Part shown: in pieces, positions 1 to 43,225 of the stretch
How the letters are laid out: the number at the start of each line of letters is the position of its first letter
Position numbering within the stretch: position 1 is the first letter of the stretch
Origin: Candidatus Undinarchaeales archaeon
GTDB taxonomy: Archaea; SpSt-1190; JASMDC01
NCBI GenBank assembly: GCA_030753015.1
Contig: JASMDC010000030.1
Coordinates: 1 to 43,225 of the forward strand
Length of the DNA stretch: 43,225 bases
Direction: 5' to 3'
Notes under the pieces: generated by a model
What the model saw: only the letters and a program-made list of their open reading frames with translations
Told to the model about the DNA's origin: nothing
The model's database searches: none
Position numbers and translations under genes: made by a program

Positions 1-266
1 ATGAGCTGCACCAGGGTCGCTATGATGAGGATGTACGAAACGATCTGCAGGAACAACAGTCCGTTCGGCTCCAGCACGTAGTTGTACACAAGCCATGTGG
101 CGAGGTTGGCCAGCGTCATCACGAAAGTAACGGCCGCGCCCATGCCAGCGGCTGACTCGGTCTTCTTGGAGACGCCCAAGAACGGGCAGATGCCCAGGAA
201 CCTGTAGAGCACGAAGTTATTGACCACGGCGGCACCGAAGAACAGGATGAACAGATCGCGGATCAT
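1..266 (-). CDS. rnfA: Rnf complex subunit A (partial, runs off the window start)
   Basis: Manual translation from ATG 266: MIRDLFILFFGAAVVNNFVLYRFLGICPFLGVSKK...GMGAAVTFVM, the RnfA/NqrE signature. ATGA overlap with the rnfE stop. Not in the ORF track because it is truncated. Confidence 0.93.
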   Translation of the reverse strand, partial: MIRDLFILFFGAAVVNNFVLYRFLGICPFLGVSKKTESAAGMGAAVTFVMTLANLATWLVYNYVLEPNGLLFLQIVSYILIIATLVQL

Positions 267-904
267 TCGCATTCACCTCCACACTCGACACACGCCAGTT
301 TCGCTTGTCGCTGGTCGTACCAGTTCATGAACCCGATGAGGAATCCCAGTGTGAGGAACGCCCCCGGCGGGAGCACCATGACGAGCATGGGCTTGAAGCC
401 CGCCCAGAACACAGCGTAGCCGAAGATCGTGCCGAAGCCCAGGGCCTCGCGGATGCTGGCGAGCACCAAGAGACCGAGGGTGAATCCCAGCCCCGAGCCT
501 AGCGCGTCCGCAAGCGACTGGACCACGCCGTTCTTGGAGGCGAAGGCCTCGATACGGCCAAGGATAATGCAATTGACCACGATGAGGGGCACGAAGATCC
601 CCAGGATCTTGTGGATCTCCGGGATGAAGGCCGCTAGCATGTAGTCTGCGATGGTGACGAACGTCGCGACCACCACGATGAAGATCGGGATGCGCACCTT
701 GGCGGGGATGAACCGCCTGAACAGCGAGATGAGCATGGCTGAGCACACCAGCACGAAGAGAGTAGCACCTCCCATGACCAGGCCGTTGACCGCTGTGTTG
801 GTGACGGCCAGTGTCGGGCACATCCCAAGCAATAGCCGGAGCACGGGGTTCTGCACCCAGCAGCCCCGGATGAAAGTCCCGAATAGCGAATCATCGTCTG
901 CCAT
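263..904 (-). CDS. rnfE: Rnf complex subunit E
   Basis: QNPVLRLLLGMCPTLAVT, IPAKVRIP, IFVPLIVVNCIILGRIEAFASKN and LPPGAF motifs; position in the rnf operon. Confidence 0.95.
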   Translation of the reverse strand: MADDDSLFGTFIRGCWVQNPVLRLLLGMCPTLAVTNTAVNGLVMGGATLFVLVCSAMLISLFRRFIPAKVRIPIFIVVVATFVTIADYMLAAFIPEIHKILGIFVPLIVVNCIILGRIEAFASKNGVVQSLADALGSGLGFTLGLLVLASIREALGFGTIFGYAVFWAGFKPMLVMVLPPGAFLTLGFLIGFMNWYDQRQAKLACVECGGECE

Positions 905-1461
905 TACATTCCACCTCCCTGTGTATGGAGGGTGTTCACCGATTCGATCACCATCTGGACCACCTTGCTCGACGATATGGTGGCGCCGGTGATCGTGTCG
1001 AACTGATTGGTCCTTAGCGGTGCTTCCTTTCCGGCGAACTGACCCTTGAAGAAATCCTCATTGATGCGCTCGCCCAGACCGGGGGTCTCGAGGTGCTCGA
1101 GCACCTTGATACCGGTGACGGTGGCCTTCCCATCCTTCACCTCGACGCCTACGAGCAGCTTCATGGAGCCACCGAATCCGATGCCCTCGACCTTCAGGGC
1201 GTACCCGGCCACCGCATCGCCGATGTACCCGGCGTACACGGAACGGACACCCTCCTTCTCTGTCGAGATGAGCGGGTGGTCCGCGAGCTCATCGAAGCGC
1301 TCCCCTGAGGGGAACACCTCCTTCTGAGCTATCTCAAGGGCCATGCGTTGGTTCTCATCGATGTACGGTTTGGTCGTGTCGTACACCATTGCCAGCGACA
1401 GGCCCGAGAGCAGGCACACGACCACCAGCGCTGCTGTCAGCTGCACGGTCTCGCTCACCAT
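904..1461 (-). CDS. rnfG: Rnf complex subunit G (covalent FMN-binding)
   Basis: N-terminal TM helix, GFGG, ETPGLG and the flavinylation motif DTITGATISS. Confidence 0.93.
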   Translation of the reverse strand: MVSETVQLTAALVVVCLLSGLSLAMVYDTTKPYIDENQRMALEIAQKEVFPSGERFDELADHPLISTEKEGVRSVYAGYIGDAVAGYALKVEGIGFGGSMKLLVGVEVKDGKATVTGIKVLEHLETPGLGERINEDFFKGQFAGKEAPLRTNQFDTITGATISSSKVVQMVIESVNTLHTQGGGM

Positions 1462-2507
1462 CAGTCACCCGCCTCCTTGGGCACAGCCCCGAATGGCTCG
1501 GGAGCCGTGAGACGATCGATGAGCGGCGTGAAGCCGTTCATGATGAGGATCGAGTACATCACGCCCTCTGGGAGCCCGCCGAACTGACGGATCACCGCTG
1601 TGAGGAGGCCGCAACCCACACCGAACACGATGCGGCCGCGCTTGGTGATGGGGCTGGAAACGTAATCTGTGGCCATGAAGAACGCACCGAGGATGAGGCC
1701 ACCGGTAAGAACATGGAACTCGGTGAACATGAGGTCCTGGGTGAGTACGAGCATGAGGACGAACACCGAGCCGACGTAAGTGAACGGTATGCGCCAGTCG
1801 ATGATCCCTTTGTAGAATAGGTAGGCGGCGCCGAGCAAGAGGGCCGCGGCCGAGGTCTCGCCGAGCATCCCGCCGATGTTGCCCCAGAACATGTCGAGCA
1901 GGCTCGGGAAGGCGGTCCCGGTGAGGGGCGTTGCTCCGGTTGTCGCATCCACTGCGGGTATCTTGGTGTAAACCTTCAACAGCGCCAAGGGCGTCGCCCG
2001 GGTCACGGCATCGGCAGCACCGAGAGGCATCCGGGCCGCCATGAGCACGGGCCAGGAGGCCATGAGGAATGCCCGGCCGGTGAGTGCGGGATTGAAGATG
2101 TTATAGCCCAGCCCGCCAAACGCGTACTTCGCGACGACGATGGCGAATGCACCTCCGATCGCGGCCATCCACAACGGGACGCCAGCAGAGAGGGTGAGTG
2201 CCAGCAGGAGGCCCGTGAGGACTGCCGAGCCGTCGTTCACGGTGACCGGTTTGCCGAACCATGTCTGGAGCGCGGCCTCGGTCGCCACACAGGCAACGAT
2301 GCAGGTGAGGATGACTAGGAGAGCGTCGGCGCCGAAGAAGTACACGCCGGCCGCGGCCGCCGGTATGAGCGCAAGCACTACGTCCCACATGATGGACCGA
2401 ACGGTCTCGGGATTGCGCACGTGGGGGCTCGTGGACAGGATGTACGGCTCGTCCTCTTCCTTCTTCTCGGCCTTTACGGGCTTGGTCTTCTCGTCTGCCA
2501 TCTTCAT
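1461..2507 (-). CDS. rnfD: Rnf complex subunit D
   Basis: SPH, FGGLGYNIFNPAL, DATTGATPL (FMN site), GETS, FFMATDYVSSP. True start is ATG 2507 (ATGA overlap with rnfC) or 2501; the track's 2882 start overlaps rnfC. Confidence 0.94.
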   Translation of the reverse strand: MKMADEKTKPVKAEKKEEDEPYILSTSPHVRNPETVRSIMWDVVLALIPAAAAGVYFFGADALLVILTCIVACVATEAALQTWFGKPVTVNDGSAVLTGLLLALTLSAGVPLWMAAIGGAFAIVVAKYAFGGLGYNIFNPALTGRAFLMASWPVLMAARMPLGAADAVTRATPLALLKVYTKIPAVDATTGATPLTGTAFPSLLDMFWGNIGGMLGETSAAALLLGAAYLFYKGIIDWRIPFTYVGSVFVLMLVLTQDLMFTEFHVLTGGLILGAFFMATDYVSSPITKRGRIVFGVGCGLLTAVIRQFGGLPEGVMYSILIMNGFTPLIDRLTAPEPFGAVPKEAGD

Positions 2508-3823
2508 CCCCCCTTGCATGTCTTGTTGAACATGTTCTTCGCGTGCTTGATCCAATGGACCAGAGGAATGCGCGAGGGGCACGAGTAAGCGCAGGAGCCG
2601 CACTCGAAGCAGTCCATGACATGCGCGTTCGCGGCCTCCTGGAAACGGTCCTTGCGCGCCAGCCGGCCGAGGATGCTCGGCATGAGGTCCATGGGGCACA
2701 CGTCGACGCACTTGGCGCATTTGATGCAGGGTCGCTCGGGCGCATCGTCGATGTCGGTCTCGATCTGTACGAGCACGCCAGAGGAACCCTTGATGATGGG
2801 TATTTCGGAGGTGGTCTGGGCCATGCCCATCATGGGACCGCCGCCGATGAGCTTCCTGATCGGGCCCCTGGCGCCACCGCACAGCTCAAGGAGCTCTGCT
2901 GCCGAGGTGCCGATACGGACCACTAGGTTCTTGGGCTCCTTGACGGCACCGGTCACGGTGACCGCCCGCTCCACCAGGGGTTTACCCTCGTAGACCGCCT
3001 CGTGGATCGCCTTGCAGGTACCCACGTTGGACACGACACACCCCACGTCCATGGGAAGGCCGCCGGTCGGTACCTTCCGGCCGCTGGCGGCATAGATGAG
3101 CATCTTTTCGGCACCCTGGGGATACTTGACGTCCAGGGGCACAAGCTCGAACCCTGAGAAGGTAGACTGCTCAAGGAGCTTGGTGAACGCTTTGAGCGCG
3201 TCAGGCTTGTTCTTCTCGATACACACGTAGGCCTTGTCGGCATCCACGGAGCGCTTGACCAGCTCAAACCCCGAGAGGACCTTCTCCGCCATCTCGAGCA
3301 TGAGGCAGTGGTCGCAGGTGAGGAACGGCTCGCACTCGGCGCCGTTCAGGATCACCACGTCGATTGGCTTGTCCTTGGGCGGGGACAGCTTCACGTGCGT
3401 GGGGAAGGCGGCCCCCCCCAGGCCGACGATACCGGCTTTCTGGATGATGGACCTGAGCTCCTCGACGGTGAGCTTCTCGACATCCTCCTTGGAGCAACCC
3501 GAAAGTTCAACCCACGAGTCCTCCCCATCGCTCTCGATGACGATGGCCGGGCTCCGTCCCTTGGAGGGGTGAGGGCGGGTGGCGATCTCCTTCACCGTGC
3601 CGCTGATCGTGGCGTGGATGGGGACGCTGACGAACCCTCCGGCCTCGGCTATCACCTGACCCACCTTGACCGTGTCCCCCTTGGCGACGACGGCCTTCGC
3701 CGGCGCACCGATGTGCTGGGAAAGAGGGAGCACCACCTGTGCGGGCAAGGGCGCCGTTTCGGCGGGCTTGGACGCAGATAGTTTGTTGTACTGAGGGTGG
3801 ATACCGCCGATGAAGGTGGCCAT
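2504..3823 (-). CDS. rnfC: Rnf complex subunit C
   Basis: QHIGAP, GIVGLGGAAFPTHVKL, NGAECEPFLTCD, YPQGAEK, GGPMMG and two 4Fe-4S motifs (CIKCAKCVDVCP, CFECGSCAYSCP). Confidence 0.96.
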   Translation of the reverse strand: MATFIGGIHPQYNKLSASKPAETAPLPAQVVLPLSQHIGAPAKAVVAKGDTVKVGQVIAEAGGFVSVPIHATISGTVKEIATRPHPSKGRSPAIVIESDGEDSWVELSGCSKEDVEKLTVEELRSIIQKAGIVGLGGAAFPTHVKLSPPKDKPIDVVILNGAECEPFLTCDHCLMLEMAEKVLSGFELVKRSVDADKAYVCIEKNKPDALKAFTKLLEQSTFSGFELVPLDVKYPQGAEKMLIYAASGRKVPTGGLPMDVGCVVSNVGTCKAIHEAVYEGKPLVERAVTVTGAVKEPKNLVVRIGTSAAELLELCGGARGPIRKLIGGGPMMGMAQTTSEIPIIKGSSGVLVQIETDIDDAPERPCIKCAKCVDVCPMDLMPSILGRLARKDRFQEAANAHVMDCFECGSCAYSCPSRIPLVHWIKHAKNMFNKTCKGG

Positions 3824-3845
3824 TGGCTGACACTCGGAATGTAGA

Positions 3846-3858
3846 GATTATAAATGTT
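3846..3858. promoter_or_regulatory. Archaeal TATA box in the divergent rnfC/apbE intergenic region
   Basis: TTATAAAT (minus strand ATTTATAA) about 25 nt upstream of the rnfC ATG; AT island in GC-rich DNA. Confidence 0.65.
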
Positions 3859-3910
3859 ATGCCCTCCCCTCGGACGCCCCGTTAAAGCGGAGCAGAGCGA
3901 GGTCCGGACA

Positions 3911-4897
3911 ATGGACGACAGACGGATCCCAGTTGCCATCACGCTCGTTCTCATGCTGCTCCTCGCCGGATGCCAGCAGCCCCCTGGTGAGGTCGTGCGG
4001 AACGAGTCCCTCATGGGGACACTGGTGACCATCAAGGTGGTCCACGCCGATGAGCAGGCGGCCAATGCCTCCATCGACCGGGCCTTCGCAGAGATGCGGC
4101 GGATCGAAGCGCTGCTCACTAACACGGTCCCCGAGAGCGAGGTGTCCCGCCTCAACGTTCAAGGGGAAATGAAGCCCGCCAGCCCCGAGCTCATTCAGGT
4201 GTTGCAGCTCGCCGTCGAGCACGGTGAGCTCTCGGGTGGTGCTTTCGACGTGACCGTCCAGCCGCTCCTCGACCTCTACACTCATAGCTTCCGGGACCTC
4301 AAGCGCCCTCCCACCGAGGAGGAGATCAACACCACCCTCGAGCAGGTGGACTACCGACGCATCGAGCTTCACGACGGATGGACCGCCCTTCCGGCCAACA
4401 TGTCGATAACCCTGGGCGGCATCGCCAAGGGCTACATCATCGACGTCGCCTTCCGCGTGCTCCGTGCCGACGGTATCGAGAACGTCCTTATCAACGCTGG
4501 CGGTGACATCCGTGCCTTTGGCCGCAACGTCAAGGGTAATCCTTGGACGCTCGCCCTCCAGAACCCCCGCGAGGCCACCGAGTACATCACGCGCGTCCGT
4601 GCCGCCGACGCAGGAGTGGCAACGAGCGGCGACTACGAGCGGTACTACGACCCTGAGAAGAAGTTCCACCACATCGTGGATCCCACTACCGGATACTCCG
4701 CCCTCGGCCTCATCTCCGTGACCGTCATTGCTGACGAGACGGTGCGCGCTGATGCTCTTGCCACCTCTGTGTTCGTGATGGGCAAGGAGAAGGGGCTCGC
4801 TCTGGTCGAGTCGCTCGAGGGTGTCGAGGCGCTGGTCATCACCGAGGAGCGCGAGGTCTTCCGGTCGAGCGGGTTCGCCGCCCTTGAGCTACCGTGA
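3911..4897 (+). CDS. apbE: FAD:protein FMN transferase (ApbE family lipoprotein)
   Basis: Lipobox LLLAGC, MGT, GAFDVTV, LGGIAKGY, NAGGD, ATSGDYERY, HHIVDPTTG, ADALAT. Likely start ATG 3911. Fits flavinylation of RnfG/RnfD. Confidence 0.93.
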   Translation: MDDRRIPVAITLVLMLLLAGCQQPPGEVVRNESLMGTLVTIKVVHADEQAANASIDRAFAEMRRIEALLTNTVPESEVSRLNVQGEMKPASPELIQVLQLAVEHGELSGGAFDVTVQPLLDLYTHSFRDLKRPPTEEEINTTLEQVDYRRIELHDGWTALPANMSITLGGIAKGYIIDVAFRVLRADGIENVLINAGGDIRAFGRNVKGNPWTLALQNPREATEYITRVRAADAGVATSGDYERYYDPEKKFHHIVDPTTGYSALGLISVTVIADETVRADALATSVFVMGKEKGLALVESLEGVEALVITEEREVFRSSGFAALELP

Positions 4898-4901
4898 GCG
4901 G

Positions 4902-5333
4902 TCACCAGTTGTACTTGAAGTAGTTGATGTCCACGTGCAGCTCGCGGTCCTTCGCGTCCAGGTGGAGGCCCGGTGTCTCATGTCCCCAGGGACCGGGCCA
5001 GGACGATGTGCTCGTCTCCACAAGTCCCCGTGACGACAGCTCGTCTGCGACCTTCTCGGCCGCCCGGTAGATGTCCAGAAAGTGGTACTTCTCGCCGTGG
5101 ATATACGGCCCGAAGTCGAGCACGCTCTCTTTGACCTTTTCCTCGAGGTCCACGAGGGTGTCGTAGAGCTCGATCTCGCTCCTGTCATTAAGGTCCGCTG
5201 TCAGGTCCGTGTCGATGGGCAGACGCACGTAGTCATGGGCTAGAGGATTCATCCGTGTCCGGAACAGCTCGTCCCAGGAGTCGCCGTCGCCGGTGGGGGC
5301 ACCATCTACTACATCAGCGTACATGAGTGACAT
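4902..5333 (-). CDS. Hypothetical protein, tandem paralogue 3 of 3
   Basis: Shares ELYD.L..L.EKV..SV / EL.SR.LVE / DAKDR.L.V.I.YF with the two adjacent ORFs. Confidence 0.8.
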   Translation of the reverse strand: MSLMYADVVDGAPTGDGDSWDELFRTRMNPLAHDYVRLPIDTDLTADLNDRSEIELYDTLVDLEEKVKESVLDFGPYIHGEKYHFLDIYRAAEKVADELSSRGLVETSTSSWPGPWGHETPGLHLDAKDRELHVDINYFKYNW

Positions 5334-5379
5334 CCCTGGGTTAAGGCTTGCTCAAATACCCTTCCTTGGGAACAACGGC

Positions 5380-5721
5380 TCACCCCAGCGAGTGTACCTC
5401 GAACCAGTCGACGACCACATGAAGATCACGGTCATGCGCGTCAACGGTGTACCCGGGGATAGGGACGCCGTACGGTCCCTTTCGCGGTGTGGTCTCCACC
5501 TCAACCAGGTCCCGAGACTCGAGCTCACCGATCACGCTAACGGCCGCCTCGTAGACCTCCTGGTAGCGGTACACCGGACCATCGCACTGCGGCTGGCACC
5601 ACATCACGCTGCGTTCCACCTTCTCCGCAAGGCCGATGAGGGCGTCGTAGAGCTGGATATCCGACATATCGCTCGGACTCTCAAGGTAGGAACCCTCGAG
5701 CGGCATGATCTCCTGGACCAT
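5380..5721 (-). CDS. Hypothetical protein, tandem paralogue 2 of 3
   Basis: Start ATG 5721 (MVQEIM) preceded by GGAGGG; same motif set as its neighbours. Confidence 0.8.
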   Translation of the reverse strand: MVQEIMPLEGSYLESPSDMSDIQLYDALIGLAEKVERSVMWCQPQCDGPVYRYQEVYEAAVSVIGELESRDLVEVETTPRKGPYGVPIPGYTVDAHDRDLHVVVDWFEVHSLG

Positions 5722-5746
5722 CGGCGAACCCTCCTTCTGTGACCTT

Positions 5747-6082
5747 CTACGTTCGGTCGGCGAAGTAGTCGATGTCCACGGCAAGGTCTCGGTCCTTCGC
5801 TTCCACGTGGAGTGCGAAGGTGGTCGAGCCGTACGGTCCGGGGCGCGGGGTACGCTCTACGTCCACCAGTTCTCTGGTCTCCAGCTCTCCGACCAGCTTG
5901 TTGGTCGCGCCGTAGACCTCCTGGAAGTGGTAGACAGAGCCACCGGCCCGGGGATTGAGCAGCATCACGCTCTGCTCCATTATGTCGGGAAGCTCGTTCA
6001 GCATATCGAAGAGCTCGACGTCACTGTAGGAGGTAAGGTCTCCCGTGTACGTGGCGTCGAGGTGGAGGACCTCTTGGTACAT
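5747..6082 (-). CDS. Hypothetical protein, tandem paralogue 1 of 3
   Basis: Start ATG 6082 (MYQEVL), about 26 nt downstream of a minus-strand TTTATTAA box; same motif set. Confidence 0.8.
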   Translation of the reverse strand: MYQEVLHLDATYTGDLTSYSDVELFDMLNELPDIMEQSVMLLNPRAGGSVYHFQEVYGATNKLVGELETRELVDVERTPRPGPYGSTTFALHVEAKDRDLAVDIDYFADRT

Positions 6083-6105
6083 GGATATCCCGCGGCCCCC
6101 AGGTC

Positions 6106-6120
6106 GGTTAATAAACGTTC
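6106..6120 (-). promoter_or_regulatory. Archaeal BRE/TATA promoter of the paralogue triplet
   Basis: Minus strand AACGTTTATTAACC about 26 nt upstream of ATG 6082. Confidence 0.65.
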
Positions 6121-6155
6121 CCTTTGCCGATAAGTGTGATACTTCTGGACACGGA

Positions 6156-6539
6156 TCAATCCTTGATCCCGAGCACGTCCCGAAGATGGTCGTGCGCTTC
6201 ATTGGAACAGCACTTCTTCTCGAGCTCACAGGAGTACTCCTTCACGCCGAACATGGCCACCTCGTAGAGCACCTTGTTCAGCGACCGGCCCTTTTCCGTA
6301 AGGGTGTATTCGATGAGGACGGGATCGGTGCTCACGACCTTCTTTTCCACCAGCCCGTTCTTCACCAGTTCCTTCAGACGCTCCGAGAGCACTTTACCGC
6401 TGAGGCCCGGATTCGCCCCGAGGAAATCCTTGAACCTCTTCCTCCCATAGAAGAGGTCCCTTATTAGAACCAGGGTCCACTTCTTCCAGATGTAGTCCAG
6501 TGTCGTCTGGATGGGGCATGCTTTCTCCACGGAAATCAA
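6156..6539 (-). CDS. HxlR/DUF24-family winged-helix transcriptional regulator
   Basis: CPIQTTLDYIWKKWTLVLIRDL..G.KRF, LSERLKEL, EYTLTEKG; N-terminal redox-type Cys; TTG start. Confidence 0.9.
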   Translation of the reverse strand: MISVEKACPIQTTLDYIWKKWTLVLIRDLFYGRKRFKDFLGANPGLSGKVLSERLKELVKNGLVEKKVVSTDPVLIEYTLTEKGRSLNKVLYEVAMFGVKEYSCELEKKCCSNEAHDHLRDVLGIKD

Positions 6540-6540
6540 C

Positions 6541-6610
6541 TTACTAAATGGTTACAAAACCCTTTTATATTACTTTTGGTTATTTAATATGTAAATGAAA
6601 GTATATAAGC
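6541..6610. promoter_or_regulatory. AT-rich divergent promoter region with a repeated TTACT-n2/3-TGGTTA motif
   Basis: TTTTATAT at 6563-6570, about 25 nt from both flanking starts; motif copies at 6541-6554 and 6570-6582. Confidence 0.55.
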
Positions 6611-7197
6611 CTTACGCCATGGTGACCGTTCCCCAACGCGTTCTTACGCTCACGGCCACACCGTCAGTTGCATCTTCATCAAGGGGGGCCGATGTCGATA
6701 AGGATAATACGCCCTTTTATGAGTCCTTGAAAGGATGCAGTTCGATCGCGGAGATCTTCGAGCTCGTAAAGACAAGGGTCTCGTTGCACATCGGCAGGGA
6801 GCGGACTAACCTCATGGTCGGCCTCTCTGACCTTGGAACCGCTCCGGGTGGGTTCATCGGTGCATATTGTGCGATCGGGGGCAACATCATCGTCATCAAC
6901 AAGCGGATCCTCGTCAAGGTAAAGGCTGAACGCCCCGAGCTCTACAACGAATATCTGTTCTTCATCCTTCTTCATGAGTACATCCATGGACTCGGTTTCT
7001 CCAATGAAAGGGAGACCGAGGAGCTCACCTTGTCCATAGCCAAGACCCTGGGCAATGAGACCATCATCGAGCTTGCCACGGACATGAGCCGTTTCTTCCC
7101 GGACATCGTTTTCTCACCCGTAGGTATGAGGCCCGAGCAGCGGTACATCGAGTTCGAGCATGGAATAGACCAGAAGGATACCACCTATATCCGGTGA
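6595..7197 (+). CDS. Putative zinc metallopeptidase-like protein (HEXXH), start uncertain
   Basis: ILLHEYIHGLGF..ERETE zincin motif preceded by GFIGAY...IIVIN. Confidence 0.65.
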   Translation: MKVYKPYAMVTVPQRVLTLTATPSVASSSRGADVDKDNTPFYESLKGCSSIAEIFELVKTRVSLHIGRERTNLMVGLSDLGTAPGGFIGAYCAIGGNIIVINKRILVKVKAERPELYNEYLFFILLHEYIHGLGFSNERETEELTLSIAKTLGNETIIELATDMSRFFPDIVFSPVGMRPEQRYIEFEHGIDQKDTTYIR

Positions 7198-7272
7198 CCT
7201 TATCCCTATTCATTTTATGTAACTACTCCCCAGTAGTAAACTATATATACCTGAAGCACCTACAATATCCCG

Positions 7273-7878
7273 ATGGGACCGACATTCCTTGATGGCGTGT
7301 CTGACGGCTATGCTGCCGTCAAGGAGAAGGTCGCCGATAACTACCACAAGCATCCGGGCACCTACAAGGCAGTCGGCACCGTGGCCGCTGGTGTAGGCGC
7401 TTACCTCCTGGCACGGGAGGGCCTGGACGCTGTGGGATTTCAGGATTACGTGGCCAACAGCATGCCCTGGCTCGGCCAGTACGCTGACGCCGTCGCCAGC
7501 GGCACTGCCGGCGTACTCGCCGCCCTGGGAGCCAAGGCCCCGGTGGAGAAGACCATCAAATACTTCGAGGGCGAGCGGAAGCACGAGAAAGGCACGTACG
7601 CTGCGGACGCCAGTGAGAGCGGTGCCAAGGAGGCCGCGGACGCCGTTATCGAGGGGATGGACGGAACGGACATCGGCTGCGCTGCCCTGGGCATGCCCGT
7701 GGGCCTCACCGATATGAAGGAGCTTTACGACGGTGTGAAGTCGGACTACCAGCACAACCACAAGAAGGGTGCCTCATACAATGAGACCGATCCCGCCTTC
7801 GACGAGAAGATGTTCGGTGCCGACCAGGCGCCGTACCACGTGTTCAGAAAGGAGAAGAGCGGGAAGTCCGCCCCGTGA
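7273..7878 (+). CDS. Hypothetical protein with two Gly/Ala-rich hydrophobic segments
   Basis: Host-like codon usage; CTATATATAC box about 24 nt upstream of the ATG; AVGTVAAGVGAYLLA and AVASGTAGVLAALGA segments. Confidence 0.75.
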   Translation: MGPTFLDGVSDGYAAVKEKVADNYHKHPGTYKAVGTVAAGVGAYLLAREGLDAVGFQDYVANSMPWLGQYADAVASGTAGVLAALGAKAPVEKTIKYFEGERKHEKGTYAADASESGAKEAADAVIEGMDGTDIGCAALGMPVGLTDMKELYDGVKSDYQHNHKKGASYNETDPAFDEKMFGADQAPYHVFRKEKSGKSAP

Positions 7879-7887
7879 GCCCCGCTA

Positions 7888-9219
7888 CTATTTATCGAGC
7901 ACCTGCTCCGGATCGTCCATCATCTCGATGAACCAGAGCACGGCAGGAAGGTTGTTATCGACCACATCGTCGATGTCCTCCTCGTCGGGATTGAACTGCG
8001 TGAAGGTGTTGCCCCATCCGCCTCCGCCTTCCAGCTCGACGGTGTAGGCGAGCATCCCCTTGGAGTCCGCCCAGTCGGTGTACGTACCGCTGGCCAGGGC
8101 CGTCCGGCCGCCGTGCATCACGTCGTACGGGCGCTCCATGAGCTCGCGCATCCCATTGCCGATGGCGCGGTAAAGCTCCTCACGCTCGCCATCCTCGGTG
8201 GTGTAGTCGGGGGCGTACTGGTACTCGCCACCATAGGAATGAAACGCCAGCGTCCCCTTGAAATCATGCTCGGCCACGAACTCGGCCATGGCCGTGGTCT
8301 CCTGCTCGCTCATGGCCTCGGGACCACGGTAGGTCTGGTGCCAGTAATTGCCGCTGGCACCGGGCTTGCCCCAGGCCTCCGAGAAGTTACGGTTGAGGTC
8401 CACACCATGGAGCGAGGACGACCTTTCGGCCCAGTTCCCCTCCTCGACGAGCTCGCTGTTATCGCGGGCGTTCTTGCGGTGGTCCGAGTCACCGTACCGC
8501 CGCACCTGCTCGGCCACGATCATCCCGCCATCGGTATTGAAGCTCGGGATTATCCAGGTGTCCCGGCTGTCCACCAACTTTGTGATATAGGCGTCCTTGC
8601 CGTAGCCGTCGACCATCGTCTTGGCCACGTCGAGGGGCACCTCCACCGCGATGGCCTCCCGGGCATGGAACTGGCCGACAAGTAGCACCTCGGTCCGCGC
8701 CTCGCGGTCCTTCACGCGAGCGTCGCTGCCGATGCGTATGGCGTAGATCGGATTACCGAGTCCACTCTTCCCGATGACCTCGACATGAGCGAGGTCCGGT
8801 GCCTTCTTCTCGAGAGCGTACAGTTCCTCGGCGACCTCCTCGGGGACGTGGTACTTGCCCAGACCACCGTCCCTGAGAGGCGAATCGGTGGGTATACGCT
8901 GCCAGGAACGGACATACTGTCCCTGCTCGACATACTTATCAAGGGCATCGTCACGGTCATAAGCGCCCCCTTCAGCGGGGAGCACCATCTCCTTGGGAAG
9001 CCGTATCTCGTAGTCGCCGAGGTCGATCCGGTAGTCGTCTGCCAGCTCGTGCTCAAGCAGCTCTTGGTGGGCGGGAGGCGTCGTTGCCGGATGGTCCGCC
9101 GCGTACGCTATTGGTGCGATAGCGGTGATGGCCGTGGCACCGAGGAGGGCATAGGTGGTGGCACGCTTCACCACACGGGCGAGCACACCCTCACCATCGC
9201 CGTCCCCGGCTTCTTCCAC
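7888..9219 (-). CDS. Secreted M14-family zinc carboxypeptidase (carboxypeptidase T-like)
   Basis: HAREA (His/Glu Zn ligands), GVDLNRNF, YRGP..SEQE, FHSYG, YTVEL; signal peptide ending AYA; leader motif IDLGDYEIRLP. Confidence 0.9.
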   Translation of the reverse strand: MEEAGDGDGEGVLARVVKRATTYALLGATAITAIAPIAYAADHPATTPPAHQELLEHELADDYRIDLGDYEIRLPKEMVLPAEGGAYDRDDALDKYVEQGQYVRSWQRIPTDSPLRDGGLGKYHVPEEVAEELYALEKKAPDLAHVEVIGKSGLGNPIYAIRIGSDARVKDREARTEVLLVGQFHAREAIAVEVPLDVAKTMVDGYGKDAYITKLVDSRDTWIIPSFNTDGGMIVAEQVRRYGDSDHRKNARDNSELVEEGNWAERSSSLHGVDLNRNFSEAWGKPGASGNYWHQTYRGPEAMSEQETTAMAEFVAEHDFKGTLAFHSYGGEYQYAPDYTTEDGEREELYRAIGNGMRELMERPYDVMHGGRTALASGTYTDWADSKGMLAYTVELEGGGGWGNTFTQFNPDEEDIDDVVDNNLPAVLWFIEMMDDPEQVLDK

Positions 9220-9263
9220 GGCCTAAGTCCCCTGTTTCCCTTTGATCCCCTTTCTAATCGGAC

Positions 9264-10964
9264 TTACTCGTCGTCCCAGAAGGTCTCGAGCTCGTCGGTC
9301 TTGTTGGTGACCACCCACTCGTTCGGCGAGACCTCTTCAAGGTGGTACCCGTTCTTGCCGAACCGGGATACCTCCACCTTGTCCTTGCCGTCATCCAGCT
9401 TCCAGATCTCTTTCTCTCCCATAGCCTTGATGCTTTTGAGCACGGGGATGAAGTCCTTGATGCGGCGCTTGTGCGTGAGGTCGACGGCCTCCTCCTCGGG
9501 GCCGTTGTGCTTGATGTACAGATCGCCCTCGTTGAAGGCGACAGCATAGTGGTTGTCGTCCTCCTTGACGATCTTACCCTGAGAACCCTTGAAGGACACC
9601 TCCCAGCCGGAGTCGAAGATGTAACTGTCACCATCGTGGATGAAGGCAGTGCCCTCGATGGTGGTCTTGACCTCGGGCTTCTCGTGGTAGAGCGAGAAGA
9701 GGAAGTTGGAACCCACCCAGAGGGCGGCGCCGGCGGCGGCCACGGGCACGCTGGAGACAGGCCACGCCTTGGTGGCGGCCACGGTCCCCGAGTAGGTTCC
9801 CAGGTAGACGCCGCTGCCGATGGACGACTCCACGCCCATGATCTGCCAGAAGTTCTCCGAGTAGTCGTCGTGCTCGTGCTCCTTCTTGTTGATGATCTGA
9901 TCGTGGATGGCTAAGTTGGCCTTACCGCTCATTGTACCGGAGATGGCGCTGGCCACGGTGGCCGCGCCGTAGATGCCGATGAACGCGTAACCGGGGTTCT
10001 CCCCTAAGTGCTTGAGGATGTCCGGGTGGAGCCCAAAGTAGCTGGCGCCGGTAACGGTGCCCAGCCCGGCCACGTAGAGATTGACCTTCTTTAGTTCCTC
10101 CATAGGTTTCTCGGAGTTGACGGCGTTGTCGACGACGCTTCCAAGGAAGCTCTCGCCGATAATGCCAAGGGCGGGGCTGCCGATGTTGCCGATGGAGGTG
10201 ATGGTTGAGGCGATGCCGTAAGCAGCACCCTGCTCCCACAGCTTGGGGGTGATGACGCCCAGGAGCATGGCCGCACCGACGTTCCCCATAAGGTCGCCGA
10301 CCTTAAGGACGGCGTACTCAGGGTCCTCCTTGAACAGACGGTAAAAGACCTTGAACTTGTCCATGAAGGACTTCTCGTCCATCTGGTACATCTCGAGGGA
10401 GAGATCGTCAGGGATGCCGAAGAAGCTCTTGAAGTCCTCGTTGAAACCGAACTCCTCGAACTCAACGGTCTCTTTGAGATTGAAACCGTTCCCCTTGAGG
10501 TACTCCTTGAGGCCAGGGTCAGCGTCATCGGGGACCGGCAGTTTCTTGAGGCCGATTAGAGAGCCGAAGAACTTGCCCTCCCCCCGCTCGGTGATGACCT
10601 CCGTACGGTAGGCCATGGCCGGGTGGAAGGCGGGATCCTTTACGTCATACGCCGTAAAGACCGCATCCTTACCGGCGGCCGCAGCGACGCGGTAGGCGTC
10701 CACGTGCATGCCCTCCTCGTCGGTGTGGTACACCACGGAGAACCGCGCACCGTCGTACCCGGCGTTCACCAGGTCCATGTACTGGTCCTCCAGCCCGAAG
10801 TTGGCCTTCGCGAACTCGAGATTGTTCGGGTTCAGCTGGAACTCGTCGTACTGCGCTCCCGCTACGAAGAGCGGATTCGCGTCGAGCTTGCGTGTAAGAA
10901 TCTCAGAGGCAGTGTTGTTCTCCTCTTGGAAATCCTCTTCGGCGAGGACTGCTGCATCATACAT
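9264..10964 (-). CDS. Hypothetical protein with a central multi-helix hydrophobic region and acidic soluble termini
   Basis: Long ORF with host codon usage; likely start ATG 10964 (about 26 nt from the minus-strand TTTTTAAA box) or 10982; several Gly/Ala-rich hydrophobic helices in the middle. Confidence 0.8.
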   Translation of the reverse strand: MYDAAVLAEEDFQEENNTASEILTRKLDANPLFVAGAQYDEFQLNPNNLEFAKANFGLEDQYMDLVNAGYDGARFSVVYHTDEEGMHVDAYRVAAAAGKDAVFTAYDVKDPAFHPAMAYRTEVITERGEGKFFGSLIGLKKLPVPDDADPGLKEYLKGNGFNLKETVEFEEFGFNEDFKSFFGIPDDLSLEMYQMDEKSFMDKFKVFYRLFKEDPEYAVLKVGDLMGNVGAAMLLGVITPKLWEQGAAYGIASTITSIGNIGSPALGIIGESFLGSVVDNAVNSEKPMEELKKVNLYVAGLGTVTGASYFGLHPDILKHLGENPGYAFIGIYGAATVASAISGTMSGKANLAIHDQIINKKEHEHDDYSENFWQIMGVESSIGSGVYLGTYSGTVAATKAWPVSSVPVAAAGAALWVGSNFLFSLYHEKPEVKTTIEGTAFIHDGDSYIFDSGWEVSFKGSQGKIVKEDDNHYAVAFNEGDLYIKHNGPEEEAVDLTHKRRIKDFIPVLKSIKAMGEKEIWKLDDGKDKVEVSRFGKNGYHLEEVSPNEWVVTNKTDELETFWDDE

Positions 10965-10987
10965 GAAGCCAACGGGCGCCATCGTCG

Positions 10988-11004
10988 GTTTAAAAAAGGT
11001 TTTC
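10988..11004 (-). promoter_or_regulatory. Archaeal BRE/TATA promoter
   Basis: Minus strand GAAAACCTTTTTTAAAC upstream of ATG 10964. Confidence 0.6.
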
Positions 11005-11277
11005 CTACGCGAACCGGAAAACTCGTGTGTTACTACCCTTGAGACACGTCACAAATCAAGAAAAGGAAGGGCATTTCCACCAGAGATAGGGTGGTTCACG
11101 AAAATACGGTCTGGATCGGAATGCCGTGTCACCGCCGAGTAGGAACACAAGCCAGGTCAAGTATCATCACAGAACGGGCCCGCAGGACTCCGCTCCGGGT
11201 TAAGAATTATTTCAATTATCCTTGAATGGTTGGACCATAAGGAGTATGAGAGGCGTTTCAAATACTAGAGAAGGTAT

Positions 11278-13746
11278 CTAGGCAGCCGCCTCGGCGCCCT
11301 CAGGTGTACCCTCGCCTGACGTCTCGCCCTCGTCCTCTTTCTTCGTGATCTGGAAGTGGAAGAGCGATCGCGTCGACTGCCAGCGGATTCCGCTCTGCAT
11401 CCCCTGGTACATGTGGAAGGCCTCGGTCTGGTACTCGATGAAGGGATCCTTCTGTGCGTAAGCCCGGAGGTGGACACCGCGCTTCATCTCGTCCATGCCC
11501 AGAAGGTGATCCTTCCATGACATGTCTGCGGCGTGCAGGAGGACCTGTCGCTCCACCTGCCCGATTATCTCCGCCCCGACCTCAGCCTCCCGCTCGTGGT
11601 AGCGTTTCATGGCCTCGTTCGTGAGGTTCTCGGTCAGCTCGTCGGCGTTCTTGACCGAGCCAACGTTCAGGTCGGCCACGTCGATGCCGAAGACGGCCTG
11701 GCAGTTGTAGGTGAACTGCTTCTCGAGGAACTCGTTCTCCCACTGATGGGGCTTGGGGCCCTCAGCGGTGAAACTCTCAACTACTTCCTCTGCCGTCCGC
11801 TCGATGACGTTGTACACGTCCTGCTTCAGGTCAGGCCGCTCAAGGATTACGTTGCGGTCGTCGTAGAATATCCCTCGCTGTGTGTTCATGACCTCGTCGT
11901 ACTTCAGCAGGTTCTTGCGCATCTCGAAGTGCATGCCCTCGACCTTCACCTGCGCCTGTCGGACGACCTTGTCGATGAGCTTGCCCGATAGCGGCTCGTC
12001 CTTGTGGACCCCCGAGAAGAACTTATCAATCTTCTCCGGCCCGTAGAACCGCAGCAGCTCGTCCTCAGCGGACAGGTAGAACCGACAGGAACCGGGATCC
12101 CCCTGGCGGCCCTCACGTCCCAGGAGCTGGTCGTCGATGCGACGTGAGTCATGACGCTCGGTACCGATCACATGGAGACCTCCGATGTCGGCCACGCCCT
12201 CACCGAGCTTGATATCGGTACCGCGACCGGCCATGTTCGTGGCCACGGTCACAGCACCCTTCTGCCCGGCCTGGGCGATGATATCGGCCTCCTGCTTGTG
12301 GTGCTTGGCATGAAGCACCTGGTGGTCGATGCCACGGGCGATGAGCATATCGCTAAGGTGCTCGGACACATCGATGGAACGGGTGCCCACGAGCACGGGG
12401 CGGCCTGCCTCGTGCTGGGCCACGATGTCGTCGACGATCGCGTCGTACTTCTCCTCCGCGGTGCGGTATATCAGGTCCTGCTGGATGTCGCGCTGCATGG
12501 GCTCGTTCGTGGGGACCTGGACGACGTCCATGCCGTAAAGGGAGATGAACTCGCCCTCCTCGGTCTTTGCGGTCCCGGTCATGCCCGAGACGCGGTCGTA
12601 CATCCTGAAGAAGTTTGGGAACGTGATGGAGGCGTAGGTCTGGGAGGGCTCGCGGACCTTCATGTCGGTCTTACCGGTCGCCAGCATGTCGTTGTTGGCC
12701 TCTTTCGCCTCCAGGGCCTCGTGGAGCCCGGCCTCGTATCGCCTGCCGTGCATGAGGCGCCCGGTGAACTCGTCGACGATGAGCAGCTCGCCGTCGGAGA
12801 CCACGTAGTTCTTGTCCTTGGTGAAGAGAGAGTGTGCGGCGATGCACTGGCGTGCTGAGTGATAGAGGTGCATGGTCCGCTCGTCCGTGGGCGAGTCCAC
12901 TCCGAGGGCCTTGGCCAGCTTGTCATCCCCCCGCTCGGTGAAGAAGGCGAGATGGTCCTTCTCGTGCACCTCGTAGTCGCGCCCGGGCTCGAAGTCGCGG
13001 ACGATACGGTCCATGATGAGGTACTCGCGGGCCGTAGTGCCGGTGCGTCCGGAGATGATAAGAGGCGTCCTGCCCTCGTCGATGAGGATGGAGTCCACCT
13101 CGTCGATGATGGCGTAGTGCATGCCCCGCATGACCCGATCCTCGGGTCGCCGGACCATGTTGTCTTTGAGGTGGTCGAACCCGAACTCGTTGTTCGTCCC
13201 GTAGGTGATGTCCGCCTGGTAGGCGGCCTTGCGGTCCTCGGGGGACTCGTCATGCTGGATGCATCCCACCGACATCCCCATGAACTCATAGATGGGGGCC
13301 ATCTCCTCGGCATCGCGGCCGGCCAGGTAGTCGTTGACGGTGATGACGTGGACGCCCTTGCCCTCAATGGCATGGAGGTAGGCCGGGAGTGTCGCGACCA
13401 GAGTCTTGCCCTCGCCTGTCTGCATCTCGGCGATACGCCCTTCGTGAAGGACCACACCTCCCTTGATCTGGACATCGTAGTGGCGCATCCCGGTAACGCG
13501 GTTGCTTGCCTCGCGCACGGCGGCATAGGCTTCGGGCATGAGGTCGTCCAGGCTCTCGCCGGCAGAATAACGGTCCCGGAACTCGTCGGTTTTTCCCGCA
13601 AGCTCGTCATCGGAGAGGGTAGTCATCTCATCAGCGTAGCTGTTGACCTCCTCGACGATGCCGTCCAGGCGCTGCCGCTCGCGGTGGTTGTACGAGAAGA
13701 AGGACTTCACTCCGTCGTATAATCGATCGAGCAGCCCGTCCTCCAT
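11278..13746 (-). CDS. secA: Protein translocase ATPase SecA (no C-terminal Zn-binding motif)
   Basis: MRHYDVQ, AEMQTGEGKTL (Walker A), VTVNDYLA-like, YGTNNEFGFD, IIDEVDSILIDEGRTPLIISG, GMTGTAKTE, ATNMAGRGTDI, GTERHDSRRIDDQL.GR.GRQGDPG, YAQKDP. Confidence 0.97.
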   Translation of the reverse strand: MEDGLLDRLYDGVKSFFSYNHRERQRLDGIVEEVNSYADEMTTLSDDELAGKTDEFRDRYSAGESLDDLMPEAYAAVREASNRVTGMRHYDVQIKGGVVLHEGRIAEMQTGEGKTLVATLPAYLHAIEGKGVHVITVNDYLAGRDAEEMAPIYEFMGMSVGCIQHDESPEDRKAAYQADITYGTNNEFGFDHLKDNMVRRPEDRVMRGMHYAIIDEVDSILIDEGRTPLIISGRTGTTAREYLIMDRIVRDFEPGRDYEVHEKDHLAFFTERGDDKLAKALGVDSPTDERTMHLYHSARQCIAAHSLFTKDKNYVVSDGELLIVDEFTGRLMHGRRYEAGLHEALEAKEANNDMLATGKTDMKVREPSQTYASITFPNFFRMYDRVSGMTGTAKTEEGEFISLYGMDVVQVPTNEPMQRDIQQDLIYRTAEEKYDAIVDDIVAQHEAGRPVLVGTRSIDVSEHLSDMLIARGIDHQVLHAKHHKQEADIIAQAGQKGAVTVATNMAGRGTDIKLGEGVADIGGLHVIGTERHDSRRIDDQLLGREGRQGDPGSCRFYLSAEDELLRFYGPEKIDKFFSGVHKDEPLSGKLIDKVVRQAQVKVEGMHFEMRKNLLKYDEVMNTQRGIFYDDRNVILERPDLKQDVYNVIERTAEEVVESFTAEGPKPHQWENEFLEKQFTYNCQAVFGIDVADLNVGSVKNADELTENLTNEAMKRYHEREAEVGAEIIGQVERQVLLHAADMSWKDHLLGMDEMKRGVHLRAYAQKDPFIEYQTEAFHMYQGMQSGIRWQSTRSLFHFQITKKEDEGETSGEGTPEGAEAAA

Positions 13747-13770
13747 CAAGTTGGCCTCGGCCCCGTACGG

Positions 13771-13786
13771 CCTTAATAAAGGTTTC
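13771..13786 (-). promoter_or_regulatory. Archaeal BRE/TATA promoter of secA
   Basis: Minus strand GAAACCTTTATTAAGG about 27 nt upstream of the secA ATG; no SD visible. Confidence 0.7.
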
Positions 13787-13821
13787 TCTGCGCGGGACTG
13801 GAAAACGGCATACGTAGGCCC

Positions 13822-15645
13822 TCAGCATGCCTCGATGCGGGTCACGTACTCGTACCCCTTACTGGTGTGCACGGGGATGAGCGGGTACATCTCGACAGGC
13901 ACCTCGGTATCGCCCCGCACACGCACGACCTGGCCACGTGAGCGCACTTTGTACGCGGGCCGGTCGGCCGTATCGGTCGTGGCATGCGCGAGGAGAAGAT
14001 ACATGCCGGCGTCAACCTCGTGGAACTCGTACGTGCCCTCCTCGTCGGCGACCACGGTGACTGTTGAGCCCGGATAGCCATCCAGGGGCACCATGTGAAG
14101 GCGGATGGCACGAGGCGGTACACCGTCCACATAGGTGAGTGTTCGCTCGCCCACCGCTTTCGTACGCTGATCACCGGTGCACGATATCCTGTCTTTGACG
14201 TACACACGGCCATGCACGCGGCCCTTGGTACCCAGTTCGACATCCTTTGTGAGATGGCCTGACACCTCGACACGCTCGATGAGCCGACCGAGTCCGGGCG
14301 GGCGACTTGCCTCCACGATAAGTGTGTGCTCGCCACAGGGCACCTTTTTCCGCTCAAGGCGCCCTCCCTCGAAGGGATGGAGACAGGTGTCCAGCCACGC
14401 TTGACCGTCCACGGGAGCGTTCCCAGGTCCGGTGATGGTGAGCTCAAGATCGCAACCACCGGTCCCGCACAGGTCATCCACGGTCACCGGATGCTCCTGG
14501 CCGAACCGGGCGTAGGGGTCCACGCCTGTGAGGTAGGACTCGAGCACGAAGGCGAACTCCAGCGGTCGTCCCTCGGTCCGGACGCCCATTGCCACCGGTT
14601 TAAGGTCACGTAGGACCATCATCACGTCATACTGGGCGGTGTAGCTCACGTTGTACCGGCTGAGGCAGACTGGTTCATCGGCATCACGTCGGTCGATGAA
14701 CGGGAACGGTACCGGCACGTACTCCACATGCTTCGTGCTCTCCTGCTCGGTACGGGGATTGGCCAGCAGGGTCATGTCGACACGCTCGCGCACCATCTCC
14801 ATGGACCACTCGATATCCGGCTCGTCCTTTGAAGCACTGCGCTGCCGCTGGAGCTCCTTGGCCACCGACAGTTGTGCGTTCTCCACGAAGGGCCGGGCCA
14901 TGTCACGCTTGGTGGCGATGATACGCTGCTTCCGGCACGCCATGGTCTCTCCGATGCCGCCGGGCGGGCTGGGGATACGGTCGTCATTGATCATGCCCGA
15001 GAGGAGATTGCGCTCCATGTACCGCTCCTTCTCGTACATCTCGAGATAGGCCTTTGCCCGGGACCACAGGGTTCGAAGACGCAGTGGGAGGGTGATGGTC
15101 ATATCCTCCACCGACCGTGTCGCCTCCTCGTCCCCCTCGAGGTGATATGTGAGCTCGAGCGTCGCCTCGACTCCCTCTTCCTGCAGCTTCGCTGTGACCC
15201 GTGGTGCGCCGAAGACGACCTGGGCCTTTTCGCCTGCACGGATCGCCTCGAGGCGCGGGGTCAGCCGCCGTGTCGCCTCCTGTGAGAGGAGGCCCTCCAT
15301 GACCTGTACCGTGGGGAAGAGCACCATGCGGCCCTTCTGGAGATAGACGGGGCGCTTGACCACCACAGGACCCGGGAGCGAGTTGGTGGTGTAGCCGCCG
15401 CGCCGTCCCAGCTCATACACGGACTCCTCCACGGAGTCGCGGAGGGCGCTCTCGATGATTTCCGAGAGGTCACGCAGACGGTCCACGGTCGCTCTCGTCT
15501 CCCCCGCTTCGGCCCGGACCGTGCGGTCGGTCCGGCTCCCACGCAGGACGTAGGATACGATCACAAGAACAACGAGGGCGATAGCGATTAGCCCGAAGAG
15601 GCTTACCTGACCACGTCCACGGCCCAACACAATCCGGCCGCGCAT
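13822..15645 (-). CDS. Large prepilin-like protein with a class III signal peptide and C-terminal beta-sandwich domains
   Basis: GRGRG|QVSLFGLIAIALVVLVIV; YELGRRGGY segment reminiscent of DPANN pilin-like proteins; C-terminal ADEEGTYEF..V.AG.Y carboxypeptidase-regulatory-like repeat; TGATG overlap with the upstream gene. Confidence 0.7.
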   Translation of the reverse strand: MRGRIVLGRGRGQVSLFGLIAIALVVLVIVSYVLRGSRTDRTVRAEAGETRATVDRLRDLSEIIESALRDSVEESVYELGRRGGYTTNSLPGPVVVKRPVYLQKGRMVLFPTVQVMEGLLSQEATRRLTPRLEAIRAGEKAQVVFGAPRVTAKLQEEGVEATLELTYHLEGDEEATRSVEDMTITLPLRLRTLWSRAKAYLEMYEKERYMERNLLSGMINDDRIPSPPGGIGETMACRKQRIIATKRDMARPFVENAQLSVAKELQRQRSASKDEPDIEWSMEMVRERVDMTLLANPRTEQESTKHVEYVPVPFPFIDRRDADEPVCLSRYNVSYTAQYDVMMVLRDLKPVAMGVRTEGRPLEFAFVLESYLTGVDPYARFGQEHPVTVDDLCGTGGCDLELTITGPGNAPVDGQAWLDTCLHPFEGGRLERKKVPCGEHTLIVEASRPPGLGRLIERVEVSGHLTKDVELGTKGRVHGRVYVKDRISCTGDQRTKAVGERTLTYVDGVPPRAIRLHMVPLDGYPGSTVTVVADEEGTYEFHEVDAGMYLLLAHATTDTADRPAYKVRSRGQVVRVRGDTEVPVEMYPLIPVHTSKGYEYVTRIEAC

Positions 15646-18470
15646 CAGCACACCACCCCCTCTAGGTTGCGCCAGTTGCCCGGATTGCCGGAGAGCTGGA
15701 TCCGGCTCGTGTCCGATACCTCGTCACCTGTGTTGTCACGGACCGTCACGACCACATCGAGGGGCATGGCATTCTCGGGTGTCGGACAGAGGCGGATGGC
15801 GGAGAGGTGGAGCCGGACACCGACGCTGGTGGGGTAGACGAATGCTACGGTGTCGCTCACGTCATGCGGTCCGACCCTGACTGAGAAGCTGTCCTTGTTG
15901 ATGGTCTCCCCGCCCTCGAGGTCCATCAAGATGTCCATGTCGAACCCGAGCCCCGCTAGGAGCAGGAACAGAGGCCGCTCGCGTGTCCCCGGTTCAACGC
16001 TGAGGATACGTATCGACAGGGGAACGTGCTCGAGGACGTCGAATTGGGCCCGTGCCTGGCCGGTCCGCCCTAGGTGGTTCACCGCGAAGGTCAGATGGTC
16101 GGCGTCCGTACTATCTCCCTGGATGTACACGACCACGGTCCAGGTACCGGTGTGCCGATCGTAGGTGGCCGATGTCACATCGGCGCGCACCGAGCGTTCC
16201 CCGCCGTCCAGGAGCGTGGTCATGGCCGAAACGGGCACATAGGGCACGTCCGCGCCCTCGGTATCGGTTATGCGCATGCCAAGGCGCACCGTGGCCCCGT
16301 GCTCCACCGCTGTCCGTGATACCCGGCGCGGTGCCACCGAGATCACGTCGATGCCGATCTCGCTCTGCTCAAGGGGGTACCAGACCTCGAAGGGCCGGCG
16401 GACGAGGTGCATGTTATCACCGACAGAGAGCATGAGGAACGCATCGTACCGCCCAGGAGCGAGGGTATGGTTGAAGGCCGTGGAGAATGTCCACTCGTTT
16501 AGGCCGCCGTCGTAGGAGATCCCTGGCAGGGGACCGCCCGTACCGCCCAGGAAGCTGGACGCCTCCAGCTCCTCATGGACGCGCTTGTCGTCCACGTGGT
16601 CGCCCATCTTCACAACTCCGGTCCAGGTCAGGGAAACACCCTCGCTCATGGCATCGGTGCGGACATGGATCGGTTTGAACTCCTTGACCTCGAATGTGAA
16701 CTCTGGTTGCTGGCATCCGGCCAGAGTGCACACCTGGCCAGCCGTACAGGGGGATAGTGCCTGGTCCGACGGATCGAGGCATACGCACGTGCCCGAGCAG
16801 ATCTCGCCTACCTCCACGCACGTGAGGGTCTCCAACCCGCGCTTGGCCACACAGGTGCCGCGCGTACGGATGACTGTGAACGGCGATGTCGAGGCCGATG
16901 GGGACGAGCAGGCAGTGGCGCTCCCCGGCATCGGGAGGCAGGTATCCTGGTACTCGCACACGTCCCGTGGCATGCCGTGCTCGTCGAAACAGAGGCAGAG
17001 GGGGAAGGCTGCGGACGTGGGATGGCATGCCATCCGCGGGCCTATGCAGGGTATATTGGTATCGAGCACGGGGAGGGTGCCCCCAAAGCAGAGGTCGGAG
17101 TGCACGGATCCCTGCCGCGGCCGCCAGTCCACGATCTCTACGGTCTTGACGCCCGTCGCCACGATCTCGCCGCCCTGGTATACCTCCATCTCGATCTCGT
17201 ACATCCCTGGATCGAGCTCATCCTCCAGTTCTATGTCGGCAGGCTCGCAGCCACCGGAGGTCGTTCGGGTCACGACGTTGCCGTCGCTGTCGGTGACAGT
17301 GACCTCGCACAGCTCCCCTTCGCCGGCGGGGAACACCGCGAGGTTCTCGCCCGCAGAGTACACGTCCTTGTCCGTCGTAATCTCTACGGTCCCCTCGCCC
17401 GTATCGGCGAAGGTGAACGCCGCAGTACCGGTGCCCGTGAGCTCGCCACGAGTGGCCCGCACCCGTATCATGTAGTCACCCGGGACCAATCCCGCGGTGC
17501 CCAGTCGTACCCTGTCGCAGGTTGTGAGGTCGAGCTCGTCCCACCGGTGCCCCTCTAGGTTGAGCACAGTCACCTCGCATCGGTCGACCTCGCCTTCAGC
17601 AGAGATGTCTACATCGAAGGACGGGCCGGTGACCGTGGCGGTAGCGATGTTCACAGCGACCGACAGCTGGGCGCGGGAGGCCACAAGGGGCGTGCGCGCG
17701 GAGGAGATGCGAGGGATATCGCCCCATGTGTCGATCGCGATCAATGCCAGCTCGGCACCTTCCTCGACCAGGAGCCCCGTCGTCGGGAGCACGAAGGGCT
17801 CACAGTTCGGGGAGACGGCGCTCAGGGCGGGGCGTGTCTCCCCTGGTTGTATGATGGCGATGATGCAGAGGCTCCCCTGGAGGCGCGGGATATTGAACGC
17901 GTCACCAATGACGAGCGAGCGTGCCAGTTCGGCGACCGACGAGGGGACATCCAGCGGTTGGTCCTGTCCCGATACCGTGAAGGTGGATAGAGTGGGCTGA
18001 TCACGCACGTCCTCAACGATCGCCCGATAGGCGGGGTAATGGATCGAGAGCTCGCGTTCCTCGGCGAGCAGCCCGGGCGCGAGGGTGAACTGTCGGGGCC
18101 GGTACTCATGGGAGAGCCGGACACGTACACCCGCTTCGCCCCAGACATCCTCCCATGCAAGCTCCTCCACGCCGAATATTGGATCATCGTTTACTGTAAA
18201 GATGATCCGTCCTGTGGTAATATCACGCCAAGGTTGGCAATCGGCCGCGGGCGCCGCTATGTTACATCGCGTTCGTAGGTCGGCGTCCGTCAGCACTGCA
18301 GCAGCGCTCGGTTGGAGTTCGAAGGTGACGGTCGCGGTCTGCTTATCGAGGGAGGCGAAGTCCACGTCCTCGGTCACGGAGAAGGCAATCAAGCCAAACG
18401 CGGGGGTCATGACGAGCATGAAAGCGAGGAGCAGGGCCGATGAACGGGACCATCGAGCGACCATTTTCAT
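15645..18470 (-). CDS. Secreted Cys-rich multidomain surface protein
   Basis: Signal peptide RWSRSSALLLAFMLVMTPAFG; Ig-like stretches (TTDKDVYSAGE, PGDYMIRV, PGMYEIE); central Cys-rich region; start ATG 18470 overlaps the upstream stop (ATGA). Confidence 0.8.
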   Translation of the reverse strand: MKMVARWSRSSALLLAFMLVMTPAFGLIAFSVTEDVDFASLDKQTATVTFELQPSAAAVLTDADLRTRCNIAAPAADCQPWRDITTGRIIFTVNDDPIFGVEELAWEDVWGEAGVRVRLSHEYRPRQFTLAPGLLAEERELSIHYPAYRAIVEDVRDQPTLSTFTVSGQDQPLDVPSSVAELARSLVIGDAFNIPRLQGSLCIIAIIQPGETRPALSAVSPNCEPFVLPTTGLLVEEGAELALIAIDTWGDIPRISSARTPLVASRAQLSVAVNIATATVTGPSFDVDISAEGEVDRCEVTVLNLEGHRWDELDLTTCDRVRLGTAGLVPGDYMIRVRATRGELTGTGTAAFTFADTGEGTVEITTDKDVYSAGENLAVFPAGEGELCEVTVTDSDGNVVTRTTSGGCEPADIELEDELDPGMYEIEMEVYQGGEIVATGVKTVEIVDWRPRQGSVHSDLCFGGTLPVLDTNIPCIGPRMACHPTSAAFPLCLCFDEHGMPRDVCEYQDTCLPMPGSATACSSPSASTSPFTVIRTRGTCVAKRGLETLTCVEVGEICSGTCVCLDPSDQALSPCTAGQVCTLAGCQQPEFTFEVKEFKPIHVRTDAMSEGVSLTWTGVVKMGDHVDDKRVHEELEASSFLGGTGGPLPGISYDGGLNEWTFSTAFNHTLAPGRYDAFLMLSVGDNMHLVRRPFEVWYPLEQSEIGIDVISVAPRRVSRTAVEHGATVRLGMRITDTEGADVPYVPVSAMTTLLDGGERSVRADVTSATYDRHTGTWTVVVYIQGDSTDADHLTFAVNHLGRTGQARAQFDVLEHVPLSIRILSVEPGTRERPLFLLLAGLGFDMDILMDLEGGETINKDSFSVRVGPHDVSDTVAFVYPTSVGVRLHLSAIRLCPTPENAMPLDVVVTVRDNTGDEVSDTSRIQLSGNPGNWRNLEGVVC

Positions 18471-21400
18471 CTCCTCCGTGGTGCGCAGGTGCAGCCACAT
18501 GACCTCGTCTCGAGAGTGCAGTCGTTATTGTCTATATGGAGCTCGCAGGTGGAGAGGCAATCCTCGCACACCACTTCGAGGCGGCAACCTCCCAAGTCGA
18601 AGGTGGCGTCGATGGTCTGACGCGCGGTGTCGTCGAACTCTATCTCCTTTTCCTGGATGACCCGTGCGTTGGGGAATAGGGTGGGATCGGCGTCATCGTC
18701 GATCCATAAGGAGCCGTCCCCGTCCGTAGCGGTGACGTGCAGTCCCATGGCGGAACCACCCTCGGGATCGCCGAAAGCTCCGAACACCGACGAGCGGAGA
18801 GTGACGGTACCCCCTCGTGCCAGCTCCGATAGGTCCTGCTGCACCAGTCCACCGATAACGTCCATGCCGTCCTCCAACCGCGGTGCTACCTCGACGCTCC
18901 CTGAGAACGGGACGTGCGCGAGGTTCCTGACATCTATCTCGAACGACACGGGTTGGCGCAGCACCGCCGTGGTGATAGGCCTACCGTCGGCATCACGGAA
19001 CACGGCCTCGGCGATCCTGAGCTGGGGCCGCTTCACCTCGAGGTAGGCCCGGGGGTAGCCGAGCATGACGCGGGAGCGCTCCCCGACGCACCAAGAGGTC
19101 ATGACGCGACCGGTGCACCGCTCCGGATCGAACCCCTGCTCGTCCAGCACCGTGTCCAAGAGCACGCTCCCGTCACCGCCGGTGACGCGGACGCCAATAT
19201 GGAGCACCCAGCCGAGCAGATCGCCCGTGAGCTGGAACGGCGCCGTCTCCACCACCAACTCCTCACCGGGGGCGTCGATCGTCCTGGCAGCGCGCGTCCC
19301 CGCGAGCTCCTGGGACGCGCCGATGACCGCGTACGTCTCCACGGATACAGGGAACATCTGTGTCGTCACGACCAACCGGCCGACGACCTCCATACCGGGG
19401 TTGCCGTCGGTGACCTCCTCGTCGCTGTCCGTGGACACGAAGGCGCCGTGGGTCACACTCACCTCGCCCATCTCGACAACGTGCGTCAGCGGCCCCGCTG
19501 CCGTGGCCACGCCCTCCCCCTCGTCGTCGACGACGTCCAGCTCCAGCTGGACGGTTGCATTGGCCATCCACGGTTCCAGCTGGATGGGGTCGGAGATATA
19601 GGCCCACGAGTCGCCGGGCGCCAGCGGTCGGATGGGGACGTCCCGCAGCTCGATGACCTCTTCCTCGCATGCACACCCGCACTCATACGTGTCAGGACAT
19701 GGCGGGCAGTCGCACTCGCCGATGACCCTGAGCCGGGCGACCGCACGTCCCGTGAAGGAGTAGTCACCCGTGTTGTTCACCACGGCGCGGACCCGGACGC
19801 TCTCGTTGGCATAGAATGTACGGGTCTCCTCTGAGCCGCGGAGAAGCGCCACTTCCGATACGGTGACCTCCGGCGACACGGCTTTGCAGAGCTTGGCACA
19901 CTCCTTCTCGTTCCCGCCCGAGCTCGTGCAGTTCTCCATGCACGCGATGGTGGCATTGGCGGGATCACACCCCTTGAAACATCCATCCCGGGCGTTCCGG
20001 TCCTCCGGGAAGCGTATCCCGCAGTCGGTCACGCACGCAGGATCGCGCCCGCAATCGACGAGGCATGTGTGTTGGATGTCGACGTCGTCCTCGCCCAGGC
20101 AGCGCTCCTCGCAGGCGACCTGCACATCGTCGCACTTCCGCATGCACGTCCGGGCGTCGCCCGAACCGGCCCCGAACTTGATGACACACCCCTCCTCGCA
20201 GATGATGTCCGTCTCGCCGTCGCCAAGGCCCACGCACGCCTCCAGACATGGACGAAGGAGGACCGGGTCAGGCCGCTCGCGCGCGCATGTGTCCTCGCAC
20301 GTCGAGTTGCTCGGATCGCAGGTACGCATGCAGTCAAGGGCCCCGCGAACATCGGTCTCGTTGCCCGCAAGGCAGTCCCGCTTGCACTCGAGTGTATCGT
20401 TGAGCTCATCCTCGGGCTCAGGTGTGGGCGTCGGCATCACCGAGGGCATCGGTGTGGGGCTGACCGTTGCGTTGGGCGTGGGGCTGGGGGTGACGGTGGC
20501 GTTGGGTGTCGGTGAGGGGGTAGGCGACGGTGTCGGTGTGGGCGTCGCGGTGACGTTCCCCATATTGCACTTCTTGATGCACTTACGTGCTGCCGTGCTG
20601 TTGTCCTTGTGCTGGTCCAGGCACGCTTCATCGCACGGCACCTCGCGTGGCTCGCACTCGATCTTGCCCACCGGACGTTCGGTCAATCCCTCAAGGCAGC
20701 ACAGTCCCGTTTCGGACGTCGTCCCCACGCACACGTCGTAGGTCATGCCCGCAGCCCCGTACGGCGACTGGCACACGCTCGCCCCGCTCGTGGGCCCGGA
20801 CATGGGCTGATAGCTGGACCGGGCAGGGGGTACTGCTCCTAGCTGTCCTGCGGTCCCTTCCGTCCCCTCCGGCGCACAGCACTGCCGGGCAAGCTCCAGC
20901 GCCTCTTGGTCCCAGTTGATGGGGCAGTTCATGTCGATGAGATGGTGCCCGCTCCCAGTATGACACACGCACAGGCTGAGCTCGGGGTGACAGTGGGATC
21001 CAGTCGTTCCGAAGCAGAGCTGGCACGCCTCCTGGCACTGCCCCGGGGACAACTGCGCATCATTAGGAGCTGTCGGCGGGCGACGCGTTTTATACCTGAA
21101 GCAGTCCTGCATGTCCATGAAGAGCTTGTCCGGATCGAGGCGCGCCAGGTTCATGAGCGCGGCGACGTGGCCGGACGACCAGGCGTCCACGTTCACGTCC
21201 AGAAGCTCGACGCCTTCCTCCAGCTCGGACTCGCATCTTCCCGTCGGACGACCGCACCCGGCGACCGGTGCATCGCTGGTGATCCGCCTGACGAGTTGTC
21301 GGAGCTCCGGGACACCCTTACTCCCTCCCGAGGAGCTGGACGAACCACCGGCCGCCCGCTCCTTTGCGACGGTCGTCCGGTCCTTGACGTTGTACCGCCC

Positions 21401-24130
21401 GCAGAAGTCACCCCAGACGCCCGAACCACGGTAGCTGACATTCGCGCTGAGCAGTTCGTTGGAGACGATTATGCCGACATCATCCCTGTCACCGTTCTGG
21501 CCGGTAGAGCTGTCGTCCACATCGTATCGCCGATTGCTCGACATGGGGACGTTGAGGGATATGGGCCCGATATTGACGCCGGTGTACCCGATGGAGTCGC
21601 TGTTGCGCGCCATGCCGGGGGTCGATACATCACGGATGAGGGGATCGCCGGCGAGGGTGACGAGGGCCGTCAGCTCGTACTGGAACTCGGTAACCGAATT
21701 ACCTCCCTGCCCTCCCTTCTCCAGCATGCCCACGAGGTCGTTCACGTGCTGCTCGAGCCCGGGGGGCGGGGCGCCGGTCCGCATCGAGCTGCGCACGTCC
21801 CCGGCCAGCAGGCGGAGCTGGCGGGCCACGGCAGAGATTGCGGCTGTGCGCTGGTCGAGAGCGGCCTGGCCCCTGCCCGTGCGCTCGGCCATCGTGCATG
21901 GATCGAGAGTGATGCCGCCGAGGACGTCCGAACTGCCCACGGCGCATGCGTCCCAGAGATCGGACATCGCCCGCTGACAGGCAAGGAGCATAGAAGGCGC
22001 GGTGATGACCGAACGGGCCGATGCGGCGACGACGGTCGCGTTGGCGATCTTGCAGTCACCATTACACTTGGAGGGACAGGTCGCTTTCTCGCGTATACAG
22101 CAATCGCCCTCCTCACCGGGTTTGACGACGCATTCGTAGGTGCCCTTCTCCTCGTCCTTCTTGAACCGCAGGACCTCGCCGCACGCATCCTTCGTATCGC
22201 ACTTCTCGCCCTCGGACGGATCACCGATCTCGCATGCTGACGCGAACGCGCAGGGAACGGCCGCGCAGAGCGGGCATTCTGCGGCCTCCTCGACGGATTT
22301 GCTCTCTTTTAGCTCCGGTGCCGAGCCCGTGGAGTGCTGGAAGGCGGGACCGCCGCTGCCCGGTGTGCCCCCGATATCCCGGCAAGCCTGCTCGAACCGC
22401 TCCTGAACGAGTTCCGGGTAGTATGGCCCGTGACCCCTCTTCCGGCAGTAGTAGTTCGCGTTGTTCCACTTGGTACCGGCACCGTAGTACTTCTCACACG
22501 AGCGCATCATGGAGTCGAATGACGAGGCGCCTCCCTTGCGGTAGTTGATCGCGGTCTCCATAGCACCCATGCCGCGGTTGTAACCGAACTGGACAAAGGA
22601 GAGGGCCTCACTGCTCGACGCACCCAACGAACCGGCCTTGTTCAGGTTCGCAGCAAGTTCCTTGAGCCCCAGGTCGATGCCAAGGTCGGCGTTCCCCTTG
22701 CACGCACAGTACAGCGGGGAGCTCTTGTCCACGCGGCATGGATGGTCGACCTGCATGATACCGCCGCAATTTACGCTTGGATTGCACGAGGACTCCTGCA
22801 TCATGAGGGCCGCGATCTGGAGCGGGTCCACGCGTCCGTTCAATCCGTGCTTCGCCATATAGCGCTCGACGGTCTTCATGTAAGGAGCGCACGCGCCCAA
22901 GCTGCTCGAGCCGAGCTTGCCCATGTCGCCGCCCTGGCATCCGAAGGCGCCCTGTTCACCCTCTGAAGGGTCCTCGGTCTGGCCAGCCGTGGAACCCCCC
23001 CCGCCAGAGTAGTAGGCCTTGATGTCCAGAGGGTCCATGTATTGCCCTGGACCTTGTGGGCGTGCGATGAGGATAGCGAAGTGGAGGTGCGGCACCTTGT
23101 TCCCGAGCCCGACGGCACCCAGGTTCGTACCTGCAGTGACGTGTTTGCCACCGCTCCCGTCCGGGACGTGGAACGCAAGGCTCTTCATGTGCGTGTACCA
23201 GGCGAAATAGTACGTTTTGCCCTTGTACTTGAGCGGCTTGTCGAACTTGAGGAGTACGCTGTTGGGCGTGTCCGGTGGTGTGGTCCACTTCGTGTGACCG
23301 CGCTCGCTGTAAACGAGGGTACCGTCTGCGACGGCGTAGGTCGCGGTGCCCGCGGGGACGTGGATATCGATGCCCCGGTGTCGCCCCGCTGCGCCGTAGG
23401 TCTTCCATTGCGATTGACTCGTCCCCCGGAGCGGTTCGACGAGCTTGCCGCCCCCTGAACCGGACTGCGTGCTTTCGCCATCACCAGTGCCTGTGCCCGT
23501 ACCCTGGTCGGCCCCACTCCCGGAGCCGCTCCCGGTCGCCTCGTCCTCACCGCCACCGACCTCTCGCCCTTCGTCGGGACGACACTCATCGAGCCCCTTC
23601 ACCTCGCATCTTCGCCCCGCGGCCTGGTCGCAGAGCGCGGGTCCGAGGCCCTCGCTGGCGACCTTCATCGCCGTGAGCCCCTCCCCGCCAAGACGGGGAT
23701 CGCAACTGTCCAGTCCGAGCCCTTTTACCTGCTCGATGGCCTTGTTGCAGATCCAACACTGCTGGATGAACCCATCCTGTGCAACTACCATGTTAGTGGA
23801 GATTGTGGAGTAGTGTTGCACCATCTGCTCGTACGCGCCGGCCATGGCGTCGAGGTAGTCGGCCATGTTGTCGAACTCCTGGCCGGTGCAGGGGATAGCG
23901 AGATTGGAGATGTACGGCGCACTCGCACCCGAACTGCCGATGGCGTCGAGCGCTAGACCGCCGATCTCGGTGGTTTCCACCTCCTCCACGCCGTCCTTGG
24001 CTTTCTTGAGCTCCCCCTGCGCGTATCCGTCCTCGATATCCAGGCGCTGGTCTCCGGCGATGACCGAGGCTAGCACCAGGGCGAGCACGAGGAGGACACA
24101 TAGGGCTGATGACCGTTTCATAATCCCCAC
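18467..24130 (-). CDS. Giant secreted protein: M23 peptidase + lytic transglycosylase-like domain + Cys-rich repeats + Pro/Thr linker + CARDB/Ig-like domains
   Basis: Signal peptide; HRGIDIH...YTHM...PHLHF (M23); IAALMMQESS.NP...GIMQV...YNRG (SLT/lysozyme-like); many CxxxC pairs; VRAVVNNTG (CARDB-like). Confidence 0.85.
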   Translation of the reverse strand: MGIMKRSSALCVLLVLALVLASVIAGDQRLDIEDGYAQGELKKAKDGVEEVETTEIGGLALDAIGSSGASAPYISNLAIPCTGQEFDNMADYLDAMAGAYEQMVQHYSTISTNMVVAQDGFIQQCWICNKAIEQVKGLGLDSCDPRLGGEGLTAMKVASEGLGPALCDQAAGRRCEVKGLDECRPDEGREVGGGEDEATGSGSGSGADQGTGTGTGDGESTQSGSGGGKLVEPLRGTSQSQWKTYGAAGRHRGIDIHVPAGTATYAVADGTLVYSERGHTKWTTPPDTPNSVLLKFDKPLKYKGKTYYFAWYTHMKSLAFHVPDGSGGKHVTAGTNLGAVGLGNKVPHLHFAILIARPQGPGQYMDPLDIKAYYSGGGGSTAGQTEDPSEGEQGAFGCQGGDMGKLGSSSLGACAPYMKTVERYMAKHGLNGRVDPLQIAALMMQESSCNPSVNCGGIMQVDHPCRVDKSSPLYCACKGNADLGIDLGLKELAANLNKAGSLGASSSEALSFVQFGYNRGMGAMETAINYRKGGASSFDSMMRSCEKYYGAGTKWNNANYYCRKRGHGPYYPELVQERFEQACRDIGGTPGSGGPAFQHSTGSAPELKESKSVEEAAECPLCAAVPCAFASACEIGDPSEGEKCDTKDACGEVLRFKKDEEKGTYECVVKPGEEGDCCIREKATCPSKCNGDCKIANATVVAASARSVITAPSMLLACQRAMSDLWDACAVGSSDVLGGITLDPCTMAERTGRGQAALDQRTAAISAVARQLRLLAGDVRSSMRTGAPPPGLEQHVNDLVGMLEKGGQGGNSVTEFQYELTALVTLAGDPLIRDVSTPGMARNSDSIGYTGVNIGPISLNVPMSSNRRYDVDDSSTGQNGDRDDVGIIVSNELLSANVSYRGSGVWGDFCGRYNVKDRTTVAKERAAGGSSSSSGGSKGVPELRQLVRRITSDAPVAGCGRPTGRCESELEEGVELLDVNVDAWSSGHVAALMNLARLDPDKLFMDMQDCFRYKTRRPPTAPNDAQLSPGQCQEACQLCFGTTGSHCHPELSLCVCHTGSGHHLIDMNCPINWDQEALELARQCCAPEGTEGTAGQLGAVPPARSSYQPMSGPTSGASVCQSPYGAAGMTYDVCVGTTSETGLCCLEGLTERPVGKIECEPREVPCDEACLDQHKDNSTAARKCIKKCNMGNVTATPTPTPSPTPSPTPNATVTPSPTPNATVSPTPMPSVMPTPTPEPEDELNDTLECKRDCLAGNETDVRGALDCMRTCDPSNSTCEDTCARERPDPVLLRPCLEACVGLGDGETDIICEEGCVIKFGAGSGDARTCMRKCDDVQVACEERCLGEDDVDIQHTCLVDCGRDPACVTDCGIRFPEDRNARDGCFKGCDPANATIACMENCTSSGGNEKECAKLCKAVSPEVTVSEVALLRGSEETRTFYANESVRVRAVVNNTGDYSFTGRAVARLRVIGECDCPPCPDTYECGCACEEEVIELRDVPIRPLAPGDSWAYISDPIQLEPWMANATVQLELDVVDDEGEGVATAAGPLTHVVEMGEVSVTHGAFVSTDSDEEVTDGNPGMEVVGRLVVTTQMFPVSVETYAVIGASQELAGTRAARTIDAPGEELVVETAPFQLTGDLLGWVLHIGVRVTGGDGSVLLDTVLDEQGFDPERCTGRVMTSWCVGERSRVMLGYPRAYLEVKRPQLRIAEAVFRDADGRPITTAVLRQPVSFEIDVRNLAHVPFSGSVEVAPRLEDGMDVIGGLVQQDLSELARGGTVTLRSSVFGAFGDPEGGSAMGLHVTATDGDGSLWIDDDADPTLFPNARVIQEKEIEFDDTARQTIDATFDLGGCRLEVVCEDCLSTCELHIDNNDCTLETRSCGCTCAPRRR
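20410..20555 (-). repeat. Pro/Thr-rich low-complexity linker inside the giant protein
   Basis: NVTATPTPTPSPTPSPTPNATVTPSPTPNATVSPTPMPSVMPTPTPEP. Confidence 0.85.
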
Positions 24131-24320
24131 CTTCCCATAGCTATACCTATCACTTAGGCCCCCCGAGTCGTGCTATCTTTATACACCTGATGCCCGCCCA
24201 AGATGCCAAGTGACACGGCTGCCGAGAGCACCATCGATACGGTATGCGACCATATCTCCCCTATAGTATAATGTCTCAGATGCTCGAAGTGTCTATCGAT
24301 GGGAAGTGGATGGATCCGCC

Positions 24321-25625
24321 TCACACTTCCTTGAACCTTGCTGAGAAAGAAGCGTCCTCGCCCGAGATATTGGTGACCGCCAGCCAGAGCGTCCCGTCCT
24401 CGTGTATATCGATGTCCGTTGCTCCACCGTTGAGCGTGTCCGCCACCAGAGTAGGTCCCGATGACCCCACCATAGCAGCGCGCAACCGGAGCCCGTCGGA
24501 CGAACCGCTCTCAACCCTCACTGTGCGCCCCGCGGTGACCTGGGCCTTCATGAACGACATCCCTCCGCGCCCGGACACATCGGCATAGCAGGTCAGTCCA
24601 TCGGAGAGCTCGGTCGCCTTCACCTCACCTATGTCTAGCCGCTCGAACGCGTACATCCCCCCCTCGAACGAGGTGTCGTTCACCGCGATGGCCAGGCCCA
24701 GGTCGGCGAACACGGTGTCGAGGTCGAGGGAGGGGTTCAGACCCCCGAGCCTCGCGTCCAGCGAGTCCTTCCCGTGCAGTGGATCGGCCGTGAGGTCCTT
24801 GATGAAGCTGTCACCGAACCTCTCCCAGAGGTAGTCGCCGAAGAGCATGTAGAGGCCGTAGTGCCCCCGACCGATCTTGTCCGGGATAAGAGCGTGGGAG
24901 GGGTCGCGCAACCAGGTATCGACCCAGCGTTCGTCCGCACCGTAGCCGGTGAGCACCATCGCCACCTCGCTCATGGCCTCGTTGAGCCAGTTCTCCTCAT
25001 CCCGATCGTGGCCCCAATGGATGAGGTGCTGAAGCTCGTGGGCCTGTACGGAGAGCATGTAATCGGAGTCGGGAGCGTAATGGAGCGTGTTGATGTGTAG
25101 GGTCTCATGTCGGTTGGACACAGGGACGTCGAGCTGGTCCTCGACCTTGAAGTAGCCGTCGAAGCTGTGCCCGCGGTACCCCTCCATCTCGTACAGGAAG
25201 AGGTAGACCTTCGGATCGTTGTCGAACTCGTCCGGTGGGTCGCCGAACAGGCCCGTGACCTGGTCGTAGAGACCGTGCTCGGGATCGGAAGGTGTCCCTT
25301 CGTCCCAGGCCCTGATTAGGTTGGCCACCGTCCCCTCGTCAACGGAGTGGCCCCAGGCCGCGTCCTCGACGACGACGTACACGTTCCTCCCCTCACCGCG
25401 CACACTGGCCGCGATCTGCTCGTCCCGGGGGGGCATCACCGACAGGTCCCACACCCACCACATGTCGGTTGCGGGGCCGTACGGTCCCGGGACCGTGACA
25501 TCGTGGTCCGCATAGGCCGGAGGGTACTGGCAGAGGGGTCGGTGGGCCGTTGAGTATACCGGGGCTTGGTCCTCGAGCTCAGGAATGTATTCCGCGACCT
25601 CTTCGACGGGACCTGCGTCTTCCAT
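24321..25625 (-). CDS. Zinc metalloprotease (M30/hyicolysin-like gluzincin)
   Basis: FGDPPDEFDNDPKVYL, DGYF, AHELQHLIH, WLNEAMSE. Start ATG 25625 or GTG 25637 (GTGA overlap); no signal peptide visible. Confidence 0.82.
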   Translation of the reverse strand: MEDAGPVEEVAEYIPELEDQAPVYSTAHRPLCQYPPAYADHDVTVPGPYGPATDMWWVWDLSVMPPRDEQIAASVRGEGRNVYVVVEDAAWGHSVDEGTVANLIRAWDEGTPSDPEHGLYDQVTGLFGDPPDEFDNDPKVYLFLYEMEGYRGHSFDGYFKVEDQLDVPVSNRHETLHINTLHYAPDSDYMLSVQAHELQHLIHWGHDRDEENWLNEAMSEVAMVLTGYGADERWVDTWLRDPSHALIPDKIGRGHYGLYMLFGDYLWERFGDSFIKDLTADPLHGKDSLDARLGGLNPSLDLDTVFADLGLAIAVNDTSFEGGMYAFERLDIGEVKATELSDGLTCYADVSGRGGMSFMKAQVTAGRTVRVESGSSDGLRLRAAMVGSSGPTLVADTLNGGATDIDIHEDGTLWLAVTNISGEDASFSARFKEV

Positions 25626-25633
25626 CGGGCCGC

Positions 25634-27181
25634 TCACTCTTTGCCCTGCTGCGACTCCAGGTAGATCTGGAGCCACAGAGGGAGCTCGAAGGCCTCCTCG
25701 ATGGTGGGGTTCCGCTTCTGCATCAGCTCGTCCCACGACGTGTCCTCTGCGAACCCGGTGGCCTCGTACAGCTGCTTGTAATGATCGTACTCCCGCTGCA
25801 CGCTGGGGACGTAGATGTGGAGCCCCGTTGCAGTGCCATGGGACTGGGCGTTGTGCTGCTCGGCAACGACCACCTGTCCGATGGACTTTATCACCTTGTT
25901 GGCAGCATCGCGCACTGCGGGTTCGTACTTCTCGTTGGCCGCGAGCCGCTCGGCCAGGTCACCCAGGTCCACGAGGGGCTCCGGGAAACCGAGCAAAGGA
26001 TTGGTGCCGAAGTGAAGGCTTGCGTCGTTGGCCTTGTTGAACTCCTCCATGGGGACCTTCGATCCGAGCAGAGCATCGGCCAATCCATCCACGGCCTCGG
26101 CCACCTTGGGCATCTTGGCCACCTCGGTGGCAGAGAGTGTCCTGAGGTTCTGCTGGTCGTTCTCGGCCTCCTTGACGATGAGGTAGCTCATCAGCTTGGG
26201 CGAGAGCTCGGGGCGCGGGCCGTCCTTGAAGGCCTTGGAGTACTTCTCCATGACCACAAGGGCACGGTTGCCCATGATGCCCTCGTAGGGCCAGCCCTCG
26301 GCGCCCTCATTCTCCTCGCTGGCCACCAGGAAGTCGGTGACGCTCCGTACTTGGTAGGCGCCCTCGGCCGATGCCATGAGGCACGCGTCGTACCCGAGCA
26401 CGTCGATCTTGACGCCCGTCTTCTGCTGGACCTTGCCCAGAGCCTCCTGGACCTGTGCCCAAGTCATGGAATCGGTACCCGCGGAATCATCGATAATCGA
26501 GCCGGTCCAGCCCATACCGTGGTCGGAGATGACGAGCATGTAGTTCTTCGCAGGGAAGTTCTGGACGCCCCACTCCACGAAGTCCTGGAGGTTCGCAGGA
26601 TCGGCCATGTCGATCTGACCTAGCTCACCCAGAACGGGGGAGTTGAGCTCGCCCTTAGTACCATCCTTCTGGAGGTGATAGCGCCGGGCACCGGTCCACG
26701 CTCGCTTGCCCATGTCGATCTTGCCGTCTGCCTTCTCGCCGCGGTCGAGCTGGACGATCACGTCCGCGTTGTCGGTGGAGCCTATCTTCTCCATATCGTC
26801 CACATCGGCGACCTGATAGGCCTCAAGATTGTTGTCCGCGGCGGAGTAGACGAGGATGGTCCACTCCTTGCCTTCGGCCTGGTCGTCCTGGGCAGCGTAG
26901 TTGAGCGGGATGGACGACGGGAGAGTGACCTGATAGTCACCCATATCGATGACGTTGCCTTGTTTGGCCTGTTCGGTCTCGATGACGTACGCCGGCTGAG
27001 GGTCCGTTCCGGGAGGCGGGAGCGTGTTGGGGAGCATGCCGCCACCGATGCCGACAATAGCACCACCGATGGTGGCTACAAGTCCAAGCCCTGCGGCGGC
27101 GTAGGTCGCCACCTGCTTGGTAGTAAGCCCCTCTTCCTTCTCGTTCGCTTCCGGTTCAGGTTCCTGCTCGACGTACATCAT
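25634..27181 (-). CDS. Clostripain-family (C11) cysteine peptidase with conserved leader, copy 3
   Basis: KEWTILVYSAADNNLE, VQLDR, FPAKNYMLVISDHG.GW (catalytic His), GYDACLM (catalytic Cys), ASEENE..EGWPY. Confidence 0.92.
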   Translation of the reverse strand: MMYVEQEPEPEANEKEEGLTTKQVATYAAAGLGLVATIGGAIVGIGGGMLPNTLPPPGTDPQPAYVIETEQAKQGNVIDMGDYQVTLPSSIPLNYAAQDDQAEGKEWTILVYSAADNNLEAYQVADVDDMEKIGSTDNADVIVQLDRGEKADGKIDMGKRAWTGARRYHLQKDGTKGELNSPVLGELGQIDMADPANLQDFVEWGVQNFPAKNYMLVISDHGMGWTGSIIDDSAGTDSMTWAQVQEALGKVQQKTGVKIDVLGYDACLMASAEGAYQVRSVTDFLVASEENEGAEGWPYEGIMGNRALVVMEKYSKAFKDGPRPELSPKLMSYLIVKEAENDQQNLRTLSATEVAKMPKVAEAVDGLADALLGSKVPMEEFNKANDASLHFGTNPLLGFPEPLVDLGDLAERLAANEKYEPAVRDAANKVIKSIGQVVVAEQHNAQSHGTATGLHIYVPSVQREYDHYKQLYEATGFAEDTSWDELMQKRNPTIEEAFELPLWLQIYLESQQGKE

Positions 27182-27189
27182 TAACCCTC

Positions 27190-28689
27190 CTACTGGCCTC
27201 CCTTATTCTGATTCGCCCGCTCCTGGAGGAACTCGTCCCACTGGGTGTCCTCTGCGAAGTCGAGCTCACCGTACTTATCACCGTCGAAGGAGTCCTGGCC
27301 CTCTCCAGGTGGACCGTTGAAGGGCACGTATATGTGCAGCCCGTGGGCGTTGGGATGGCTGGTCTCGTTGTGCTGCTCGGCGACGACAACCTGGTCGACG
27401 GCCTCGATGACCTTTGCCGCGGCCTCGCGCACATCAGCGCCGTAGGCACCATTGGCAGAGACCTTCTCGGCCAGCTCTACTGCGTCCACGAGCGGCTCCT
27501 CAAACCACCACTGCCTCCCAAAGTGGAAGCTCTCCTCGGCGATCTTGTTGAACTCGCTGATGGGCACCTTGGACCCTCGCAGCGCCTCGGCGAATCCGTC
27601 CATGGCCTCGGCGACCTTGGGCATCTTCTCCACCTCGACGGCAGAGAGAGTAGGGAGGTTCCGCTGGTCGTTCTCGGCCTCCTTGACGATGAGGAAGCTC
27701 ATGAGCTTCGGAGTGAGCTCTGGGCGCTTACCGTCCTTGAAGGCCGTGGAGAACTTCTCCATGACCACCAGGGCCCGGTTGCCCATGATACCCTCGTAGG
27801 GCCAGCCCTCGGCACCCTCCAGCTCCTGGCTCGCCACCAGGAAGTCGGTGACGCTCCGTACCTGGTAGGCGCCCTCGGCCGACGCCATGAGGCAGGCGTC
27901 GTACCCGAGCACGTCGATCTTCACACCGGTGCGCTGCTGGACCTTGCCCAGTGCTTCCTGGACCTCGACCCAGGTCATCTCGTGGTCCCCGGAGGAGTCG
28001 TCCCCGATGGCCCCGGTCCATCCGGCGCCGTGGTCCGAGATGATGAGCATGTAGTTATCGGCGGGGTAGTTGTTCACACCCCACTCGAGGAAGTCCGCGA
28101 GCACGTCGGGATCGGCCATGTTGACCTGCCCGAGCTCGCCCATCATGGGGGAGTTGAGCTTCCCTTTCTCGGCGTCCTTCTGGAGGTGGTAGCGCCGGGC
28201 GCCGGTCCAGGCCCTCTCTCCCGAGTCGACCTGGCCCTCGGCGACCGTGCCGCGGTCGACTTGGATCACGACGTCCACGTACTTGTCAGAACCGACCGTC
28301 TCCATGTCGTCGTTGTCGGCCATGAGATACGGCTCGAGGTTGTTGTCGGCGGCCGAGTAGACGAGGACGGTCCACTCCTTGCCCTGCGTACGGGCGTCCT
28401 GGTCCGCATAGGTCAGGGGGAGGGACGAGGGGAGGGTTACCTTGTAGTCGCCCATGTCGATGACGTTACCCTGAGTGCTCTGTTCGGTCTCGGTCACATA
28501 GGCCGGACGCGGGGTCGTGTCCGGGGGCGGCTGGAACGGCGGAAGGATGTTGATCGCACCGCCGATGGCGGCTACGAGCCCAAGGCCCGCTGCGGTGTAG
28601 GCCGCGACCTGCTTGAACGTAAGCCCGTCCTCTTCTCGTTCCGGCGCTTCATCGTGCTCGTTCTCATTCTCGATATACATCATGATCAC
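27190..28689 (-). CDS. Clostripain-family (C11) cysteine peptidase with conserved leader, copy 2
   Basis: KEWTVLVYSAADNNLE, YPADNYMLIISDHGAGW, GYDACLM, GLHIYVP; GGTGA SD. Confidence 0.92.
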   Translation of the reverse strand: MIMMYIENENEHDEAPEREEDGLTFKQVAAYTAAGLGLVAAIGGAINILPPFQPPPDTTPRPAYVTETEQSTQGNVIDMGDYKVTLPSSLPLTYADQDARTQGKEWTVLVYSAADNNLEPYLMADNDDMETVGSDKYVDVVIQVDRGTVAEGQVDSGERAWTGARRYHLQKDAEKGKLNSPMMGELGQVNMADPDVLADFLEWGVNNYPADNYMLIISDHGAGWTGAIGDDSSGDHEMTWVEVQEALGKVQQRTGVKIDVLGYDACLMASAEGAYQVRSVTDFLVASQELEGAEGWPYEGIMGNRALVVMEKFSTAFKDGKRPELTPKLMSFLIVKEAENDQRNLPTLSAVEVEKMPKVAEAMDGFAEALRGSKVPISEFNKIAEESFHFGRQWWFEEPLVDAVELAEKVSANGAYGADVREAAAKVIEAVDQVVVAEQHNETSHPNAHGLHIYVPFNGPPGEGQDSFDGDKYGELDFAEDTQWDEFLQERANQNKGGQ

Positions 28690-28699
28690 CTGTTGAACA

Positions 28700-30175
28700 T
28701 CACGGACCCGACGGGGTCTGCTTCATCTTCTCTGCCCGATCCTTGAGCCACTCGTCCCACTGGGTGTCCTCGGTGAACTCGAGCTGCTCGTACGCCTCGC
28801 CGTCGTAGGACCCTGCCCACCAGCTCGACGGGACGTAGATGTGCAGCCCGTGGGAGCCGGGATGGGTCGAGTTGTGGTGCTCGGCCACAATCACCTGGTC
28901 CACGGCCTCGATGACCTTGTTGGCGGCGAGCTTCACGTCCTTGCCATACTGGTCGTTTGCGGCGAGGTTCGTGGCCAGGTCGACCACGTCCACCAGGGGC
29001 GAGCCCCAGCCGTAGTCCTGGCTGTTGCCCTCAATGGTATTGAACTCGGTGACAGGGACCTCGGACGCACGCAGGGCGACGGCGAGCCCGTTCACGGCTG
29101 ATGCCACCTTGGGCATCTTCTCGAGCTCTGTTGAGGAGAGCGTGTCGAAAGTGGCGGTATCATTGGCGCCTTCCTTGACGATGAGGTAGGAGTAGAGCTT
29201 GGGCGTGAGCGCGGGGCGGTCGGTGTCCTTGAAGGTGCGGTTGAACTTCTCCATGACGTCCAGTGCCCGCTGGCTGATGATACCCTCGAAGGGCCAGCCC
29301 TCGACGCCCTCCAGCTCCTCGCTGGCCACCAGGAACCCGGCCGCGTCGCGGACCTGATAGGCGACCTCGGTCGATCCCATGAGGCAGGCATCGAATCCGA
29401 GGATGTCGATCTGTGCACCAGTGCGCTCCTTGACCCGCTCGAGCGCCTGGTCGAGCTCAGGCGTGGACATCTGTCCGGCGTGGTGTGAGCTGTCGTCGAT
29501 GAAGCCCTCCCAGCCCGAGCCGTGGTCGGCGATGATGAGCATGTAGTGCTTGGCGGGGAAGTTCTTGACGGTGAACTCCACGAACTCCGCCAGTGTCTCG
29601 GGAGCGGCCATGTCCACCTGTCCGAGCTCCGCTAGCACCGGTGAGTTGTAGTTGACCGGGTCGGTATCCTTCTGGATGTGGTAGCGCCGGGCACCGGTCC
29701 AGTCGCCGCCCTGGGGCGTGTCGGCGGTGTATCCGCGGTCCACCTGGACCACGACGTCCATGTAGTCGTTGGATCCCAGCTTCTCCATGTCGTTGATGTC
29801 GGTGAGCTGGTCGTTCTCGAGGTTGTTGTCGGAGGCGGAGTAGATCATGACGGTCCATTCCTTGGCCTCAGCGGGAACCCGGGCGTCCTCGCCGTAAACG
29901 AGAGGGATGTCCTTGGGCAGAGTGACCTGGTAGTCGCCCATGTCGATGGTGCCGCCCTTGACGGCGTCCTGCACTTCCGTGACATAGGCGGGCCGGTAGG
30001 GTCCAGTCCCCGACGCGGGGGTCGCGTCCATGGGTCCCACGGCCGTGCCGATGGCGCCACCTACGGCGGCTGCGAGGCCGAGGCCCAGTGCGGCGTACAC
30101 GCCCACCTTCTTGAGCGTGAGCCCTTCCTTCTCGTTCTCTATTTCCGTTTCGTACTCCGTCTCCATTATCATCAT
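28700..30175 (-). CDS. Clostripain-family (C11) cysteine peptidase with conserved leader, copy 1
   Basis: KEWTVMIYSASDNNLE, FPAKHYMLIIADHGSGW, GFDACLMG, GLHIYVP. Confidence 0.92.
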   Translation of the reverse strand: MMIMETEYETEIENEKEGLTLKKVGVYAALGLGLAAAVGGAIGTAVGPMDATPASGTGPYRPAYVTEVQDAVKGGTIDMGDYQVTLPKDIPLVYGEDARVPAEAKEWTVMIYSASDNNLENDQLTDINDMEKLGSNDYMDVVVQVDRGYTADTPQGGDWTGARRYHIQKDTDPVNYNSPVLAELGQVDMAAPETLAEFVEFTVKNFPAKHYMLIIADHGSGWEGFIDDSSHHAGQMSTPELDQALERVKERTGAQIDILGFDACLMGSTEVAYQVRDAAGFLVASEELEGVEGWPFEGIISQRALDVMEKFNRTFKDTDRPALTPKLYSYLIVKEGANDTATFDTLSSTELEKMPKVASAVNGLAVALRASEVPVTEFNTIEGNSQDYGWGSPLVDVVDLATNLAANDQYGKDVKLAANKVIEAVDQVIVAEHHNSTHPGSHGLHIYVPSSWWAGSYDGEAYEQLEFTEDTQWDEWLKDRAEKMKQTPSGP

Positions 30176-30203
30176 CTCCCGTCCCTGTCATATGATCCGG
30201 TAA

Positions 30204-31622
30204 TCATTGCTCCCCTTCCACTCCGTCGGGATTATCCGTCCCTGTGGGCGGTGGAGCGGAACCGGGATCGGACTGCAGAGCGCGGTCCAACTGGATAATG
30301 CCGTGGCCGTAATACTGATCCCAGCCGCTGCTGCCGCGGTCCAGCGCGGTGGTCTCAAGCGCGGTGCGCACCCGTTCTGGCGTGTTGAAATCGCTGGAAT
30401 AGCCGATCAGCACGGCGGCCGCCCCTGCCACGTGCGGCGCCGCCTGGGAGGTGCCGCTATTGTAGATGTAGGTGTCGTCAAGGCCGGTGGAGCCGATGTC
30501 CGATCCGGGCGCGGCCAGGTCTACAAAATCGCCGTAAGTGGAGAAACGAGAGCGGTTGTCGCTGGAGTCCGTAGACGCCACTGCAATCGTGTTCTCGTAG
30601 GCAGCCGGGTAGTCGATGGTGTTGCTGCCGGAGTTGCCGGCGGCAGTCACCACCGTCACGCCGTGCTCCACCGCATAATTGACGGCGTCTTCCAACGCCC
30701 TGGAGTTAAAAGGGGCTCCCAAGCTCAGATTAATGACGTCCGCACCGTTATCCGTGGCGAAGATAATGCCGTCGACGATGGCGGAGTACCTGCCGGCGCC
30801 GTTCGAACCCAGCACCTTGACCGGCATAATGCGCGCCCCCCACGAGACGCCGGCGACGCCCTCCCCGTTGTTGCTGACCGCCGCTGCAATTCCCGCCACG
30901 TGCGTACCGTGCCCCTGATCGTCCTGCGGGTTGTCGTCCCGGTTGACAAAGTCGTATCCAGGCACGATCTTGGCTGCCAGGTCAGGGTGGTCGAGGTCAA
31001 CCCCGGTGTCCAACACGGCGATTATGACCGAGTTCGATCCGGTACTCAGGTCCCACGCCTGCGGAGCCCGGATGCGCTGCGGGCCGTACTGCAAAGACCA
31101 ATATGTATCGTTGGGCGTTATGTCGAAAGCATGGGCCACGTAGTTCAACTCGGCATATTCCACCAGCCCTGAGTTGTTCAGCGCATCCAACAGTTTCTTG
31201 GCGTCACCATCGCCGGCGCGCAGCAGCTGAACGTCGAGGGAGGAGATCTCGCCCTCGATCCGCGCATCCAGGCCATCGATGAGCGCATCCGAGTCGCTCT
31301 TGTACAAATCTCTACTGAACTTCACCAGCACTTCGTCCGGCACGTACCCCTCGCTGTACACCATGGGGGTGCCCTCGGGAAGGGTGACCTGGTAGTCGCC
31401 CATGTCGATGACGTTCCCCTGGCTGCTGTGCTCGATCTCGGTCAGATAGGCCGGCCGCGGGGTCGTGCCCGGCGGGGGCGGGATGATACTTATGGCCCCG
31501 CCAATGGCGGCCACAATGCCCAGGCCCAGGGCGGCGTACCCGCCGACCTTCTTGAGCGTGAGCCCTTCCTTCTCATTCTCCAAGTCCGTTTCGTACTCCG
31601 TCACCATGATCATCACTCCCAC
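30204..31622 (-). CDS. S8 subtilase (thermitase-like) with the same conserved leader
   Basis: Triad IAVLDTG / QGHGTHVAG / SGTSQAAPHVAG, oxyanion AAGN, prodomain YVPDEVLVKF...VEYAELNY; exact start among 31622/31613/31607 uncertain. Confidence 0.95.
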   Translation of the reverse strand: MGVMIMVTEYETDLENEKEGLTLKKVGGYAALGLGIVAAIGGAISIIPPPPGTTPRPAYLTEIEHSSQGNVIDMGDYQVTLPEGTPMVYSEGYVPDEVLVKFSRDLYKSDSDALIDGLDARIEGEISSLDVQLLRAGDGDAKKLLDALNNSGLVEYAELNYVAHAFDITPNDTYWSLQYGPQRIRAPQAWDLSTGSNSVIIAVLDTGVDLDHPDLAAKIVPGYDFVNRDDNPQDDQGHGTHVAGIAAAVSNNGEGVAGVSWGARIMPVKVLGSNGAGRYSAIVDGIIFATDNGADVINLSLGAPFNSRALEDAVNYAVEHGVTVVTAAGNSGSNTIDYPAAYENTIAVASTDSSDNRSRFSTYGDFVDLAAPGSDIGSTGLDDTYIYNSGTSQAAPHVAGAAAVLIGYSSDFNTPERVRTALETTALDRGSSGWDQYYGHGIIQLDRALQSDPGSAPPPTGTDNPDGVEGEQ

Positions 31623-32671
31623 TCCACCCAGTCGGGATTGTAGGTGCCCAGGGGCAGGTCGTCCCCGAACATCGATTGTGGTGAATACCCTAGTTGCGAA
31701 TAAGCGACATCCCGGGGGATGAGCAGATCGCGAACGTTGTTATCGGTGAGATAGGCCTTACCGTCGATGATCGTCTCGGTCCAGGCGTGACCTCCGCCCT
31801 TCATCGTCCCGAGCACCACCACCGAATCGTAACCCTTGGCCTCGAGCAGCGAGTTGGAGGCGAGTGCGTAGTCCTCGCAGTCCCCCCTGCCGAGGGAAGT
31901 GAGGAAGTGCTCCGGGTTCTGCCAGTAGTCGGTGTGACCGAGATGCTCGGCGTCGAAGAAGTACTTCCCCATGAGCGGTTTGCCGTCGGCGAACCGCATG
32001 AACTTGATACCGGATATGGTGTTCTCGCCGATATTTATTGAGCTGGGAAGGTCGCGGACCTCGAGGTTGTTGGCGTAGCCCTGGACGATCTCACTGTCCG
32101 GTGTGATGTAGGACGAGGGATCGTTGGGCATGTAGAAGCCCCGCTGTTCGCCGATCTCCTGGTGCCTGAGCGAGGGGAAGCCGTCGGGGATGCCATCGCT
32201 GTTCGCGTCAGCGTTATCGGGGTGGAGGTCGTAGGCGTCAGCGAGCCCGTCACCGTCCCGGTCGGGGAGCATGAAGTCGGGGTCCTTGCCGTCGATGATA
32301 CCGTCAGCGTCCACGTCAGGATTGGACCAATCCCAGTCCCGGCCGTCGAGGATGCCGTCCCCGTCGATGTCGGGATTACCGGGGTGAGGGTCGATGGAGT
32401 CGTAGAGGTGGTCGCCGTCGGCGTCCGCCATGGCCTGTTCGGGAGAGAGCGTGGGAACGCTGTCGTCGCCCAGCACACGGGTCTTGGGGGGCCCGGGCTC
32501 GGCCTCCTTGCCGAGCAGTGCACCAAGGACGAGCCCACCGGTGATGGTGAGGCCGACCGCTATGAATCCCTTGGCCACAGATTCGGCGTTGAGGTCCTCG
32601 GTGACCGTGTAGCCGTCGGCCGCCGTGGCGGTCCCGGCCTCATCGGTCTCGAGGTCGATGTCCATCGCCAT
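31613..32671 (-). CDS. Membrane-anchored transglutaminase-like cysteine protease with Asp-rich Ca-binding repeats
   Basis: TM helix; D.DGDG..D repeats; DYWQNP..FL...GDCEDYAL, GGHAWTE, downstream D (Cys-His-Asp triad). Confidence 0.82.
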   Translation of the reverse strand: MAMDIDLETDEAGTATAADGYTVTEDLNAESVAKGFIAVGLTITGGLVLGALLGKEAEPGPPKTRVLGDDSVPTLSPEQAMADADGDHLYDSIDPHPGNPDIDGDGILDGRDWDWSNPDVDADGIIDGKDPDFMLPDRDGDGLADAYDLHPDNADANSDGIPDGFPSLRHQEIGEQRGFYMPNDPSSYITPDSEIVQGYANNLEVRDLPSSINIGENTISGIKFMRFADGKPLMGKYFFDAEHLGHTDYWQNPEHFLTSLGRGDCEDYALASNSLLEAKGYDSVVVLGTMKGGGHAWTETIIDGKAYLTDNNVRDLLIPRDVAYSQLGYSPQSMFGDDLPLGTYNPDWVEWE

Positions 32672-33651
32672 CAGTTCCCCTCCCGTACTTCGAGCTCATA
32701 TCCACTCTCGTCGATCTCGTACACCTGGACGCCGTACACGTCCTCGAAGGAGGGGATGATGTGCATGTCCTTGCCCTGGCCTCGCATGTGGAGCGACGCC
32801 TCGAAGTCCTCGATGACCTTGGACGGATCGTTCTGGATATCCTGGTAGAACTGCTGGGCGGCTTTCTTGAGCTCGCCCTTGAAGTAGGGGACACGGTCGC
32901 GTTCGAATGTCTTGACCGCCTCCTCGCCCTCGAAGGCAGCGAGCGTGGCCTCGTCCTTGTACTGCTTCTGGACGGGTTCGAGGTACTCGTTCAGTGTCGC
33001 CTGGACCACCTGGGTGCCCACATATTCGAGCGTTGTCTTCAACGCGCCCTCACGCGAGGAGAACTGCATCCAAATGGCGTCCTTCTCCTGCTCGGAGAGC
33101 GGGCCGTTACCTCCGTTGATCCTGGAGGTCTCGATGGTCTCGATAAGCTTGTGGTAATCGGTCCGGGCATCGAACTGCGCCAGGTTCTCGACGCTGTAGG
33201 ACACCTGGCCGTGGATGTACGCTTCCTTGGCGGCGTCGGCCTTCTGACCGGTGTAGGTTGCGAGCTGCCCGACGGGGATGTCGATGTCGACCGTCTGACG
33301 TTCAAGGGACACCTCCTCGTAGCTGGAGAATGGGACTGGGAGACGAAGGACGAACTTGCTTCCATCGGTCTCGTTCTCGATGTAGCGGGTGCCACCTTCG
33401 AAGTCGAGGATGCCCCGTTCATCGAGCTGGACGGACTCGTGGATGATGGCGCCGGTGTTGGGAGGGACGATACCGACCGTGGACACCATACCGAAACCGA
33501 CCCCGAGGGAGGCGAGACCGAGGCCGATGTACTTGCCGACGGTCATGGCCTGCGCGCCCAGCGGCAGGTCCGAGAACTTAGTTACTTCCTCCTCACGGTT
33601 GTCCGGTTGTAGGTCTTCCTCTTTGAGCTTCTCGTCCTCAAGGTTCCTCAT
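32671..33651 (-). CDS. Hypothetical membrane-anchored protein, first gene of the protease operon
   Basis: Acidic N-terminus, KYIGLGLASLGVGFGMV hydrophobic segment, helical C-terminal part; TGATG overlap with the next gene. Confidence 0.8.
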   Translation of the reverse strand: MRNLEDEKLKEEDLQPDNREEEVTKFSDLPLGAQAMTVGKYIGLGLASLGVGFGMVSTVGIVPPNTGAIIHESVQLDERGILDFEGGTRYIENETDGSKFVLRLPVPFSSYEEVSLERQTVDIDIPVGQLATYTGQKADAAKEAYIHGQVSYSVENLAQFDARTDYHKLIETIETSRINGGNGPLSEQEKDAIWMQFSSREGALKTTLEYVGTQVVQATLNEYLEPVQKQYKDEATLAAFEGEEAVKTFERDRVPYFKGELKKAAQQFYQDIQNDPSKVIEDFEASLHMRGQGKDMHIIPSFEDVYGVQVYEIDESGYELEVREGN

Positions 33652-33749
33652 TTCGGTTACCCCCTAGTTTCATACGTCCGTCCCCGTAGCCACGGCTGCG
33701 GCATGCCATACTGTACCGTGGCGTCCGGACCTCATTCGCCACCCTTCCG

Positions 33750-33781
33750 ACCTTATATAGGTTGTTCCTCCATATATCGGA
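33750..33781 (-). promoter_or_regulatory. Putative TATA promoter of the protease operon
   Basis: CCTTATATAGG (near-palindromic) and CATATATC about 100-130 nt upstream of ATG 33651. Confidence 0.45.
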
Positions 33782-33870
33782 AAATTCCGCGAGAAACGCA
33801 TCACTACGGCTTAGTTACAACTCCGGAGTACGGTGGAAAAAGACACGTTATGACGGATGCGGCGCAGGGT

Positions 33871-34662
33871 CTAGACAGGCTTCCCGAGGGAGTCCCAGTA
33901 AGTGTCGAAGATCCCGCAGAACAGGGAGACGAAGTCTGCGTTCTTTGAGAATAGCACGATGTCCTCGCCCTTGCTAATGGTGAGGCTGTCACGCGTTGCC
34001 CGCAGGAGCATGGCCATCTCGGACTTGTCGACGATCACGATGCGTGGGAGCGGGGCGTCGAGCATTCGGACATCGGCGAACCGCTTCGCCCGCTCGAGCT
34101 GCTCCGGATGTGCGATGTCGAACACGAGCATCCTGATGGGCTTCCCCTCGTCGCGGAGGCGCTGGTGGACATTGCTCTTCGACTCATAGAGCAGCATCTT
34201 CCCCAGACCCGCCTCGTTGACGGTGATGCGCACCTCGTTCTCGGTGGTGTTCATCATCTTGTCGATACGCAAGTATTTCTTGGACCTGCCATGGATGAAC
34301 CAGAACTCGGGGATGCTGGCCGACTCATCGCTCTTTGCGGCGAAGGACGCGAGCTGGGCGCGAGCGGTCTCGTGGCTCTGCTCCAGCGCATCTATCATCG
34401 AGCGCGTGTGCTCCTTGAGCGCGATGTCGGGCTCCACGGCGATGTAGCGGATGGGCTTAATGTCCTGTTTGTAGATGAACCCGCGCTTCTCGAGCATGTC
34501 GAGCGCCTCGTAGATGCGGGCCTTGGGGATCTTGAGCATGTCGTATAGGTCAGACACGGTGGCGCTCTCCCTCATCAGGAGATGGGGGTAGACGAGCACC
34601 TCGTACCGTCCAAGGCCTAGGTTGGTCATGGCGTTCAATAAGCGCTCACTTATCTTGAGCAT
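33871..34662 (-). CDS. TrmB-family transcriptional regulator
   Basis: LGLGRYEVLVY..L, IPKARIYEAL..LEKRGFI, P.RYIAVEP (TrmB wHTH); C-terminal IVIVDKSE effector domain. Confidence 0.9.
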   Translation of the reverse strand: MLKISERLLNAMTNLGLGRYEVLVYPHLLMRESATVSDLYDMLKIPKARIYEALDMLEKRGFIYKQDIKPIRYIAVEPDIALKEHTRSMIDALEQSHETARAQLASFAAKSDESASIPEFWFIHGRSKKYLRIDKMMNTTENEVRITVNEAGLGKMLLYESKSNVHQRLRDEGKPIRMLVFDIAHPEQLERAKRFADVRMLDAPLPRIVIVDKSEMAMLLRATRDSLTISKGEDIVLFSKNADFVSLFCGIFDTYWDSLGKPV

Positions 34663-34720
34663 CTAAGAGACAATATGCTGCATCACTCTTTTATTCTTTA
34701 GGCCGAGCCGACCAACCCCG

Positions 34721-35668
34721 CTACTGCTGGGCCAGCATACGTTCGACGTACGAGCGGACGTGCGGGTTGTTGTTCACGGATCGCTCGACGAGATCAGGAT
34801 TCCGCTCTGAGAACTCCTGGATTATATCGCCGTGCATCCCCAGGCCTTCCAGGCCCACTGACTGGCGCACGCTCTCCTCGAACTCGGCTCCGGCCACGAT
34901 GAGGGAGAACTGGAAGTCCGAGATGTCCACGTCCACCTTGGACAGGCCTTTAGGCGTGAGCTTGGCGACCCGCATGGAGTTCAGCCGCTTGTGTCCTTCG
35001 CCCGTATCGAGCTTCTCCACGAACTCGCCCACGTTGACACCCTCGGGCGCATAGTCCTGCCTGAGCAGCGCCTTGAACGAGATGAGGGACGTCGCGTCGG
35101 CGAAGGTCTTCTCAAGTCCGAGCTCCTCGGCGTACGTGTCGAGCAGAGCTATGGCCTTCCCGCCTATGTGGCTCCCCTGGTGCTCCTTCTTGATGGCGAA
35201 CCGCGACATCTCACCGGAGAGGTCGTCGCTGTGGACGTTGATCGCGAAAGAGCCGACCATCTCGGCGTACTCACCGGGAGCGGTCTCCTTCTCCACGACG
35301 AACCAGAGGTCGAAATTGGGGACTCGCCCACCGCCCTTGGTGAGGTAGTCCGAACCATAGAAGGACATAGTCTTGTGGTCCTTCTGGAACCTCTCGGCCT
35401 CGAAGATCGACTTGTCGCAGTGCTCCTGGTTGGAGTACACGTTGTTGTAGACATCGGCCAGACCGTCCGCATCGTCGGCCTCCCAGAGGCGCATCCGGTA
35501 GGTCTCGCCCAGATCGTTGGAGAACGTATGGGCCTCCAGTGAGGCCATGTTGACCAGGATCGTCTCTTGAGGGGACGCTATGTACAGGGTGTGGGATTCC
35601 TCCACGGAGGAATCATACGGTTCAAGAACGACCGCTTCAACAGCCCCAGGAACGAAATACATGTCCAT
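34721..35668 (-). CDS. GNAT-fold acetyltransferase-like protein
   Basis: GEMSRFAIKKEHQGSHIG acetyl-CoA motif A. Likely start ATG 35668/35662 after GGGGGG; the track's 36037 start overlaps the opposite-strand gene. Confidence 0.7.
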   Translation of the reverse strand: MDMYFVPGAVEAVVLEPYDSSVEESHTLYIASPQETILVNMASLEAHTFSNDLGETYRMRLWEADDADGLADVYNNVYSNQEHCDKSIFEAERFQKDHKTMSFYGSDYLTKGGGRVPNFDLWFVVEKETAPGEYAEMVGSFAINVHSDDLSGEMSRFAIKKEHQGSHIGGKAIALLDTYAEELGLEKTFADATSLISFKALLRQDYAPEGVNVGEFVEKLDTGEGHKRLNSMRVAKLTPKGLSKVDVDISDFQFSLIVAGAEFEESVRQSVGLEGLGMHGDIIQEFSERNPDLVERSVNNNPHVRSYVERMLAQQ

Positions 35669-35726
35669 CCAGCCCCCCACAGGGAACGCCCCTGCGATGG
35701 TAACACATCCGGCGGCCCCGTGGCCG

Positions 35727-35780
35727 GTATATAAGCCTTTTGATTTTCCTCCGGTCACCGGTGGAACGAGCTTTATAAAC
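35727..35780. promoter_or_regulatory. Divergent TATA boxes
   Basis: GTATATAAG (minus CTTATATAC) at about 35727-35735 and CTTTATAAA at 35771-35779, the latter about 28 nt upstream of ATG 35807. Confidence 0.6.
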
Positions 35781-35806
35781 AGGGTCATATTGGACCGATA
35801 CAGGAC

Positions 35807-36436
35807 ATGGAAGGGGACGATATCCTGGGGACGTGTATCGACGGTGTCTACACACGCCGCTCCTCGGAGCTCGACGGGTACGCAGAGGGTATTTTCCTTG
35901 GTGACTACATGGCCGATCTTGCCCGGAAGCTCGGTGAGGAGGGGAAAAAGCAGCTTCCAGACCTCCTCGATGGAAAGATCGACGAAGACGAGGCCTATGA
36001 ACGCACTATCTCGTCCTTCATCGGTCTGTACGAGCACTGTGGAGAAACGATACTAGAGCAGATGGTCTCATACATCAAGCCCCATGTCCACAATCCGGCG
36101 GTCAAGGCCTTCGCTCTGGCCGAGCTCACGTTCAACACCTACGTCATCCGCACCTACGAGCGGGCCCTTGACGCCCAGCCCGAAGCGGCCTGCGACGACC
36201 TCTTCCTTGACGACGACATCTACTGCGCGATCATGTCCATCGAGGGGGACATCGATACCTACGAATCACTTGTTGAGCAACGGGACCAGGCCTCGCGTGG
36301 ATTCATCGACATGGTTGTCGAGGAGGCCGGGTACTTGCGAGGACGCATCATCAAGGTGCCGCTCACCACCATCCTCGTCGACCGCCCCGGCGAGCGTGAA
36401 GAGGATCTCGTTCGGCGGATGCGGTCCCCCGCCTAG
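35807..36436 (+). CDS. Hypothetical acidic helical protein
   Basis: Host-like codon usage, TATA box at the expected spacing, convergent 4-nt overlap with the DUF523 gene. Confidence 0.75.
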   Translation: MEGDDILGTCIDGVYTRRSSELDGYAEGIFLGDYMADLARKLGEEGKKQLPDLLDGKIDEDEAYERTISSFIGLYEHCGETILEQMVSYIKPHVHNPAVKAFALAELTFNTYVIRTYERALDAQPEAACDDLFLDDDIYCAIMSIEGDIDTYESLVEQRDQASRGFIDMVVEEAGYLRGRIIKVPLTTILVDRPGEREEDLVRRMRSPA

Positions 36437-37035
36437 TCCTCAAGGAGCCTTGTGATATCCTCGACGGTGAGGACCTCTATGTTGTTCCGCTCCAGGAGAG
36501 TGGCTGCTACTCCCCGGCCCGGGACCACCTTTCCCTTGAACGTCCCGTCGTGGATGTTCTTCGGTCCGCATGCAGGGCTCCGGTCCATGAGGACCGCTGT
36601 CCTCGCCCCCACGGCCTTGGCCACCGCGAGCGTCTGCAAGGACCCCCGCATGTAGGGTTCTGTCACGTCGTCCCCGATCTTCGTGAGCACTTGTGCGACG
36701 CCCCCGACCACGTGGTCACCGTTCCTGCCCGGCTCGATCTCGGAAGGTAGATGGGGGATCGGCAGCCCGCCTAGGGACTCGGGGCAGGCGAACACCAGAA
36801 CATACCGCCGGGCGAGGCGGGCGATGGCAGGATCGTATCGAGCGGTACCGTCGTAGCGCGTGGGGCAGCCCCCCAGGCATGCGCTCACCAGCACGACATC
36901 CTTCTCGACCGGACCGGTCAGTCCCTTCCATGCTACGAGGTCGATAGTGTGCGCGAATTCGGGCCCGCCCTCGTACACAGGGATGAGCTTGTCATTCCCC
37001 GCGTACCAGTGACCGAGGACCTCTCCGGTCCTCAC
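36433..37035 (-). CDS. DUF523 / 2-thiouracil desulfidase-family Fe-S protein
   Basis: VLVSACLGG.PTRYDG, CPESLGGLPIP, GDDVT..Y..G, RSPACG...DGTF.G..VPGRGV; GTG 37035 overlaps the ogg stop. Confidence 0.87.
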   Translation of the reverse strand: MRTGEVLGHWYAGNDKLIPVYEGGPEFAHTIDLVAWKGLTGPVEKDVVLVSACLGGCPTRYDGTARYDPAIARLARRYVLVFACPESLGGLPIPHLPSEIEPGRNGDHVVGGVAQVLTKIGDDVTEPYMRGSLQTLAVAKAVGARTAVLMDRSPACGPKNIHDGTFKGKVVPGRGVAATLLERNNIEVLTVEDITRLLED

Positions 37036-37682
37036 TTGAATACCTCGCCCGTGGCCCGTGCCCAGAACACAAGGTCCATGTGGTCCAGAGGTATGCCCTC
37101 GCGTTCGGCGAAAGCGGCCATCTTGCGCTCGATTGACAGGTACCGACGCGGGGTGAGCGTCTTGGGGATCTCGGCGATTACTTCCAGCTCCTTGAGGCAG
37201 CGCAGGATATGGCGGTCGAGGATGGCCAGGTGCGCTCCCATGCCCAGGTTGCGCAGGAGGTGACCTGATTCCTTGTAGCCGAGCCCCTTCACGTGCTCGA
37301 CCAGCCACTCCCGTGCGTCCTTTGGATCCTTGAACCGGCCGAGCACGGTACGAACGGACAGCCTACCCTCCGGTGCGAAGAGCAAGCGGGCGGCCACGAC
37401 CCGGCGTGCCTTGGTATGATGGAAGCGCACACCGGTGCTCGCCAGTGCCGCGGCCACGTCCTCAGCGGCACCTGTAAGGAGCAGGCCCATGTCATCCAGG
37501 GCGCAAGCAGCGTCCCAACAGGCGCGACCCTTCGACTGGGGGGTGAGCAGACAGAACACGACCTCGCGGAACAGCTCTTCCTCGGAGGCGCTCTCCCATT
37601 GATCGCGGAATCCGTGCAGACGCTCTTCGATGGTCGGACGGAGGGTGTGGTGGAGCTCGTGGATGTCGATCAAGGAGAGCAC
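37032..37682 (-). CDS. ogg: 8-oxoguanine DNA glycosylase/AP lyase, archaeal/Thermotoga type
   Basis: ELFREVVFCLLTPQS, GVRFH..KA, AREWLV..VKGLGYKE..H.LRN.G (HhH with catalytic Lys), AILDRHILR, C-terminal GEVFK. Confidence 0.92.
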   Translation of the reverse strand: MLSLIDIHELHHTLRPTIEERLHGFRDQWESASEEELFREVVFCLLTPQSKGRACWDAACALDDMGLLLTGAAEDVAAALASTGVRFHHTKARRVVAARLLFAPEGRLSVRTVLGRFKDPKDAREWLVEHVKGLGYKESGHLLRNLGMGAHLAILDRHILRCLKELEVIAEIPKTLTPRRYLSIERKMAAFAEREGIPLDHMDLVFWARATGEVFK

Positions 37683-38564
37683 CTATCGGTCGATGGGAAG
37701 TGCACCGGTCCGCACGGCATCGAGCCGCTCCCGGTTCTCCCCCTCCCAGGGCACACGTATGCCCCGCTCGTCGAGCACGGCGTCGATCAGCACCAGATGA
37801 TGGGCGAAACCAACCGGTCCATTAGCGAGCTTCGAGATCGGGACGACCAGTGCGTGAGATGCATCGTCGCCGGGCGAGATCCGGGCGGCCAGCCGCTCGG
37901 ACGGGCCGTCCAGCTCCAGCACGAAGAGGGACGTGCGCACGGCTCCTCGCGGGAACCGTGGATCGTCCCAGCCGTCCATGACCCGCTCAAGATAAATCGC
38001 ACTTATCACGGGGCCGTCGGGCTCGAGCGACACCTCCTGCTCGATGGACCCGAAGGTGGCGGACCTGCGGGCGAGCTCGTCCAGTGAGAGCACGGCAAGC
38101 TCTCGATCGCGAGGGTAGAGCACGAGCCCTGTCTCCTCGGCGAGCTCCCGGACCGCGGCCTCCTGGGGTGGTTCACGGTACTCGACGAAGCCACCGGGAA
38201 GGGCCAGCATCCCCTCGTACGGCGGGCGGCCACGCCGGATGAGGAGCACCGCGGGCTCCTCGCCATAGCACTTGGTGAGCACGAGGACGTCCACGGTCTC
38301 TGCGTTCCTCCGGAACTCAAGGACCATCGGAATGACCGGACAACACCCGTCCACCGGCTCGCCCAGGCAGACGAGCTCGCACCCGGCAGGCAGGGCCGCA
38401 GCAACGTCCCGGGCAAGGTCCGCGTTCCCTTCGGACCGGACCATGATGGGAGGTCCTGAGGCCACCGCCCGCTGCCCGGGCGGGACGTCCACCGGGTCGA
38501 GCACTGGCTCTTCGTCCCCCGTCACCACGCGATGGACATGGAGCTCGACGCACTCAGAATCCAT
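37683..38564 (-). CDS. Nudix hydrolase with N-terminal extension
   Basis: VLLIRRG..PY.G..ALPGGFVEYREPPQEAAVRELAEETGL Nudix box; DDPR, GDDA; likely start ATG 38564. Confidence 0.85.
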   Translation of the reverse strand: MDSECVELHVHRVVTGDEEPVLDPVDVPPGQRAVASGPPIMVRSEGNADLARDVAAALPAGCELVCLGEPVDGCCPVIPMVLEFRRNAETVDVLVLTKCYGEEPAVLLIRRGRPPYEGMLALPGGFVEYREPPQEAAVRELAEETGLVLYPRDRELAVLSLDELARRSATFGSIEQEVSLEPDGPVISAIYLERVMDGWDDPRFPRGAVRTSLFVLELDGPSERLAARISPGDDASHALVVPISKLANGPVGFAHHLVLIDAVLDERGIRVPWEGENRERLDAVRTGALPIDR

Positions 38565-38617
38565 TGAGCGGCAGGTATGTCGAAGGTTTTTATACTTGCG
38601 CACGTCAGACGAGGCTG

Positions 38618-39235
38618 ATGAGCCGGAAGGCAATGCTCGGGCGTCGTGTCCTCTCGGACCTCGGCCGGGCCGTGATCGTGTTCTTCCTAATCGGTGTGTT
38701 CGCACAGAGCGTTCTCGCCGATCTGCTCATCGTAACCATGTTCTACTATGTGCTCCGGGCGGTGTTCCGGTCGTTCGTGCTGGCGACAAACCTGCTCACG
38801 GACGAGGATGAGGCGGGGCCCTTGGACGGCATCATCCCTTCACCCGTAGATCAGAACGAGATGGAGGACCTCGCCAAGGCCCTGCTGCACGAGGGGGAGT
38901 TCGAGGAAACGCTCGACCTTCTGGACAAGGCGCTCGAGGCGGACCCCACCGATGCCAAGCTCTACCTGCTGCGAGGGATGACCCTTCGACATCTGGCCGA
39001 GGACGGCGGTTCGGACGAGCTGGTGCGCAGCGCCATCCGCGACCTCCAGTCGGCCATGGTGCTCTCCCGCTCCATCGCCTCCATCCCACAGACGGACCTG
39101 CTCGTGGGCAGGCTCTTCGCCAGGCTCGGGGAGAAGGCCAAGGCACGTCGCCACTTACAGCGTGTGCTCGCTCACAGCGATGCACCGGAGCACGTGCTCG
39201 AAGAGGCGAGACGCACGACAGCATCGCTGTCGTGA
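38618..39235 (+). CDS. Membrane-anchored TPR-repeat protein
   Basis: Two N-terminal TM helices; LAKALLHEGEFEE...KALEADP.DA.LY TPR pattern; TTTTTATA box about 23 nt upstream of ATG 38618. Confidence 0.78.
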   Translation: MSRKAMLGRRVLSDLGRAVIVFFLIGVFAQSVLADLLIVTMFYYVLRAVFRSFVLATNLLTDEDEAGPLDGIIPSPVDQNEMEDLAKALLHEGEFEETLDLLDKALEADPTDAKLYLLRGMTLRHLAEDGGSDELVRSAIRDLQSAMVLSRSIASIPQTDLLVGRLFARLGEKAKARRHLQRVLAHSDAPEHVLEEARRTTASLS

Positions 39236-39251
39236 GGTCCGCGCGAGCCGC

Positions 39252-40514
39252 TCAGGCCGTTGCCCAGTCCGCTTCGTAGTCGCCGTACTCTACCTCGTCG
39301 TTGAACGCATAGAGCGGATTCCAGTCGGTGTGTGACTCGTAGAAGGCGTCCCGCTCAACGAGACTGTCGTAGTCCACCACGTATCGAGTGCCGTCGATGT
39401 CCGTCTCCAGCCAGGCATGACCGCCCTCGTTGTTGGGCTGGGTGAACCCCACGACGACCATGGACGGATTCCCCCGGGCGATGAGGATGGACGAGGCGGT
39501 CAGGGCGTAGTCCTCGCAGTCACCCACCCTGCCGTTGGCCAGGTAGTTATCGGGATTGATCCAGTAGTCGGACTCGTTGAACTGGTCGATGTCACGCTCG
39601 TAGCGCTGGAACAGGTCGGTGCCGTCGGCGAGCCGGAGCTCGTCGTTCTCGATCTCCAGCCGGTTCGCATACCCCAGGACCACCGGATCGTCGGGATCCA
39701 CGTACTCGTGGGCGTCACGGGCATGCAGGAGCAGGCCCGAGGACGAGGAGCTGTAGTCGCGGAGCGCAGGGCTCCCGTCCAGGTTCCCGTCACCGTCATG
39801 GTCCGCGTCCCGCGGGTAGAGGTCGAAACCGTCCATGAGGCCGTCGCCGTCGCTGTCGGTGCTGTCCGGGTTCGGGTCCTCCCCGTCGATGAGAAGGTCG
39901 TTGTCGCAGTCGGGGTTGTATATGCATGCGTTCGTTTCGTCACCATCGAGCAGGCCGTCGCCGTCCACGTCAGGGTTCTCCAGGTCGGGATCCAGACCAT
40001 CGAGCAGACCGTCCGCGTCATGGTCCGCCTCGGAGATATAGGGATCAGCACCATCGAGCAGGCCGTCGCCGTCCACGTCAGGGTTCTCCATGTCGGGATC
40101 CTTTCCATCGAGGAGGCCGTCATTATCGTAATCGGACCGCGTGGGGTATGGATCGGCCATGTCACCGATGCCGTCACCGTCGGTGTCCGGGTTCCCGCTG
40201 TCAGGGTCGAGGCCGTCGAGGAGACCATCTCCGTCGGCGTCCGGATTCAGAGCCGCCGGGTCCGATCCGTCCATGATGCCATCGCCGTCCGAGTCGGGGT
40301 TCAGGAGCTTGGAGCCGCCTAGGAGCTCGCTCATGTTGGATGCCCCGTCCTTGTCGAAGTCGGCGGTGGCGAGGTAGCCCGCTCCCAGCACTCCACCCAT
40401 CACCGCGCCGAAGGTCAGATGTCTCCTGTCCAGATCATTGGTACCGCTGTAGCCCTCCACCAGTTCGGACCTTCGTTCCCCGTCCGACTCCAGTTCGATC
40501 TCGCGCTTGTACAT
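39252..40514 (-). CDS. Transglutaminase-like cysteine protease with a long Asp-rich Ca-binding (TSP3-like) repeat region; paralogue of 31613..32671
   Basis: About 10 PD.DGDGL.DG.D repeats; DYWINP...GDCEDYAL, GGHAWLE, VVD triad. Confidence 0.83.
   Translation of the reverse strand: MYKREIELESDGERRSELVEGYSGTNDLDRRHLTFGAVMGGVLGAGYLATADFDKDGASNMSELLGGSKLLNPDSDGDGIMDGSDPAALNPDADGDGLLDGLDPDSGNPDTDGDGIGDMADPYPTRSDYDNDGLLDGKDPDMENPDVDGDGLLDGADPYISEADHDADGLLDGLDPDLENPDVDGDGLLDGDETNACIYNPDCDNDLLIDGEDPNPDSTDSDGDGLMDGFDLYPRDADHDGDGNLDGSPALRDYSSSSSGLLLHARDAHEYVDPDDPVVLGYANRLEIENDELRLADGTDLFQRYERDIDQFNESDYWINPDNYLANGRVGDCEDYALTASSILIARGNPSMVVVGFTQPNNEGGHAWLETDIDGTRYVVDYDSLVERDAFYESHTDWNPLYAFNDEVEYGDYEADWATA
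39941..40101. repeat. Near-exact intragenic direct repeat (53 bp, 108-bp period)
   Basis: caccatcgagcaggccgtcgccgtccacgtcagggttctcca(g/t)gtcgggatcc at 39941 and 40049, encoding DPD[LM]ENPDVDGDGLLDG. Confidence 0.85.
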
Positions 40515-40520
40515 GGTCGC

Positions 40521-41345
40521 TCACTCCTCCGGTAATACCTCGCCCTGAGGCGGATCTAAGTAGCGCTCCCTGATCTGGTTAGCAATGAACATGAAGGCGC
40601 GGGGGATCCCGCCCACGAAGTAGTCCAGGTACCTGTGGACCTTGGTGCCGAACCGGTCGTTCACCGCAGGCTTGTGGCCCTCGGACTTCCGGTCCCTGAT
40701 GTTCTGGAGGAAACCGTCCACGGTGTGTGTCTCGGGCATCACGGTGAGGCCGGTGCCCAGCGACCATGCATAGTGCGCATCCGAGCCGCCCAGGCGGGCC
40801 AGCTGGTACTTGTCCGCCAGCGCCGAAGCCAGCTCGTTGGCGTTCCCGGGGAAGAGCACGGAGGAGTTGTACACCTCGATCCCGTCCAGGAGCGCGAGCT
40901 CCGCCTCCTCGATGTTATCCAGGTCGAAAGGATCCTGGGTGCCAAGATTGGCGGAGTAGGGGTGCGCCGCCACGGCCACGCCACCCTGGGCGTGGATGCG
41001 CTCGGTGGTCTCGGTCAGGGGGAGTCCGGCGGGGAGCTCCTCACGGATGCCGTAGGCTAGCACGTGGCCCGCGCCCGAGGACACCTCGGAGGCGGGGATG
41101 ATCATGAAGTCGTCGTACTTCGCGGCCTCGGCGCACGCCCGCTCGTACGAGTCGGTGGAGTCGTGGTCCGTGATGGCGATGCCCGAAAGTCCCAGCTCGT
41201 AGGCGGTCCGTACCATGGTCTCGGGGCTCCTCAGTCCGTCCGAGTACTGCGTGTGCGAGTGGAGGTCGTAGACGCTCTTCCCCTGCGCCCTCAGCGAGGC
41301 GATTTCTTGATGTAGCGAAAGCTCTTCAAGATCAAGCATACCCAC
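40521..41345 (-). CDS. PHP-domain metal-dependent phosphoesterase
   Basis: DLHSHT.YSDG, ITDHD, E, GHVLAY, AHPY, IEVYN, GGSDAH. Confidence 0.9.
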   Translation of the reverse strand: MGMLDLEELSLHQEIASLRAQGKSVYDLHSHTQYSDGLRSPETMVRTAYELGLSGIAITDHDSTDSYERACAEAAKYDDFMIIPASEVSSGAGHVLAYGIREELPAGLPLTETTERIHAQGGVAVAAHPYSANLGTQDPFDLDNIEEAELALLDGIEVYNSSVLFPGNANELASALADKYQLARLGGSDAHYAWSLGTGLTVMPETHTVDGFLQNIRDRKSEGHKPAVNDRFGTKVHRYLDYFVGGIPRAFMFIANQIRERYLDPPQGEVLPEE

Positions 41346-41454
41346 GGTCCCCTGTACCCATTTTTCGGCAGTTCAGGGCGTATATATACTTTGCGGTAGT
41401 AACGCACGATTCCCTTGTTTGGAATGGCATGCGGGGGATTAGGTGAGAGTGCTT

Positions 41455-42552
41455 TTACCGATAGTTCAGGCGGTCCACCCGGTCCCGCCACATCAGACGG
41501 TAGCAGAGCTCGTACTCCTCCTGGGAGGGGAGGCGGTTGCACAGATCGACGTCCTGCTTGTCCCGGGCGACGTCGTACACGCACCGTGCGCGGATCGTCG
41601 CTTCTGTCGCGCCCAGGCAGAGCTCCAGCTGACGGGCTATATGGGGCGGGTCCTTTTCCCCGCCGGGCCTGTACCAGCCGAAGAGGAGGACTAGCGCGAG
41701 GAGCGCCACTATGGCGATGGTGCCGGCGACGAAGAACGTCTCCATATTCGTGAGGATATGTACTTTCTCGCGCTTCCCCGTTGGGAGCTCCTCCTCCGGC
41801 CTGCCGAAGACCGTCATGAGTATACGGTCCAGTCGCTGCGTGTACTCCCGCCGCAACTGCGCCCGGTCGTCGGCGTCAAGGGACATGGAATAGAACGATT
41901 GGTGGTTCTCGTCCAGGGCCCGCTTGATTATATAGATCAGGTAGATGACGCCCACTACGTAGGCGATCCCGAGGATCTTGAAGGCCGCCCAGAAGAGGCG
42001 GACCACTTCTGGGATGACGATGAACGTGCCTGCTGCGAAGAAGATGAGGGCGCGCCACGTCGTGTGGAGGCGGTCCAGCCTGCGCCAGCGACGGATGTAG
42101 AGGTCACGAACGATGTAGACGACCATTATGGCCACGAACACTGTCGCCCGAACGGCCACCAAGCGGACGCGGAGAAGGGGGTTCGGGCACGGCTCGATAT
42201 TGTTGGTAGCGCAGAGCGAAGTGAGGACAAATCCGGCCAGAAGGCACATCACCGCGAGGAAGGAGTAGAATGCTATGTTGGAGATGAAGGCGTTGAGGGC
42301 CATCTGGATGGCATGGGAGCAGCGTCTCGACCGGGTCGCCCATACCGTCTCGGCGTCCATTCCCTCGAGCTTGATCTCGGGATAGGCCACGAGGGCGGCC
42401 GTGCGCATGTCCAGTGTCAAGTCCCAGAAGGCCAGCGTGAAGAGCAGCCCCCACACCAAAGGATAATCGGTGAGGAAGGCCGCTACGATGATTACGAGCT
42501 TGAGGAATGGCTTGAATGCGGGCGGTGTGTCGATGACTGATCGGTGTTCCAT
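41455..42552 (-). CDS. Hypothetical multi-pass membrane protein with a C-terminal Cys repeat
   Basis: About 6-7 hydrophobic helices; RARCVYDVARDKQDVDLCNRL...YELCY tail; likely start ATG 42552. Confidence 0.72.
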   Translation of the reverse strand: MEHRSVIDTPPAFKPFLKLVIIVAAFLTDYPLVWGLLFTLAFWDLTLDMRTAALVAYPEIKLEGMDAETVWATRSRRCSHAIQMALNAFISNIAFYSFLAVMCLLAGFVLTSLCATNNIEPCPNPLLRVRLVAVRATVFVAIMVVYIVRDLYIRRWRRLDRLHTTWRALIFFAAGTFIVIPEVVRLFWAAFKILGIAYVVGVIYLIYIIKRALDENHQSFYSMSLDADDRAQLRREYTQRLDRILMTVFGRPEEELPTGKREKVHILTNMETFFVAGTIAIVALLALVLLFGWYRPGGEKDPPHIARQLELCLGATEATIRARCVYDVARDKQDVDLCNRLPSQEEYELCYRLMWRDRVDRLNYR

Positions 42553-42819
42553 GGTCAGTATGCGGGATCGGTCGTGCCCGCGTGGAGGCGTTAACGTACA
42601 CTTATTATTAAATCCCGGTGGTCTGCCCAAGGAATCGTGGGAGGTCATTTCCGCTGAGCGACTCATCGCGCTCATAGGAGGCTTTCTCCGTATTCTAGCC
42701 ACCAATGTCAGGGGCAATGCCAATATGGACGATGACCGTCGCCAAAAGGTCCGCGACGTGAGCGCTCACCGGAGCGTTTTTTAAGTTTCGCCTCCTTTTC
42801 CGGTACCGAGGTCACGACC

Positions 42820-43101
42820 ATGGTTACGCAGGTACGCGCGAGCCACATCCTCGTGAAGAACGAGGACGAGGCGAAGAAGATCAAGGAGCTCATCGACAAC
42901 GGGAAGAACTTCGGCGAACTGGCCAAGCAGAACTCCACCTGCCCCTCCGGCAAGAAGGGGGGCGATCTTGGATGGTTCAAACATGGCCAGATGGTGCGGC
43001 CTTTCGAGAAGACCGCCTTCAACATGAAGAAGGGCCAGGTCTCCGAGCCGGTGAAGACCCAGTTCGGCTGGCACATCATCAAGCTGGTCGACACCAAGTA
43101 G
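42820..43101 (+). CDS. ppiC: Parvulin-type peptidyl-prolyl cis-trans isomerase
   Basis: VRASHILV, F.ELAK..S.CPS...GGDLGWF..GQMV.PFE..AF, PVKTQFGWHII; TTTTTAAG box and GAGGT upstream. Confidence 0.95.
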   Translation: MVTQVRASHILVKNEDEAKKIKELIDNGKNFGELAKQNSTCPSGKKGGDLGWFKHGQMVRPFEKTAFNMKKGQVSEPVKTQFGWHIIKLVDTK

Positions 43102-43225
43102 ACCGTCGACAGTAGGACATCCCGGGCGTTTTCACCGCCCGGGGGATTTGTAGAGTCCGGATATTTTTTCGCTCGAGCTTTCCTGGACTCTTGTCGCAAA
43201 TAACCATGTAGTTCAGTCCTCCCTT

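Follow-up and report, generated by a model that had tools for sequence, protein, structure and literature searches.

A SecA, an expanded bacteriolytic cassette and a surface peptidase array are probably neighbours rather than one machine in a marine Undinarchaeales archaeon

A run of genes in a Candidatus Undinarchaeales archaeon brings together two novel items, an archaeal SecA and an expanded bacteriolytic cassette, and on balance we regard it as four or more neighbouring units, each transcribed on its own, and not as one machine. The genes lie at positions 7888-33651 of the window, by which we mean the whole 43,225-nt stretch of DNA that was analysed. A first-pass annotation had read them as an integrated contact, wall-breach, export and digestion system, which the apparent unit boundaries, the ~20 cassette loci in the genome and an insertion in a close relative all speak against. 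According to the ORF list, 13 non-overlapping minus-strand genes fill the stretch back to back; the genes are consecutive and on the minus strand as that annotation had it, with 13 rather than 14 of them, and its eight-gene protease operon is an array of seven. The features are:

7888..9219, minus strand: secreted M14 carboxypeptidase, carboxypeptidase-T-like (Pfam Peptidase_M14, 7.5e-51)
9264..10982, minus strand: 572-aa protein of no known family, with Gly/Ala-rich, moderately hydrophobic middle segments
11278..13749, minus strand: SecA preprotein-translocase ATPase of canonical type, without the C-terminal SEC-C zinc tail (Pfam, NCBIfam)
13773..13780, minus strand: TATA-like element TTTATTAA, with GAAACC before it (read from the sequence)
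13822..15651, minus strand: 609-aa type-IV-pilin-like protein, family P609 (alignment, AF2 model)
15645..18500, minus strand: 951-aa secreted multi-beta-sandwich "stalk" protein with a Cys-rich knot, family I951 (AF2 model)
18467..24130, minus strand: 1887-aa secreted giant protein (Pfam M23, SLT-like domain)
24321..25736, minus strand: HExxH protein, putative zinc metallopeptidase, last gene of the array (HELQH...NEAMSE motif)
25634-27181, 27190-28689 and 28700-30175, minus strand: three tandem C11 (clostripain-family) cysteine peptidases (Pfam C11)
30204..31622, minus strand: S8 subtilase with a fervidolysin-type prodomain (Pfam S8, 4.8e-61)
31613..32671, minus strand: membrane-anchored transglutaminase-like (cysteine-protease-fold) protein (Transglut_core, 26.1 bits, cut-off 23)
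32671..33651, minus strand: 326-aa membrane-anchored protein, first gene of the array (acidic tail and anchor)
33871..34662, minus strand: TrmB-family transcription regulator (Pfam TrmB, 3.9e-17)

Gaps of 219, 190, 72 and 295 nt, each containing a TATA-like element, separate what appear to be the units, unlike the genes within units, which abut or overlap. Judged from these motifs, the stretch would comprise at least four separately transcribed units: a seven-gene surface peptidase array (three C11, S8, transglutaminase-like, HExxH and one anchored unknown), a three-gene cassette of the giant, 951-aa and 609-aa proteins, SecA as a single gene, and the 572-aa gene together with the M14 carboxypeptidase. 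Nor is this the co-oriented 26-kb island proposed earlier, as the minus-strand run is not bounded at 33651; it takes in TrmB, a GNAT-like gene, Ogg, NUDIX, another transglutaminase-like gene and PHP as well and reaches the contig end at 43199. No break in base composition was found along the window and, as the first reading had it, no integrase or transposase is among the Pfam matches of its ORFs. RNA-library contigs 100% identical to the window fall on the 572-aa gene, SecA and the C11 genes in all three RNA runs (two studies); these are short assembled contigs that possibly include carried-over DNA, and operon structure is not readable from them.

The host is an archaeon. Eight TBP-domain matches correspond to four TBP genes, the only SecY in the genome is of the archaeal/Sec61 type (Pyrococcus furiosus 5.1e-111, M. 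jannaschii 1.2e-105; no second SecY was found), and no sigma-70 region 2 was found in the 3.85-Mb genome. One could nevertheless suppose that contig C41, which carries the window, is a mis-binned bacterial contig, so that SecA, murein hydrolases and proteases in a bacterium would be nothing unusual: the SecA, 572-aa, M23, C11 and S8 families are typically bacterial, CheckM-type contamination is 5% (at 98.9% completeness), and the assembly holds no rRNA. We consider this extremely improbable. In its tetranucleotide make-up C41 resembles the rest of the genome (it ranks 41st among 79 contigs of at least 5 kb), the same locus sits on a 136-kb contig of the congener that was assembled independently, and the C41 cassette has paralogs on at least 20 other contigs, with giant-family members on C53, the contig that bears TBP. 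In addition to the missing sigma-70, the 609-aa protein carries a signal of the prepilin type (class III), and its distant relatives, where organism names were available (2 of 10 looked up), are DPANN archaea; a TATA-like element precedes SecA, and the genus SecA clade is at most 53% identical to the closest bacterial SecA found.

The SecA itself is genuine, as the first reading had proposed. Like bacterial housekeeping SecA it has a DEAD-like NBD1, a preprotein cross-linking domain, NBD2 and a wing/scaffold domain, all four Pfam domains being recognised (SecA_DEAD 1.8e-121, PP_bind 5.2e-31, P-loop_SecA 3.6e-68, SecA_SW 7.9e-57), and it scores 1008.8 bits against the NCBIfam equivalog NF009538 (cut-off 814). 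The motor motifs are intact (GEGKT112, DEVD216, TNMAGRGTDI504), with Walker A, Walker B and motif VI shared with the bacterial enzyme and a QLLGR variant that is found in bacterial SecAs too. Several features set it apart from its bacterial counterpart: the host is an archaeon with an archaeal/Sec61-type SecY as sole channel, the SEC-C zinc tail is missing, a TATA-like element lies upstream instead of a sigma-70 promoter, and in the tree the window SecA and the congener's two copies form one clade (SH-aLRT 100), a long branch by itself to which no bacterial group is joined as sister with support. Resemblance to the SecA2/SecY2 systems of Gram-positive bacteria is limited to a second SecA copy in the congener and to a position beside genes for very large surface proteins, whereas all NCBIfam SecA2 models score under their cut-offs, a second SecY is lacking, no Asp/Gtf partners were found in the window, and the congener's paralog has unrelated neighbours (a helicase fragment, a DUF302 gene and a CinA gene). 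A search of 401 archaeal genomes found SecA_SW above the Pfam cut-off in two, both of this genus, and none of the remaining 399 had a SecA above cut-off. To our knowledge, reviews describe archaea as being without SecA. The element TTTATTAA precedes the SecA ATG at 13746 by ~30 nt, and its geometry, together with GAAACC, is what would be expected of an archaeal promoter for a leaderless mRNA. These observations suggest a single acquisition of a bacterial-type SecA, its duplication within the genus and its placement under an archaeal promoter.

We propose that this SecA most likely powers ATP-dependent post-translational export via the resident archaeal SecY; the lack of a bacterial-type SecY partner in the genome speaks against this. 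Alternatively, the protein may be domesticated yet repurposed or decaying, serving as a chaperone, an RNA helicase-like ATPase or neutral cargo, with no translocation through the archaeal channel. The Sec61-type SecY and the absent SEC-C tail of its bacterial relatives would fit this idea, as would the lack of SecA in the other 399 archaea, which implies that the channel did not co-evolve with it, and the apparent absence of the second paralog from the genome studied. We nevertheless think it unlikely, given the four intact domains and motor motifs, the equivalog score, the archaeal-type promoter element and the RNA-library contigs on SecA in all three runs. In addition, the orthologs of the two species are 93% identical and the congener's second paralog is retained at 63%, which fits purifying selection.

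The second novel item is the cassette, whose largest product was described earlier as a giant murein hydrolase, a description that holds well for a plausible wall-breaching enzyme. From N to C terminus, the giant has a signal peptide, an M23 endopeptidase domain (aa 250-355), an SLT-like lytic transglycosylase domain (~aa 425-533), Cys-rich CxxxC repeats, a Pro/Thr linker with N-x-T sequons and a conserved ~560-aa C-terminal region that is common to 16 paralogs; it contains 95 Cys in all. M23 is recognised at 39.4 bits (cut-off 28.7), with the HxxxD and HxH motifs intact (HRGID, HLH), and the SLT match, covering model positions 3-110 of 117, is just under the Pfam cut-off (19.9 versus 21.3 bits, E 5.8e-4). 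Neither Mur_ligase_M nor a PBP transpeptidase was found in the 98.9% complete genome, so the organism's own wall is not the substrate.

The 609-aa protein has the prepilin-type N-terminus noted earlier. Across 16 aligned P609 members, an R-G-Q motif with invariant Gly and near-invariant Gln precedes a ~20-residue hydrophobic run, and eight Cys are invariant, the final residue among them. In its AF2 model (pLDDT 84.9) the class III signal and a long N-terminal helix (14-83) are followed by an alpha/beta domain and then by a pair of beta-sandwich domains of transthyretin/CnaB-like type, the C-terminal domains matching transthyretin-like folds (Z 10.9, rmsd 1.5, 79 aligned). The basic N-terminus, Gly-Gln, hydrophobic stretch and long helix are those of archaeal type IV pilin-like proteins, and A24 prepilin peptidases and PilB-type ATPases are present in the genome, with no assembly ATPase in the window. 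In contrast to that class, the 609-aa protein has the two C-terminal domains and eight conserved Cys, and is paired with a ~950-aa partner; a typical pilin is far smaller. The P609 profile matches 26 stretches in the genome studied and 27 in the congener, and none in 15 other genomes of the phylum.

The 951-aa protein, rightly called Cys-rich before, holds 26 Cys behind a signal helix and is modelled as nearly all beta (pLDDT 83.8); a Foldseek search with this model returned only generic MG/Ig chains (TM at most 0.15). Its predicted partner is the 609-aa protein. Modelling of the pair gave an ipSAE of 0.66 (runs 0.69, 0.66 and 0.66) versus 0.00 for the best of three controls, a value that 58 of 80 solved complexes attained, as did 2 of 110 mismatched pairs. 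The runs agree on at least 74% of contacts and partner pLDDT is at least 74; no solved relative was found by sequence. I951 genes, of which the genome has 20, almost always abut a P609 gene.

Counted with gene calls from a crude longest-ORF caller, the genome holds 17 giant, 20 "951" and 18 "609" paralogs (P609 ~18-20), amounting to 190 kb or 4.9% of the genome. The cassettes are dispersed over ~20 loci and are unlinked to SecA or proteases, which are neighbours only at the C41 copy. Hydrolase domains (M23, NlpC/P60 or SLT) are present in 6 of the 17 giants, namely 5 of the 16 paralogs scanned and the one in the window; which of them a giant carries varies, and others have none. Strock et al. 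(2025; PMC12352652) found archaeal peptidoglycan hydrolases in 175 of 3,706 genomes (two or more in 21 of the 175), as modular enzymes with a catalytic and a wall-binding domain. Both sets share bacterial-type catalytic domains including M23, secretion signals, hosts without peptidoglycan synthesis and an interpretation as acting on bacteria; the present domains differ in being embedded in Cys-rich giants of 1,900-2,200 aa, six in one genome, that have no recognised wall-binding domain and are tied to a pilin-like/Ig cassette.

In our proposal, the 609-aa pilin-like protein and the 951-aa multi-Ig stalk would bind each other and present or hold the disulfide-rich giant, whose M23 and SLT-like domains at this copy would cleave peptidoglycan; the target would be bacterial, since neither murein nor pseudomurein is made by the archaeon itself. 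A possible, though less probable, reading is that the giants serve as competitive weapons or as a defence directed at neighbouring bacteria, or that they scavenge free peptidoglycan debris, and have no connection with the proteolytic array or with the consumption of live prey. Bacteria-killing archaeal hydrolases of peptidoglycan have been documented and were read as conflict tools (PMC12352652), and hydrolase domains vary among the paralogs as they do in arms-race families. However, the data are compatible with both killing and feeding, and the issue is what the giants are for, not how they are built.

The protease battery described earlier stands, with three C11 paralogs, one S8 and one transglutaminase-like protein, and appears built for the cell surface. 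The C11 peptidases (2.7e-43, 8e-40, 3.6e-42) are 56-69% identical to each other, and each has an acidic N-terminal tail and a single transmembrane anchor. The catalytic His (ADHG) and Cys (FDACLMG) are kept in the copy at 28700-30175, the only one aligned to clostripain (9cip_A); there is one Cys in each of the three copies. The first ~105 residues of the S8 protein (acidic tail, anchor and linker module) are the same as in the C11 proteins, a module found in just these four of 3,240 crude ORFs in the genome; the nearest NCBIfam model to the S8 protein is mycosin (226 bits, cut-off 278.75). The transglutaminase-like protein has a 40% identical paralog at 39252-40514. The HExxH protein, with a probable start at Met38 (25625), matches nothing in Pfam or the PDB, lacks both a signal and a transmembrane segment, and scores 24.3 bits against MXAN_6640_HExxH, far under the cut-off of 140. 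The 326-aa protein has no family match in Pfam or NCBIfam, and a TATA-like TATATA lies ~108 nt upstream of its gene. Directly upstream of the array, and outside the span annotated earlier, is the TrmB gene, a candidate regulator of the array from its position. C11 peptidases in archaea thought to degrade external protein are reported from the extracellular peptidase sets of protein-degrading Thermoprofundales/MBG-D sediment archaea (PMC6461988) and from the archaeal C11 "globupain" (PMC10315481). Compared with the sets outlined there, C11 and S8 here share one swapped N-terminal anchor module, the array is tandem and differs in content between two species, and DNA of the organism is found in seawater metagenomes.

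The carboxypeptidase annotation agrees with Pfam; its nearest solved chains are carboxypeptidase T (1.2e-25), the N-terminus is signal-peptide-like (ending ...AYA/AD) and the congener's protein is 93% identical. Its neighbour, previously called a hydrophobic protein, does have moderately hydrophobic stretches rich in Gly/Ala, but no segment attains 1.6, the Kyte-Doolittle threshold used for a transmembrane segment; the protein matches nothing in Pfam, NCBIfam or the PDB. Its homologs share 43-59% identity with it, and those with a named source all come from bacterial MAGs (Eremiobacterota, Xenobia, Vulcanimicrobiota, Armatimonadota and one Proteobacteria), so the gene appears to be of bacterial origin. 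In five metagenome loci the homolog adjoins neither SecA nor M14.

For the unity of the stretch, a single close relative was available for comparison. In this congener 31 of 33 window proteins are present in the same order (TrmB is best conserved, at 98%), but the linkage between SecA and the cassette is broken by 7.4 kb of unrelated genes on both strands. One system, in which the pilin-like/Ig proteins serve to grip a bacterium, the giant to open its wall, SecA to export the parts and the proteases to digest the prey, would accord with products that are all extracellular or serve export, with genes that are adjacent and co-oriented and kept in order, with RNA-library contigs on several of them, and with an organism that has no wall polymer of its own for M23/SLT. 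We find this very unlikely, though less so than mis-binning. Synteny extends over all 43 kb of the contig, the Rnf operon among them, and gene order in the congener is therefore uninformative on this point. The four promoter-like gaps split the stretch, ~19 other cassette loci are without SecA or C11 neighbours, and the congener's second SecA lies amid its unrelated genes. The congener also has no S8 counterpart in the syntenic stretch, and it has extra C11 and alpha/beta-hydrolase genes.

A neighbourhood of separate units is thus the reading we prefer, as somewhat more probable than not. Some functional coupling, such as shared regulation or a SecA that favours these substrates, may still exist, since every block is extracellular in role, on one strand, and kept in order in the only close relative. 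The clients of SecA would be the unusually large secretome in general. The C11, S8 and transglutaminase-like proteins and the anchored unknown would be held outside the membrane by their N-terminal anchors, with the HExxH protein unanchored, and together with the nearby secreted M14 the array would break external protein down into peptides and amino acids. Such a marine archaeon, with its heavy investment in the cell surface, might feed on bacteria.

Thirteen successive minus-strand ORFs fill positions 7888-33651 of C41, which is an entire contig of 43,225 bp in a genome of 3.85 Mb and 117 contigs. The products with a recognised Pfam family are as follows.

7888-9219, minus strand, M14 carboxypeptidase
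11278-13749, minus strand, SecA with all four domains
18467-24130, minus strand, 1887-aa protein containing an M23 domain
25634-30175, minus strand, three C11 clostripain-family proteins
30204-31622, minus strand, S8 subtilase
31613-32671, minus strand, transglutaminase-like protein

Five genes of the stretch, encoding proteins of 572, 609, 951, 471 and 326 aa, have no family, and for the first four of these a sequence search of the PDB yielded no usable match. The first-pass annotation had listed 14 genes, including an eight-gene protease operon; its gene list is essentially right, and the counts should read 13 and seven. It had also treated the stretch as a discrete co-oriented island. Past 33651, the minus-strand run goes on through TrmB, GNAT-like, Ogg, NUDIX, a second transglutaminase-like protein and PHP to the end of the contig, and there is no boundary in GC content or skew along the window, so the coordinates do not mark a discrete island. 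The second transglutaminase-like protein (39252-40514) is 40% identical to the first, very acidic (26% Asp+Glu) and carries Asp-rich repeats resembling thrombospondin type 3; most window proteins are acidic (pI 4-5). As listed, the Ogg ORF (37032-37682) shares 277 nt with the 2-thiouracil desulfurase family ORF at 36433-37308, which lies downstream and whose start is probably placed too far upstream, as is probably that of RnfD (1461-2882), which overlaps RnfC. The crude ORF caller used for the genome also inserts spurious opposite-strand ORFs, C41 included. At the other end of the contig, three tandem paralogs encoding small acidic proteins of 143, 134 and 160 aa (4902-6229, minus strand; 37-45% mutual identity) have no family and are kept in the congener (G001, the only close relative compared). 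Directly upstream of the stretch, positions 1-4897 hold an Rnf-type operon (RnfE/A-like, FMN-binding RnfG, RnfD and RnfC) with a divergent ApbE flavin transferase. Rnf is a ferredoxin-driven ion pump typical of anaerobic fermenters, and the operon is odd for an organism whose DNA turns up in seawater metagenomes; 11 studies have yielded seawater or marine metagenomes that contain DNA of the window.

A further question is whether the host is an archaeon and the contig its own. The genome has four TBP genes (eight domain matches) and a single SecY, of archaeal/Sec61 type, and sigma-70 region 2 was found nowhere in it. In tetranucleotide make-up C41 is unremarkable, ranking 41st among the 79 contigs of the genome that reach 5 kb, and paralogs of its genes lie on more than 20 other contigs, the TBP-bearing C53 among them. 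The independently assembled congener has the same stretch within a 136-kb contig, with 31 of the 33 window proteins in the same order at 61-98% identity. On the other side of the ledger, neither an archaeal nor a bacterial 16S rRNA was assembled, hence there is no rRNA placement, and when 20 ORFs farther out on the congener's contig were scanned with Pfam, none proved to be a decisive hallmark of archaea. Taking these data together, we regard mis-binning of C41 as highly improbable. Among the 17 species of the phylum compared, this genus is an outlier in genome size, its 3.6-3.8 Mb being three to six times the 0.6-1.2 Mb of the other 15.

By homology the SecA is genuine. It matches SecA_DEAD (1.8e-121), P-loop_SecA (3.6e-68), SecA_PP_bind (5.2e-31) and SecA_SW (7.9e-57, over positions 1-200 of 200) in Pfam, and exceeds the cut-offs of both the NCBIfam canonical SecA equivalog NF009538 (1008.8 bits vs. 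814) and TIGR00963 (942.1 vs. 800). The motifs GEGKT112, DEVD216 and TNMAGRGTDI504 are present; we take the first two to be Walker A and Walker B. Motif VI is present in a QLLGR variant that also occurs in seven of 55 aligned rows, including SecAs of Thermotogota and Bipolaricaulota. The SEC-C zinc tail carried by the bacterial matches is absent. A SecA2-type identity was considered and rejected, since the scores fall under the cut-offs of TIGR04397 (861.8 vs. 1085), TIGR03714 (762.3 vs. 930), NF012136 (642.6 vs. 1100) and TIGR04221 (573.3 vs. 725); an accessory SecA2 system with a dedicated SecY2 is likewise discounted by the presence of only one SecY in the genome. A bacterial-type SecYEG channel was not found: the best solved relatives of this single SecY are the Pyrococcus and Methanocaldococcus proteins and eukaryotic Sec61, and its 24 solved-structure matches at E <=1e-10 include no recognised bacterial chain. 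The type of SecY bears on how SecA works, not on its homology. The SecY gene (contig C48 of the host genome, 26676-28265, locus L106) encodes 529 aa with an insertion of ~78 residues (query 326-402) that falls between residues 308 and 310 in the alignment to M. jannaschii SecY; we take it to be in the external loop before TM8 and not in a cytosolic motor- or ribosome-binding loop.

The window SecA has just two close relatives among 5.8 billion clustered proteins: an ortholog (93% identity), named in one source 'SecA [Methanopyri archaeon]', and a paralog (63%); all others are bacterial and at most 53% identical. In a 55-row tree, a long stem leads to a single clade (SH-aLRT 100) made up of the window SecA and the two copies of the congener, and the tree gives no supported bacterial sister from which a donor could be named. 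The SecA wing/scaffold domain scores above the Pfam cut-off in two of 401 archaeal genomes searched (268 genera), both of this genus, with two more archaeal SecA_SW matches below the cut-off (23.9 and 20.4 bits); within the phylum, SecA is present in two of 17 species. The congener's second SecA (its contig C36, 3068-5542, locus L024; 63% identical) lies on an 8-kb contig among unrelated neighbours, and no counterpart was found in the host genome. Upstream of the window SecA, the element TTTATTAA, preceded by GAAACC, lies ~30 nt from the ATG, the spacing expected of an archaeal TATA box with leaderless mRNA. It is a putative archaeal promoter element giving a leaderless mRNA. Contigs from three RNA libraries (two studies) match the gene at 100% identity, with carried-over DNA possible in such contigs. 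In a genus of archaea whose only SecY is archaeal in type, SecA is intact and conserved, and it is probably expressed. According to two reviews (PMC13673990, PMC6098224), archaea have no SecA homolog and the motor of their post-translational Sec export is unidentified; a phrase search of the literature found no report of an archaeal SecA.

Next to SecA, the genes for the 609-aa (13822-15651), 951-aa (15645-18500) and 1887-aa giant proteins form a cassette that is repeated across the genome. In tblastn and blastp searches the 609-aa protein had 18 paralogs and the 951-aa protein 20, and 17 giants shared the last ~560 residues, for a total of 190 kb (4.9% of the genome). Genes of the 951 and 609 types nearly always abut or overlap, usually with a giant ORF beside the pair. 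More giant ORFs, of 2,000-3,300 aa and without the C-terminal region of the window giant, adjoin cassette pairs on host contigs C22, C36, C38, C20 and C46; the 17 counted are therefore not the whole set of cassette-associated giants. With a profile of the 609 family, 26 stretches were matched in the host genome, 27 in the congener and none in the 15 other genomes of the phylum.

All 16 aligned members of the 609 family have an invariant Gly14, with Gln15 in at least 90%, an R-G-Q motif and then a hydrophobic run of ~20 residues; judged by sequence, this N-terminus is a class III (prepilin) signal pattern. Eight cysteines are invariant, one of them the C-terminal residue. The AF2 model (pLDDT 84.9) has an N-terminal helix of 70 residues (14-83), an alpha/beta domain and two transthyretin/CnaB-like sandwiches. 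Foldseek and VIA searches with this model matched the C-terminal beta-sandwich domains alone and effectively compared only these. A word-based search found only three close relatives, and most of the 6,051 matches of a profile search reflect a generic C-terminal repeat; the organism-named distant relatives of the N-terminal part (two of ten looked up) are DPANN archaea. The genome has four Peptidase_A24 and five T2SSE (PilB-type ATPase) matches above cut-off, none inside the window, and the cassettes on C26 and C40 lie ~3 and ~15 kb, respectively, from an ATPase gene. The 951 family combines a signal peptide with about nine beta-sandwich domains and a Cys knot. Kinship of its model to the neck of the GhpA grappling hook was considered and dropped (Foldseek TM 0.09, among generic Ig/MG chains only). 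A controlled complex prediction for the 951-609 pair gave a score of 0.66 (three runs: 0.69, 0.66 and 0.66) vs. 0.00 for the best of three controls; 58 of 80 solved complexes and two of 110 mismatched pairs attain this mark. At least 74% of contacts recur between the runs, and partner pLDDT is at least 74. Neither family has a solved relative by sequence, so the score is not a memory of a known complex. The modelling supports, and does not show, binding of the C-terminal half of the 951-aa protein to the 609 body.

The giant of the window consists of a signal peptide, an M23 domain, an SLT-like domain, CxxxC repeats, a Pro/Thr linker with N-x-T sequons and the shared C-terminal region. Its M23 domain scores 39.4 bits (Pfam cut-off 28.7) and has HRGID and HLH, the HxxxD and HxH zinc ligands of the family. 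The SLT-like domain, at 19.9 bits, is just under the cut-off of 21.3 (E 5.8e-4, positions 3-110 of 117); QESS, GIMQV and GYNRG, which we take as SLT motifs, are present, and in the giant paralog on C21 the domain passes (21.9 bits). Among the 16 other giants, five have M23, NlpC/P60 or SLT domains, three have FG-GAP, C-type lectin or Kazal domains, and eight have nothing recognised, making six murein-hydrolase carriers among 17. No Mur-ligase domain or PBP transpeptidase was found in the genome (98.9% complete), and the hydrolase substrate is therefore not a wall of its own; we infer that the target is bacterial peptidoglycan, of live cells or debris. Peptidoglycan hydrolases of archaea that kill bacteria are already on record (PMC12352652). 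The novelty here lies in the giant, cassette-linked build of the proteins and in how many of them one genome has. A phrase search of the literature for predatory or bacteriolytic archaea gave nothing relevant.

The seven genes of the protease array abut or overlap from 33651 down to 24321. Six of the seven products begin with an acidic tail and one hydrophobic segment, which suggests that they are anchored N-in/C-out. The first ~105 residues are common to the three C11 proteins and the S8 protease and occur in no other ORF of the genome, so that modules have been swapped within the array. The C11 copies score 138-149 bits (Pfam cut-off 25.8) and each has a single Cys; in the one at 28700-30175, the only one aligned to clostripain (9cip_A), the ADHG His and FDACLMG Cys match the clostripain residues. 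In the congener, the array has at least six C11 copies and an alpha/beta hydrolase, with no S8 in the syntenic stretch. TrmB, directly upstream of the array, is the best-conserved window gene in the congener (98%) and by its position is a candidate regulator. The M14 carboxypeptidase resembles carboxypeptidase T, a digestive-type enzyme and not a murein amidase. Its neighbour, the 572-aa gene (9264-10982), has relatives 43-59% identical, and those named by source all come from bacterial MAGs (Eremiobacterota, Xenobia, Vulcanimicrobiota, Armatimonadota and one Proteobacteria). In five metagenome loci with a homolog, neither SecA nor M14 lies beside it, giving no evidence of co-transfer of the 572-aa gene with SecA. 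An ESM Atlas search with the 572-aa protein yielded no lead (best feature score 0.84; a poor model, pLDDT 0.39; TM <=0.25). A TATA-like TTTTTTAAA at 10989-10997 lies 7-15 nt before the first ATG of this gene and ~27-30 nt before the second in-frame ATG (Met7); given the latter spacing, Met7 may be the real start, with a leaderless mRNA.

Do these units form one system, as the first-pass annotation proposed in describing an integrated apparatus for contact, wall breach, export and digestion? Gene order, the synteny check that it had suggested, is indeed kept in the congener, but this reflects synteny of the whole contig. Gaps of 219, 190, 72 and 295 nt part the array, cassette, SecA and 572/M14 pair, and each contains a TATA-like element, making four promoter-like gaps in the stretch. 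The cassette on C41 is the only one of about 20 that adjoins SecA or C11 genes. In the congener, SecA and the cassette are held apart by a 7.4-kb insert whose unrelated genes occupy both strands (CpeT, a TSP3-repeat protein, a transglutaminase, an FG-GAP protein and DUF1838); the second SecA, unlinked to cassette or proteases, has a helicase fragment, DUF302 and CinA as its neighbours. RNA-library contigs, which give neither a rank of expression nor operon structure and may include carried-over DNA, leave several bins bare, among them the greater part of the 609 gene and the 5' portion (one half) of the giant gene, and none spans two genes. Thus, wherever an independent comparison exists the sub-blocks are unlinked, the outcome that had been named in advance as speaking against integration, and neither a single operon nor co-occurring sub-blocks were found. 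Because of the promoter-like gaps, the unlinked paralogous cassettes and the insert in the congener, we consider an integrated system quite unlikely. On balance, the stretch probably represents neighbouring units that share an outer-face-of-cell theme and are not a machine. What looks like a tidy 'island' of co-oriented genes can be no more than a chance neighbourhood.

A bolder joint reading would make this seawater archaeon a contact-dependent bacteriolytic predator or aggressive epibiont, with the cassettes, the captured SecA and the protease array cooperating. The ~20 pilin-anchored cassettes would then be interchangeable grappling-and-lysis devices with M23, NlpC/P60 and SLT warheads; the captured bacterial SecA would dock on the archaeal Sec61-type channel and provide the ATP-driven post-translational export needed by giant disulfide-rich proteins; and the adjacent anchored protease array would digest the released material. 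We think this scenario unlikely as a whole; if true, it would represent the first SecA-dependent secretion pathway in Archaea. The investment of ~5% of the genome in ~20 pilin-like/Ig/giant cassettes, with murein hydrolases in a third of the giants, points to a mode of dealing with bacteria, on the part of an archaeon, for which the literature searched has no description. Finally, an archaeal SecA together with an archaeal-type SecY constitutes a natural experiment on whether a bacterial motor can drive a Sec61-like channel, a question that is directly testable with purified parts.

Follow-up and report, generated by a model that had tools for sequence, protein, structure and literature searches.

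The DNA analysed here, referred to below as the window, is a contig of 43,225 nucleotides from the genome of a Candidatus Undinarchaeales archaeon. On its minus strand, at 7888..9219, lies a gene encoding a 443-residue Peptidase_M14 protein, in which PF00246 matches residues 132-424 well above the Pfam membership cut-off (E 7.5e-51, 173.9 bits, cut-off 21.6). An alignment of 48 M14 sequences shows no variation at H185, E188 and H327 and almost none at E395; the first three are presumably the zinc ligands of the HxxE...H arrangement and E395 the catalytic glutamate. By translation, the protein begins with the acidic stretch MEEAGDGDGEG (residues 1-11), followed by K18-R19, a hydrophobic stretch at residues 20-40 that ends in AYA, a Pro/Thr spacer (42-49), the tripeptide PAH (49-51) and the motif IDLGDYEIRLP at residues 65-75, encoded at 8995-9027. 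This is the order of elements reported in the preliminary description, whose range of 8985-9219 corresponds to residues 1-78. Translation, leader alignments and a profile built without the M14 protein delimit a leader of residues 1-75 (8995..9219, minus strand, h-region 20-40), and the remainder of the gene (7888..8994, minus strand), delimited by PF00246, the zinc residues and pLDDT, encodes a 45-residue linker and the catalytic domain. In the AF2 model, a helix covers residues 10-42 and two strands residues 62-67 and 70-75, with a pLDDT of 44-50 there, and the pLDDT reaches 85-98 from residue 121 onward. The N-terminus of the M14 protein also resembles that of a C11 protein of the sister genome that starts with MEEADGDG, a likeness of 8 residues only.

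The gene upstream of the M14 gene (9264..10982, minus strand) encodes 572 residues with no family match and several hydrophobic stretches by reading of its translation, and its stop codon lies 44 nt upstream of the M14 start. It is the single reading frame between the M14 gene and a gene for a bacterial-type SecA (11278..13749, minus strand), so that the M14 gene does lie two genes downstream of secA, as first described. The SecA protein matches the NCBIfam equivalog NF009538 over residues 16-801 with 1008.8 bits (cut-off 814), which qualifies it as a full-length equivalog. In the sister genome, the position between SecA and M14 is taken by an ORF of 622 residues without a Pfam match (L045:8959-10827). 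No tRNA was found within the window.

Four further genes of the window, also on the minus strand, encode proteins with the same type of leader. Three of them are C11 (clostripain) peptidases: C11a (28700-30175), with its leader in residues 1-87 (29915..30175) and the motif IDMGDYQVTLP at 77-87; C11b (27190-28689), with its leader at 28429..28689 and IDMGDYKVTLP at 77-87; and C11c (25634-27181), with its leader at 26918..27181, IDMGDYQVTLP at 78-88 and a GGAGG sequence 5 nt upstream of the ATG. These leaders were recognised by motif scan and alignment, complemented by the AF2 model for C11a and by the profile for C11b and C11c. The fourth is an S8 subtilase (30204-31622), identified by motif scan and Pfam, whose leader (31377..31622) carries IDMGDYQVTLP at residues 72-82; after the motif come the enzyme's own N-prodomain, of the Fervidolysin type (residues 91-160), and then the S8 domain. 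The motif of the M14 protein is thus about 18 kb away from the clostripain copies, and with C11, S8 and M14 three unrelated catalytic folds bear it at an equal relative position, both as previously noted. The S8 start is overlapped by a gene for a transglutaminase/BTLCP-like protease (31613..32671, minus strand; PF01841, PF06035), which bears a leader of a different kind, here called DLE (profile match E 6.8e-17). DLE leaders represent a second lineage-specific type, with about 30 genes per genome. A profile-profile comparison between them and the leaders described here aligns DDLSxKxV with EGLTxKxV at a non-significant level (E 0.067, probability 0.8%), and no common origin is claimed.

The regular expression [IV]D[ML]GDY.[VI].LP has five matches among the 33,493 six-frame segments of the 3.85-Mb genome that are 60 residues or longer, namely the three C11 proteins, the S8 protein and the M14 protein, all on the contig of the window. 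Since this expression was built from the same copies, independent profile tests were added. With the four leaders other than that of M14 as the profile, the M14 reading frame is the top non-training segment among 41,900 (E 6.6e-4, 21.0 bits), the next best having an E value of 2, and it ranks first again with a profile restricted to the 37 residues after the helix, though only at E 0.23. When the profile is built from 12 non-M14 leaders, the M14 protein is the best outside match (E 2e-4, 22.7 bits), and the score of its true N-terminus, 25.7 bits, is reached by none of 2000 shuffles, whose maximum is 9.6 bits. The match therefore stands against the shuffled controls that the preliminary description had named as a means of refuting it. 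Sixteen columns, from G18 to P87, are invariant in the alignment of the five window leaders, and Y27, A63, Y82 and P87 are invariant in an alignment of ten. What had been described as a short motif is, to judge from these alignments, the end of a homologous unit that comprises the entire N-terminal leader of about 90 residues and not an element of 11.

Aligned over about 75 residues, the M14 leader has 24-27 in common with the other leaders (about 33%), and its best-conserved part is the motif, which keeps 7 of 11 residues. Conservation of the motif within an otherwise diverged leader points to selection and not to a fresh copy. The S8 leader has a different history: the first 120 nt of its DNA are 85% identical to the leader of C11a and the remainder is 84% identical to that of C11b, so that it reads as a recent local mosaic of the two. 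For the S8 copy, the earlier argument against simple local duplication needs correction.

Outside the window, the leader has a narrow distribution. It is present in 2 of 41 archaeal genomes, with five carriers in the source genome and 11 in the sister genome (six C11 proteins, M14, an alpha/beta hydrolase, two DUF302-type proteins and one unknown protein). The last three families are added by the sister genome, and their diverged copies keep the Y, V and P of the motif together with a preceding strand, named PAY below, in the ten-leader alignment. A profile search of 1.84 billion (1.84e9) representative proteins retrieved seven carriers: the S8 protein of the window and six leader proteins whose sequences equal, or nearly equal, those encoded by the sister genome; cluster look-ups placed several of them on shared contigs. 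When the N-terminal region was compared with 5.8 billion proteins, 2 of 1174 candidates were leader matches; a pattern scan of genome contigs gave 23 matches, of which 1 was confirmed, and one of metagenome contigs with the five-leader alignment gave 40, of which none was. As had been anticipated, the motif is absent from 81 of 82 homologues of the M14 protein, the exception being a 91%-identical orthologue; the leaderless homologues align to no more than 85% of the query, and 80 of them to no more than 75%. Among 120 C11 homologues, eight carry the leader, all at least 42% identical (the BLASTP figure of the search tool), and the four whose clusters were looked up have other leader proteins on their contigs. 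By these searches, the leader is borne by six kinds of protein and limited to one lineage, and its conservation across the carriers of one genus could be due in part to recent gene exchange, as with the S8 leader. Regarding the proposal of an old, selected motif, selection is favoured by its conservation in the M14 leader, while the available sequences support its age only inside one genus-level lineage and not beyond one genus.

The leaders are built from six parts: an acidic tail of 10-25 residues; one or two K/R with a conserved Tyr; a Gly/Ala-rich hydrophobic core of 18-20 residues that ends in a small-x-small sequence (GGA, AYA); a Pro/Thr-rich spacer; the PAY strand; and a predicted two-stranded hairpin with the consensus hydrophobic-D-x-G-x-Y-x-V-x-hydrophobic-P. 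By the alignments, the PAY strand and the hairpin are the most conserved piece. The hairpin is predicted in both AF2 models, in C11a as strands 76-78 and 83-85 with a pLDDT of 63-76 and in M14 with the lower values given above, and both elements lie outside the C11 and M14 catalytic folds; the clostripain structure 9cip_B matches the C11a model over residues 99-487 only (Z 37.9), starting at residue 52 of its own chain. The hydrophobic core is unusually weak. Compared with 151 canonical-like N-terminal stretches, its G+A content is 0.40-0.60 against a median of 0.22 and its mean Kyte-Doolittle hydrophobicity 1.3-1.8 against 2.33, within the lowest 0-8%. In-frame GTG codons occur in the M14 gene at V12, V16 and V17, and translation from there would yield a short signal peptide of the usual kind, MVKRATTY...AYA|A, so that the acidic tail of this protein may be untranslated. 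In the S8 and C11b genes, the stretch from the acidic tail to the helix contains no start codon, which argues that the tail is translated.

Sec-type (n-h-c) signals have basic residues, a hydrophobic core of about 15-20 residues and small residues at -3/-1. By reading, the five window leaders have K/R ahead of a core of 18-20 residues and GGA or AYA at its end, which may represent such a signal, together with a net-acidic flank, which is uncommon among Sec signals. Other classes of signal do not fit them. A Tat signal was rejected because the five leaders have no twin arginine (KK, KQ, KQ, KK and KR in that position), and a lipoprotein signal because no Cys follows the core. RR occurs in the leader of the sister-genome hydrolase and in P0094. 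Class III (type IV pilin-like) signals consist of a short basic leader cleaved after a Gly or Ala directly before the core; in EKEG|LTLKKV, read by eye, the basic residues come after the Gly, and an acidic stretch precedes it. Searches with the five leaders at E values up to 10 gave no relevant Pfam family, YSIRK and ESPR included, and no NCBIfam match except an unrelated one on the M14 leader. The best match of a PDB profile search had an E value of 0.57, and an Atlas look-alike search returned sub-noise matches only.

With about even confidence, the segment may be regarded as the end of a transferable, lineage-specific pre-pro leader of 85-95 residues, an extended Sec-type leader whose hairpin would serve as a shared handle. 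We infer the export, topology, cleavage and partner of these proteins as follows. The acidic tail, the K/R and the core would form an extended export signal, inserted with the N-terminus in and the C-terminus out, and either cleaved at the small-x-small site or retained as a membrane anchor. The spacer would keep the protein away from the membrane, and the PAY strand and hairpin would form an extracytoplasmic handle that all carriers have in common and that a single partner recognises, which may be an envelope receptor or a factor of maturation or export. Through this handle, different hydrolases would undergo the same routing or tethering until activation. According to Pfam, the leader hosts are typical extracytoplasmic hydrolases. 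In subtilases, maturation detaches the catalytic domain from whatever precedes the prodomain; as the S8 protein has its own prodomain after the hairpin, maturation would free its catalytic domain from the leader, which argues against permanent anchoring.

Several known systems share features with these leaders. YSIRK-G/S and ESPR extend the signal peptides of Gram-positive surface proteins and of autotransporters, with motifs within or before the n- or h-region; like the leaders, they are conserved, family-independent additions to an otherwise ordinary Sec signal, common to many unrelated secreted proteins of one group, although the leaders have no Pfam match to either and combine an acidic tail with a hairpin that lies about 30 residues past the core. 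The substrates of the accessory Sec system (SecA2/SecY2) carry a KxYKxGKxW motif, a glycine-containing core and a transport domain in the early mature region. The leaders resemble them in their length of about 90 residues, the Gly-rich weak core, the conserved element after the signal and the location of genes beside a SecA paralogue. They differ in their archaeal host, in a motif placed after and not before the core, in an acidic and not basic extension, and in a cargo of hydrolases instead of serine-rich adhesins. No KxYKxGKxW-type (TIGR03715) match was found in NCBIfam at E values up to 10, and each genome has a single SecY; an accessory-Sec signal was discarded on these grounds. Like C-terminal sorting signals (PGF-CTERM/archaeosortase, PEP-CTERM, LPXTG and GlyGly-CTERM), the leaders join a motif, a membrane helix and a charged tail on unrelated surface proteins under a tag-and-factor logic, but they are N-terminal and have a Pro-rich spacer of about 25 residues between motif and helix. 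As in the pre-pro regions of clostripains, subtilases and M14 peptidases, they stand N-terminal to the catalytic domain and outside the conserved fold; in contrast to those, one segment occurs on three mechanistic classes of peptidase and on non-peptidases, without similarity to Propep_M14 or I9-type prodomains. Conserved additions to signal peptides, among them YSIRK, ESPR and accessory-Sec leaders, indicate that surface proteins follow a dedicated route, and we know of no archaeal N-terminal signal addition with a hairpin after the signal. A leader borne by at least six kinds of protein offers a means of outlining, in part, what this uncultured lineage secretes and of seeking the factor that reads it.

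It is quite improbable that the PAY strand and hairpin are instead a cis-acting pro-segment that packs against the catalytic domain, inhibits it or helps it to fold, and is removed at activation. They take the position of the clostripain pre-pro region, before the fold match that begins at residue 99, the C11a hairpin is modelled with a pLDDT above that of a free loop, and a Propep_M14 cluster comes top in an Atlas feature search with M14 residues 40-125, yet at 0.79, below the noise level. Such a pro-segment would require one short hairpin to suit cysteine, serine and metallo-peptidase folds as well as an alpha/beta hydrolase, a DUF302 protein and an unknown protein; the S8 protein is already equipped with a prodomain, the M14 hairpin has a low pLDDT, and PF02244 (Propep_M14) has no Pfam match in the whole M14 protein or in residues 1-95. 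By analogy with LapG, which cleaves an N-terminal retention module, the segment could also be the site at which the neighbouring transglutaminase/BTLCP cysteine proteases recognise and cleave tethered hydrolases to free them. One such gene overlaps the S8 start and a second lies at 39252-40514 (LapG match E 3.9e-6), and both are kept beside the cluster in the sister genome. However, their C93 and LapG matches fall under the curated cut-offs (22 against 27 bits and 26.2 against 320 bits), the conserved part of the leader has no LapA-like di-alanine site, and the M14 locus and the sister-genome loci on contigs C4, C24 and C36 have no BTLCP-like neighbour, all of which makes this reading very improbable. 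A leader with no function beyond its history, whether a chance resemblance or a neutral 5' segment spread by duplication or gene conversion, is already disfavoured and seems extremely improbable. The mosaic S8 leader, the confinement of all carriers to one genus and the modest E value of the M14 protein with the post-helix profile are in its favour; the shuffled controls, the motif retained in a diverged M14 leader 18 kb off, and the residues kept in the hydrolase, DUF302 and unknown-protein copies go against it.

The neighbourhood of SecA suggests a further alternative, in which the leader would be an address for a horizontally acquired SecA, its weak acidic signal evading co-translational targeting in favour of a post-translational hand-over, and the PAY strand and hairpin acting in the early mature region like the transport domain of accessory-Sec substrates. 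In bacteria, a weakly hydrophobic core favours SecA over SRP, which agrees with the cores described above, and acidic n-regions hamper SecA-dependent export, which does not agree with the tails. Among the genomes searched, one genus alone has SecA, which occurs in 2 of the 17 from the phylum and in 2 of the 41 relatives, and that genus alone has the leader, although within one lineage this co-occurrence counts as a single observation. The M14 gene is two genes downstream of SecA in both genomes, the C11/S8 cluster lies 12-18 kb away on SecA's strand, and in the sister genome a gap of 362 nt separates the second SecA gene (C36:3068-5542) from a leader-bearing DUF302 gene that comes next. Two of the five leader loci of the sister genome thus adjoin a SecA, which by a rough estimate would occur by chance with a probability below 1e-3, and three genes with DLE-type leaders lie 0.9-3 kb from its first SecA. 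Nonetheless, as each genome has about 40 leader genes when both types are counted, some adjacency is expected; no Sec gene lies close to the loci on C4 and C24, and the one SecY of each genome is of the archaeal type, with no SecY2. On balance, an address for SecA appears unlikely. It is less likely still that a large-genome archaeal lineage took up a bacterial SecA and evolved whole families of extended, acidic, weakly hydrophobic signals to route hydrolases post-translationally through SecA, with the PAY-hairpin and DLE leaders as the addresses; if true, Archaea would have a first export pathway driven by SecA, one whose substrate code can be recognised. What drives archaeal post-translational Sec export is an open question in the field, and SecA beside genes with unusual leaders on an archaeal chromosome makes such a drive testable in vitro. 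Two reviews state that archaea lack SecA. A search for SSU rRNA in the source genome found none; the genome is nevertheless assigned to Archaea because ribosomal protein S8e is present and S20p absent, the SecY/uL30 neighbourhood is archaeal and archaeal informational genes occur on the sister contig C10, where the SecA orthologue lies beside MCM, TFE, topoisomerase VI and aIF-1A.

The carboxypeptidase gene at 7888-9219 (- strand; M14 hereafter) encodes 443 residues with a Peptidase_M14 domain at 132-424 (E 7.5e-51), and its N-terminus reads as the preliminary description had it: an acidic MEEAGDGDGEG, K18-R19, a hydrophobic stretch (residues 20-40) ending in AYA, a Pro/Thr spacer and the motif IDLGDYEIRLP (residues 65-75; 8995-9027, - strand). 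When the 3.85-Mb genome carrying the window was scanned with a regular expression, the strict motif was found in 5 of 33,493 six-frame segments, all on the window contig: three clostripain-family genes, C11c (25634-27181, -), C11b (27190-28689, -) and C11a (28700-30175, -), the S8 subtilase gene (30204-31622, -) and M14. Because the expression had been derived from these same copies, independent tests were run. A profile built from the four other leaders ranked M14 at the top of 41,900 non-training segments (E 6.6e-4, the next at E 2); with the 37 post-helix residues alone M14 again came first, but at E 0.23, and a profile of 12 leaders other than that of M14, some of them from the sister genome of the same genus-level lineage, retrieved it at E 2e-4. 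The real N-terminus scored 25.7 bits, whereas none of 2000 shuffled versions exceeded 9.6 bits. The motif match in M14 is real, and it extends over the whole N-terminus beyond the 11 motif residues. Columns invariant among the five leaders include G18, K22 and Y27 before the helix, P62-A63 in the strand after which we name the PAY leader, and I77-D78, G80-D81-Y82 and L86-P87 in the motif.

This leader of about 90 residues is separable from the enzymes that carry it. Among 82 M14 homologues the only one with the segment is a 91%-identical orthologue; in the remaining 81, similarity begins at the catalytic domain and the N-termini are ordinary. Among the C11 homologues examined, 8 of 120 carry the leader, all from the lineage, and the nearest outsiders (at most 41% identity) start straight away with low-complexity sequence ahead of the KKWT strand; one further regular-expression match (P0194) was discarded as a chance hexamer. 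The AlphaFold2 (AF2) model of C11a superimposes on clostripain 9cip_B with Z 37.9 (rmsd 2.7 over 361 residues), and since this match is confined to residues 99-487, the leader sits in a pre-pro position. The leaders have no counterpart among the families of Pfam, NCBIfam and the PDB.

The study covers two genomes, supplemented by a handful of publicly deposited proteins, with crude gene calling. The profile of the five window leaders matched 2 of 41 archaeal genomes, with 5 places in the window genome and 10 in the sister genome; a wider profile of ten leaders gave 5 solid matches plus one fragment, and 11, respectively. In the sister genome six C11 proteins and the M14 orthologue carry it, as do an alpha/beta hydrolase, two DUF302-type proteins and a protein of 275 residues that matched no family. 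Diverged hairpins there (VVVDGYEVQLP, TDMGSYGVQMP, MDRPAYEVQIP, LTVDGYTVNLP) still have their Tyr, Val and Pro, with PAY preserved upstream. In the window genome, C53 ~2151-2234 (-) holds a 69-codon open frame whose start resembles the leader of the 275-residue protein (P0085) and which stops just past the helix start, probably because the orthologue is disrupted or the assembly breaks there. Beyond the genus, no leader was found in searches of proteins, genome contigs and metagenome contigs. A search of 5.8 billion proteins with the N-terminal region gave two matches among 1174 candidates, and the wider profile had seven among 1.84 billion representative proteins, namely the window S8 and six leader proteins identical or closely similar to sister-genome genes. 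Pattern matches were confirmed as leaders in 1 of 23 cases among genome contigs and in none of 40 among metagenome contigs. Of six leader proteins from these and the C11 searches that were looked up by cluster, several lie together on contigs of 48,192 or 257,738 bp. Within the window, a 326-residue frame without a family (32671-33651, -) has a long acidic tail that leads to VGKY and a helix rich in Gly, with PPNTG as the spacer and SKFVLRLPVP further along; it was detected by none of the leader profiles and may be a very diverged relative.

The copies differ in age. Judged by nucleotide alignment, the S8 leader is a mosaic, its first 120 nt matching C11a at 100 of 117 aligned bases and its remainder matching C11b at 98 of 117; the C11a and C11b leaders have 177 of 243 aligned bases in common. 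As the corresponding cluster of the sister genome also lacks S8, this copy is local and recent. The M14 leader, with 24-27 of 73-75 aligned residues identical to the others and 7 of 11 motif positions retained, is older and under constraint. The idea of an old, selected motif not explained by simple local duplication is supported for M14, with "old" limited to the genus, and does not fit the S8 copy.

Both AF2 models predict a hairpin over the motif, with strands at 76-78/83-85 in C11a (pLDDT 63-76; residues 1-73 below 50) and at 62-67/70-75 in M14 (pLDDT 44-50), the M14 helix spanning residues 10-42. In S8 and C11b no ATG, GTG or TTG occurs from the acidic tail to the helix, and the tail must therefore be translated in at least these two; C11c has GGAGG 5 nt upstream of its ATG. 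M14 contains in-frame GTGs at V12, V16 and V17, and a start there could yield an MVKR... signal of conventional type, with AYA|A at its end. For this genome the hydrophobic cores are atypical: in a crude ORF census, G+A was 0.40-0.60 in the five leaders against a median of 0.22 in 151 canonical-like N-terminal stretches, and the Kyte-Doolittle mean was 1.3-1.8 against a mean of 2.33. The 1887- and 951-residue proteins of the window, unlike the leader proteins, have ordinary short Leu-rich signals.

The census also brought out a second leader family ("DLE"), with the pattern M-Y-x-x-D-L-E-[ST]-D-G-Y ... A-[DE]-G-Y ... [DE]-D-L-[SN] ahead of a helix rich in Gly and Ala. Its profile matched 27 places in the window genome, 30 in the sister genome and none in 39 other archaea, making it larger than the PAY family and lineage-specific. 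Two members in the window are transglutaminase/BTLCP-like (31613-32671 and 39252-40514, both -); the 25 further places in the window genome include C29:219820-226200 and C20:43154-44617. The last part of the DLE leader, DDLSxKxVGYAAL, looks like the EGLTxKxVxxYAAL found in PAY leaders, but their profile comparison did not reach significance (E 0.067), and one DLE leader scanned alone (32500-32671) matched no Pfam or NCBIfam family.

Since the hosts are extracytoplasmic hydrolases and the leader contains the parts of a Sec signal, its acidic tail, K/R region and core are read as a putative Sec-type export signal with an N-terminal extension, and the Pro/Thr spacer and PAY hairpin would form an early-mature element. 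In two DLE members (C77:946 and C74:14786) the helix is followed by LSGC, which resembles a lipobox and supports acidic-tail helices as candidate export signals. In S8 a Fervidolysin-type prodomain follows the hairpin, so that maturation would sever the catalytic domain from the leader, which argues for a hairpin role in export, sorting or zymogen tethering rather than in anchoring the active enzyme permanently. That a single short hairpin occurs on peptidases of the cysteine, serine and metallo classes, on an alpha/beta hydrolase, on DUF302 proteins and on a protein without a family sits poorly with a fold-specific inhibitor; such diversity easily fits a tag that one common, putative partner would read. 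That the leader is a signal dedicated to SecA seems improbable to us: M14 does lie two genes downstream of secA in both genomes, in the window as previously described, and a leader-bearing DUF302 gene follows the second SecA of the sister genome (C36:3068-5542) by 362 nt, but two other leader loci there have no Sec gene nearby, and the association, from one lineage, is suggestive. In its logic the PAY leader is akin to accessory-Sec leaders, YSIRK and ESPR, which are extended signal peptides, and to sorting tags used across a lineage, such as PGF-CTERM, but it lacks their defining features. It is of moderate interest in itself, and of more if the SecA link proves real.

The window SecA (11278-13749, -), of bacterial type, matches its equivalog model at full length. 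It is the only copy in its genome; the sister genome encodes two, the copy at C10 ~80858-83323 and the paralogue at C36:3068-5542. Of 17 genomes of the phylum these two have SecA, which was not found in the other 15, and 39 other archaeal relatives gave weak helicase-like matches only. Archaea are described as lacking SecA in two reviews (PMC6098224, PMC13673990); our literature search found no paper on SecA in Undinarchaeota, and for "archaeal SecA" only PMC13673990, which denies its existence. A mis-binned bacterial origin of the region was ruled out, since the syntenic region of the sister genome lies on a 136-kb contig with MCM, TFE-alpha, topoisomerase VI A and B, aIF-1A, an arCOG04150 KH protein and Rio1. 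The window genome has archaeal ribosomal protein S8e and no bacterial S20p, and its single SecY is of archaeal type, beside archaeal uL30. The two genomes measure about 3.6-3.85 Mb versus 0.6-1.2 Mb in 15 others of the phylum in the collection; the lineage may be either a large-genome relative of a DPANN group with small genomes or a deep branch that has been misplaced, and its public names conflict ("Candidatus Undinarchaeota archaeon" versus "Methanopyri archaeon").

Between SecA and M14 lies a 572-residue frame (9264-10982, -) that matches no Pfam family, contains several hydrophobic stretches rich in Gly and stops 44 nt upstream of the M14 start; a 622-residue frame without a Pfam match holds the same place in the sister genome, the comparison being of position only. 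Between SecA and the C11 cluster (13822-24130, -) are three large frames of 609, 951 and 1887 residues, with a Peptidase_M23 in the largest as the sole domain match, and the sister counterpart has one additional frame of 1318 residues. Adjoining its SecA, the sister genome carries an insertion relative to the window (C10:83396-90000; L045:13396-20000) with CpeT, three small DLE-leader genes, a transglutaminase-like gene, an FG-GAP protein and DUF1838. At 263-4897 the window holds the Rnf electron-transport genes rnfC, D, G and E in a cluster, where the other strand encodes an ApbE flavin transferase.

What the first reader, a model, noticed from the sequence alone, without database searches (positions are those of the whole stretch)
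11278..13786. Complete bacterial-type SecA under an archaeal BRE/TATA promoter
Seen: all SecA ATPase motifs are intact; there is no C-terminal Cys/His zinc (SecB-binding) motif, only an acidic tail; GAAACCTTTATTAAGG lies about 27 nt before the ATG with no SD. Established: SecA is the bacterial/plastid translocation motor and characterised archaea lack it. Inference: a horizontally acquired, domesticated SecA embedded among secreted proteins. It may be an accessory (SecA2-like) motor for the leader-bearing cargo, or may act on a bacterial host's SecYEG.
Basis: partly seen in the sequence, partly recalled or inferred. Interest (0 to 1): 0.88.

Follow-up and report, generated by a model that had tools for sequence, protein, structure and literature searches.

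The report
Bacterial SecA motor inside an archaeon
A complete, well-conserved copy of SecA, the ATP-driven protein-export motor that textbooks say archaea lack, sits in the chromosome of a large-genome marine archaeon under an archaeal-style promoter, so the unknown motor of archaeal protein export can be tested in this lineage.

Summary
Window 11278-13746 (-) encodes an 822-aa SecA with all four Pfam SecA domains. It keeps 130 of 137 columns that are near-invariant in 170 bacterial SecAs. It has no zinc-finger tail, and GAAACC-TTTATTAA lies 27-34 nt before the ATG.

The contig is archaeal, not bacterial or chimeric. The 3.85-Mb genome has archaeal ribosomal proteins, one Sec61-type SecY, archaeal SecE, archaeal signal peptidase and four TBPs. 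No sigma-70, bacterial SecG or bacterial signal peptidase was found. A sister species carries the orthologue (93% identity, dN/dS 0.076) on a 136-kb contig with MCM, Topo VI and TFE.

The four known archaeal copies form one clade inside bacterial SecA, about 50% identical to the nearest bacteria. They share an 11-residue insertion and loss of the C-terminal tail. Composition matches the host genome. Identical contigs occur in RNA libraries of two studies.

The most likely function is an ATP-driven export motor on the archaeal SecYE channel; this is inferred, not shown. The link to "leader-bearing cargo" and action on a bacterial host are unsupported.

Separately, very divergent, enlarged SecA homologues lie on archaeal contigs of several small-genome (DPANN-like) archaea. 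Reviews from 2018 to 2026 still state that archaea have no SecA.

The parts
13771..13786 (-). BRE/TATA-like promoter GAAACC-TTTATTAA-GG; TATA octamer at 13773-13780
   Evidence: Sequence read. Genome-wide positional peak of TTTAWW at -33..-28 with an A-rich upstream stretch. The stretch is 100% conserved between G000 and G001. Four TBP genes and no sigma-70 in the genome.
11278..13746 (-). secA coding sequence, 822 aa plus stop (TAG at 11278-11280)
   Evidence: B. subtilis SecA structure 1M6N matches at E = 7e-230 over residues 16-802. dN/dS is 0.076 against the G001 orthologue.
13402..13416 (-). Walker A (G111-E-G-K-T115) of NBD1
   Evidence: Invariant columns in the 43-row alignment; aligned to 1M6N.
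13093..13104 (-). Walker B / DEAD-type motif D215-E-V-D218
   Evidence: Invariant columns.
12709..13029 (-). Preprotein cross-linking domain (PPXD), residues 240-346
   Evidence: Pfam SecA_PP_bind, 108 bits.
12664..12696 (-). Clade-specific 11-residue insertion NNDMLATGKTD (residues 351-361) at the PPXD-to-NBD1 return
   Evidence: Present in 4 of 4 archaeal copies and 0 of 170 bacterial SecAs. Seen as a gap against 1M6N.
12007..12501 (-). NBD2 (P-loop_SecA), residues 416-580, with TNMAGRGTD and GR-x-GRQGDPG motifs
   Evidence: Pfam, 230 bits; invariant columns.
11350..11994 (-). Scaffold, wing and two-helix-finger region (SecA_SW), residues 585-799; finger-tip Tyr772 at 11431-11433
   Evidence: Pfam, 193 bits. 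Y772 is invariant. The HSD and IRA1 regions are no more diverged than in matched bacterial pairs.
11281..11346 (-). Short acidic C-terminal tail that replaces the linker and zinc finger
   Evidence: zinc motif in 116 of 118 bacterial homologues and 0 of 4 archaeal copies.
10983..11277 (-). Intergenic stretch after secA with T-tracts, followed by a second GGAAAACC-TTTTTTAA promoter-like site (10989-11003) for the next gene. secA therefore looks monocistronic.
   Evidence: Sequence read of the second hundred.
13822..15651 (-). Upstream neighbour: 609-aa protein with an N-terminal hydrophobic segment and no Pfam family. Not a conserved operon partner, because G001 has about 7.3 kb inserted between it and secA.
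24321..32671 (-). Cluster of exported or anchored hydrolases: three C11 peptidases and one S8 subtilase sharing an N-terminal acidic-TM-PAYVTE...GNVIDMGDYQVTLP module, then a transglutaminase-like protein
   Evidence: Pfam. A leader HMM hits only these four genes plus a weak M14 hit.

Best explanation
This is a genuine SecA gene resident in an archaeal chromosome. A bacterium donated it once, long ago, to the ancestor of a small group of marine archaea with unusually large genomes. Their phylum otherwise contains only 0.6-1.2 Mb genomes, and their SecY most resembles that of Woesearchaeota-type DPANN archaea. The donor is unresolved; the nearest bacterial homologues are about 50-53% identical (Bacillota- and Atribacterota-type).

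Since then the gene has taken on the host's composition and gained an archaeal BRE/TATA promoter placed for a leaderless or nearly leaderless, monocistronic mRNA. It lost the C-terminal linker and zinc finger, gained an 11-residue insertion where the PPXD returns to NBD1, and has stayed under strong purifying selection in every domain.

The mechanism is inferred, not shown. SecA binds unfolded precursors in its PPXD clamp and docks on the cytosolic loops of the host's only channel, an archaeal SecY/SecE(Sec61-gamma) complex. It then uses ATP hydrolysis to push polypeptides through, after translation or during export of long external domains of signal-anchored proteins. SecDF and the archaeal signal peptidase act on the outside. 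Likely clients are the organism's many exported proteins, several of them very large, including the hydrolases and giant surface proteins around the gene.
For: RESIDENCE IN AN ARCHAEON (shown)
- The window is the whole contig C41 of a 3.85-Mb genome that is 98.9% complete with 5% contamination.
- The genome has L19e, L32e and S4e next to a single SecY with a Sec61 plug, archaeal-type SecE, archaeal signal peptidase and four TBP genes.
- No sigma-70, bacterial SecG or bacterial signal peptidase I was found.
- C41 is collinear with G001:C10:70.7-135 kb at 77-92% nucleotide identity.
- That 136-kb contig also carries MCM, Topo VI A and B, TFE-alpha, RIO1, Trm1, DUF655 and PAC2.
- G000 contigs C35, C53, C24 and C41 tile along it in order.
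- An independent DNA run has error-free contigs that bridge both ends of secA.
- The tetranucleotide profile of C41 ranks 34th of 67 contigs. The secA window lies at the 58th percentile of 735 genome windows. GC3 is 0.85 against a genome median of 0.77.

FUNCTIONAL CONSTRAINT (shown)
- 130 of 137 near-invariant bacterial columns are kept.
- dN/dS is 0.076 against the sister species.
- Per-domain identity to bacteria equals that of bacterial pairs matched for overall identity, with ratios of 0.91-1.31.

SINGLE ACQUISITION
- The four archaeal copies form a clade with SH-aLRT 100 in both trees.
- They share the insertion and the tail loss.

PROMOTER
-.

CONSISTENT WITH EXPRESSION
- Contigs identical to secA occur in 3 RNA libraries from 2 studies.

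EXPORT-RICH SETTING
- By a crude hydrophobicity rule, 9 of 32 ORFs on C41 look exported or anchored, against 260 of 2747 genome-wide. Genome-wide, 38 such candidates are at least 800 aa long.
Against: - No experiment or model shows that a bacterial SecA can dock on an archaeal SecY.
- The cytosolic loops of this SecY look like those of SecA-less relatives. Only 3 of the 9 clade-specific changes lie in those loops (G253A, R261K, G446N).
- The 60-70-residue SecY insertion is in an external loop, not on the SecA-binding face.
- Archaeal membranes differ from the anionic phospholipid bilayers on which bacterial SecA depends (established knowledge, not tested here).
- RNA-library contigs can derive from contaminating DNA (caveat printed).
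- The donor lineage moves between analyses: next to Bacilli with support 82, and next to Planctomycetota/Myxococcota with support 88.
- No rRNA gene was found in the genome. The taxonomic placement therefore rests on protein markers and on the tool's coded groups.
Confidence: 0.62

Rival explanations
1. The contig is bacterial and was binned wrongly, or it is an assembly chimera, so this is an ordinary housekeeping SecA of a bacterium.
For: - The genome is a metagenome bin with 5% estimated contamination.
- Every named close homologue outside the clade is bacterial.
Against: - The orthologue is physically linked to MCM, Topo VI and TFE on one 136-kb contig in the sister species.
- G000 contigs tile collinearly on that contig.
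- Independent contigs bridge both gene ends.
- No sigma-70, no second SecY, no SecG and no bacterial signal peptidase were found in 3.85 Mb.
- Composition is typical of the genome.
- The promoter is of archaeal type and is conserved.
- The best bacterial hit is only about 53% identical.
Confidence: 0.03
2. The gene is archaeal and functional but has been re-purposed. It would act away from the channel, for example as a cytosolic holdase or targeting factor for precursors, as a nucleic-acid helicase, or as a motor for some other membrane partner.
For: - No feature of the archaeal SecY points to adaptation to SecA.
- The C-terminal tail that helps bacterial SecA bind SecB, ribosomes and lipids is gone.
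- An insertion sits next to the clamp.
Against: - The parts that only make sense at a SecY channel are as conserved as in bacteria, or more so. These are the scaffold helix, the two-helix finger with its tip Tyr772, and the PPXD.
- 130 of 137 near-invariant columns are kept.
- Tail-less SecAs are functional translocases in bacteria (SecA2 structures 6SXH and 4UAQ are among the matches; their function is recalled, not tested here).
Confidence: 0.2
3. It is a specialised SecA2-like accessory motor that serves only a dedicated cargo set: the neighbouring 'leader-bearing' peptidases and giant surface proteins. It would not be a general export motor.
For: - The gene lies among exported hydrolases.
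- It has no zinc finger, as in many SecA2 proteins.
- The sister genome bin holds a second copy that is 63% identical.
Against: - G000 has a single SecA and a single SecY, so there is no SecA1 for it to be accessory to.
- The shared leader module is confined to 4 tandem genes.
- secA is monocistronic, and its upstream neighbour is not conserved in position.
- The second copy in G001 lies on an 8-kb contig whose membership of that genome is unproven.
Confidence: 0.12
4. SecA is delivered to, or acts on, the SecYEG of a bacterial host or prey.
For: - The locus also encodes an M23 peptidase domain in a 1887-aa exported protein. M23 enzymes typically cut bacterial peptidoglycan, which hints at dealings with bacteria (the substrate is recalled).
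Against: - SecA has no signal sequence or other export feature.
- It is a large cytosolic ATPase.
- No delivery apparatus is linked to it.
- Strong conservation of all domains fits a housekeeping-type role inside the cell.
Confidence: 0.02

Closest known systems
Bacterial housekeeping SecA (for example Bacillus subtilis SecA, PDB 1M6N/1TF5)
   Same: - Same length class and the same four domains in the same order.
- Aligns over residues 16-802 at E = 7e-230.
- Walker A and B, the NBD2 arginine motifs and the finger-tip Tyr are kept.
   Different: - The host is an archaeon with a Sec61-type SecY/SecE and no SecG.
- The promoter is of archaeal type.
- There is no C-terminal linker or zinc finger.
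- There is an 11-residue insertion after the PPXD.
- It is only about 50% identical to any bacterial SecA.
SecA2 of Gram-positive bacteria (C. difficile SecA2, PDB 6SXH; M. tuberculosis SecA2, PDB 4UAQ)
   Same: - A tail-less SecA paralogue that works with the ordinary SecY (recalled).
- 6SXH matches at E = 2e-217 and 4UAQ at 1e-119.
   Different: - G000 has no SecA1 beside it.
- The protein scores higher against B. subtilis SecA1 (769 bits) than against either SecA2 (728 and 404 bits).
- There is no SecY2 or accessory Asp-type genes. Only SecY was tested.
Accessory Sec system (SecA2/SecY2) of streptococci and staphylococci
   Same: An extra SecA devoted to large surface proteins (recalled).
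   Different: The defining second SecY is absent from G000 and G001.
Archaeal post-translational Sec export with an unknown motor (haloarchaea; SecDF proposed)
   Same: The same kind of channel (archaeal SecYE) and SecDF are present here. The reviews say the motor is unidentified (passages read).
   Different: Here a candidate ATP-driven motor of bacterial origin is encoded. Reviews state that no archaeal SecA homologue exists (passages read).
Divergent SecA-like ORFs of small-genome (Woesearchaeota-type) archaea, found here
   Same: SecA domain set on contigs with archaeal core genes.
   Different: - 966-1758 aa long with large insertions, and only about 29-36% identical to SecAs.
- Branches of 4-6 substitutions per site that do not group with the G000 clade.
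- One of them is annotated 'hypothetical protein'.

Membership tests
SecA (preprotein translocase ATPase) | DEAD-like NBD1 with Walker A and Walker B | tested here: met
   SecA_DEAD scores 405 bits. GEGKT (111-115) and DEVD (215-218) are invariant.
SecA (preprotein translocase ATPase) | PPXD inserted into NBD1 | tested here: met
   SecA_PP_bind scores 108 bits at residues 240-346, inside the SecA_DEAD span 15-400.
SecA (preprotein translocase ATPase) | NBD2 with SecA-type helicase motifs V and VI | tested here: met
   P-loop_SecA scores 230 bits. TNMAGRGTD and GR.GRQGDPG are conserved.
SecA (preprotein translocase ATPase) | Helical scaffold, wing and two-helix finger with an aromatic tip | tested here: met
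   SecA_SW scores 193 bits. Y772 is invariant.
SecA (preprotein translocase ATPase) | C-terminal zinc-binding (SEC-C) motif. It is common but not universal. | tested here: not met
   No PF02810 match. 0 of 4 archaeal copies have the motif, against 116 of 118 close bacterial homologues.
SecA (preprotein translocase ATPase) | ATPase stimulated by precursor and SecYEG; drives translocation | not testable with these tools
   Needs biochemistry.
SecA (preprotein translocase ATPase) | Works with a bacterial-type SecYEG | tested here: not met
   The only SecY has a Sec61 plug and lies in the archaeal ribosomal-protein operon. SecE is of the archaeal/eukaryotic type. No SecG was found.
Accessory Sec system (SecA2/SecY2) | A second, dedicated SecY2 | tested here: not met
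   One SecY in G000 and one in G001.
SecA2-only systems | A housekeeping SecA1 in the same genome | tested here: not met
   One SecA in G000. G001 has two, but the second is on an 8-kb contig of uncertain membership.
Archaeal promoter (BRE/TATA, leaderless mRNA) | A TATA-like octamer about 25-30 nt upstream of the transcription start, preceded by a purine-rich BRE; TBP and TFB present | tested here: inconclusive
   The sequence and its position fit the genome-wide peak. The site is conserved in the sister species, and four TBP genes are present. The transcription start itself was not mapped.

The most novel reading that the evidence does not exclude
SecA-type, ATP-driven protein export exists inside Archaea and has been recruited more than once. 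One case is a canonical SecA, domesticated to run on an archaeal Sec61-type SecYE channel, in a lineage whose genome has grown to 3.6-3.85 Mb within a phylum of 0.6-1.2 Mb genomes. Separately, highly divergent, enlarged SecA derivatives occur in Woesearchaeota-type DPANN archaea. If so, the statement 'archaea have no SecA' is wrong. The compatibility of a bacterial motor with an archaeal/eukaryotic-type channel would then be a natural experiment on how translocon motors are exchanged.
Probability: 0.5. Interest if true: 0.88.

Novelty: new variant of a known kind. Interest (0 to 1): 0.8.

Why it matters
The engine that drives post-translational Sec export in archaea is a long-standing gap. Reviews from 2018, 2022 and 2026 say that no SecA homologue exists or that the motor is unidentified (passages read).

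This is a SecA that is clearly resident, conserved and probably expressed in an archaeon. It offers a concrete candidate and a testable pair: bacterial motor and archaeal channel from one organism. It also shows that a central, multi-contact machine part can cross the domain boundary and be kept for a long time.

It may relate to the expansion of the secretome and of the genome in a lineage whose relatives are tiny symbionts.

Public databases already label one orthologue 'SecA [Methanopyri archaeon]'. I found no paper that discusses it.

Tried and rejected
- COMPLEX PREDICTION. SecY (529 aa, 46-row alignment) was modelled with SecA residues 400-822 (alignment A3). The verdict was 'no answer' (score 0.01, mark 0.32), which is no evidence either way. 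The PPXD and NBD1 had to be left out to fit the size limit.
- rRNA. No archaeal SSU rRNA was found in the genome, so there is no rRNA placement.
- SecE with PF00584 found nothing. That model also misses two of the four archaeal controls. The archaeal model TIGR00327 then found it.
- N-TERMINAL CHARGE. I asked whether the SecA N-terminus had changed charge. Its net charge is -2, like most of the close bacterial homologues (84 of 116), so no claim is made.
- ACCELERATED CHANGE in SecY-contacting domains: none seen.
- NAMING THE GENOME by scanning genome contigs with SecA: all of the best 80 loci kept are bacterial, and the tool leaves out the window's own records.
- RNA COVER. The stretch upstream of secA (13817-15420) has no contig in the three RNA runs, while the DNA run covers it.
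- DONOR. It is unstable between an LG+G4 tree and a mixture-model tree, so I name no donor.
- RFAM. No RNA family match in the window.
- SMALL SLIPS. One search was a script error, fixed. One search used wrong coordinates for one item, which I dropped. One search was an unfinished tree, completed.
Full report
WHAT IS THERE

On the minus strand, 11278-13746 is an open frame of 822 codons beginning ATG (MEDGLL...). An in-frame TTG lies one codon upstream. Pfam finds the four SecA-specific domains in order and at high scores: SecA_DEAD 405 bits (residues 15-400), SecA_PP_bind 108 bits (240-346), P-loop_SecA 230 bits and SecA_SW 193 bits (585-799). The SEC-C zinc motif is not found.

Against solved structures the best match is Bacillus subtilis SecA (1M6N), at E = 7e-230 and aligned over residues 16-802 with a single notable gap.

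I aligned 4 archaeal and 170 bacterial SecAs. The bacterial set was the 118 database hits P0003-P0120 plus 52 of the 80 genome loci. The other 28 loci were dropped because no single open frame of more than 700 aa with GEGKT could be read. In that alignment 137 columns are at least 97% conserved among bacteria, and 130 of these are identical in all four archaeal proteins. The seven exceptions are mostly mild: L156M, R194K, A225G, Q377P, N479H, and two that differ in one copy only. Walker A, Walker B and the tip tyrosine of the two-helix finger (Y772) are invariant.

The tail after residue 800 is 22 residues long, acidic and without Cys or His. Of 118 close bacterial homologues, 116 end in a CxC...C[CH] zinc finger after a median tail of 51 residues.

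THE PROMOTER OBSERVATION

GAAACCTTTATTAAGG occupies 13786-13771. The octamer TTTATTAA ends 27 nt before the A of the ATG and starts at -34.

To test this against chance I took 2796 non-overlapping ORFs of the genome (at least 120 aa, first ATG, contigs of at least 5 kb).
- AT content peaks at -35..-26.
- TTTAWW starts pile up sharply at -33..-28: 186 ORFs, with 17-46 per position, against mostly 0-8 per position between -100 and -50.
- SD-like pentamers peak at -16..-9.
- Upstream of the TATA-like hexamer there is an A-rich stretch (57% A at -5), as expected for an archaeal BRE.

The secA site fits this pattern. It is one to three bases further from the ATG than the main peak, and exactly on the peak if counted from the TTG. 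The whole stretch from about 50 nt upstream of the TATA to the ATG is identical in the sister species, while the end of the upstream gene has diverged.

The genome has four TBP genes and no sigma-70. A 4-mer GAGG at -12..-9 means that 'no SD' is not strictly true, but it would lie upstream of the start predicted from the TATA. The transcription start was not mapped.

Downstream of the stop lie 295 nt with T-tracts and a second, very similar site (GGAAAACC-TTTTTTAA, 10989-11003). That site is 32 nt before the second ATG (10964) of the next gene, so secA looks monocistronic.

IS THE CONTIG ARCHAEAL?

The window is the entire contig C41 of a 3,845,586-base, 117-contig genome that is 98.9% complete with 5.0% contamination.

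Archaeal features found:
- the only SecY in the genome lies on C48 in an operon with L19e, L32e, S4e, L30, S5, L18, L6 and L5, and has a Sec61-type plug;
- archaeal/eukaryotic-type SecE (the model rings only in the four archaeal controls);
- archaeal-type signal peptidase;
- SecD/SecF.

Not found: bacterial SecG, bacterial signal peptidase I and sigma-70. There is therefore no bacterial genome hiding in the bin.

The decisive evidence is linkage.
- A second species of the same genus (G001, 3.6 Mb, 40 contigs) carries the orthologue, 93% identical in protein, at 80.9-83.3 kb of a 136-kb contig.
- C41 is collinear with 70.7-135 kb of that contig at 77-92% nucleotide identity.
- The first 27 kb of the same contig encode MCM, topoisomerase VI A and B, TFE-alpha, RIO1 kinase, Trm1, DUF655 and PAC2.
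- Four G000 contigs (C35, C53, C24, C41) tile along the G001 contig in order. C24 ends 30 bases before the point where C41 begins.
- In a DNA run not flagged as the possible source, error-free contigs span 12111-15348 and 10704-11473, that is, both ends of secA and its flanks.
- C41's tetranucleotide profile is at the median of the 67 contigs of at least 10 kb. The secA gene itself sits at the 58th percentile of 735 equally long genome windows.

WHO IS THE HOST?

The tool's coded taxonomy places G000 and G001 alone in their family. Their phylum has 17 species genomes, and the other 15 are 0.6-1.2 Mb.

The SecY has two close relatives (94% and 66% identity, 529 and 522 aa). After that it is about 50-58% identical to SecYs that sources name 'Candidatus Woesearchaeota archaeon' or 'Nanoarchaeota archaeon'. 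A source labels the MAG that carries a third SecA orthologue 'Methanopyri archaeon'; I could not reconcile that label. No rRNA gene was found.

Near-identical DNA occurs in runs labelled seawater or marine metagenome from 10 studies. Ten of the 20 holder rows are flagged as possible sources.

ORIGIN AND HISTORY OF THE GENE

In a search of 5.8 billion proteins, only two clusters are closer than 53% to the window's SecA.
- P0001 is 93% identical. It is also 92.4% identical to the G001 copy, so it comes from a third organism.
- P0002 is 63% identical and is the same sequence as the copy on G001's 8-kb contig C36.

Everything else is bacterial or unnamed at 53% or less: Clostridia, Peptococcaceae, Caldanaerobius and an Atribacterota-like group.

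The four archaeal sequences form a clade with SH-aLRT 100 on a long stem, both in a 78-row LG+G4 tree and in a 49-row LG+C20 tree. Its neighbours change between the two trees: Bacilli with support 82, then Planctomycetota/Myxococcota with support 88. I therefore name no donor.

All four share two derived characters. One is an 11-residue insertion (NNDMLATGKTD, residues 351-361) just after the PPXD, absent from all 170 bacterial sequences. The other is the loss of the zinc-finger tail. The simplest reading is one acquisition followed by divergence.

The 63% copy may be a paralogue (G001 would then have two SecAs and one SecY), or it may be the orthologue of a sister genus that was binned by mistake. 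That question is open. Its contig shares only about 68%-identical multi-copy families with G000. A SecY of 66% identity exists elsewhere.

IS IT KEPT FOR A FUNCTION?

Between G000 and G001, dN = 0.037 and dS = 0.49, giving dN/dS = 0.076 (Nei-Gojobori, own script).

Per-domain identity to bacteria (overall 49.5%) matches that of 400 bacterial pairs chosen for the same overall identity. The ratios are NBD1 1.04 and 1.00 (its two segments), PPXD 0.91, NBD2 0.97, scaffold helix 0.99, wing 1.31 and finger region 1.23. No domain has been released from constraint, including those that contact the channel in bacteria.

GC3 is 0.85, near the genome's 90th percentile (median 0.77). The protein is somewhat more acidic (18.4% D+E) than bacterial homologues (median 15.9%).

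Contigs identical to parts of secA occur in three metatranscriptome libraries from two studies (X18 and X19; X20). This is consistent with transcription. The tool warns that RNA libraries can contain DNA.

HOW IT MOST LIKELY WORKS

Shown: an intact SecA under purifying selection in a cell whose only translocon is archaeal SecY/SecE, with SecDF and an archaeal signal peptidase.

Inferred: SecA docks on that channel and drives export by ATP hydrolysis.

The setting fits. By a crude hydrophobicity rule, 260 of 2747 ORFs have an N-terminal hydrophobic segment and at most one TM segment. Of these, 38 are at least 800 aa and 12 at least 1500 aa. On C41 the share is 9 of 32.

The neighbours include:
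- an M14 carboxypeptidase, three C11 peptidases, an S8 subtilase and two transglutaminase-like proteins;
- a 951-aa protein without a Pfam family;
- a 1887-aa protein with an M23 peptidase domain and a classical signal peptide.

Against the inference, the SecY cytosolic loops are like those of SecA-less relatives. Of 9 columns that are at least 90% conserved in 43 related SecYs but changed in all three members of the clade, three lie in loops 6/7 and 8/9 (G253A, R261K, G446N). That is suggestive at most. The clade's 60-70-residue SecY insertion, with two cysteines, lies in the external TM7/TM8 loop.

The 'leader' is a real shared N-terminal module: an acidic stretch, a Gly/Ala-rich TM segment, then PAYVTE...GNVIDMGDYQVTLP. 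However, an HMM built from it finds only the four tandem peptidase genes on C41, plus a weak hit to the M14 gene. It looks like a signal anchor with a juxtamembrane domain, not a genome-wide sorting signal, and it gives no co-occurrence test. No second SecY exists. SecA has no export signal.

COMPARISON WITH WHAT IS KNOWN

The protein is a SecA by every sequence criterion tested. It differs from the bacterial housekeeping enzyme in its host, channel type, promoter, missing tail and insertion. It resembles SecA2 proteins only in lacking the tail. It scores higher against B. subtilis SecA1 (769 bits) than against C. difficile SecA2 (728 bits) or M. tuberculosis SecA2 (404 bits).

Passages I read in three reviews state the following:
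- 'there is no SecA homolog in archaea' (PMC13673990, 2026);
[quoted passage not shown] Full-text searches found no paper reporting an archaeal SecA:
- SecA + DPANN: 14 papers, listing only;
- 'archaeal SecA': 1 paper;
- SecA + archaeon + bacterial origin + translocase: 1 paper;
- SecA with four DPANN phylum names: 278 papers held at least two of the five terms, and among the 15 listed only one held SecA.
 In PMC7203096 the term was not in the held first 300,000 characters. Supplementary files were not consulted.

A WIDER PATTERN SEEN IN PASSING

I searched other archaeal genomes with SecA-specific models.
- PF07516: 0 of 2, 0 of 133 and 2 of 401 genomes in three other phyla.
- PF21090: 6 of the same 401 genomes, a large phylum of small genomes. 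One of the six, G505, is an unpublished genome; the count is 5 without it.

The ORFs are 966-1758 aa long and carry all four SecA domains, with long insertions, in G248 and G398. They are about 29-36% identical to ordinary SecAs. They sit on very long branches that do not join the G000 clade (G007 was left out as too divergent, and G005 and G505 were not used).

Two of the contigs were checked and are archaeal.
- G248:C25 has RpoA'', an L7Ae/L30e-family protein, a NusA-like KH protein, S12 and S7 just upstream of the SecA-like gene.
- G398:C1 has L37ae, aRF1, aIF5A and prefoldin 36-46 kb away.

One of these proteins is deposited as 'hypothetical protein [Candidatus Woesearchaeota archaeon]'. 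Two class-mates of G000 (G005, G007) have still more remote SecA_DEAD-like giants of 1184 and 1460 aa. I did not test whether any of these is functional.

VERDICT

The functional speculations are untested or unsupported. The case is unusual enough, and testable enough, to rank high.

Noticed in passing
L108:3415-6591 (G248:C25), L109:1719-6992 (G398:C1), L126:3924-7037 (G275:C7), L127:3427-6342 (G474:C18), L128:3401-6322 (G334:C10): Very divergent, enlarged SecA homologues (966-1758 aa) in small-genome archaeal MAGs. All four SecA Pfam domains are found in the two scanned, G248 and G398. The count is 6 of 401 sampled genomes of one large phylum, and one of the six (G505) is unpublished. Two contigs were checked and carry archaeal core genes. 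One protein is deposited as 'hypothetical protein [Candidatus Woesearchaeota archaeon]'.
   Followed up: partly
L110:2389-5940 (G005:C4) and L111:198-4577 (G007:C5): Two class-mates of the window's genome encode 1184-aa and 1460-aa proteins with only remote SecA_DEAD, PP_bind and P-loop similarity. G007 has TGEGKS as its Walker A.
   Followed up: partly
L003:10677-12266 (G000:C48), SecY residues about 340-410: The SecY of G000, G001 and one 66%-identical relative has a 60-70-residue insertion with two cysteines in the external TM7/TM8 loop. Related SecYs of 462-490 aa have none or a shorter one.
   Followed up: partly
whole genome G000 and G001: These genomes are 3.85 and 3.6 Mb, in a phylum whose other 15 species genomes are 0.6-1.2 Mb. 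Both show about 5% 'contamination', which may reflect real paralogues such as the four TBP genes.
   Followed up: no
window 25634-31622 (-): Four tandem genes (three C11 peptidases and one S8 subtilase) share a roughly 95-residue N-terminal module made of an acidic stretch, a TM segment and a conserved juxtamembrane motif. G001 has additional copies.
   Followed up: partly
window 18467-24130 (-): A 1887-aa exported protein with an M23 peptidase domain (residues 250-355), Thr/Pro-rich linkers and many Cys-rich repeats. M23 enzymes usually cut bacterial peptidoglycan (recalled).
   Followed up: no
window 263-4897: Judged by eye from the translations, an Rnf-type cluster (RnfC-, D-, G- and E/A-like ORFs) followed by an ApbE-like flavin transferase gene. 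No family search was run on them.
   Followed up: no
window 10964-11003 (-): The 572-aa gene after secA probably starts at its second ATG (10964), which lies 32 nt from the start of a GGAAAACC-TTTTTTAA site. RNA-library contigs are densest over this gene, at 9406-10207.
   Followed up: no
G001:C10:83397-90738 against window 13786-13822: G001 has about 7.3 kb between secA and the homologue of the upstream 609-aa gene. In G000 the two are adjacent.
   Followed up: no
L017:15265-15378 (G001:C10): Rfam finds a 114-nt tRNA match that ARAGORN does not find. This would fit an intron-bearing archaeal tRNA.
   Followed up: no

Follow-up and report, generated by a model that had tools for sequence, protein, structure and literature searches.

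The window analyzed here, i.e., the whole 43,225-nt stretch of DNA from a marine archaeon, contains seven co-directional minus-strand ORFs that exactly occupy positions 24321–33651, running from g1 at 33651 to g7 at 24321. With moderate confidence, this seven-gene operon can be seen as coding for a digestive battery of proteases with swappable catalytic heads, tethered to the cell surface on the outer face of the membrane, such that proteins are probably digested at the cell's own surface. From its head, the operon codes for an orphan membrane protein (g1), a cysteine protease (g2), a subtilase (g3), three C11 clostripains (g4–g6) and a gluzincin metallopeptidase (g7). The genes g1 and g2 overlap by 1 nt, and g2 and g3 overlap by either 1 nt (if g3 starts at the ATG at 31613) or 10 nt (if it starts at the GTG at 31622); the remaining gaps are of 28 nt (g3/g4), 10 nt (g4/g5), 8 nt (g5/g6) and 8 nt (g6/g7). 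A prior sequence-only reading of this DNA had counted eight genes; there are in fact seven, and the intergenic gaps are too short to house any further gene. The same reading's account of the layout otherwise stands: the coupling is tight, with no gap reaching 30 nt; Shine-Dalgarno sites of the GGAG, GGGGGT or GGTGAT type precede the starts; and the profile scores and the located motifs recover proteases of four families, whose catalytic motifs are intact. The recurrence of the arrangement in L001, a second species of the genus, indicates that it is not a chance run of ORFs.

The catalytic domains of the operon

The g2 product (31613..32671, minus strand; 352 aa) is a BTLCP/LapG-like cysteine protease of the transglutaminase fold, with a B-type N-terminal module (E = 1.8e-19; see below), one TM helix and Asp-rich repeats of the Ca-binding type. 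It is recovered by the Pfam Transglut_core profile (26.1 bits; cut-off 23), and carries GDCEDY at residue 263 and GGHAW at 293. Besides having its Asp-rich repeats, it shares with the LapG/BTLCP (C93) proteases, which are periplasmic and Ca-dependent, a DYW..P..G.GDCEDYA block that surrounds the catalytic Cys and aligns weakly to LapG in the structures 4u65 and 4fgo (E = 0.015–0.03). However, it scores under the cut-offs for Peptidase_C93 (22 against 27 bits) and the NCBIfam LapG family (18.8 against 320 bits), is membrane-anchored through its B-type module, and no LapD/LapA-type partners were identified for it. A second protein of this kind (39252..40514, minus strand; 420 aa; Peptidase_C93 27.4 bits, Transglut_core 26.9 bits) likewise combines Asp-rich repeats with B-type module matches (E = 5.7e-24 and 2.1e-17).

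The S8 subtilase g3 (30204..31622, minus strand; 472 aa if initiated at the GTG, 469 aa if at the ATG) displays, in order, an A-type module (HMM E = 5.5e-45), a fervidolysin-type prodomain (PF22148, 48 bits) and a thermitase-like catalytic domain (PF00082, Peptidase_S8, 207 bits). The blocks bearing its D/H/S motifs (LDTGV, HGTHV and GTSQA) align with those of thermitase (1thm; E = 4e-79). It is followed on the same strand by three C11 paralogues, each behind an A-type module: g4 (28700..30175; 491 aa; PF03415 145.6 bits; module E = 2.3e-40), g5 (27190..28689; 499 aa; 137.9 bits; module E = 8.2e-44) and g6 (25634..27181; 515 aa; 149.4 bits; module E = 3.3e-42). Their identity is 70% between g6 and g5 and 58% between g5 and g4. 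The motifs DHG and DACLM lie at residues 217 and 262 of g4, and g5 aligns with clostripain (9cip; E = 3.1e-20) over both the His and the Cys blocks. Extracellular C11-type peptidases have been reported from uncultured marine archaea, such as Thermoprofundales/MBG-D and an Archaeoglobales MAG coding for globupain (PMC6461988, PMC10315481); reportedly, they share with the present enzymes an intact His/Cys dyad and a link to protein degradation. In the present operon, the C11 genes stand in tandem among genes of other protease families, four families in all, and each bears a lineage-specific anchor that is also found on S8, M14 and alpha/beta-hydrolase heads.

The terminal gene, g7 (24321..25625, minus strand), codes for a 434-aa gluzincin metallopeptidase that opens with an acidic, disordered stretch of ~51 residues and ends in a beta-sandwich. 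The HExxH motif and the downstream Glu are conserved, with H196, E197, H200, E216 and Y256 invariant in 55 aligned homologues. No Pfam family is recovered by sequence, and NCBIfam MXAN_6640_HExxH is matched only weakly (24.5 bits; cut-off 140). A Foldseek search with its AF2 model (pLDDT 88.2) places it closest to the M30 peptidase lugdulysin (7bb8; E = 5.3e-15, TM 0.56/0.67, 22% identity), while its C-terminal part, an addition relative to the M30 hyicolysin/lugdulysin enzymes, resembles the collagen-binding/PPC-type domains of collagenases. Its nearest relatives in sequence are uncharacterized bacterial lipoprotein-like and T9SS-tailed proteins, and a hydrophobic signal resembling that of lipoproteins opens most of the bacterial relatives. 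Among the 50 N-termini inspected in this family, 40 start strongly hydrophobic, whereas the five copies from this lineage do not; neither a TM helix, a signal peptide nor a hydrophobic segment was found in g7 from its sequence or by the hydropathy window. Thus, barring export by some other route, g7 is probably not co-located with the other products, and it may act inside the cell.

Lineage-specific N-terminal modules

Six of the seven products start with an acidic tail, of net charge −3 to −8, that leads into a single hydrophobic helix as called by a hydropathy window. This had been read as seven of eight, and the membrane tethering proposed on that basis is upheld for these six, with g7 being the exception. 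The tail and helix are also seen in an M14 zinc carboxypeptidase (7888..9219; 443 aa; PF00246 173.9 bits; motifs FHAREA, FHSYG and VELEG) coded on the same strand about 15–16 kb downstream of the operon.

The similarity among the N-termini, also noticed from the sequence, proves under alignment, genome scan and profile search to reflect a conserved lineage-specific module. This A-type module is a ~90-residue stretch common to g3–g6 and the M14 enzyme (HMM E = 1.7e-27), with the copies lying on the minus strand at 28429–28689 (g5; residues 1–87, for example), 29915–30175 (g4), 26918–27181 (g6), 31377–31622 (g3) and 8995–9219 (M14). It comprises an acidic tail, K/R, a Gly-rich TM helix (YAAxGLGLxAAIGGAI), a Pro-rich linker, a PAY motif and an IDMGDYxVTLP strand; G22, P62, A63, Y82, L86 and P87 are invariant in 10 copies. 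The module occurs on only five ORFs genome-wide, all on this contig. A search of 1.84 billion representatives with its profile returned eight matches at E<=1e-3, six of which are this lineage's own S8, C11, M14 and alpha/beta-hydrolase proteins and one fragment, with the other two being weak repeat matches in giant proteins. The B-type module of g2 is more widespread, occurring on 26 ORFs in this genome and 29 in the sister species, with none in the 59 other archaeal genomes searched. The cytoplasmic tails of both types bear conserved motifs, namely MY(D/I)(L/E).. at the very start and, immediately ahead of the helix, DGY...EDL or EGLT.K.V.

In the six products, the succession of acidic cytoplasmic tail, Lys/Arg, Gly-rich helix and Pro-rich stalk would constitute an uncleaved N-in/C-out signal-anchor that keeps the catalytic head outside the cell. 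The net negative charge of the tails is unusual for an N-in anchor, with only the one or two K/R by the helix fitting the positive-inside rule.

Head swapping between sister species

The orthologues of the operon in L001 show 81–96% protein identity, and dN/dS values of 0.03–0.19 across all eight orthologue pairs compared establish purifying selection. In L001, the TrmB gene, g1 and g2 still lead and g7 still closes the array; the middle section has five C11 genes and no S8, with a C11 in the slot of the subtilase. Further along, L001 codes for an alpha/beta hydrolase and for one more C11, its sixth, each with an A-type module. Two of the L001 copies, S_c1 and S_c3, have heads that are 98% identical behind modules of only 46% identity; conversely, the module of the S8 enzyme is 61–71% identical to those of the C11 enzymes, even as the heads behind them are unrelated. 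The lineage-specific anchor module has thus been recombined with different catalytic heads. That the middle set of genes differs between sister species is easier to reconcile with independent enzymes that can replace one another than with a machine of fixed stoichiometry.

Transcription of the operon

The candidate promoter of the operon is a TATA-like element, CTATATAA (33753..33760, minus strand), found in a scan for AT-rich stretches, at ~100 nt ahead of the start codon (ATG) of g1, and preserved identically in the sister genome inside a conserved intergenic block. The genome codes for four TBPs and yields no sigma-70 match. About 60 nt upstream of this element lies a 10-bp palindrome, ACTCCGGAGT (33820..33829), a candidate regulator site that differs in the sister genome by one base in one arm. 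On its other side is a terminator-like T5 run (33837–33841) after the stop codon of a TrmB-family regulator gene (33871..34662, minus strand; 263 aa; PF01978 62.3 bits), which adjoins the operon in both species (98% identity). The TrmB gene is probably a separate transcription unit, and its product might regulate the operon, as the prior reading suggested. The sense strand within 24321–33651 has no run of five or more T, and the operon would be read as one transcript. Contigs from the RNA libraries of three seawater runs (two studies) fall on all seven genes and span two of the six junctions (g5/g6 and g2/g3, in two runs each), though such libraries can hold DNA and contigs cannot prove a single transcript.

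Functional interpretation and alternatives

The earlier proposal of a co-assembled complex or activation cascade is not borne out, given the lack of an anchor in g7 and the variable S8/C11 middle genes. In a scaffolded assembly, g1 (32671..33651, minus strand; 326 aa) might be cast as a divergent SPFH protein of the HflK/C and stomatin type, oligomerizing to gather the peptidases via their membrane-proximal modules into a membrane microdomain or cage at the cell exterior. Its acidic tail is followed by a single Gly-rich TM helix (~residues 38–62), a beta-rich stretch, long helices over ~130 residues and a beta hairpin at the C-terminus, an order that fits the SPFH outline, albeit the AF2 model is too poor to use (pLDDT 39). 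The clusters nearest to it in the ESM Atlas are of the SPFH/Band 7 kind, with feature scores of 0.89–0.90 and structural TM scores of 0.39–0.45 to HflC, HflK and flotillin, and one entry reaches the level at which the tool would assign a name, though by the tool's own figures scores of this size arise by chance in 4–10% of shuffled proteins. An hhalign alignment, which is not significant, pairs residues 71–139 with the beginning of the SPFH domain, immediately past the TM helix; however, the probability against the genome's own Band_7 proteins is 0.6%, Pfam Band_7 detects four other genes in the genome and not g1, and no Pfam or NCBIfam family matches it. The resemblance of g1 to the SPFH/HflC "protease modulator" proteins is only weak. 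A single homologue cluster was found for it among 5.8 billion clusters, and it is present in two of 41 genomes and confined to this genus, where it heads the operon in both species (95.7% identity, dN/dS 0.067). As the A-type module is conserved beyond the needs of a bare anchor, the two together could point to more than passive anchoring; yet the enzyme content varies between species, contrary to a fixed assembly, and such a scaffold is on balance unlikely. Parallels exist in HflK/C, which reportedly surrounds FtsH at the outer side of the membrane (PMC12048511), and in stomatin and its partner protease (PH1511/PH1510), reported to be coded in one operon (PMC4208085, PMC2636767), in that a single-pass, possibly SPFH-like g1 is coded beside membrane-anchored proteases. 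In contrast to those systems, g1 escapes Band_7, and its partners are secretory-type S8, C11 and metallopeptidase heads, neither FtsH nor NfeD/STOPP.

Of still lower probability is a cascade of zymogens that activate one another in sequence, e.g., by the subtilase or C11 enzymes cutting the pro-segments of the others. The g3 prodomain, the need of C11 enzymes for cleavage (cf. the PDB title "Inactive Zymogen C11 Protease", 6mzo, and the activation mechanism that one report addresses for globupain, PMC10315481) and co-expression from a single operon would suit it; however, S8 and C11 enzymes usually self-activate, and the sister operon without a subtilase shows that a subtilase-dependent cascade is not general. 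The modules might instead be extended targeting signals, either processed in a class III/prepilin-like manner or routed via the SecA of the island, a prospect that we consider slim. Their Gly-rich helices, conserved tail motifs and, for the B-type, absence from the 59 other archaeal genomes searched would agree with it. Precedents are GspB, which reaches the accessory Sec system by means of an extended signal rich in Gly, and the class III signals of the sugar-binding proteins of Sulfolobus. Further, a full-length bacterial-type SecA (NCBIfam canonical 1008.8 bits; cut-off 814) is coded in the window 10.6 kb from the operon, and the sister species likewise has one near its island. Against this, neighborhood is the sole tie of SecA to the modules, one SecY gene and no accessory SecY2 were found in the genome, the K-x-G before the helix is by eye unlike the usual prepilin cleavage pattern, and the A- and B-type modules have no significant hhalign link (probability 2.8%). 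Comparably improbable is an offensive lytic island, wherein the proteases and a neighboring M23/SLT-like wall hydrolase would jointly attack bacterial cells or debris rather than dissolved protein. It draws on the next gene downstream (18467–24130), coding for a giant secreted protein of 1887 aa with Peptidase_M23 (39.4 bits) and SLT-like (21.1 bits) segments. In the sister species, too, this gene comes after the array, and a second paralogue accompanies it. However, the SLT-like segment falls narrowly short of the cut-off (21.3), a wall hydrolase activity is predicted from domains only, and the gene is set apart from g7 by ~190 nt in which separate TATA-like boxes occur.

The preferred reading of a surface-tethered digestive battery would draw on the complementarity of the heads: three C11 endopeptidases of the Arg/Lys type, a broad-specificity S8 pro-enzyme, a LapG-like cysteine protease and an M30-like metalloendopeptidase, joined by the M14 carboxypeptidase with the same anchor further along the island. 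These might break down protein outside the cell, releasing peptides and amino acids beside the cell's own transporters, which would lessen diffusive loss in seawater. A parallel might also be struck with the cellulosome, wherein a dockerin-type module is common to many enzymes and a scaffold gene heads the cluster: here too one short conserved module sits on unrelated adjacent heads, with a non-enzymatic gene first. We know of no cohesin-like partner for the A-type module, which further differs from the cellulosomal one in being N-terminal and including a membrane helix.

Shared N-terminal modules and the exchange of heads

The main new finding at this locus is that otherwise different hydrolases share N-terminal modules. 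The A-type module, about 75–90 residues long, opens the subtilase g3, the three clostripain-like genes g4, g5 and g6, and an M14 carboxypeptidase (7888-9219), and consists in order of an acidic tail, K/R residues, a Gly-rich helix (YAAxGLGLxAAIGGAI), a Pro-rich linker, a PAY motif and the block IDMGDYxVTLP. An HMM of the module recovers exactly those five ORFs among the roughly 15,000 of the genome. Searched against 1.84 billion representatives, the profile gave eight matches at E ≤ 1e-3, six of them from this lineage itself (the heads being S8, C11 in two cases, M14 and alpha/beta hydrolase, with the sixth match a fragment of 51 aa) and the other two being weak repeat matches in giant proteins; a word-based search returned three proteins.

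The module of the subtilase is 61–71% identical to those of the C11 peptidases, while the heads that follow are unrelated. In the same-genus sister genome (G001), the slot after g2 is occupied by a C11 gene with a tail start almost identical to that of the subtilase here, and two C11 genes of the sister operon locus (L001), S_c1 and S_c3, have heads that are 98% identical joined to modules that are only 46% identical. Thus, heads and modules can be seen to recombine. The sister locus opens with the GNAT-like gene, the regulator TrmB, g1 and g2, and has g7 after the array; its middle lacks a subtilase and comprises five C11 genes, of which one has a shifted start, and beyond g7 lie a 260-aa protein of no assigned function, a module-bearing alpha/beta hydrolase, a sixth C11 gene and a giant M23 protein. 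Eight orthologue pairs between the two loci show 81–98% identity, with dS of 0.30–0.58 and dN/dS of 0.03–0.19. At about 7080-7200 of the sister locus the module start of the second C11 gene lies in another frame than the remainder of that gene, owing either to a frameshift or to misassembly close to the start.

The N-terminus of g2 carries a different, B-type module (MYDLDLE...DGY...EDL followed by one helix), a motif covered by no Pfam family. A local HMM found it in 22 ORFs, and a search across genomes in 26 ORFs of this genome (G000), 29 of the sister and none of 59 other archaeal genomes. Its carriers include proteins with surface-type domains (TSP3 and FG-GAP repeats) and four tandem repeat-protein paralogues. 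Loci with this genus-specific motif are, for example, L024 (C29:219820-226200), L019, L023 and L025; within the window the motif occurs at 31613-32671, which is g2 itself, and at 39252-40514. A pre-helix stretch, (E/S)(D/G)L..K.VG.Y..LGL, seems by eye to be common to g1 and the two modules; this is statistically unsupported, since hhalign gives a probability of 2.1% for g1 against the A-type module, with only the helix start aligned, and 2.8% for the A-type against the B-type.

Coupling of the seven genes and their presence in RNA libraries

The interval 24321-33651 is fully occupied by seven minus-strand ORFs: g1 (32671-33651, 326 aa), g2 (31613-32671, 352 aa), g3 (30204-31622, 472 aa, or 469 aa from the ATG at 31613), g4 (28700-30175, 491 aa), g5 (27190-28689, 499 aa), g6 (25634-27181, 515 aa) and g7 (24321-25625, 434 aa from its ATG). 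The sequence-only reading had counted eight genes, seven of them with an acidic tail and a hydrophobic helix; because the ORFs fill the interval and there is no space for an eighth, these figures become seven genes and six such N-termini, g7 being without a hydrophobic segment. The longest frame of g7 would run about 100 nt into g6, and the length of its close relatives, 432–434 aa, agrees with the ATG start. Going from g1 to g7, the first two gene pairs overlap, by 1 nt and by 1 nt (or 10 nt), and the other four are separated by 28, 10, 8 and 8 nt, with purine-rich ribosome-binding sites upstream of the gene starts.

The tight coupling proposed from the sequence is thereby upheld, all seven genes being co-directional with a largest gap of 28 nt and ribosome-binding sites at their starts. 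The sense strand has no T≥5 run inside 24321-33651. Co-direction, tight spacing and freedom from internal terminators together give the unit the make-up of an operon. A scan for bacterial-type terminators found no minus-strand terminator-like site in the unit, and counts of bacterial sigma-70 promoters and intrinsic terminators did not exceed shuffle expectation; such scans are of little use here, because the host is archaeal.

Each of the seven genes carries RNA-library contigs from three runs, nearly all at least 99% identical. Two of the six junctions are bridged by such contigs in the seawater RNA runs X12 and X18: g5/g6 at 26755-27498 (X12 record 1) and 26723-27221 (X18 record 10), and g2/g3 at 31328-31813 (X12 record 6) and 31377-31840 (X18 record 15). 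These contigs establish presence in RNA libraries and not a single transcript, its strand or its level. The zero cover in the three RNA runs at the TrmB bin 33926-34576, and the likewise uncovered greater part of the giant M23 gene, do not count as evidence for transcript ends or silence.

Catalytic identities of g2–g7

By sequence, the genes g4, g5 and g6 are members of peptidase family C11 (clostripain): they score 145.6, 137.9 and 149.4 bits against PF03415 (cut-off 25.8), are the only C11 matches in the whole genome, and share 58–70% identity with one another. Their DHG and DACLM blocks align with the clostripain 9cip, H220 and C266 being invariant across the three paralogues, and all three have an Asp two residues N-terminal of the catalytic Cys (the D of DAC). 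Family C11 is characterised by activation through cleavage and by Arg/Lys specificity at P1; an Asp at this position has a role in that specificity, and may have one here. By like evidence, g3 is an S8 subtilase with an inhibitory-type N-terminal prodomain: it matches PF00082 at 207 bits (cut-off 21.8), its LDTGV, HGTHV and GTSQA blocks, holding the Asp, His and Ser, align to thermitase 1thm at E 4e-79, and residues 91-160 match the Fervidolysin_NPro-like domain PF22148 at 48.2 bits (cut-off 21).

The product of g2 is predicted to be a BTLCP/LapG-like Cys protease with a transglutaminase fold. Its Transglut_core match is narrowly over the cut-off (26.1 against 23 bits), and those to Peptidase_C93 (22 against 27) and the NCBIfam LapG model (18.8 against 320) are under theirs; the DYW..P..G.GDCEDYA block aligns weakly to the LapG structures 4u65 and 4fgo, placing the Cys block GDCEDY, and the His (GGHAW, 293) and Asp (LTDNN, 308) are placed by motif only.

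The last gene, g7, had been called a gluzincin, and the label stands: an HExxH motif and a downstream Glu are invariant in an alignment of 55 relatives (H196, E197, H200 and E216), as is Y256, and the confident AF2 model (pLDDT 88.2) has a thermolysin-like fold. The best PDB match of the model is lugdulysin of family M30 (E 5e-15, TM 0.56/0.67), followed by M1 aminopeptidases, and the C-terminal beta-sandwich resembles collagenase collagen-binding/PPC-type domains by model comparison. Membership of M30 is not supported by sequence, as g7 has no Pfam family at E ≤ 1 and no PDB sequence match, and its likeness to the M30 (hyicolysin) family is structural only. Among 50 N-termini of the g7 family inspected, a strongly hydrophobic start is seen in 40, in many cases closely followed by a Cys; none of the five lineage copies has one. 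Outside the genus, g7 has its nearest relatives among bacterial proteins (50–57% identity). Most of these open with a lipoprotein-like signal and then Asp/Thr-rich linkers, and others have T9SS sorting domains at the end; in the archaeal copies, an acidic helix-free segment of about 50 residues takes the place of the bacterial-type start.

The orphan first gene and the region upstream of it

No Pfam or NCBIfam family covers g1, which has a single homologue cluster among 5.8 billion clusters and is present in two of 41 genomes; dN/dS of 0.067 against the sister copy indicates purifying selection. PDB sequence searches with g1 and g7 gave nothing relevant (an antibody at the chance-level E of 0.99 and an oxidoreductase at E 0.012), and the AF2 model of g1 from a three-row alignment (pLDDT 39) is too poor for use.

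Between g1 and TrmB (33871-34662, minus strand) lies a stretch of about 190 nt, from the T5 run of trmB to the ATG of g1 (33652-33841 here, 3380-3566 in the sister locus), that is nearly identical in the two species and conserved above synonymous sites, which differ by about 0.3 substitutions per site. It contains a TATA-like CTATATAA (33753-33760) and a palindrome (33820-33829); the roughly 35 nt directly 3' of the trmB stop codon have diverged. A riboswitch-like 5' leader of g1 is unsupported, since Rfam finds no family in 33500-34000 and the predicted fold of 33645-33735 does not surpass those of shuffled sequences (z −0.32). Upstream of TrmB lies a protein of 438 aa (34721-36037, minus strand) that weakly matches GNAT acetyltransferases; the sister has a counterpart in the same place.

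Tethering, scaffolding and their alternatives

A digestive battery tethered to the cell surface is the simplest reading to accommodate all the results, and the most likely one. The signal-anchor modules would hold endopeptidases of differing specificity outside the membrane on a Pro-rich stalk, one carboxypeptidase from elsewhere in the island would be tethered alike, and the products of digestion would then arise beside the cell. Both the swapping of heads and the operon's variable middle suit a toolbox under diversifying gene turnover better than a fixed machine. A scaffold, in which g1 acts as an SPFH-type organiser of the anchored peptidases, is unlikely. It draws on the resemblance of g1 in the ESM Atlas to SPFH "protease modulator" proteins (features 0.89–0.90), with structural TM of 0.39–0.45 to HflC, HflK and flotillin, and on an hhalign match to the four Band_7 proteins of the genome that is insignificant (probability 0.6%, E 0.09) but sits exactly at the SPFH domain start. 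Against it, Pfam picks those four true Band_7 genes (PF01145) elsewhere in the genome and not g1. Known SPFH-protease pairs (HflK/C-FtsH, stomatin-NfeD) have FtsH or NfeD/STOPP as the partner; none of the seven operon genes matches those families. When g1 was modelled in complex with the A-type module, the score was 0.00 (mark 0.32) and the partner was poorly folded, an outcome that speaks neither way.

Other readings are a cascade in which the peptidases activate one another, a special export signal, and an offensive device acting together with the neighbouring wall hydrolase, and each of these three strikes us as improbable. The scaffold, cascade, export and offensive readings are not mutually exclusive. 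A broader and decidedly speculative combination, which we consider improbable, is a surface address system of the genus's own, whose related N-terminal tags, B-type on about 26 proteins and A-type on the island hydrolases, would be read by the cell machinery; with the A-type tag, swappable peptidase heads would dock into a membrane microdomain that g1, as a very divergent SPFH protein, builds. The result would be a modular "proteolytic raft" facing outward, to which a bacterial-type SecA acquired by the genus might deliver.

Loci with several proteases and signal-anchored proteases are in themselves ordinary. The extracellular peptidases that uncultured marine archaea possess are considered important for marine protein turnover. 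The locus offers a concrete, testable design by which such enzymes may be kept near the cell: a single lineage-specific anchor precedes four or more hydrolase folds, sister species have exchanged heads, the genes are present in seawater RNA libraries, and a conserved orphan, possibly an SPFH-type organiser, comes first. For the surface proteome of the lineage, the module also makes an easy marker. Earlier papers already report archaeal C11 peptidases from marine settings (PMC6461988; PMC10315481). In the literature searched, a lineage-specific anchor module common to four hydrolase folds, with heads swapped and a conserved orphan first, was not found.

The host genome, SecA and neighbouring genes

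The assembly comprises 3.85 Mb in 117 contigs at 60% GC (98.9% complete, 5% contamination); the window is the whole of contig C41, which falls within the single main contig cloud by tetranucleotide composition. The genome is archaeal, as it encodes ribosomal protein S28e and not S20p, has four TBP genes, and gives no sigma-70 region-2 match; no rRNA is assembled, and SSU rRNA was not found. The run index lists the window in marine and seawater metagenomes; of the runs in it, X5, X12, X18 and X20 were compared with the window, and X9–X11, X13–X17 and X19 carry no weight as evidence of habitat.

In the genome collection, the same-genus sister (3.6 Mb) stands alone as a close relative, and the class-level relatives searched have only 0.6–1.2 Mb, making this host unusual as a 3.8-Mb archaeal genome with a canonical SecA. 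Searches made for literature on this lineage or on SecA in archaea found nothing specific. The SecA gene (11278-13749, minus strand) is full-length and of the canonical type, with all four SecA Pfam domains and 1008.8 bits against NCBIfam PRK12904 (cut-off 814). Among 61 archaeal genomes, strong SecA matches occur only here (one copy) and in the sister (two copies). With one canonical SecA and one SecY, this genome does not show the combination of SecA2, second SecY and accessory proteins that defines an accessory Sec system. Directly upstream of SecA here, with about 7.4 kb of other genes intervening in the sister, lies a 609-aa protein (13822-15651, minus strand) with an N-terminus, ..GRGQVSLFGLIAIALVV.., that by eye is like an archaeal class III (pilin-type) signal.

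After the protease array comes an 1887-aa Cys-rich secreted protein (18467-24130, minus strand) with a classical signal peptide, a Peptidase_M23 domain, an SLT-like segment (21.1 bits, under the cut-off of 21.3) and a Pro/Thr linker, features that make it peptidoglycan-hydrolase-like although the host is an archaeon. The M23 giant follows the array in the sister too (83% identity over the part fetched), with a second paralogue there. At 263-4897, the window also carries Rnf-type complex genes (RnfC-, RnfD-, FMN_bind- and Rnf-Nqr-type) with an adjoining ApbE.

What the first reader, a model, noticed from the sequence alone, without database searches (positions are those of the whole stretch)
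25634..31622. A conserved N-terminal leader is grafted onto unrelated protease folds: candidate new targeting/display module
Seen: three clostripains (C11) and one subtilase (S8), unrelated folds, all begin with the same ~80-90-aa leader. It comprises an acidic stretch, E[KE][ED]GLT.K[KQ]V..Y.A.GLG[LI].A.[IV]GGAI, a Pro-rich spacer, [RQ]PAY[VL].E....G..IDMGDY[QK]VTLP...P[LM].Y, and then the enzyme starts. Established: classical Sec/Tat signal peptides have a basic n-region and are not conserved residue by residue, and this segment is not a prodomain I recognise for C11 or S8. Inference: a portable lineage-specific module that routes different enzyme cargoes to a dedicated export, assembly or surface-display machinery.
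Basis: partly seen in the sequence, partly recalled or inferred. Interest (0 to 1): 0.92.

Follow-up and report, generated by a model that had tools for sequence, protein, structure and literature searches.

The report
Portable export leader on archaeal hydrolases
An uncultured marine archaeon puts the same roughly 90-residue N-terminal leader (acidic tail, membrane helix, proline spacer, small hairpin) on unrelated secreted enzymes, and some of these genes lie beside a bacterial-type SecA export motor.

Summary
Three C11 clostripains and one S8 subtilase in tandem (25634-31622, minus strand) share an 87-95-aa leader. A fifth window gene, an M14 carboxypeptidase (7888-9219), carries a divergent copy. 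The sister species G001 has 11 copies, on C11, M14, an alpha/beta hydrolase, two DUF302 proteins and an unknown protein.

The leader has five parts: an acidic tail, one or two basic residues, a Gly/Ala-rich hydrophobic helix, a Pro spacer, and a PAY...[D/G]xYxVxLP beta-hairpin. It matches no Pfam, NCBIfam or PDB entry. It was found only in this genus: 2 of 17 genomes of the phylum, and 4 true hits among 1.84 billion representative proteins.

All sub-regions are under purifying selection (omega 0.13-0.25 between orthologues). The S8 cargo is Chloroflexota-like. Its leader is a recombinant mosaic of the neighbouring C11 leaders, and homology stops at residue ~88. So "portable module" is supported.

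"Not a signal peptide" is not supported, because the leader has the parts of an extended Sec-type signal or anchor. A dedicated machinery is unproven. However, SecA (unusual in an archaeon) lies two genes upstream of the M14 gene, and a second SecA in G001 lies directly upstream of a leader gene.

A second, unrelated acidic leader family (28-32 genes per genome) also exists. Verdict: a new variant of a specialised export leader. Interest 0.66.

The parts
28700..30175 (-). C11 clostripain-like peptidase 'p3' with type-1 leader. An SD-like GGGAG precedes the ATG cluster at 30175-30164.
   Evidence: Pfam C11 E 3.6e-42. His218 and Cys264 are invariant in the 61-sequence alignment. The upstream sequence was read.
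30125..30175 (-). Leader sub-part 1 (p3 residues 1-17): acidic tail, E/D at alternate positions, ending in E-G.
   Evidence: Alignments. Omega 0.25 over 4 orthologue pairs, so it is translated and constrained.
30038..30124 (-). Leader sub-part 2 (residues 18-46): L-T-L-K-K, then the Gly/Ala-rich hydrophobic helix Y-A-A-x-G-L-G-L-x-A-A-x-G-G-A-I.
   Evidence: Kyte-Doolittle 15-mer maximum is 1.5-2.2 in 12 leaders, against 2.3-3.4 for four classical N-terminal signals in the window. Y27 and G31 are kept in at least 90% of 12 leaders. AF2 predicts a helix at low confidence. Omega 0.17.
29996..30037 (-). Leader sub-part 3 (residues 47-60): Pro/Gly/Thr-rich spacer of variable length.
   Evidence: Alignment. 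pLDDT below 50. Omega 0.19.
29894..29995 (-). Leader sub-part 4 (residues 61-94): [RQ]PAY[VIL]xE ... [ILV][DN][ILMV]G[DEN]Yx[VI]x[LMI]P...P..Y, a predicted beta-hairpin.
   Evidence: A63, Y82 and P87 are invariant, and P62, Y64 and V84 are kept in at least 90% of 12 leaders. Strands 76-78 and 83-85 in the C11 model (pLDDT 70-87), and the matching strands 68-70 and 75-77 in the S8 model (pLDDT 48-62). Omega 0.13.
25634..27181 (-). C11 peptidase 'p1' with type-1 leader (leader 26897-27181).
   Evidence: Pfam E 2.7e-43. 95% identical orthologue in G001. Leader omega 0.02.
27190..28689 (-). C11 peptidase 'p2' with type-1 leader (leader 28408-28689; likely ATG at 28683).
   Evidence: Pfam E 8e-40..
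30204..31622 (-). S8 subtilase with its own fervidolysin-type prodomain, behind a type-1 leader (31356-31622). The likely start is ATG 31613 or 31607, overlapping the upstream gene's TGA.
   Evidence: Pfam. Closest relatives are Chloroflexota/Anaerolineales thermitase-like proteins at 50-60% identity over ~76-80% of the query, not the leader. The leader is a mosaic and homology to C11 genes ends near nt 265. Sequence read.
7888..9219 (-). M14 zinc carboxypeptidase with a divergent type-1 leader (8977-9219): ...VKRATTYALLGATAITAIAPIAYA/ADHP...IDLGDYEIRLP.
   Evidence: Pfam M14 E 7.5e-51. Leader HMM hit. 93% identical orthologue in G001.
11278..13749 (-). Full-length bacterial-type SecA. It lies on the same strand, two genes upstream of the M14 leader gene.
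   Evidence: Pfam SecA_DEAD, PP_bind, P-loop and SW domains. 769 bits to solved SecA chains. 92% identical orthologue in G001.
9264..10982 (-). 572-aa protein of unknown family between SecA and the M14 gene, with no hydrophobic N-terminus.
   Evidence: No Pfam or NCBIfam hit. No atlas lead. 93% identical in G001.
32671..33651 (-). First gene of the seven-gene same-strand run: a 326-aa protein with its own acidic tail plus helix. There is a weak SPFH/Band-7-like lead only.
   Evidence: TGATG overlap with the next gene. No Pfam hit. Atlas feature score 0.89 and TM 0.36-0.39 to HflC/HflK/flotillin, both below the tool's thresholds. 96% identical in G001.
31613..32671 (-). Transglutaminase-like cysteine peptidase carrying the second (type-2) acidic leader (32486-32671).
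   Evidence: Pfam Transglut_core E 1e-5. Type-2 HMM hit.
24321..25736 (-). Last gene of the run: a HExxH protein (likely start ATG 25628) without a hydrophobic N-terminus.
   Evidence: HELQHLIHW was read. Weak NCBIfam MXAN_6640 metalloprotease hit, E 2e-5, below cut-off.

Best explanation
The segment is a genus-specific, two-part export/anchoring leader.

Part one is an N-terminally extended Sec-type signal. It has a short acidic cytoplasmic tail, then one or two basic residues, then a moderately hydrophobic Gly/Ala-rich helix. This inserts N-in/C-out, so the enzyme ends up outside the membrane. It may stay anchored, or be released where a signal-peptidase site exists, as in the M14 copy.

Part two lies on the mature side: a Pro-rich spacer and a conserved PAY...GxYxVxLP beta-hairpin that is selected in its own right. 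The whole unit, from the start codon to the P..Y that ends the hairpin, is moved between genes by recombination. That is how it came to stand on C11, S8, M14, alpha/beta-hydrolase and DUF302 cargoes.

The hairpin serves a sequence-specific step common to all cargoes. I weakly favour recognition of the preprotein during export, in the manner of the AST segment behind accessory-Sec signals, over post-export docking or processing.

Shown: homology, portability, restriction to the genus, purifying selection on every sub-part, recombination boundaries, a hydrophobic core with flanking basic residues, and a consistently predicted hairpin.

Inferred: topology, Sec dependence, cleavage versus anchoring, and what the hairpin binds.
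For: - Shared leader on three folds in the window, and on six cargo types across the two species: 5 copies in G000 and 11 in G001.
- 12 of 12 leaders have K/R directly before a hydrophobic 15-mer of KD 1.5-2.2 with 30-52% Gly+Ala. The M14 copy ends its core with A-Y-A followed by A-D.
- The cargoes are enzymes that are normally extracytoplasmic. S8 keeps its secretion-type prodomain. Of the 16 closest S8 relatives inspected, 14 have ordinary hydrophobic signals of their own and 2 are N-terminally partial. The local leader therefore replaced an ordinary signal.
- Omega between orthologues is 0.25, 0.17, 0.19 and 0.13 for tail, helix, spacer and hairpin. Paralogue leaders have dS 0.6-1.4.
- The 150 nt upstream of the S8 gene are 90-97% identical to the upstream of G001's first C11 gene. 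Nt 1-100 follow the p3 type, nt 100-200 the p2 type, nt 206-250 the p3 type again, and identity falls to random after about nt 265.
- The hairpin strands are predicted in both the C11 and the S8 context.
- No known family matches.
- Contigs from three RNA-library runs of two studies cover 16-27 of 30 bins of the gene run. This is weak evidence, since DNA can be present in such libraries.
Against: - No signal-peptide or topology predictor was available, so both cleavage and orientation are unverified.
- The strongly negative N-terminal tail (net -2 to -7 in most copies) is unusual for an N-in signal. It could favour the opposite orientation.
- The 12 nearest C11 relatives outside the genus have 42-114-residue N-termini with no hydrophobic segment (KD15 at most 0.57 in 11, and 1.34 in one). 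Export is therefore not a given for this C11 subfamily.
- DUF302 is not an obvious exported cargo.
- Only two genomes carry the leader, so every comparison rests on a single lineage.
- Hairpin confidence in the S8 model is low (pLDDT 48-62).
Confidence: 0.6

Rival explanations
1. Post-export handle. The signal/anchor part is ordinary. The conserved hairpin acts outside the cell, either as a docking peg that holds different hydrolases on a common surface partner, or as a common processing site where a maturation protease releases or activates them.
For: The hairpin is the best-conserved sub-part (omega 0.13) and lies outside the membrane if the topology is N-in. It is predicted as a discrete two-stranded element after a flexible Pro spacer. 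The four tandem genes sit in a translationally coupled run with two other peptidase-like genes and a membrane-anchored protein of unknown family. The arrangement is conserved in G001.
Against: No partner was identified. The module is also found on lone genes elsewhere in G001: the C24, C36 and C4 contigs.
Confidence: 0.25
2. Plain inheritance. The leader is just the N-terminus of one paralogous C11 family, copied onto a few neighbours by local recombination and gene conversion. It has no role beyond that of any signal anchor.
For: Most copies are on C11 paralogues in one array. The S8 leader is a mosaic made by recombination with its neighbours. In G000 all five copies lie on one contig.
Against: Divergent copies sit on M14, an alpha/beta hydrolase, DUF302 and an unknown protein, on four contigs of G001. 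They keep Y-x3-G in the helix and PAY / Y-x-V-x-x-P in the hairpin at only 19-36% identity. Synonymous divergence between leaders is large while omega stays at 0.13-0.39. Generic signal peptides do not keep residues in this way.
Confidence: 0.1
3. Prodomain or inhibitor. The conserved segment folds back on the catalytic domain as an intramolecular chaperone or latency peptide.
For: In the C11 model the hairpin and the following 15 residues reach pLDDT 67-87. That would fit packing against the domain.
Against: The same segment precedes at least five unrelated folds. S8 keeps its own prodomain after it. In the S8 model the hairpin is not confidently placed (pLDDT 48-62). Model coordinates could not be inspected.
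Confidence: 0.03
4. Class III (prepilin-like) signal. The acidic tail is removed by a prepilin peptidase, and the helix assembles the enzymes into a pilus-like surface structure, as recalled for the Sulfolobus sugar-binding proteins.
For: Some copies have K-K-V-G directly before the helix. Another window protein (13822-15651) has an N-terminus that looks like a class III signal.
Against: As recalled, class III signals have a short basic leader, K/R at -2, G/A at -1 and a very hydrophobic helix. Here the leader is 17-30 acidic residues, the residues before the helix vary (VG, VA, AT, LR, MK), and the helix is Gly/Ala-rich with KD 1.5-2.2.
Confidence: 0.03

Closest known systems
N-terminal region of accessory-Sec (SecA2/SecY2) substrates: extended signal peptide plus AST domain
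   Same: Both have two parts. There is an unusually long signal (about 90 aa in serine-rich repeat proteins), followed by a 30-40-aa mature-side segment needed for targeting (PMC6973325, passages read). Here a ~45-aa extended signal is followed by a ~35-aa conserved segment, and SecA paralogues lie next to substrate-like genes.
   Different: There is no sequence similarity. No KxYKxGKxW-type model hit appeared in NCBIfam at E up to 1. The tail is acidic, not basic. There is only one SecY. The cargoes are hydrolases, not glycosylated adhesins. The host is an archaeon.
SecA2-only export with the substrate gene beside secA2 (Clostridioides difficile SlpA)
   Same: A second SecA is dedicated to particular substrates and encoded next to them. 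[quoted passage not shown] In G001 a second SecA, 63% identical to the first, lies 233 nt upstream of a leader gene.
   Different: SlpA has an ordinary signal. No function has been shown here for either SecA. G000 has only one SecA.
Specialised N-terminal signal variants shared by many cargoes (YSIRK-G/S, KxYKxGKxW, the ESPR of autotransporters, the Bacteroidota lipoprotein export signal); all recalled, not searched
   Same: Conserved residues in or just behind a Sec signal are shared by unrelated cargo proteins and direct a particular route or site.
   Different: Those are bacterial, widespread and catalogued. This one is confined to one archaeal genus, has an acidic tail, and has a structured hairpin about 15 residues beyond the helix.
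Second acidic leader family of the same genome (type 2: Y-D-L-D-L-E-x-D-G-Y ... A-D-G-Y ... E-D-L-S + helix)
   Same: It has the same architecture (a conserved acidic tail, K/R, a Gly/Ala-rich helix) and the same restriction to the genus. It is found on diverse cargoes, including the two transglutaminase-like genes of the window.
   Different: No detectable homology to type 1 (hhalign probability 4.9%). The conserved part lies before the helix, not after it. There are 28-32 copies per genome, against 5-11 for type 1.

Membership tests
Sec-type signal peptide / signal anchor | Basic residue(s) directly N-terminal of the hydrophobic core | tested here: met
   K/R lies within about 6 residues of the core in 12 of 12 aligned leaders (LKKV, TKQV, VKRA, FRRY, MKY ...).
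Sec-type signal peptide / signal anchor | Hydrophobic core of about 15-20 residues | tested here: met
   Maximum Kyte-Doolittle 15-mer is 1.52-2.23 in 12 leaders. This is lower than 2.28-3.43 for four classical N-terminal signals of the window.
Sec-type signal peptide / signal anchor | Signal-peptidase site (small residues at -3 and -1), or experimental cleavage | tested here: inconclusive
   The M14 copy has A-Y-A/A. Others have G-G-A, A-T-A, G-L-A or S-C-A near the end of the core. No predictor or proteomic data were available.
Twin-arginine (Tat) signal | R-R motif before the hydrophobic core | tested here: not met
   Only 1 of 12 leaders has RR (the G001 alpha/beta hydrolase, F-R-R-Y-L). 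The C11, S8 and M14 copies have KK, KQ or KR.
Accessory-Sec substrate leader (signal + AST) | KxYKxGKxW-type extended signal | tested here: not met
   No NCBIfam model hit on three leader fragments or on the full proteins at E up to 1. The motif is not seen in the sequences.
Accessory-Sec substrate leader (signal + AST) | Dedicated SecA2 together with a SecY2 channel | tested here: not met
   SecA: 1 copy in G000, 2 in G001. SecY: a single copy in each.
Accessory-Sec substrate leader (signal + AST) | Mature-side segment required for targeting | not testable with these tools
   A conserved 35-aa segment exists. Whether it is required needs experiments.
Archaeal class III (prepilin-like) signal | Short basic leader, K/R at -2 and G/A at -1, very hydrophobic helix (definition recalled) | tested here: not met
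   The tail is acidic and 17-30 residues long, the residues before the helix vary, and the helix is Gly/Ala-rich.
Peptidase prodomain (I9 / fervidolysin-type for S8) | The segment matches the family's prodomain model | tested here: not met
   The S8 prodomain (PF22148) maps to residues 91-160, after the leader. The leader itself has no Pfam hit.
Any catalogued domain (Pfam-A, NCBIfam, PDB sequences) | Significant profile match | tested here: not met
   Pfam: 0 families for member 1, and a best E of 0.014 in 1 of 12 members. NCBIfam: none. PDB profile search: best E 0.15.

The most novel reading that the evidence does not exclude
This archaeal lineage acquired bacterial SecA, in one or two copies, and runs an accessory post-translational export route through its single archaeal SecY channel. 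The type-1 leader is the address label for that route. It consists of an acidic tail, a weakly hydrophobic Gly/Ala-rich core that escapes co-translational targeting, and an AST-like hairpin segment. New hydrolases, including horizontally acquired ones, are plugged into the route by recombining the leader onto them. This would be the first SecA-driven, substrate-selective export pathway in Archaea.
Probability: 0.22. Interest if true: 0.88.

Novelty: new variant of a known kind. Interest (0 to 1): 0.66.

Why it matters
Textbook archaeal secretion has no SecA and no known post-translational motor. Sorting signals shared by many cargoes are known in Archaea mainly at the C-terminus, or as pilin-type signals (both statements recalled).

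This locus offers a compact, testable case. A roughly 90-residue module has been swapped by recombination onto at least six cargo families. Every sub-part of it is under selection. At two loci it is encoded next to SecA paralogues, in a marine archaeon with an unusually large genome for its phylum.

If the link to SecA holds, it would show how a horizontally acquired bacterial motor can be integrated into an archaeal translocon together with its own address label. It would also provide a ready-made secretion tag.

If the link does not hold, the leader is still a new, uncatalogued family of specialised signal/anchor. It would be useful for annotating the secretome of this lineage.

Tried and rejected
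- rRNA: an SSU model found nothing in the MAG. The domain was settled instead by TBP and TFIIB hits and the absence of sigma-70.
I re-sent it with the 5-leader alignment. That gave 23 pattern matches in genome contigs, of which 1 was confirmed, namely G001's own contig. In metagenome contigs 40 pattern matches gave 0 confirmed. The allowed second metagenome scan was not used.
- A word-indexed search with the S8 leader region found only 3 proteins, all of this genus.
- In the 1.84-billion-protein search, 3 of the 7 hits were long repeat proteins matched in 6-9 stretches over profile positions 40-76. I inspected only one (P0007, repeats of an FG-GAP-like kind) and set all three aside as spurious. 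P0006 and P0008 were not read.
- Complex prediction of the hairpin segment (p3 residues 50-94, 12-row alignment) with the ectodomain of the 32671-33651 protein (residues 62-326) gave score 0.00. The verdict was "no answer", and the controls were not run. This is neither for nor against binding. SecA with the leader was not sent, because any signal helix may dock by likeness to solved complexes. The 572-aa protein was not sent, because its atlas model is poor (pLDDT 0.39).
- The SPFH/Band-7 lead for 32671-33651 rests only on atlas scores below the tool's thresholds. Pfam and PDB sequence searches gave nothing.
- Homology between the type-1 and type-2 leaders was rejected (hhalign probability 4.9%).
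- RNA evidence: contigs from RNA libraries cover the run, but DNA carry-over cannot be excluded. Uncovered bins mean nothing.
- Paper searches:
  - 'SecA' + 'Undinarchaeota': 0 papers.
  - 'SecA homolog' + 'archaea': 10 listed. I saw titles and abstract starts only, and none concerns an archaeal SecA.
  - 'Undinarchaeota' + 'genome size' + 'free-living': I saw the listing only.
  - I made no search for the leader motif itself, so I cannot say it is absent from print.
- Model coordinates cannot be read with these tools, so whether the hairpin touches the C11 domain is unknown.

Full report
**1. What is there**

The stretch 25634-31622 holds four minus-strand genes with 8-28-nt gaps. Pfam assigns Peptidase_C11 to 25634-27181, 27190-28689 and 28700-30175. 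It assigns Peptidase_S8 plus a fervidolysin-type prodomain to 30204-31622. In each case the catalytic (or pro-) domain starts at residue ~90-110.

The first 87-95 residues of all four align closely. The catalytic His/Cys of the C11 proteins are invariant in a 61-sequence alignment.

The four genes are part of a seven-gene same-strand run:
- 32671-33651, unknown, with its own acidic tail and helix;
- 31613-32671, transglutaminase-like;
- the S8 gene;
- the three C11 genes;
- 24321-25736, a HExxH protein.

The run has overlapping stop/start codons (TGATG at 32671, and ATG overlapping TGA at 31613) and SD-like GGGAG boxes.

**2.

An HMM of the four leaders was run against all 33,493 ORFs of at least 60 aa in the window's 3.85-Mb genome (the window is contig C41). 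It finds the four copies at E 7e-48 to 1e-43. It also finds, at E 0.0011, the M14 carboxypeptidase at 7888-9219. That leader reads ...VKRATTYALLGATAITAIAPIAYAADHPATTPPAHQELLEHELADDYRIDLGDYEIRLPKE.

The sister species G001 (same genus) has 11 copies:
- six C11 genes;
- the M14 orthologue;
- an alpha/beta hydrolase (Abhydrolase_1, E 1e-18);
- two DUF302 proteins (one scanned, E 4e-12; the other is its close paralogue);
- a 285-aa protein with no family.

With the 12-leader alignment A3, G000 gives the same five copies plus a 69-aa fragment on C53. That fragment is the broken orthologue of G001's unknown cargo.

Across the 12 aligned leaders, A63, Y82 and P87 (p3 numbering) are invariant. Y27, G31, P62, Y64 and V84 are kept in at least 90%.

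**3. Anatomy**

In p3 numbering:
- Residues 1-17: acidic tail, with E/D at alternate positions.
- Residues 18-46: L-T-L-K-K, then Y-A-A-x-G-L-G-L-x-A-A-x-G-G-A-I.
- Residues 47-60: Pro/Gly/Thr spacer of variable length.
- Residues 61-94: [RQ]PAY[VIL]xE, about 10 variable residues, then [ILV][DN]xG[DEN]Yx[VI]x[LMI]P, then P..Y.

All 12 leaders have K/R just before the hydrophobic core. The core is only moderately hydrophobic: the maximum KD 15-mer is 1.52-2.23 with 30-52% Gly+Ala. Four ordinary N-terminal signals or anchors in the same window score 2.28-3.43.

AlphaFold2 on p3 (61-row alignment) gives pLDDT below 50 for residues 1-72. It predicts a low-confidence helix at 22-31 and two short strands at 76-78 and 83-85 with pLDDT 70-87.

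On the S8 protein (67 rows) it gives a helix at 20-37 and the matching strands at 68-70 and 75-77, at pLDDT 48-62.

So a beta-hairpin with the turn at M-G-D-Y is predicted in both contexts. Whether it packs on the cargo cannot be read from these outputs.

**4. It is selected, not just recently copied**

Between G000 and G001 orthologues (p1, p2, p3 and M14, pooled), omega is 0.25 for the tail, 0.17 for the helix, 0.19 for the spacer and 0.13 for the hairpin. dS is 0.22-0.48. This also argues that the acidic tail is translated.

Between paralogues, the S8 leader differs from the C11 leaders by dS 0.59-1.45, dN 0.22-0.33 and 64-75% nucleotide identity.

**5. It is grafted**

The closest relatives of the S8 protein are thermitase-like proteins. 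Where sources name them, they come from Anaerolineales/Chloroflexota. They are 50-60% identical over about 76-80% of the query, which is the prodomain plus catalytic domain and never the leader. Of the 16 whose N-termini I inspected, 14 have an ordinary hydrophobic signal and 2 are truncated.

G001 has no leader-bearing S8. Its best S8 match is 42% identical and lies on another contig. At the same position, right after the transglutaminase-like gene, G001 has a C11 gene.

A sliding nucleotide comparison gives this picture:
- The 150 nt upstream of the S8 start are 90-97% identical to the upstream of that G001 C11 gene.
- Nt 1-100 follow the p3 type (77-95%).
- Nt 100-200 follow the p2/pX type (82-89%).
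- Nt 206-250 follow the p3 type again (88-90%).
- Identity drops to random (0.2-0.35) after about nt 265, which is right after the P-M-V-Y that ends the hairpin.

The unit of exchange is therefore the whole leader, hairpin included.

Conversely, the 12 nearest C11 relatives outside the genus (36-41% identity) have 42-114-residue N-termini without a hydrophobic segment. The C11 lineage also gained the leader within this genus.

**6. Distribution**
- A2 on 41 genomes (genus, class and other archaeal families): 2 of 41 have it.
- A3 on the whole phylum as held: 2 of 17.
- Profile search of 1.84 billion representative proteins: 7 hits at E up to 0.001. Four are leader proteins of this lineage (S8, M14, a C11 and a 51-aa fragment). 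Three are long repeat proteins that I set aside.
- Genome contigs: only G001's contig.
- JGI metagenome contigs: none confirmed.
- One close C11 homologue carries an NCBI label from another MAG of the lineage.

Sensitivity caveat: divergent leaders of the G001 kind (25-29 bits) would not reach significance in the billion-protein search. More distant relatives elsewhere therefore cannot be excluded.

No Pfam, NCBIfam or PDB-sequence family matches.

**7. The organism and SecA**

The genome has four TBP genes, several TFIIB genes and no sigma-70, so it is archaeal. G001's public title calls it a Candidatus Undinarchaeota archaeon. The other 15 genomes of that phylum held here are 0.6-1.2 Mb, against 3.6-3.85 Mb for this genus.

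The window nevertheless encodes a full four-domain SecA at 11278-13749. It scores 769 bits against solved SecA chains and is 92% conserved in G001.

The contig is not a contaminant. The genus-specific type-2 leader (section 8) occurs on this contig and also on contigs that carry TBP or TFIIB.

SecA, a 572-aa unknown protein and the M14 leader gene follow each other on one strand, with gaps of 295 and 44 nt.

G001 has a second SecA on an 8-kb contig, 63% identical to the first. Its stop lies 233 nt upstream of a DUF302 gene with the leader, on the same strand. G000 has neither this SecA nor the DUF302 genes, although a small missing contig could explain that.

Each genome has one SecY.

Two SecA genes each lying within two genes of one of about five leader loci is unlikely by chance in a genome of several thousand genes. 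That is my rough inference, not a computed test. The two cases may descend from one duplicated block, and everything comes from a single lineage.

Established knowledge (recalled) says that weakly hydrophobic signals tend to use SecA rather than SRP in bacteria. Read passages give two precedents:
- Accessory-Sec substrates have a ~90-aa signal followed by a 30-40-aa AST segment needed for targeting (PMC6973325, passages).
- C. difficile secA2 lies adjacent to its substrate gene slpA (PMC7445750, passage).

The resemblance is architectural only. The membership tests fail on the motif and on SecY2.

**8. A second leader family**

While scanning N-termini I found another conserved acidic leader followed by a Gly/Ala-rich helix: M-Y-D-L-D-L-E-x-D-G-Y ... 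A-[DE]-G-Y ... [ED]-D-L-[SN] ....

It occurs 28 times in G000, 32 times in G001 and in 0 of 39 other genomes searched. It includes both transglutaminase-like genes of the window.

Its cargoes include transglutaminase-like, FG-GAP, TSP3-repeat and LOR/scramblase-like proteins (10 proteins scanned). It is not detectably related to type 1.

Three type-2 genes lie 1-3 kb upstream of SecA1 in G001.

Conserved acidic pre-helix tails are thus a general habit of this genus. That lowers the oddity of the acidic stretch as such, but it raises the question of what recognises these tails.

**9. Expression**

The stretch is held by marine and seawater metagenome runs of 11 studies. Contigs from three RNA-library runs of two studies cover 27, 21 and 16 of 30 bins of 24200-33900. 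Some span gene junctions, for example 26755-27498 and 31328-31813.

The tool warns that DNA may be present in such libraries, so this is weak support that the run is transcribed.

**10. Verdict**

The "portable lineage-specific module" reading is supported by cargo diversity, selection and mapped recombination.

The claim that the leader is unlike a Sec signal is not supported. It is best read as an extended Sec-type signal or anchor plus a conserved mature-side hairpin.

A dedicated route is unproven. SecA adjacency at two loci makes a SecA-linked route the most interesting reading still open (probability about 0.2).

It is a new variant of a known kind of element, the specialised N-terminal export leader, and it sits in an unusual host.

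Noticed in passing
window 11278-13749 (-); L053 3068-5542 (+): Full-length bacterial-type SecA in a genome that is archaeal by TBP/TFIIB and has no sigma-70. G001 has a second paralogue (63% identical) directly upstream of a leader-bearing DUF302 gene. Each genome has only one SecY. A paper search for 'SecA' + 'Undinarchaeota' gave 0 hits.
   Followed up: partly
window 32486-32671 (-), 40350-40514 (-); L038-L050: A second genus-restricted N-terminal leader family: Y-D-L-D-L-E-x-D-G-Y ... A-D-G-Y ... E-D-L-S, then a Gly/Ala-rich helix. There are 28 copies in G000, 32 in G001 and 0 in 39 other genomes. Cargoes include transglutaminase-like, FG-GAP, TSP3-repeat and LOR/scramblase-like proteins. 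There is no Pfam match to the leader, and it is unrelated to type 1 by hhalign.
   Followed up: partly
whole genome G000 / G001: These are 3.6-3.85-Mb genomes placed in a phylum whose other 15 held genomes are 0.6-1.2 Mb. G001's public title says Candidatus Undinarchaeota, while cluster members of window proteins carry a 'Methanopyri archaeon' label. The proteome is acidic: D+E 14.3% against K+R 10.1% in 1,466 long ORFs.
   Followed up: partly
window 32671-33651 (-): The first gene of the protease run is a 326-aa membrane-anchored protein with no Pfam family. The ESM Atlas gives a weak SPFH/Band-7 (HflC/HflK/flotillin) lead, with feature score 0.89 and TM 0.36-0.39, both below the tool's thresholds. 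SPFH proteins partnering with membrane proteases is recalled, not tested.
   Followed up: partly
window 13822-15651 (-): This 609-aa protein has the N-terminus ...GRGRGQVSLFGLIAIALVVLVIV..., which looks like an archaeal class III (pilin-type) signal. The motif is recalled. There is no family hit.
   Followed up: no
window 18467-24130 (-): A 1,887-aa protein with a classical signal peptide, an M23 peptidase domain (E 7e-10), Cys-rich stretches and T/P-rich linkers. Together with the C11, S8, M14, HExxH and transglutaminase-like genes, it makes this contig a dense island of exported hydrolases.
   Followed up: no
window 24321-25736 (-): A HExxH protein (weak MXAN_6640 metalloprotease hit, below cut-off) ends the run. 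It has an acidic N-terminus and the stretch P-P-A-Y-A-D-H-D-V-T-V-P-G-P-Y, but no hydrophobic helix. It may be a remnant of the hairpin motif. The leader HMM does not detect it.
   Followed up: no
G000 C53:2139-2306 (-); L028: The G000 orthologue of G001's 285-aa leader protein is 88% identical over its first 52 residues. It then leaves the frame and stops after 69 codons, which suggests a frameshift or assembly error.
   Followed up: partly
P0016-P0027: The nearest C11 relatives outside the genus (bacterial labels where given) have long N-termini without a hydrophobic segment before the conserved KKKWT(V/I)L start. One of them (P0019) instead has a C-terminal Gly/Ala-rich hydrophobic tail.
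   Followed up: no
window 30204-31622 (-): The S8 protein scores 226 bits on the NCBIfam type VII secretion mycosin model, below its cut-off of 278.75. It is not a member, but mycosins are membrane-anchored subtilases.
   Followed up: no
L015 2-2102 (-) (G001 C10): In G001 the C11 array is longer, with two extra C11 genes between the p3 and p2 types. It is followed downstream by a leader-bearing alpha/beta hydrolase and a sixth C11 with a divergent leader. The G000 homologues of that hydrolase (C48, 60% and 47% identical) show no leader in their ORFs.
   Followed up: partly
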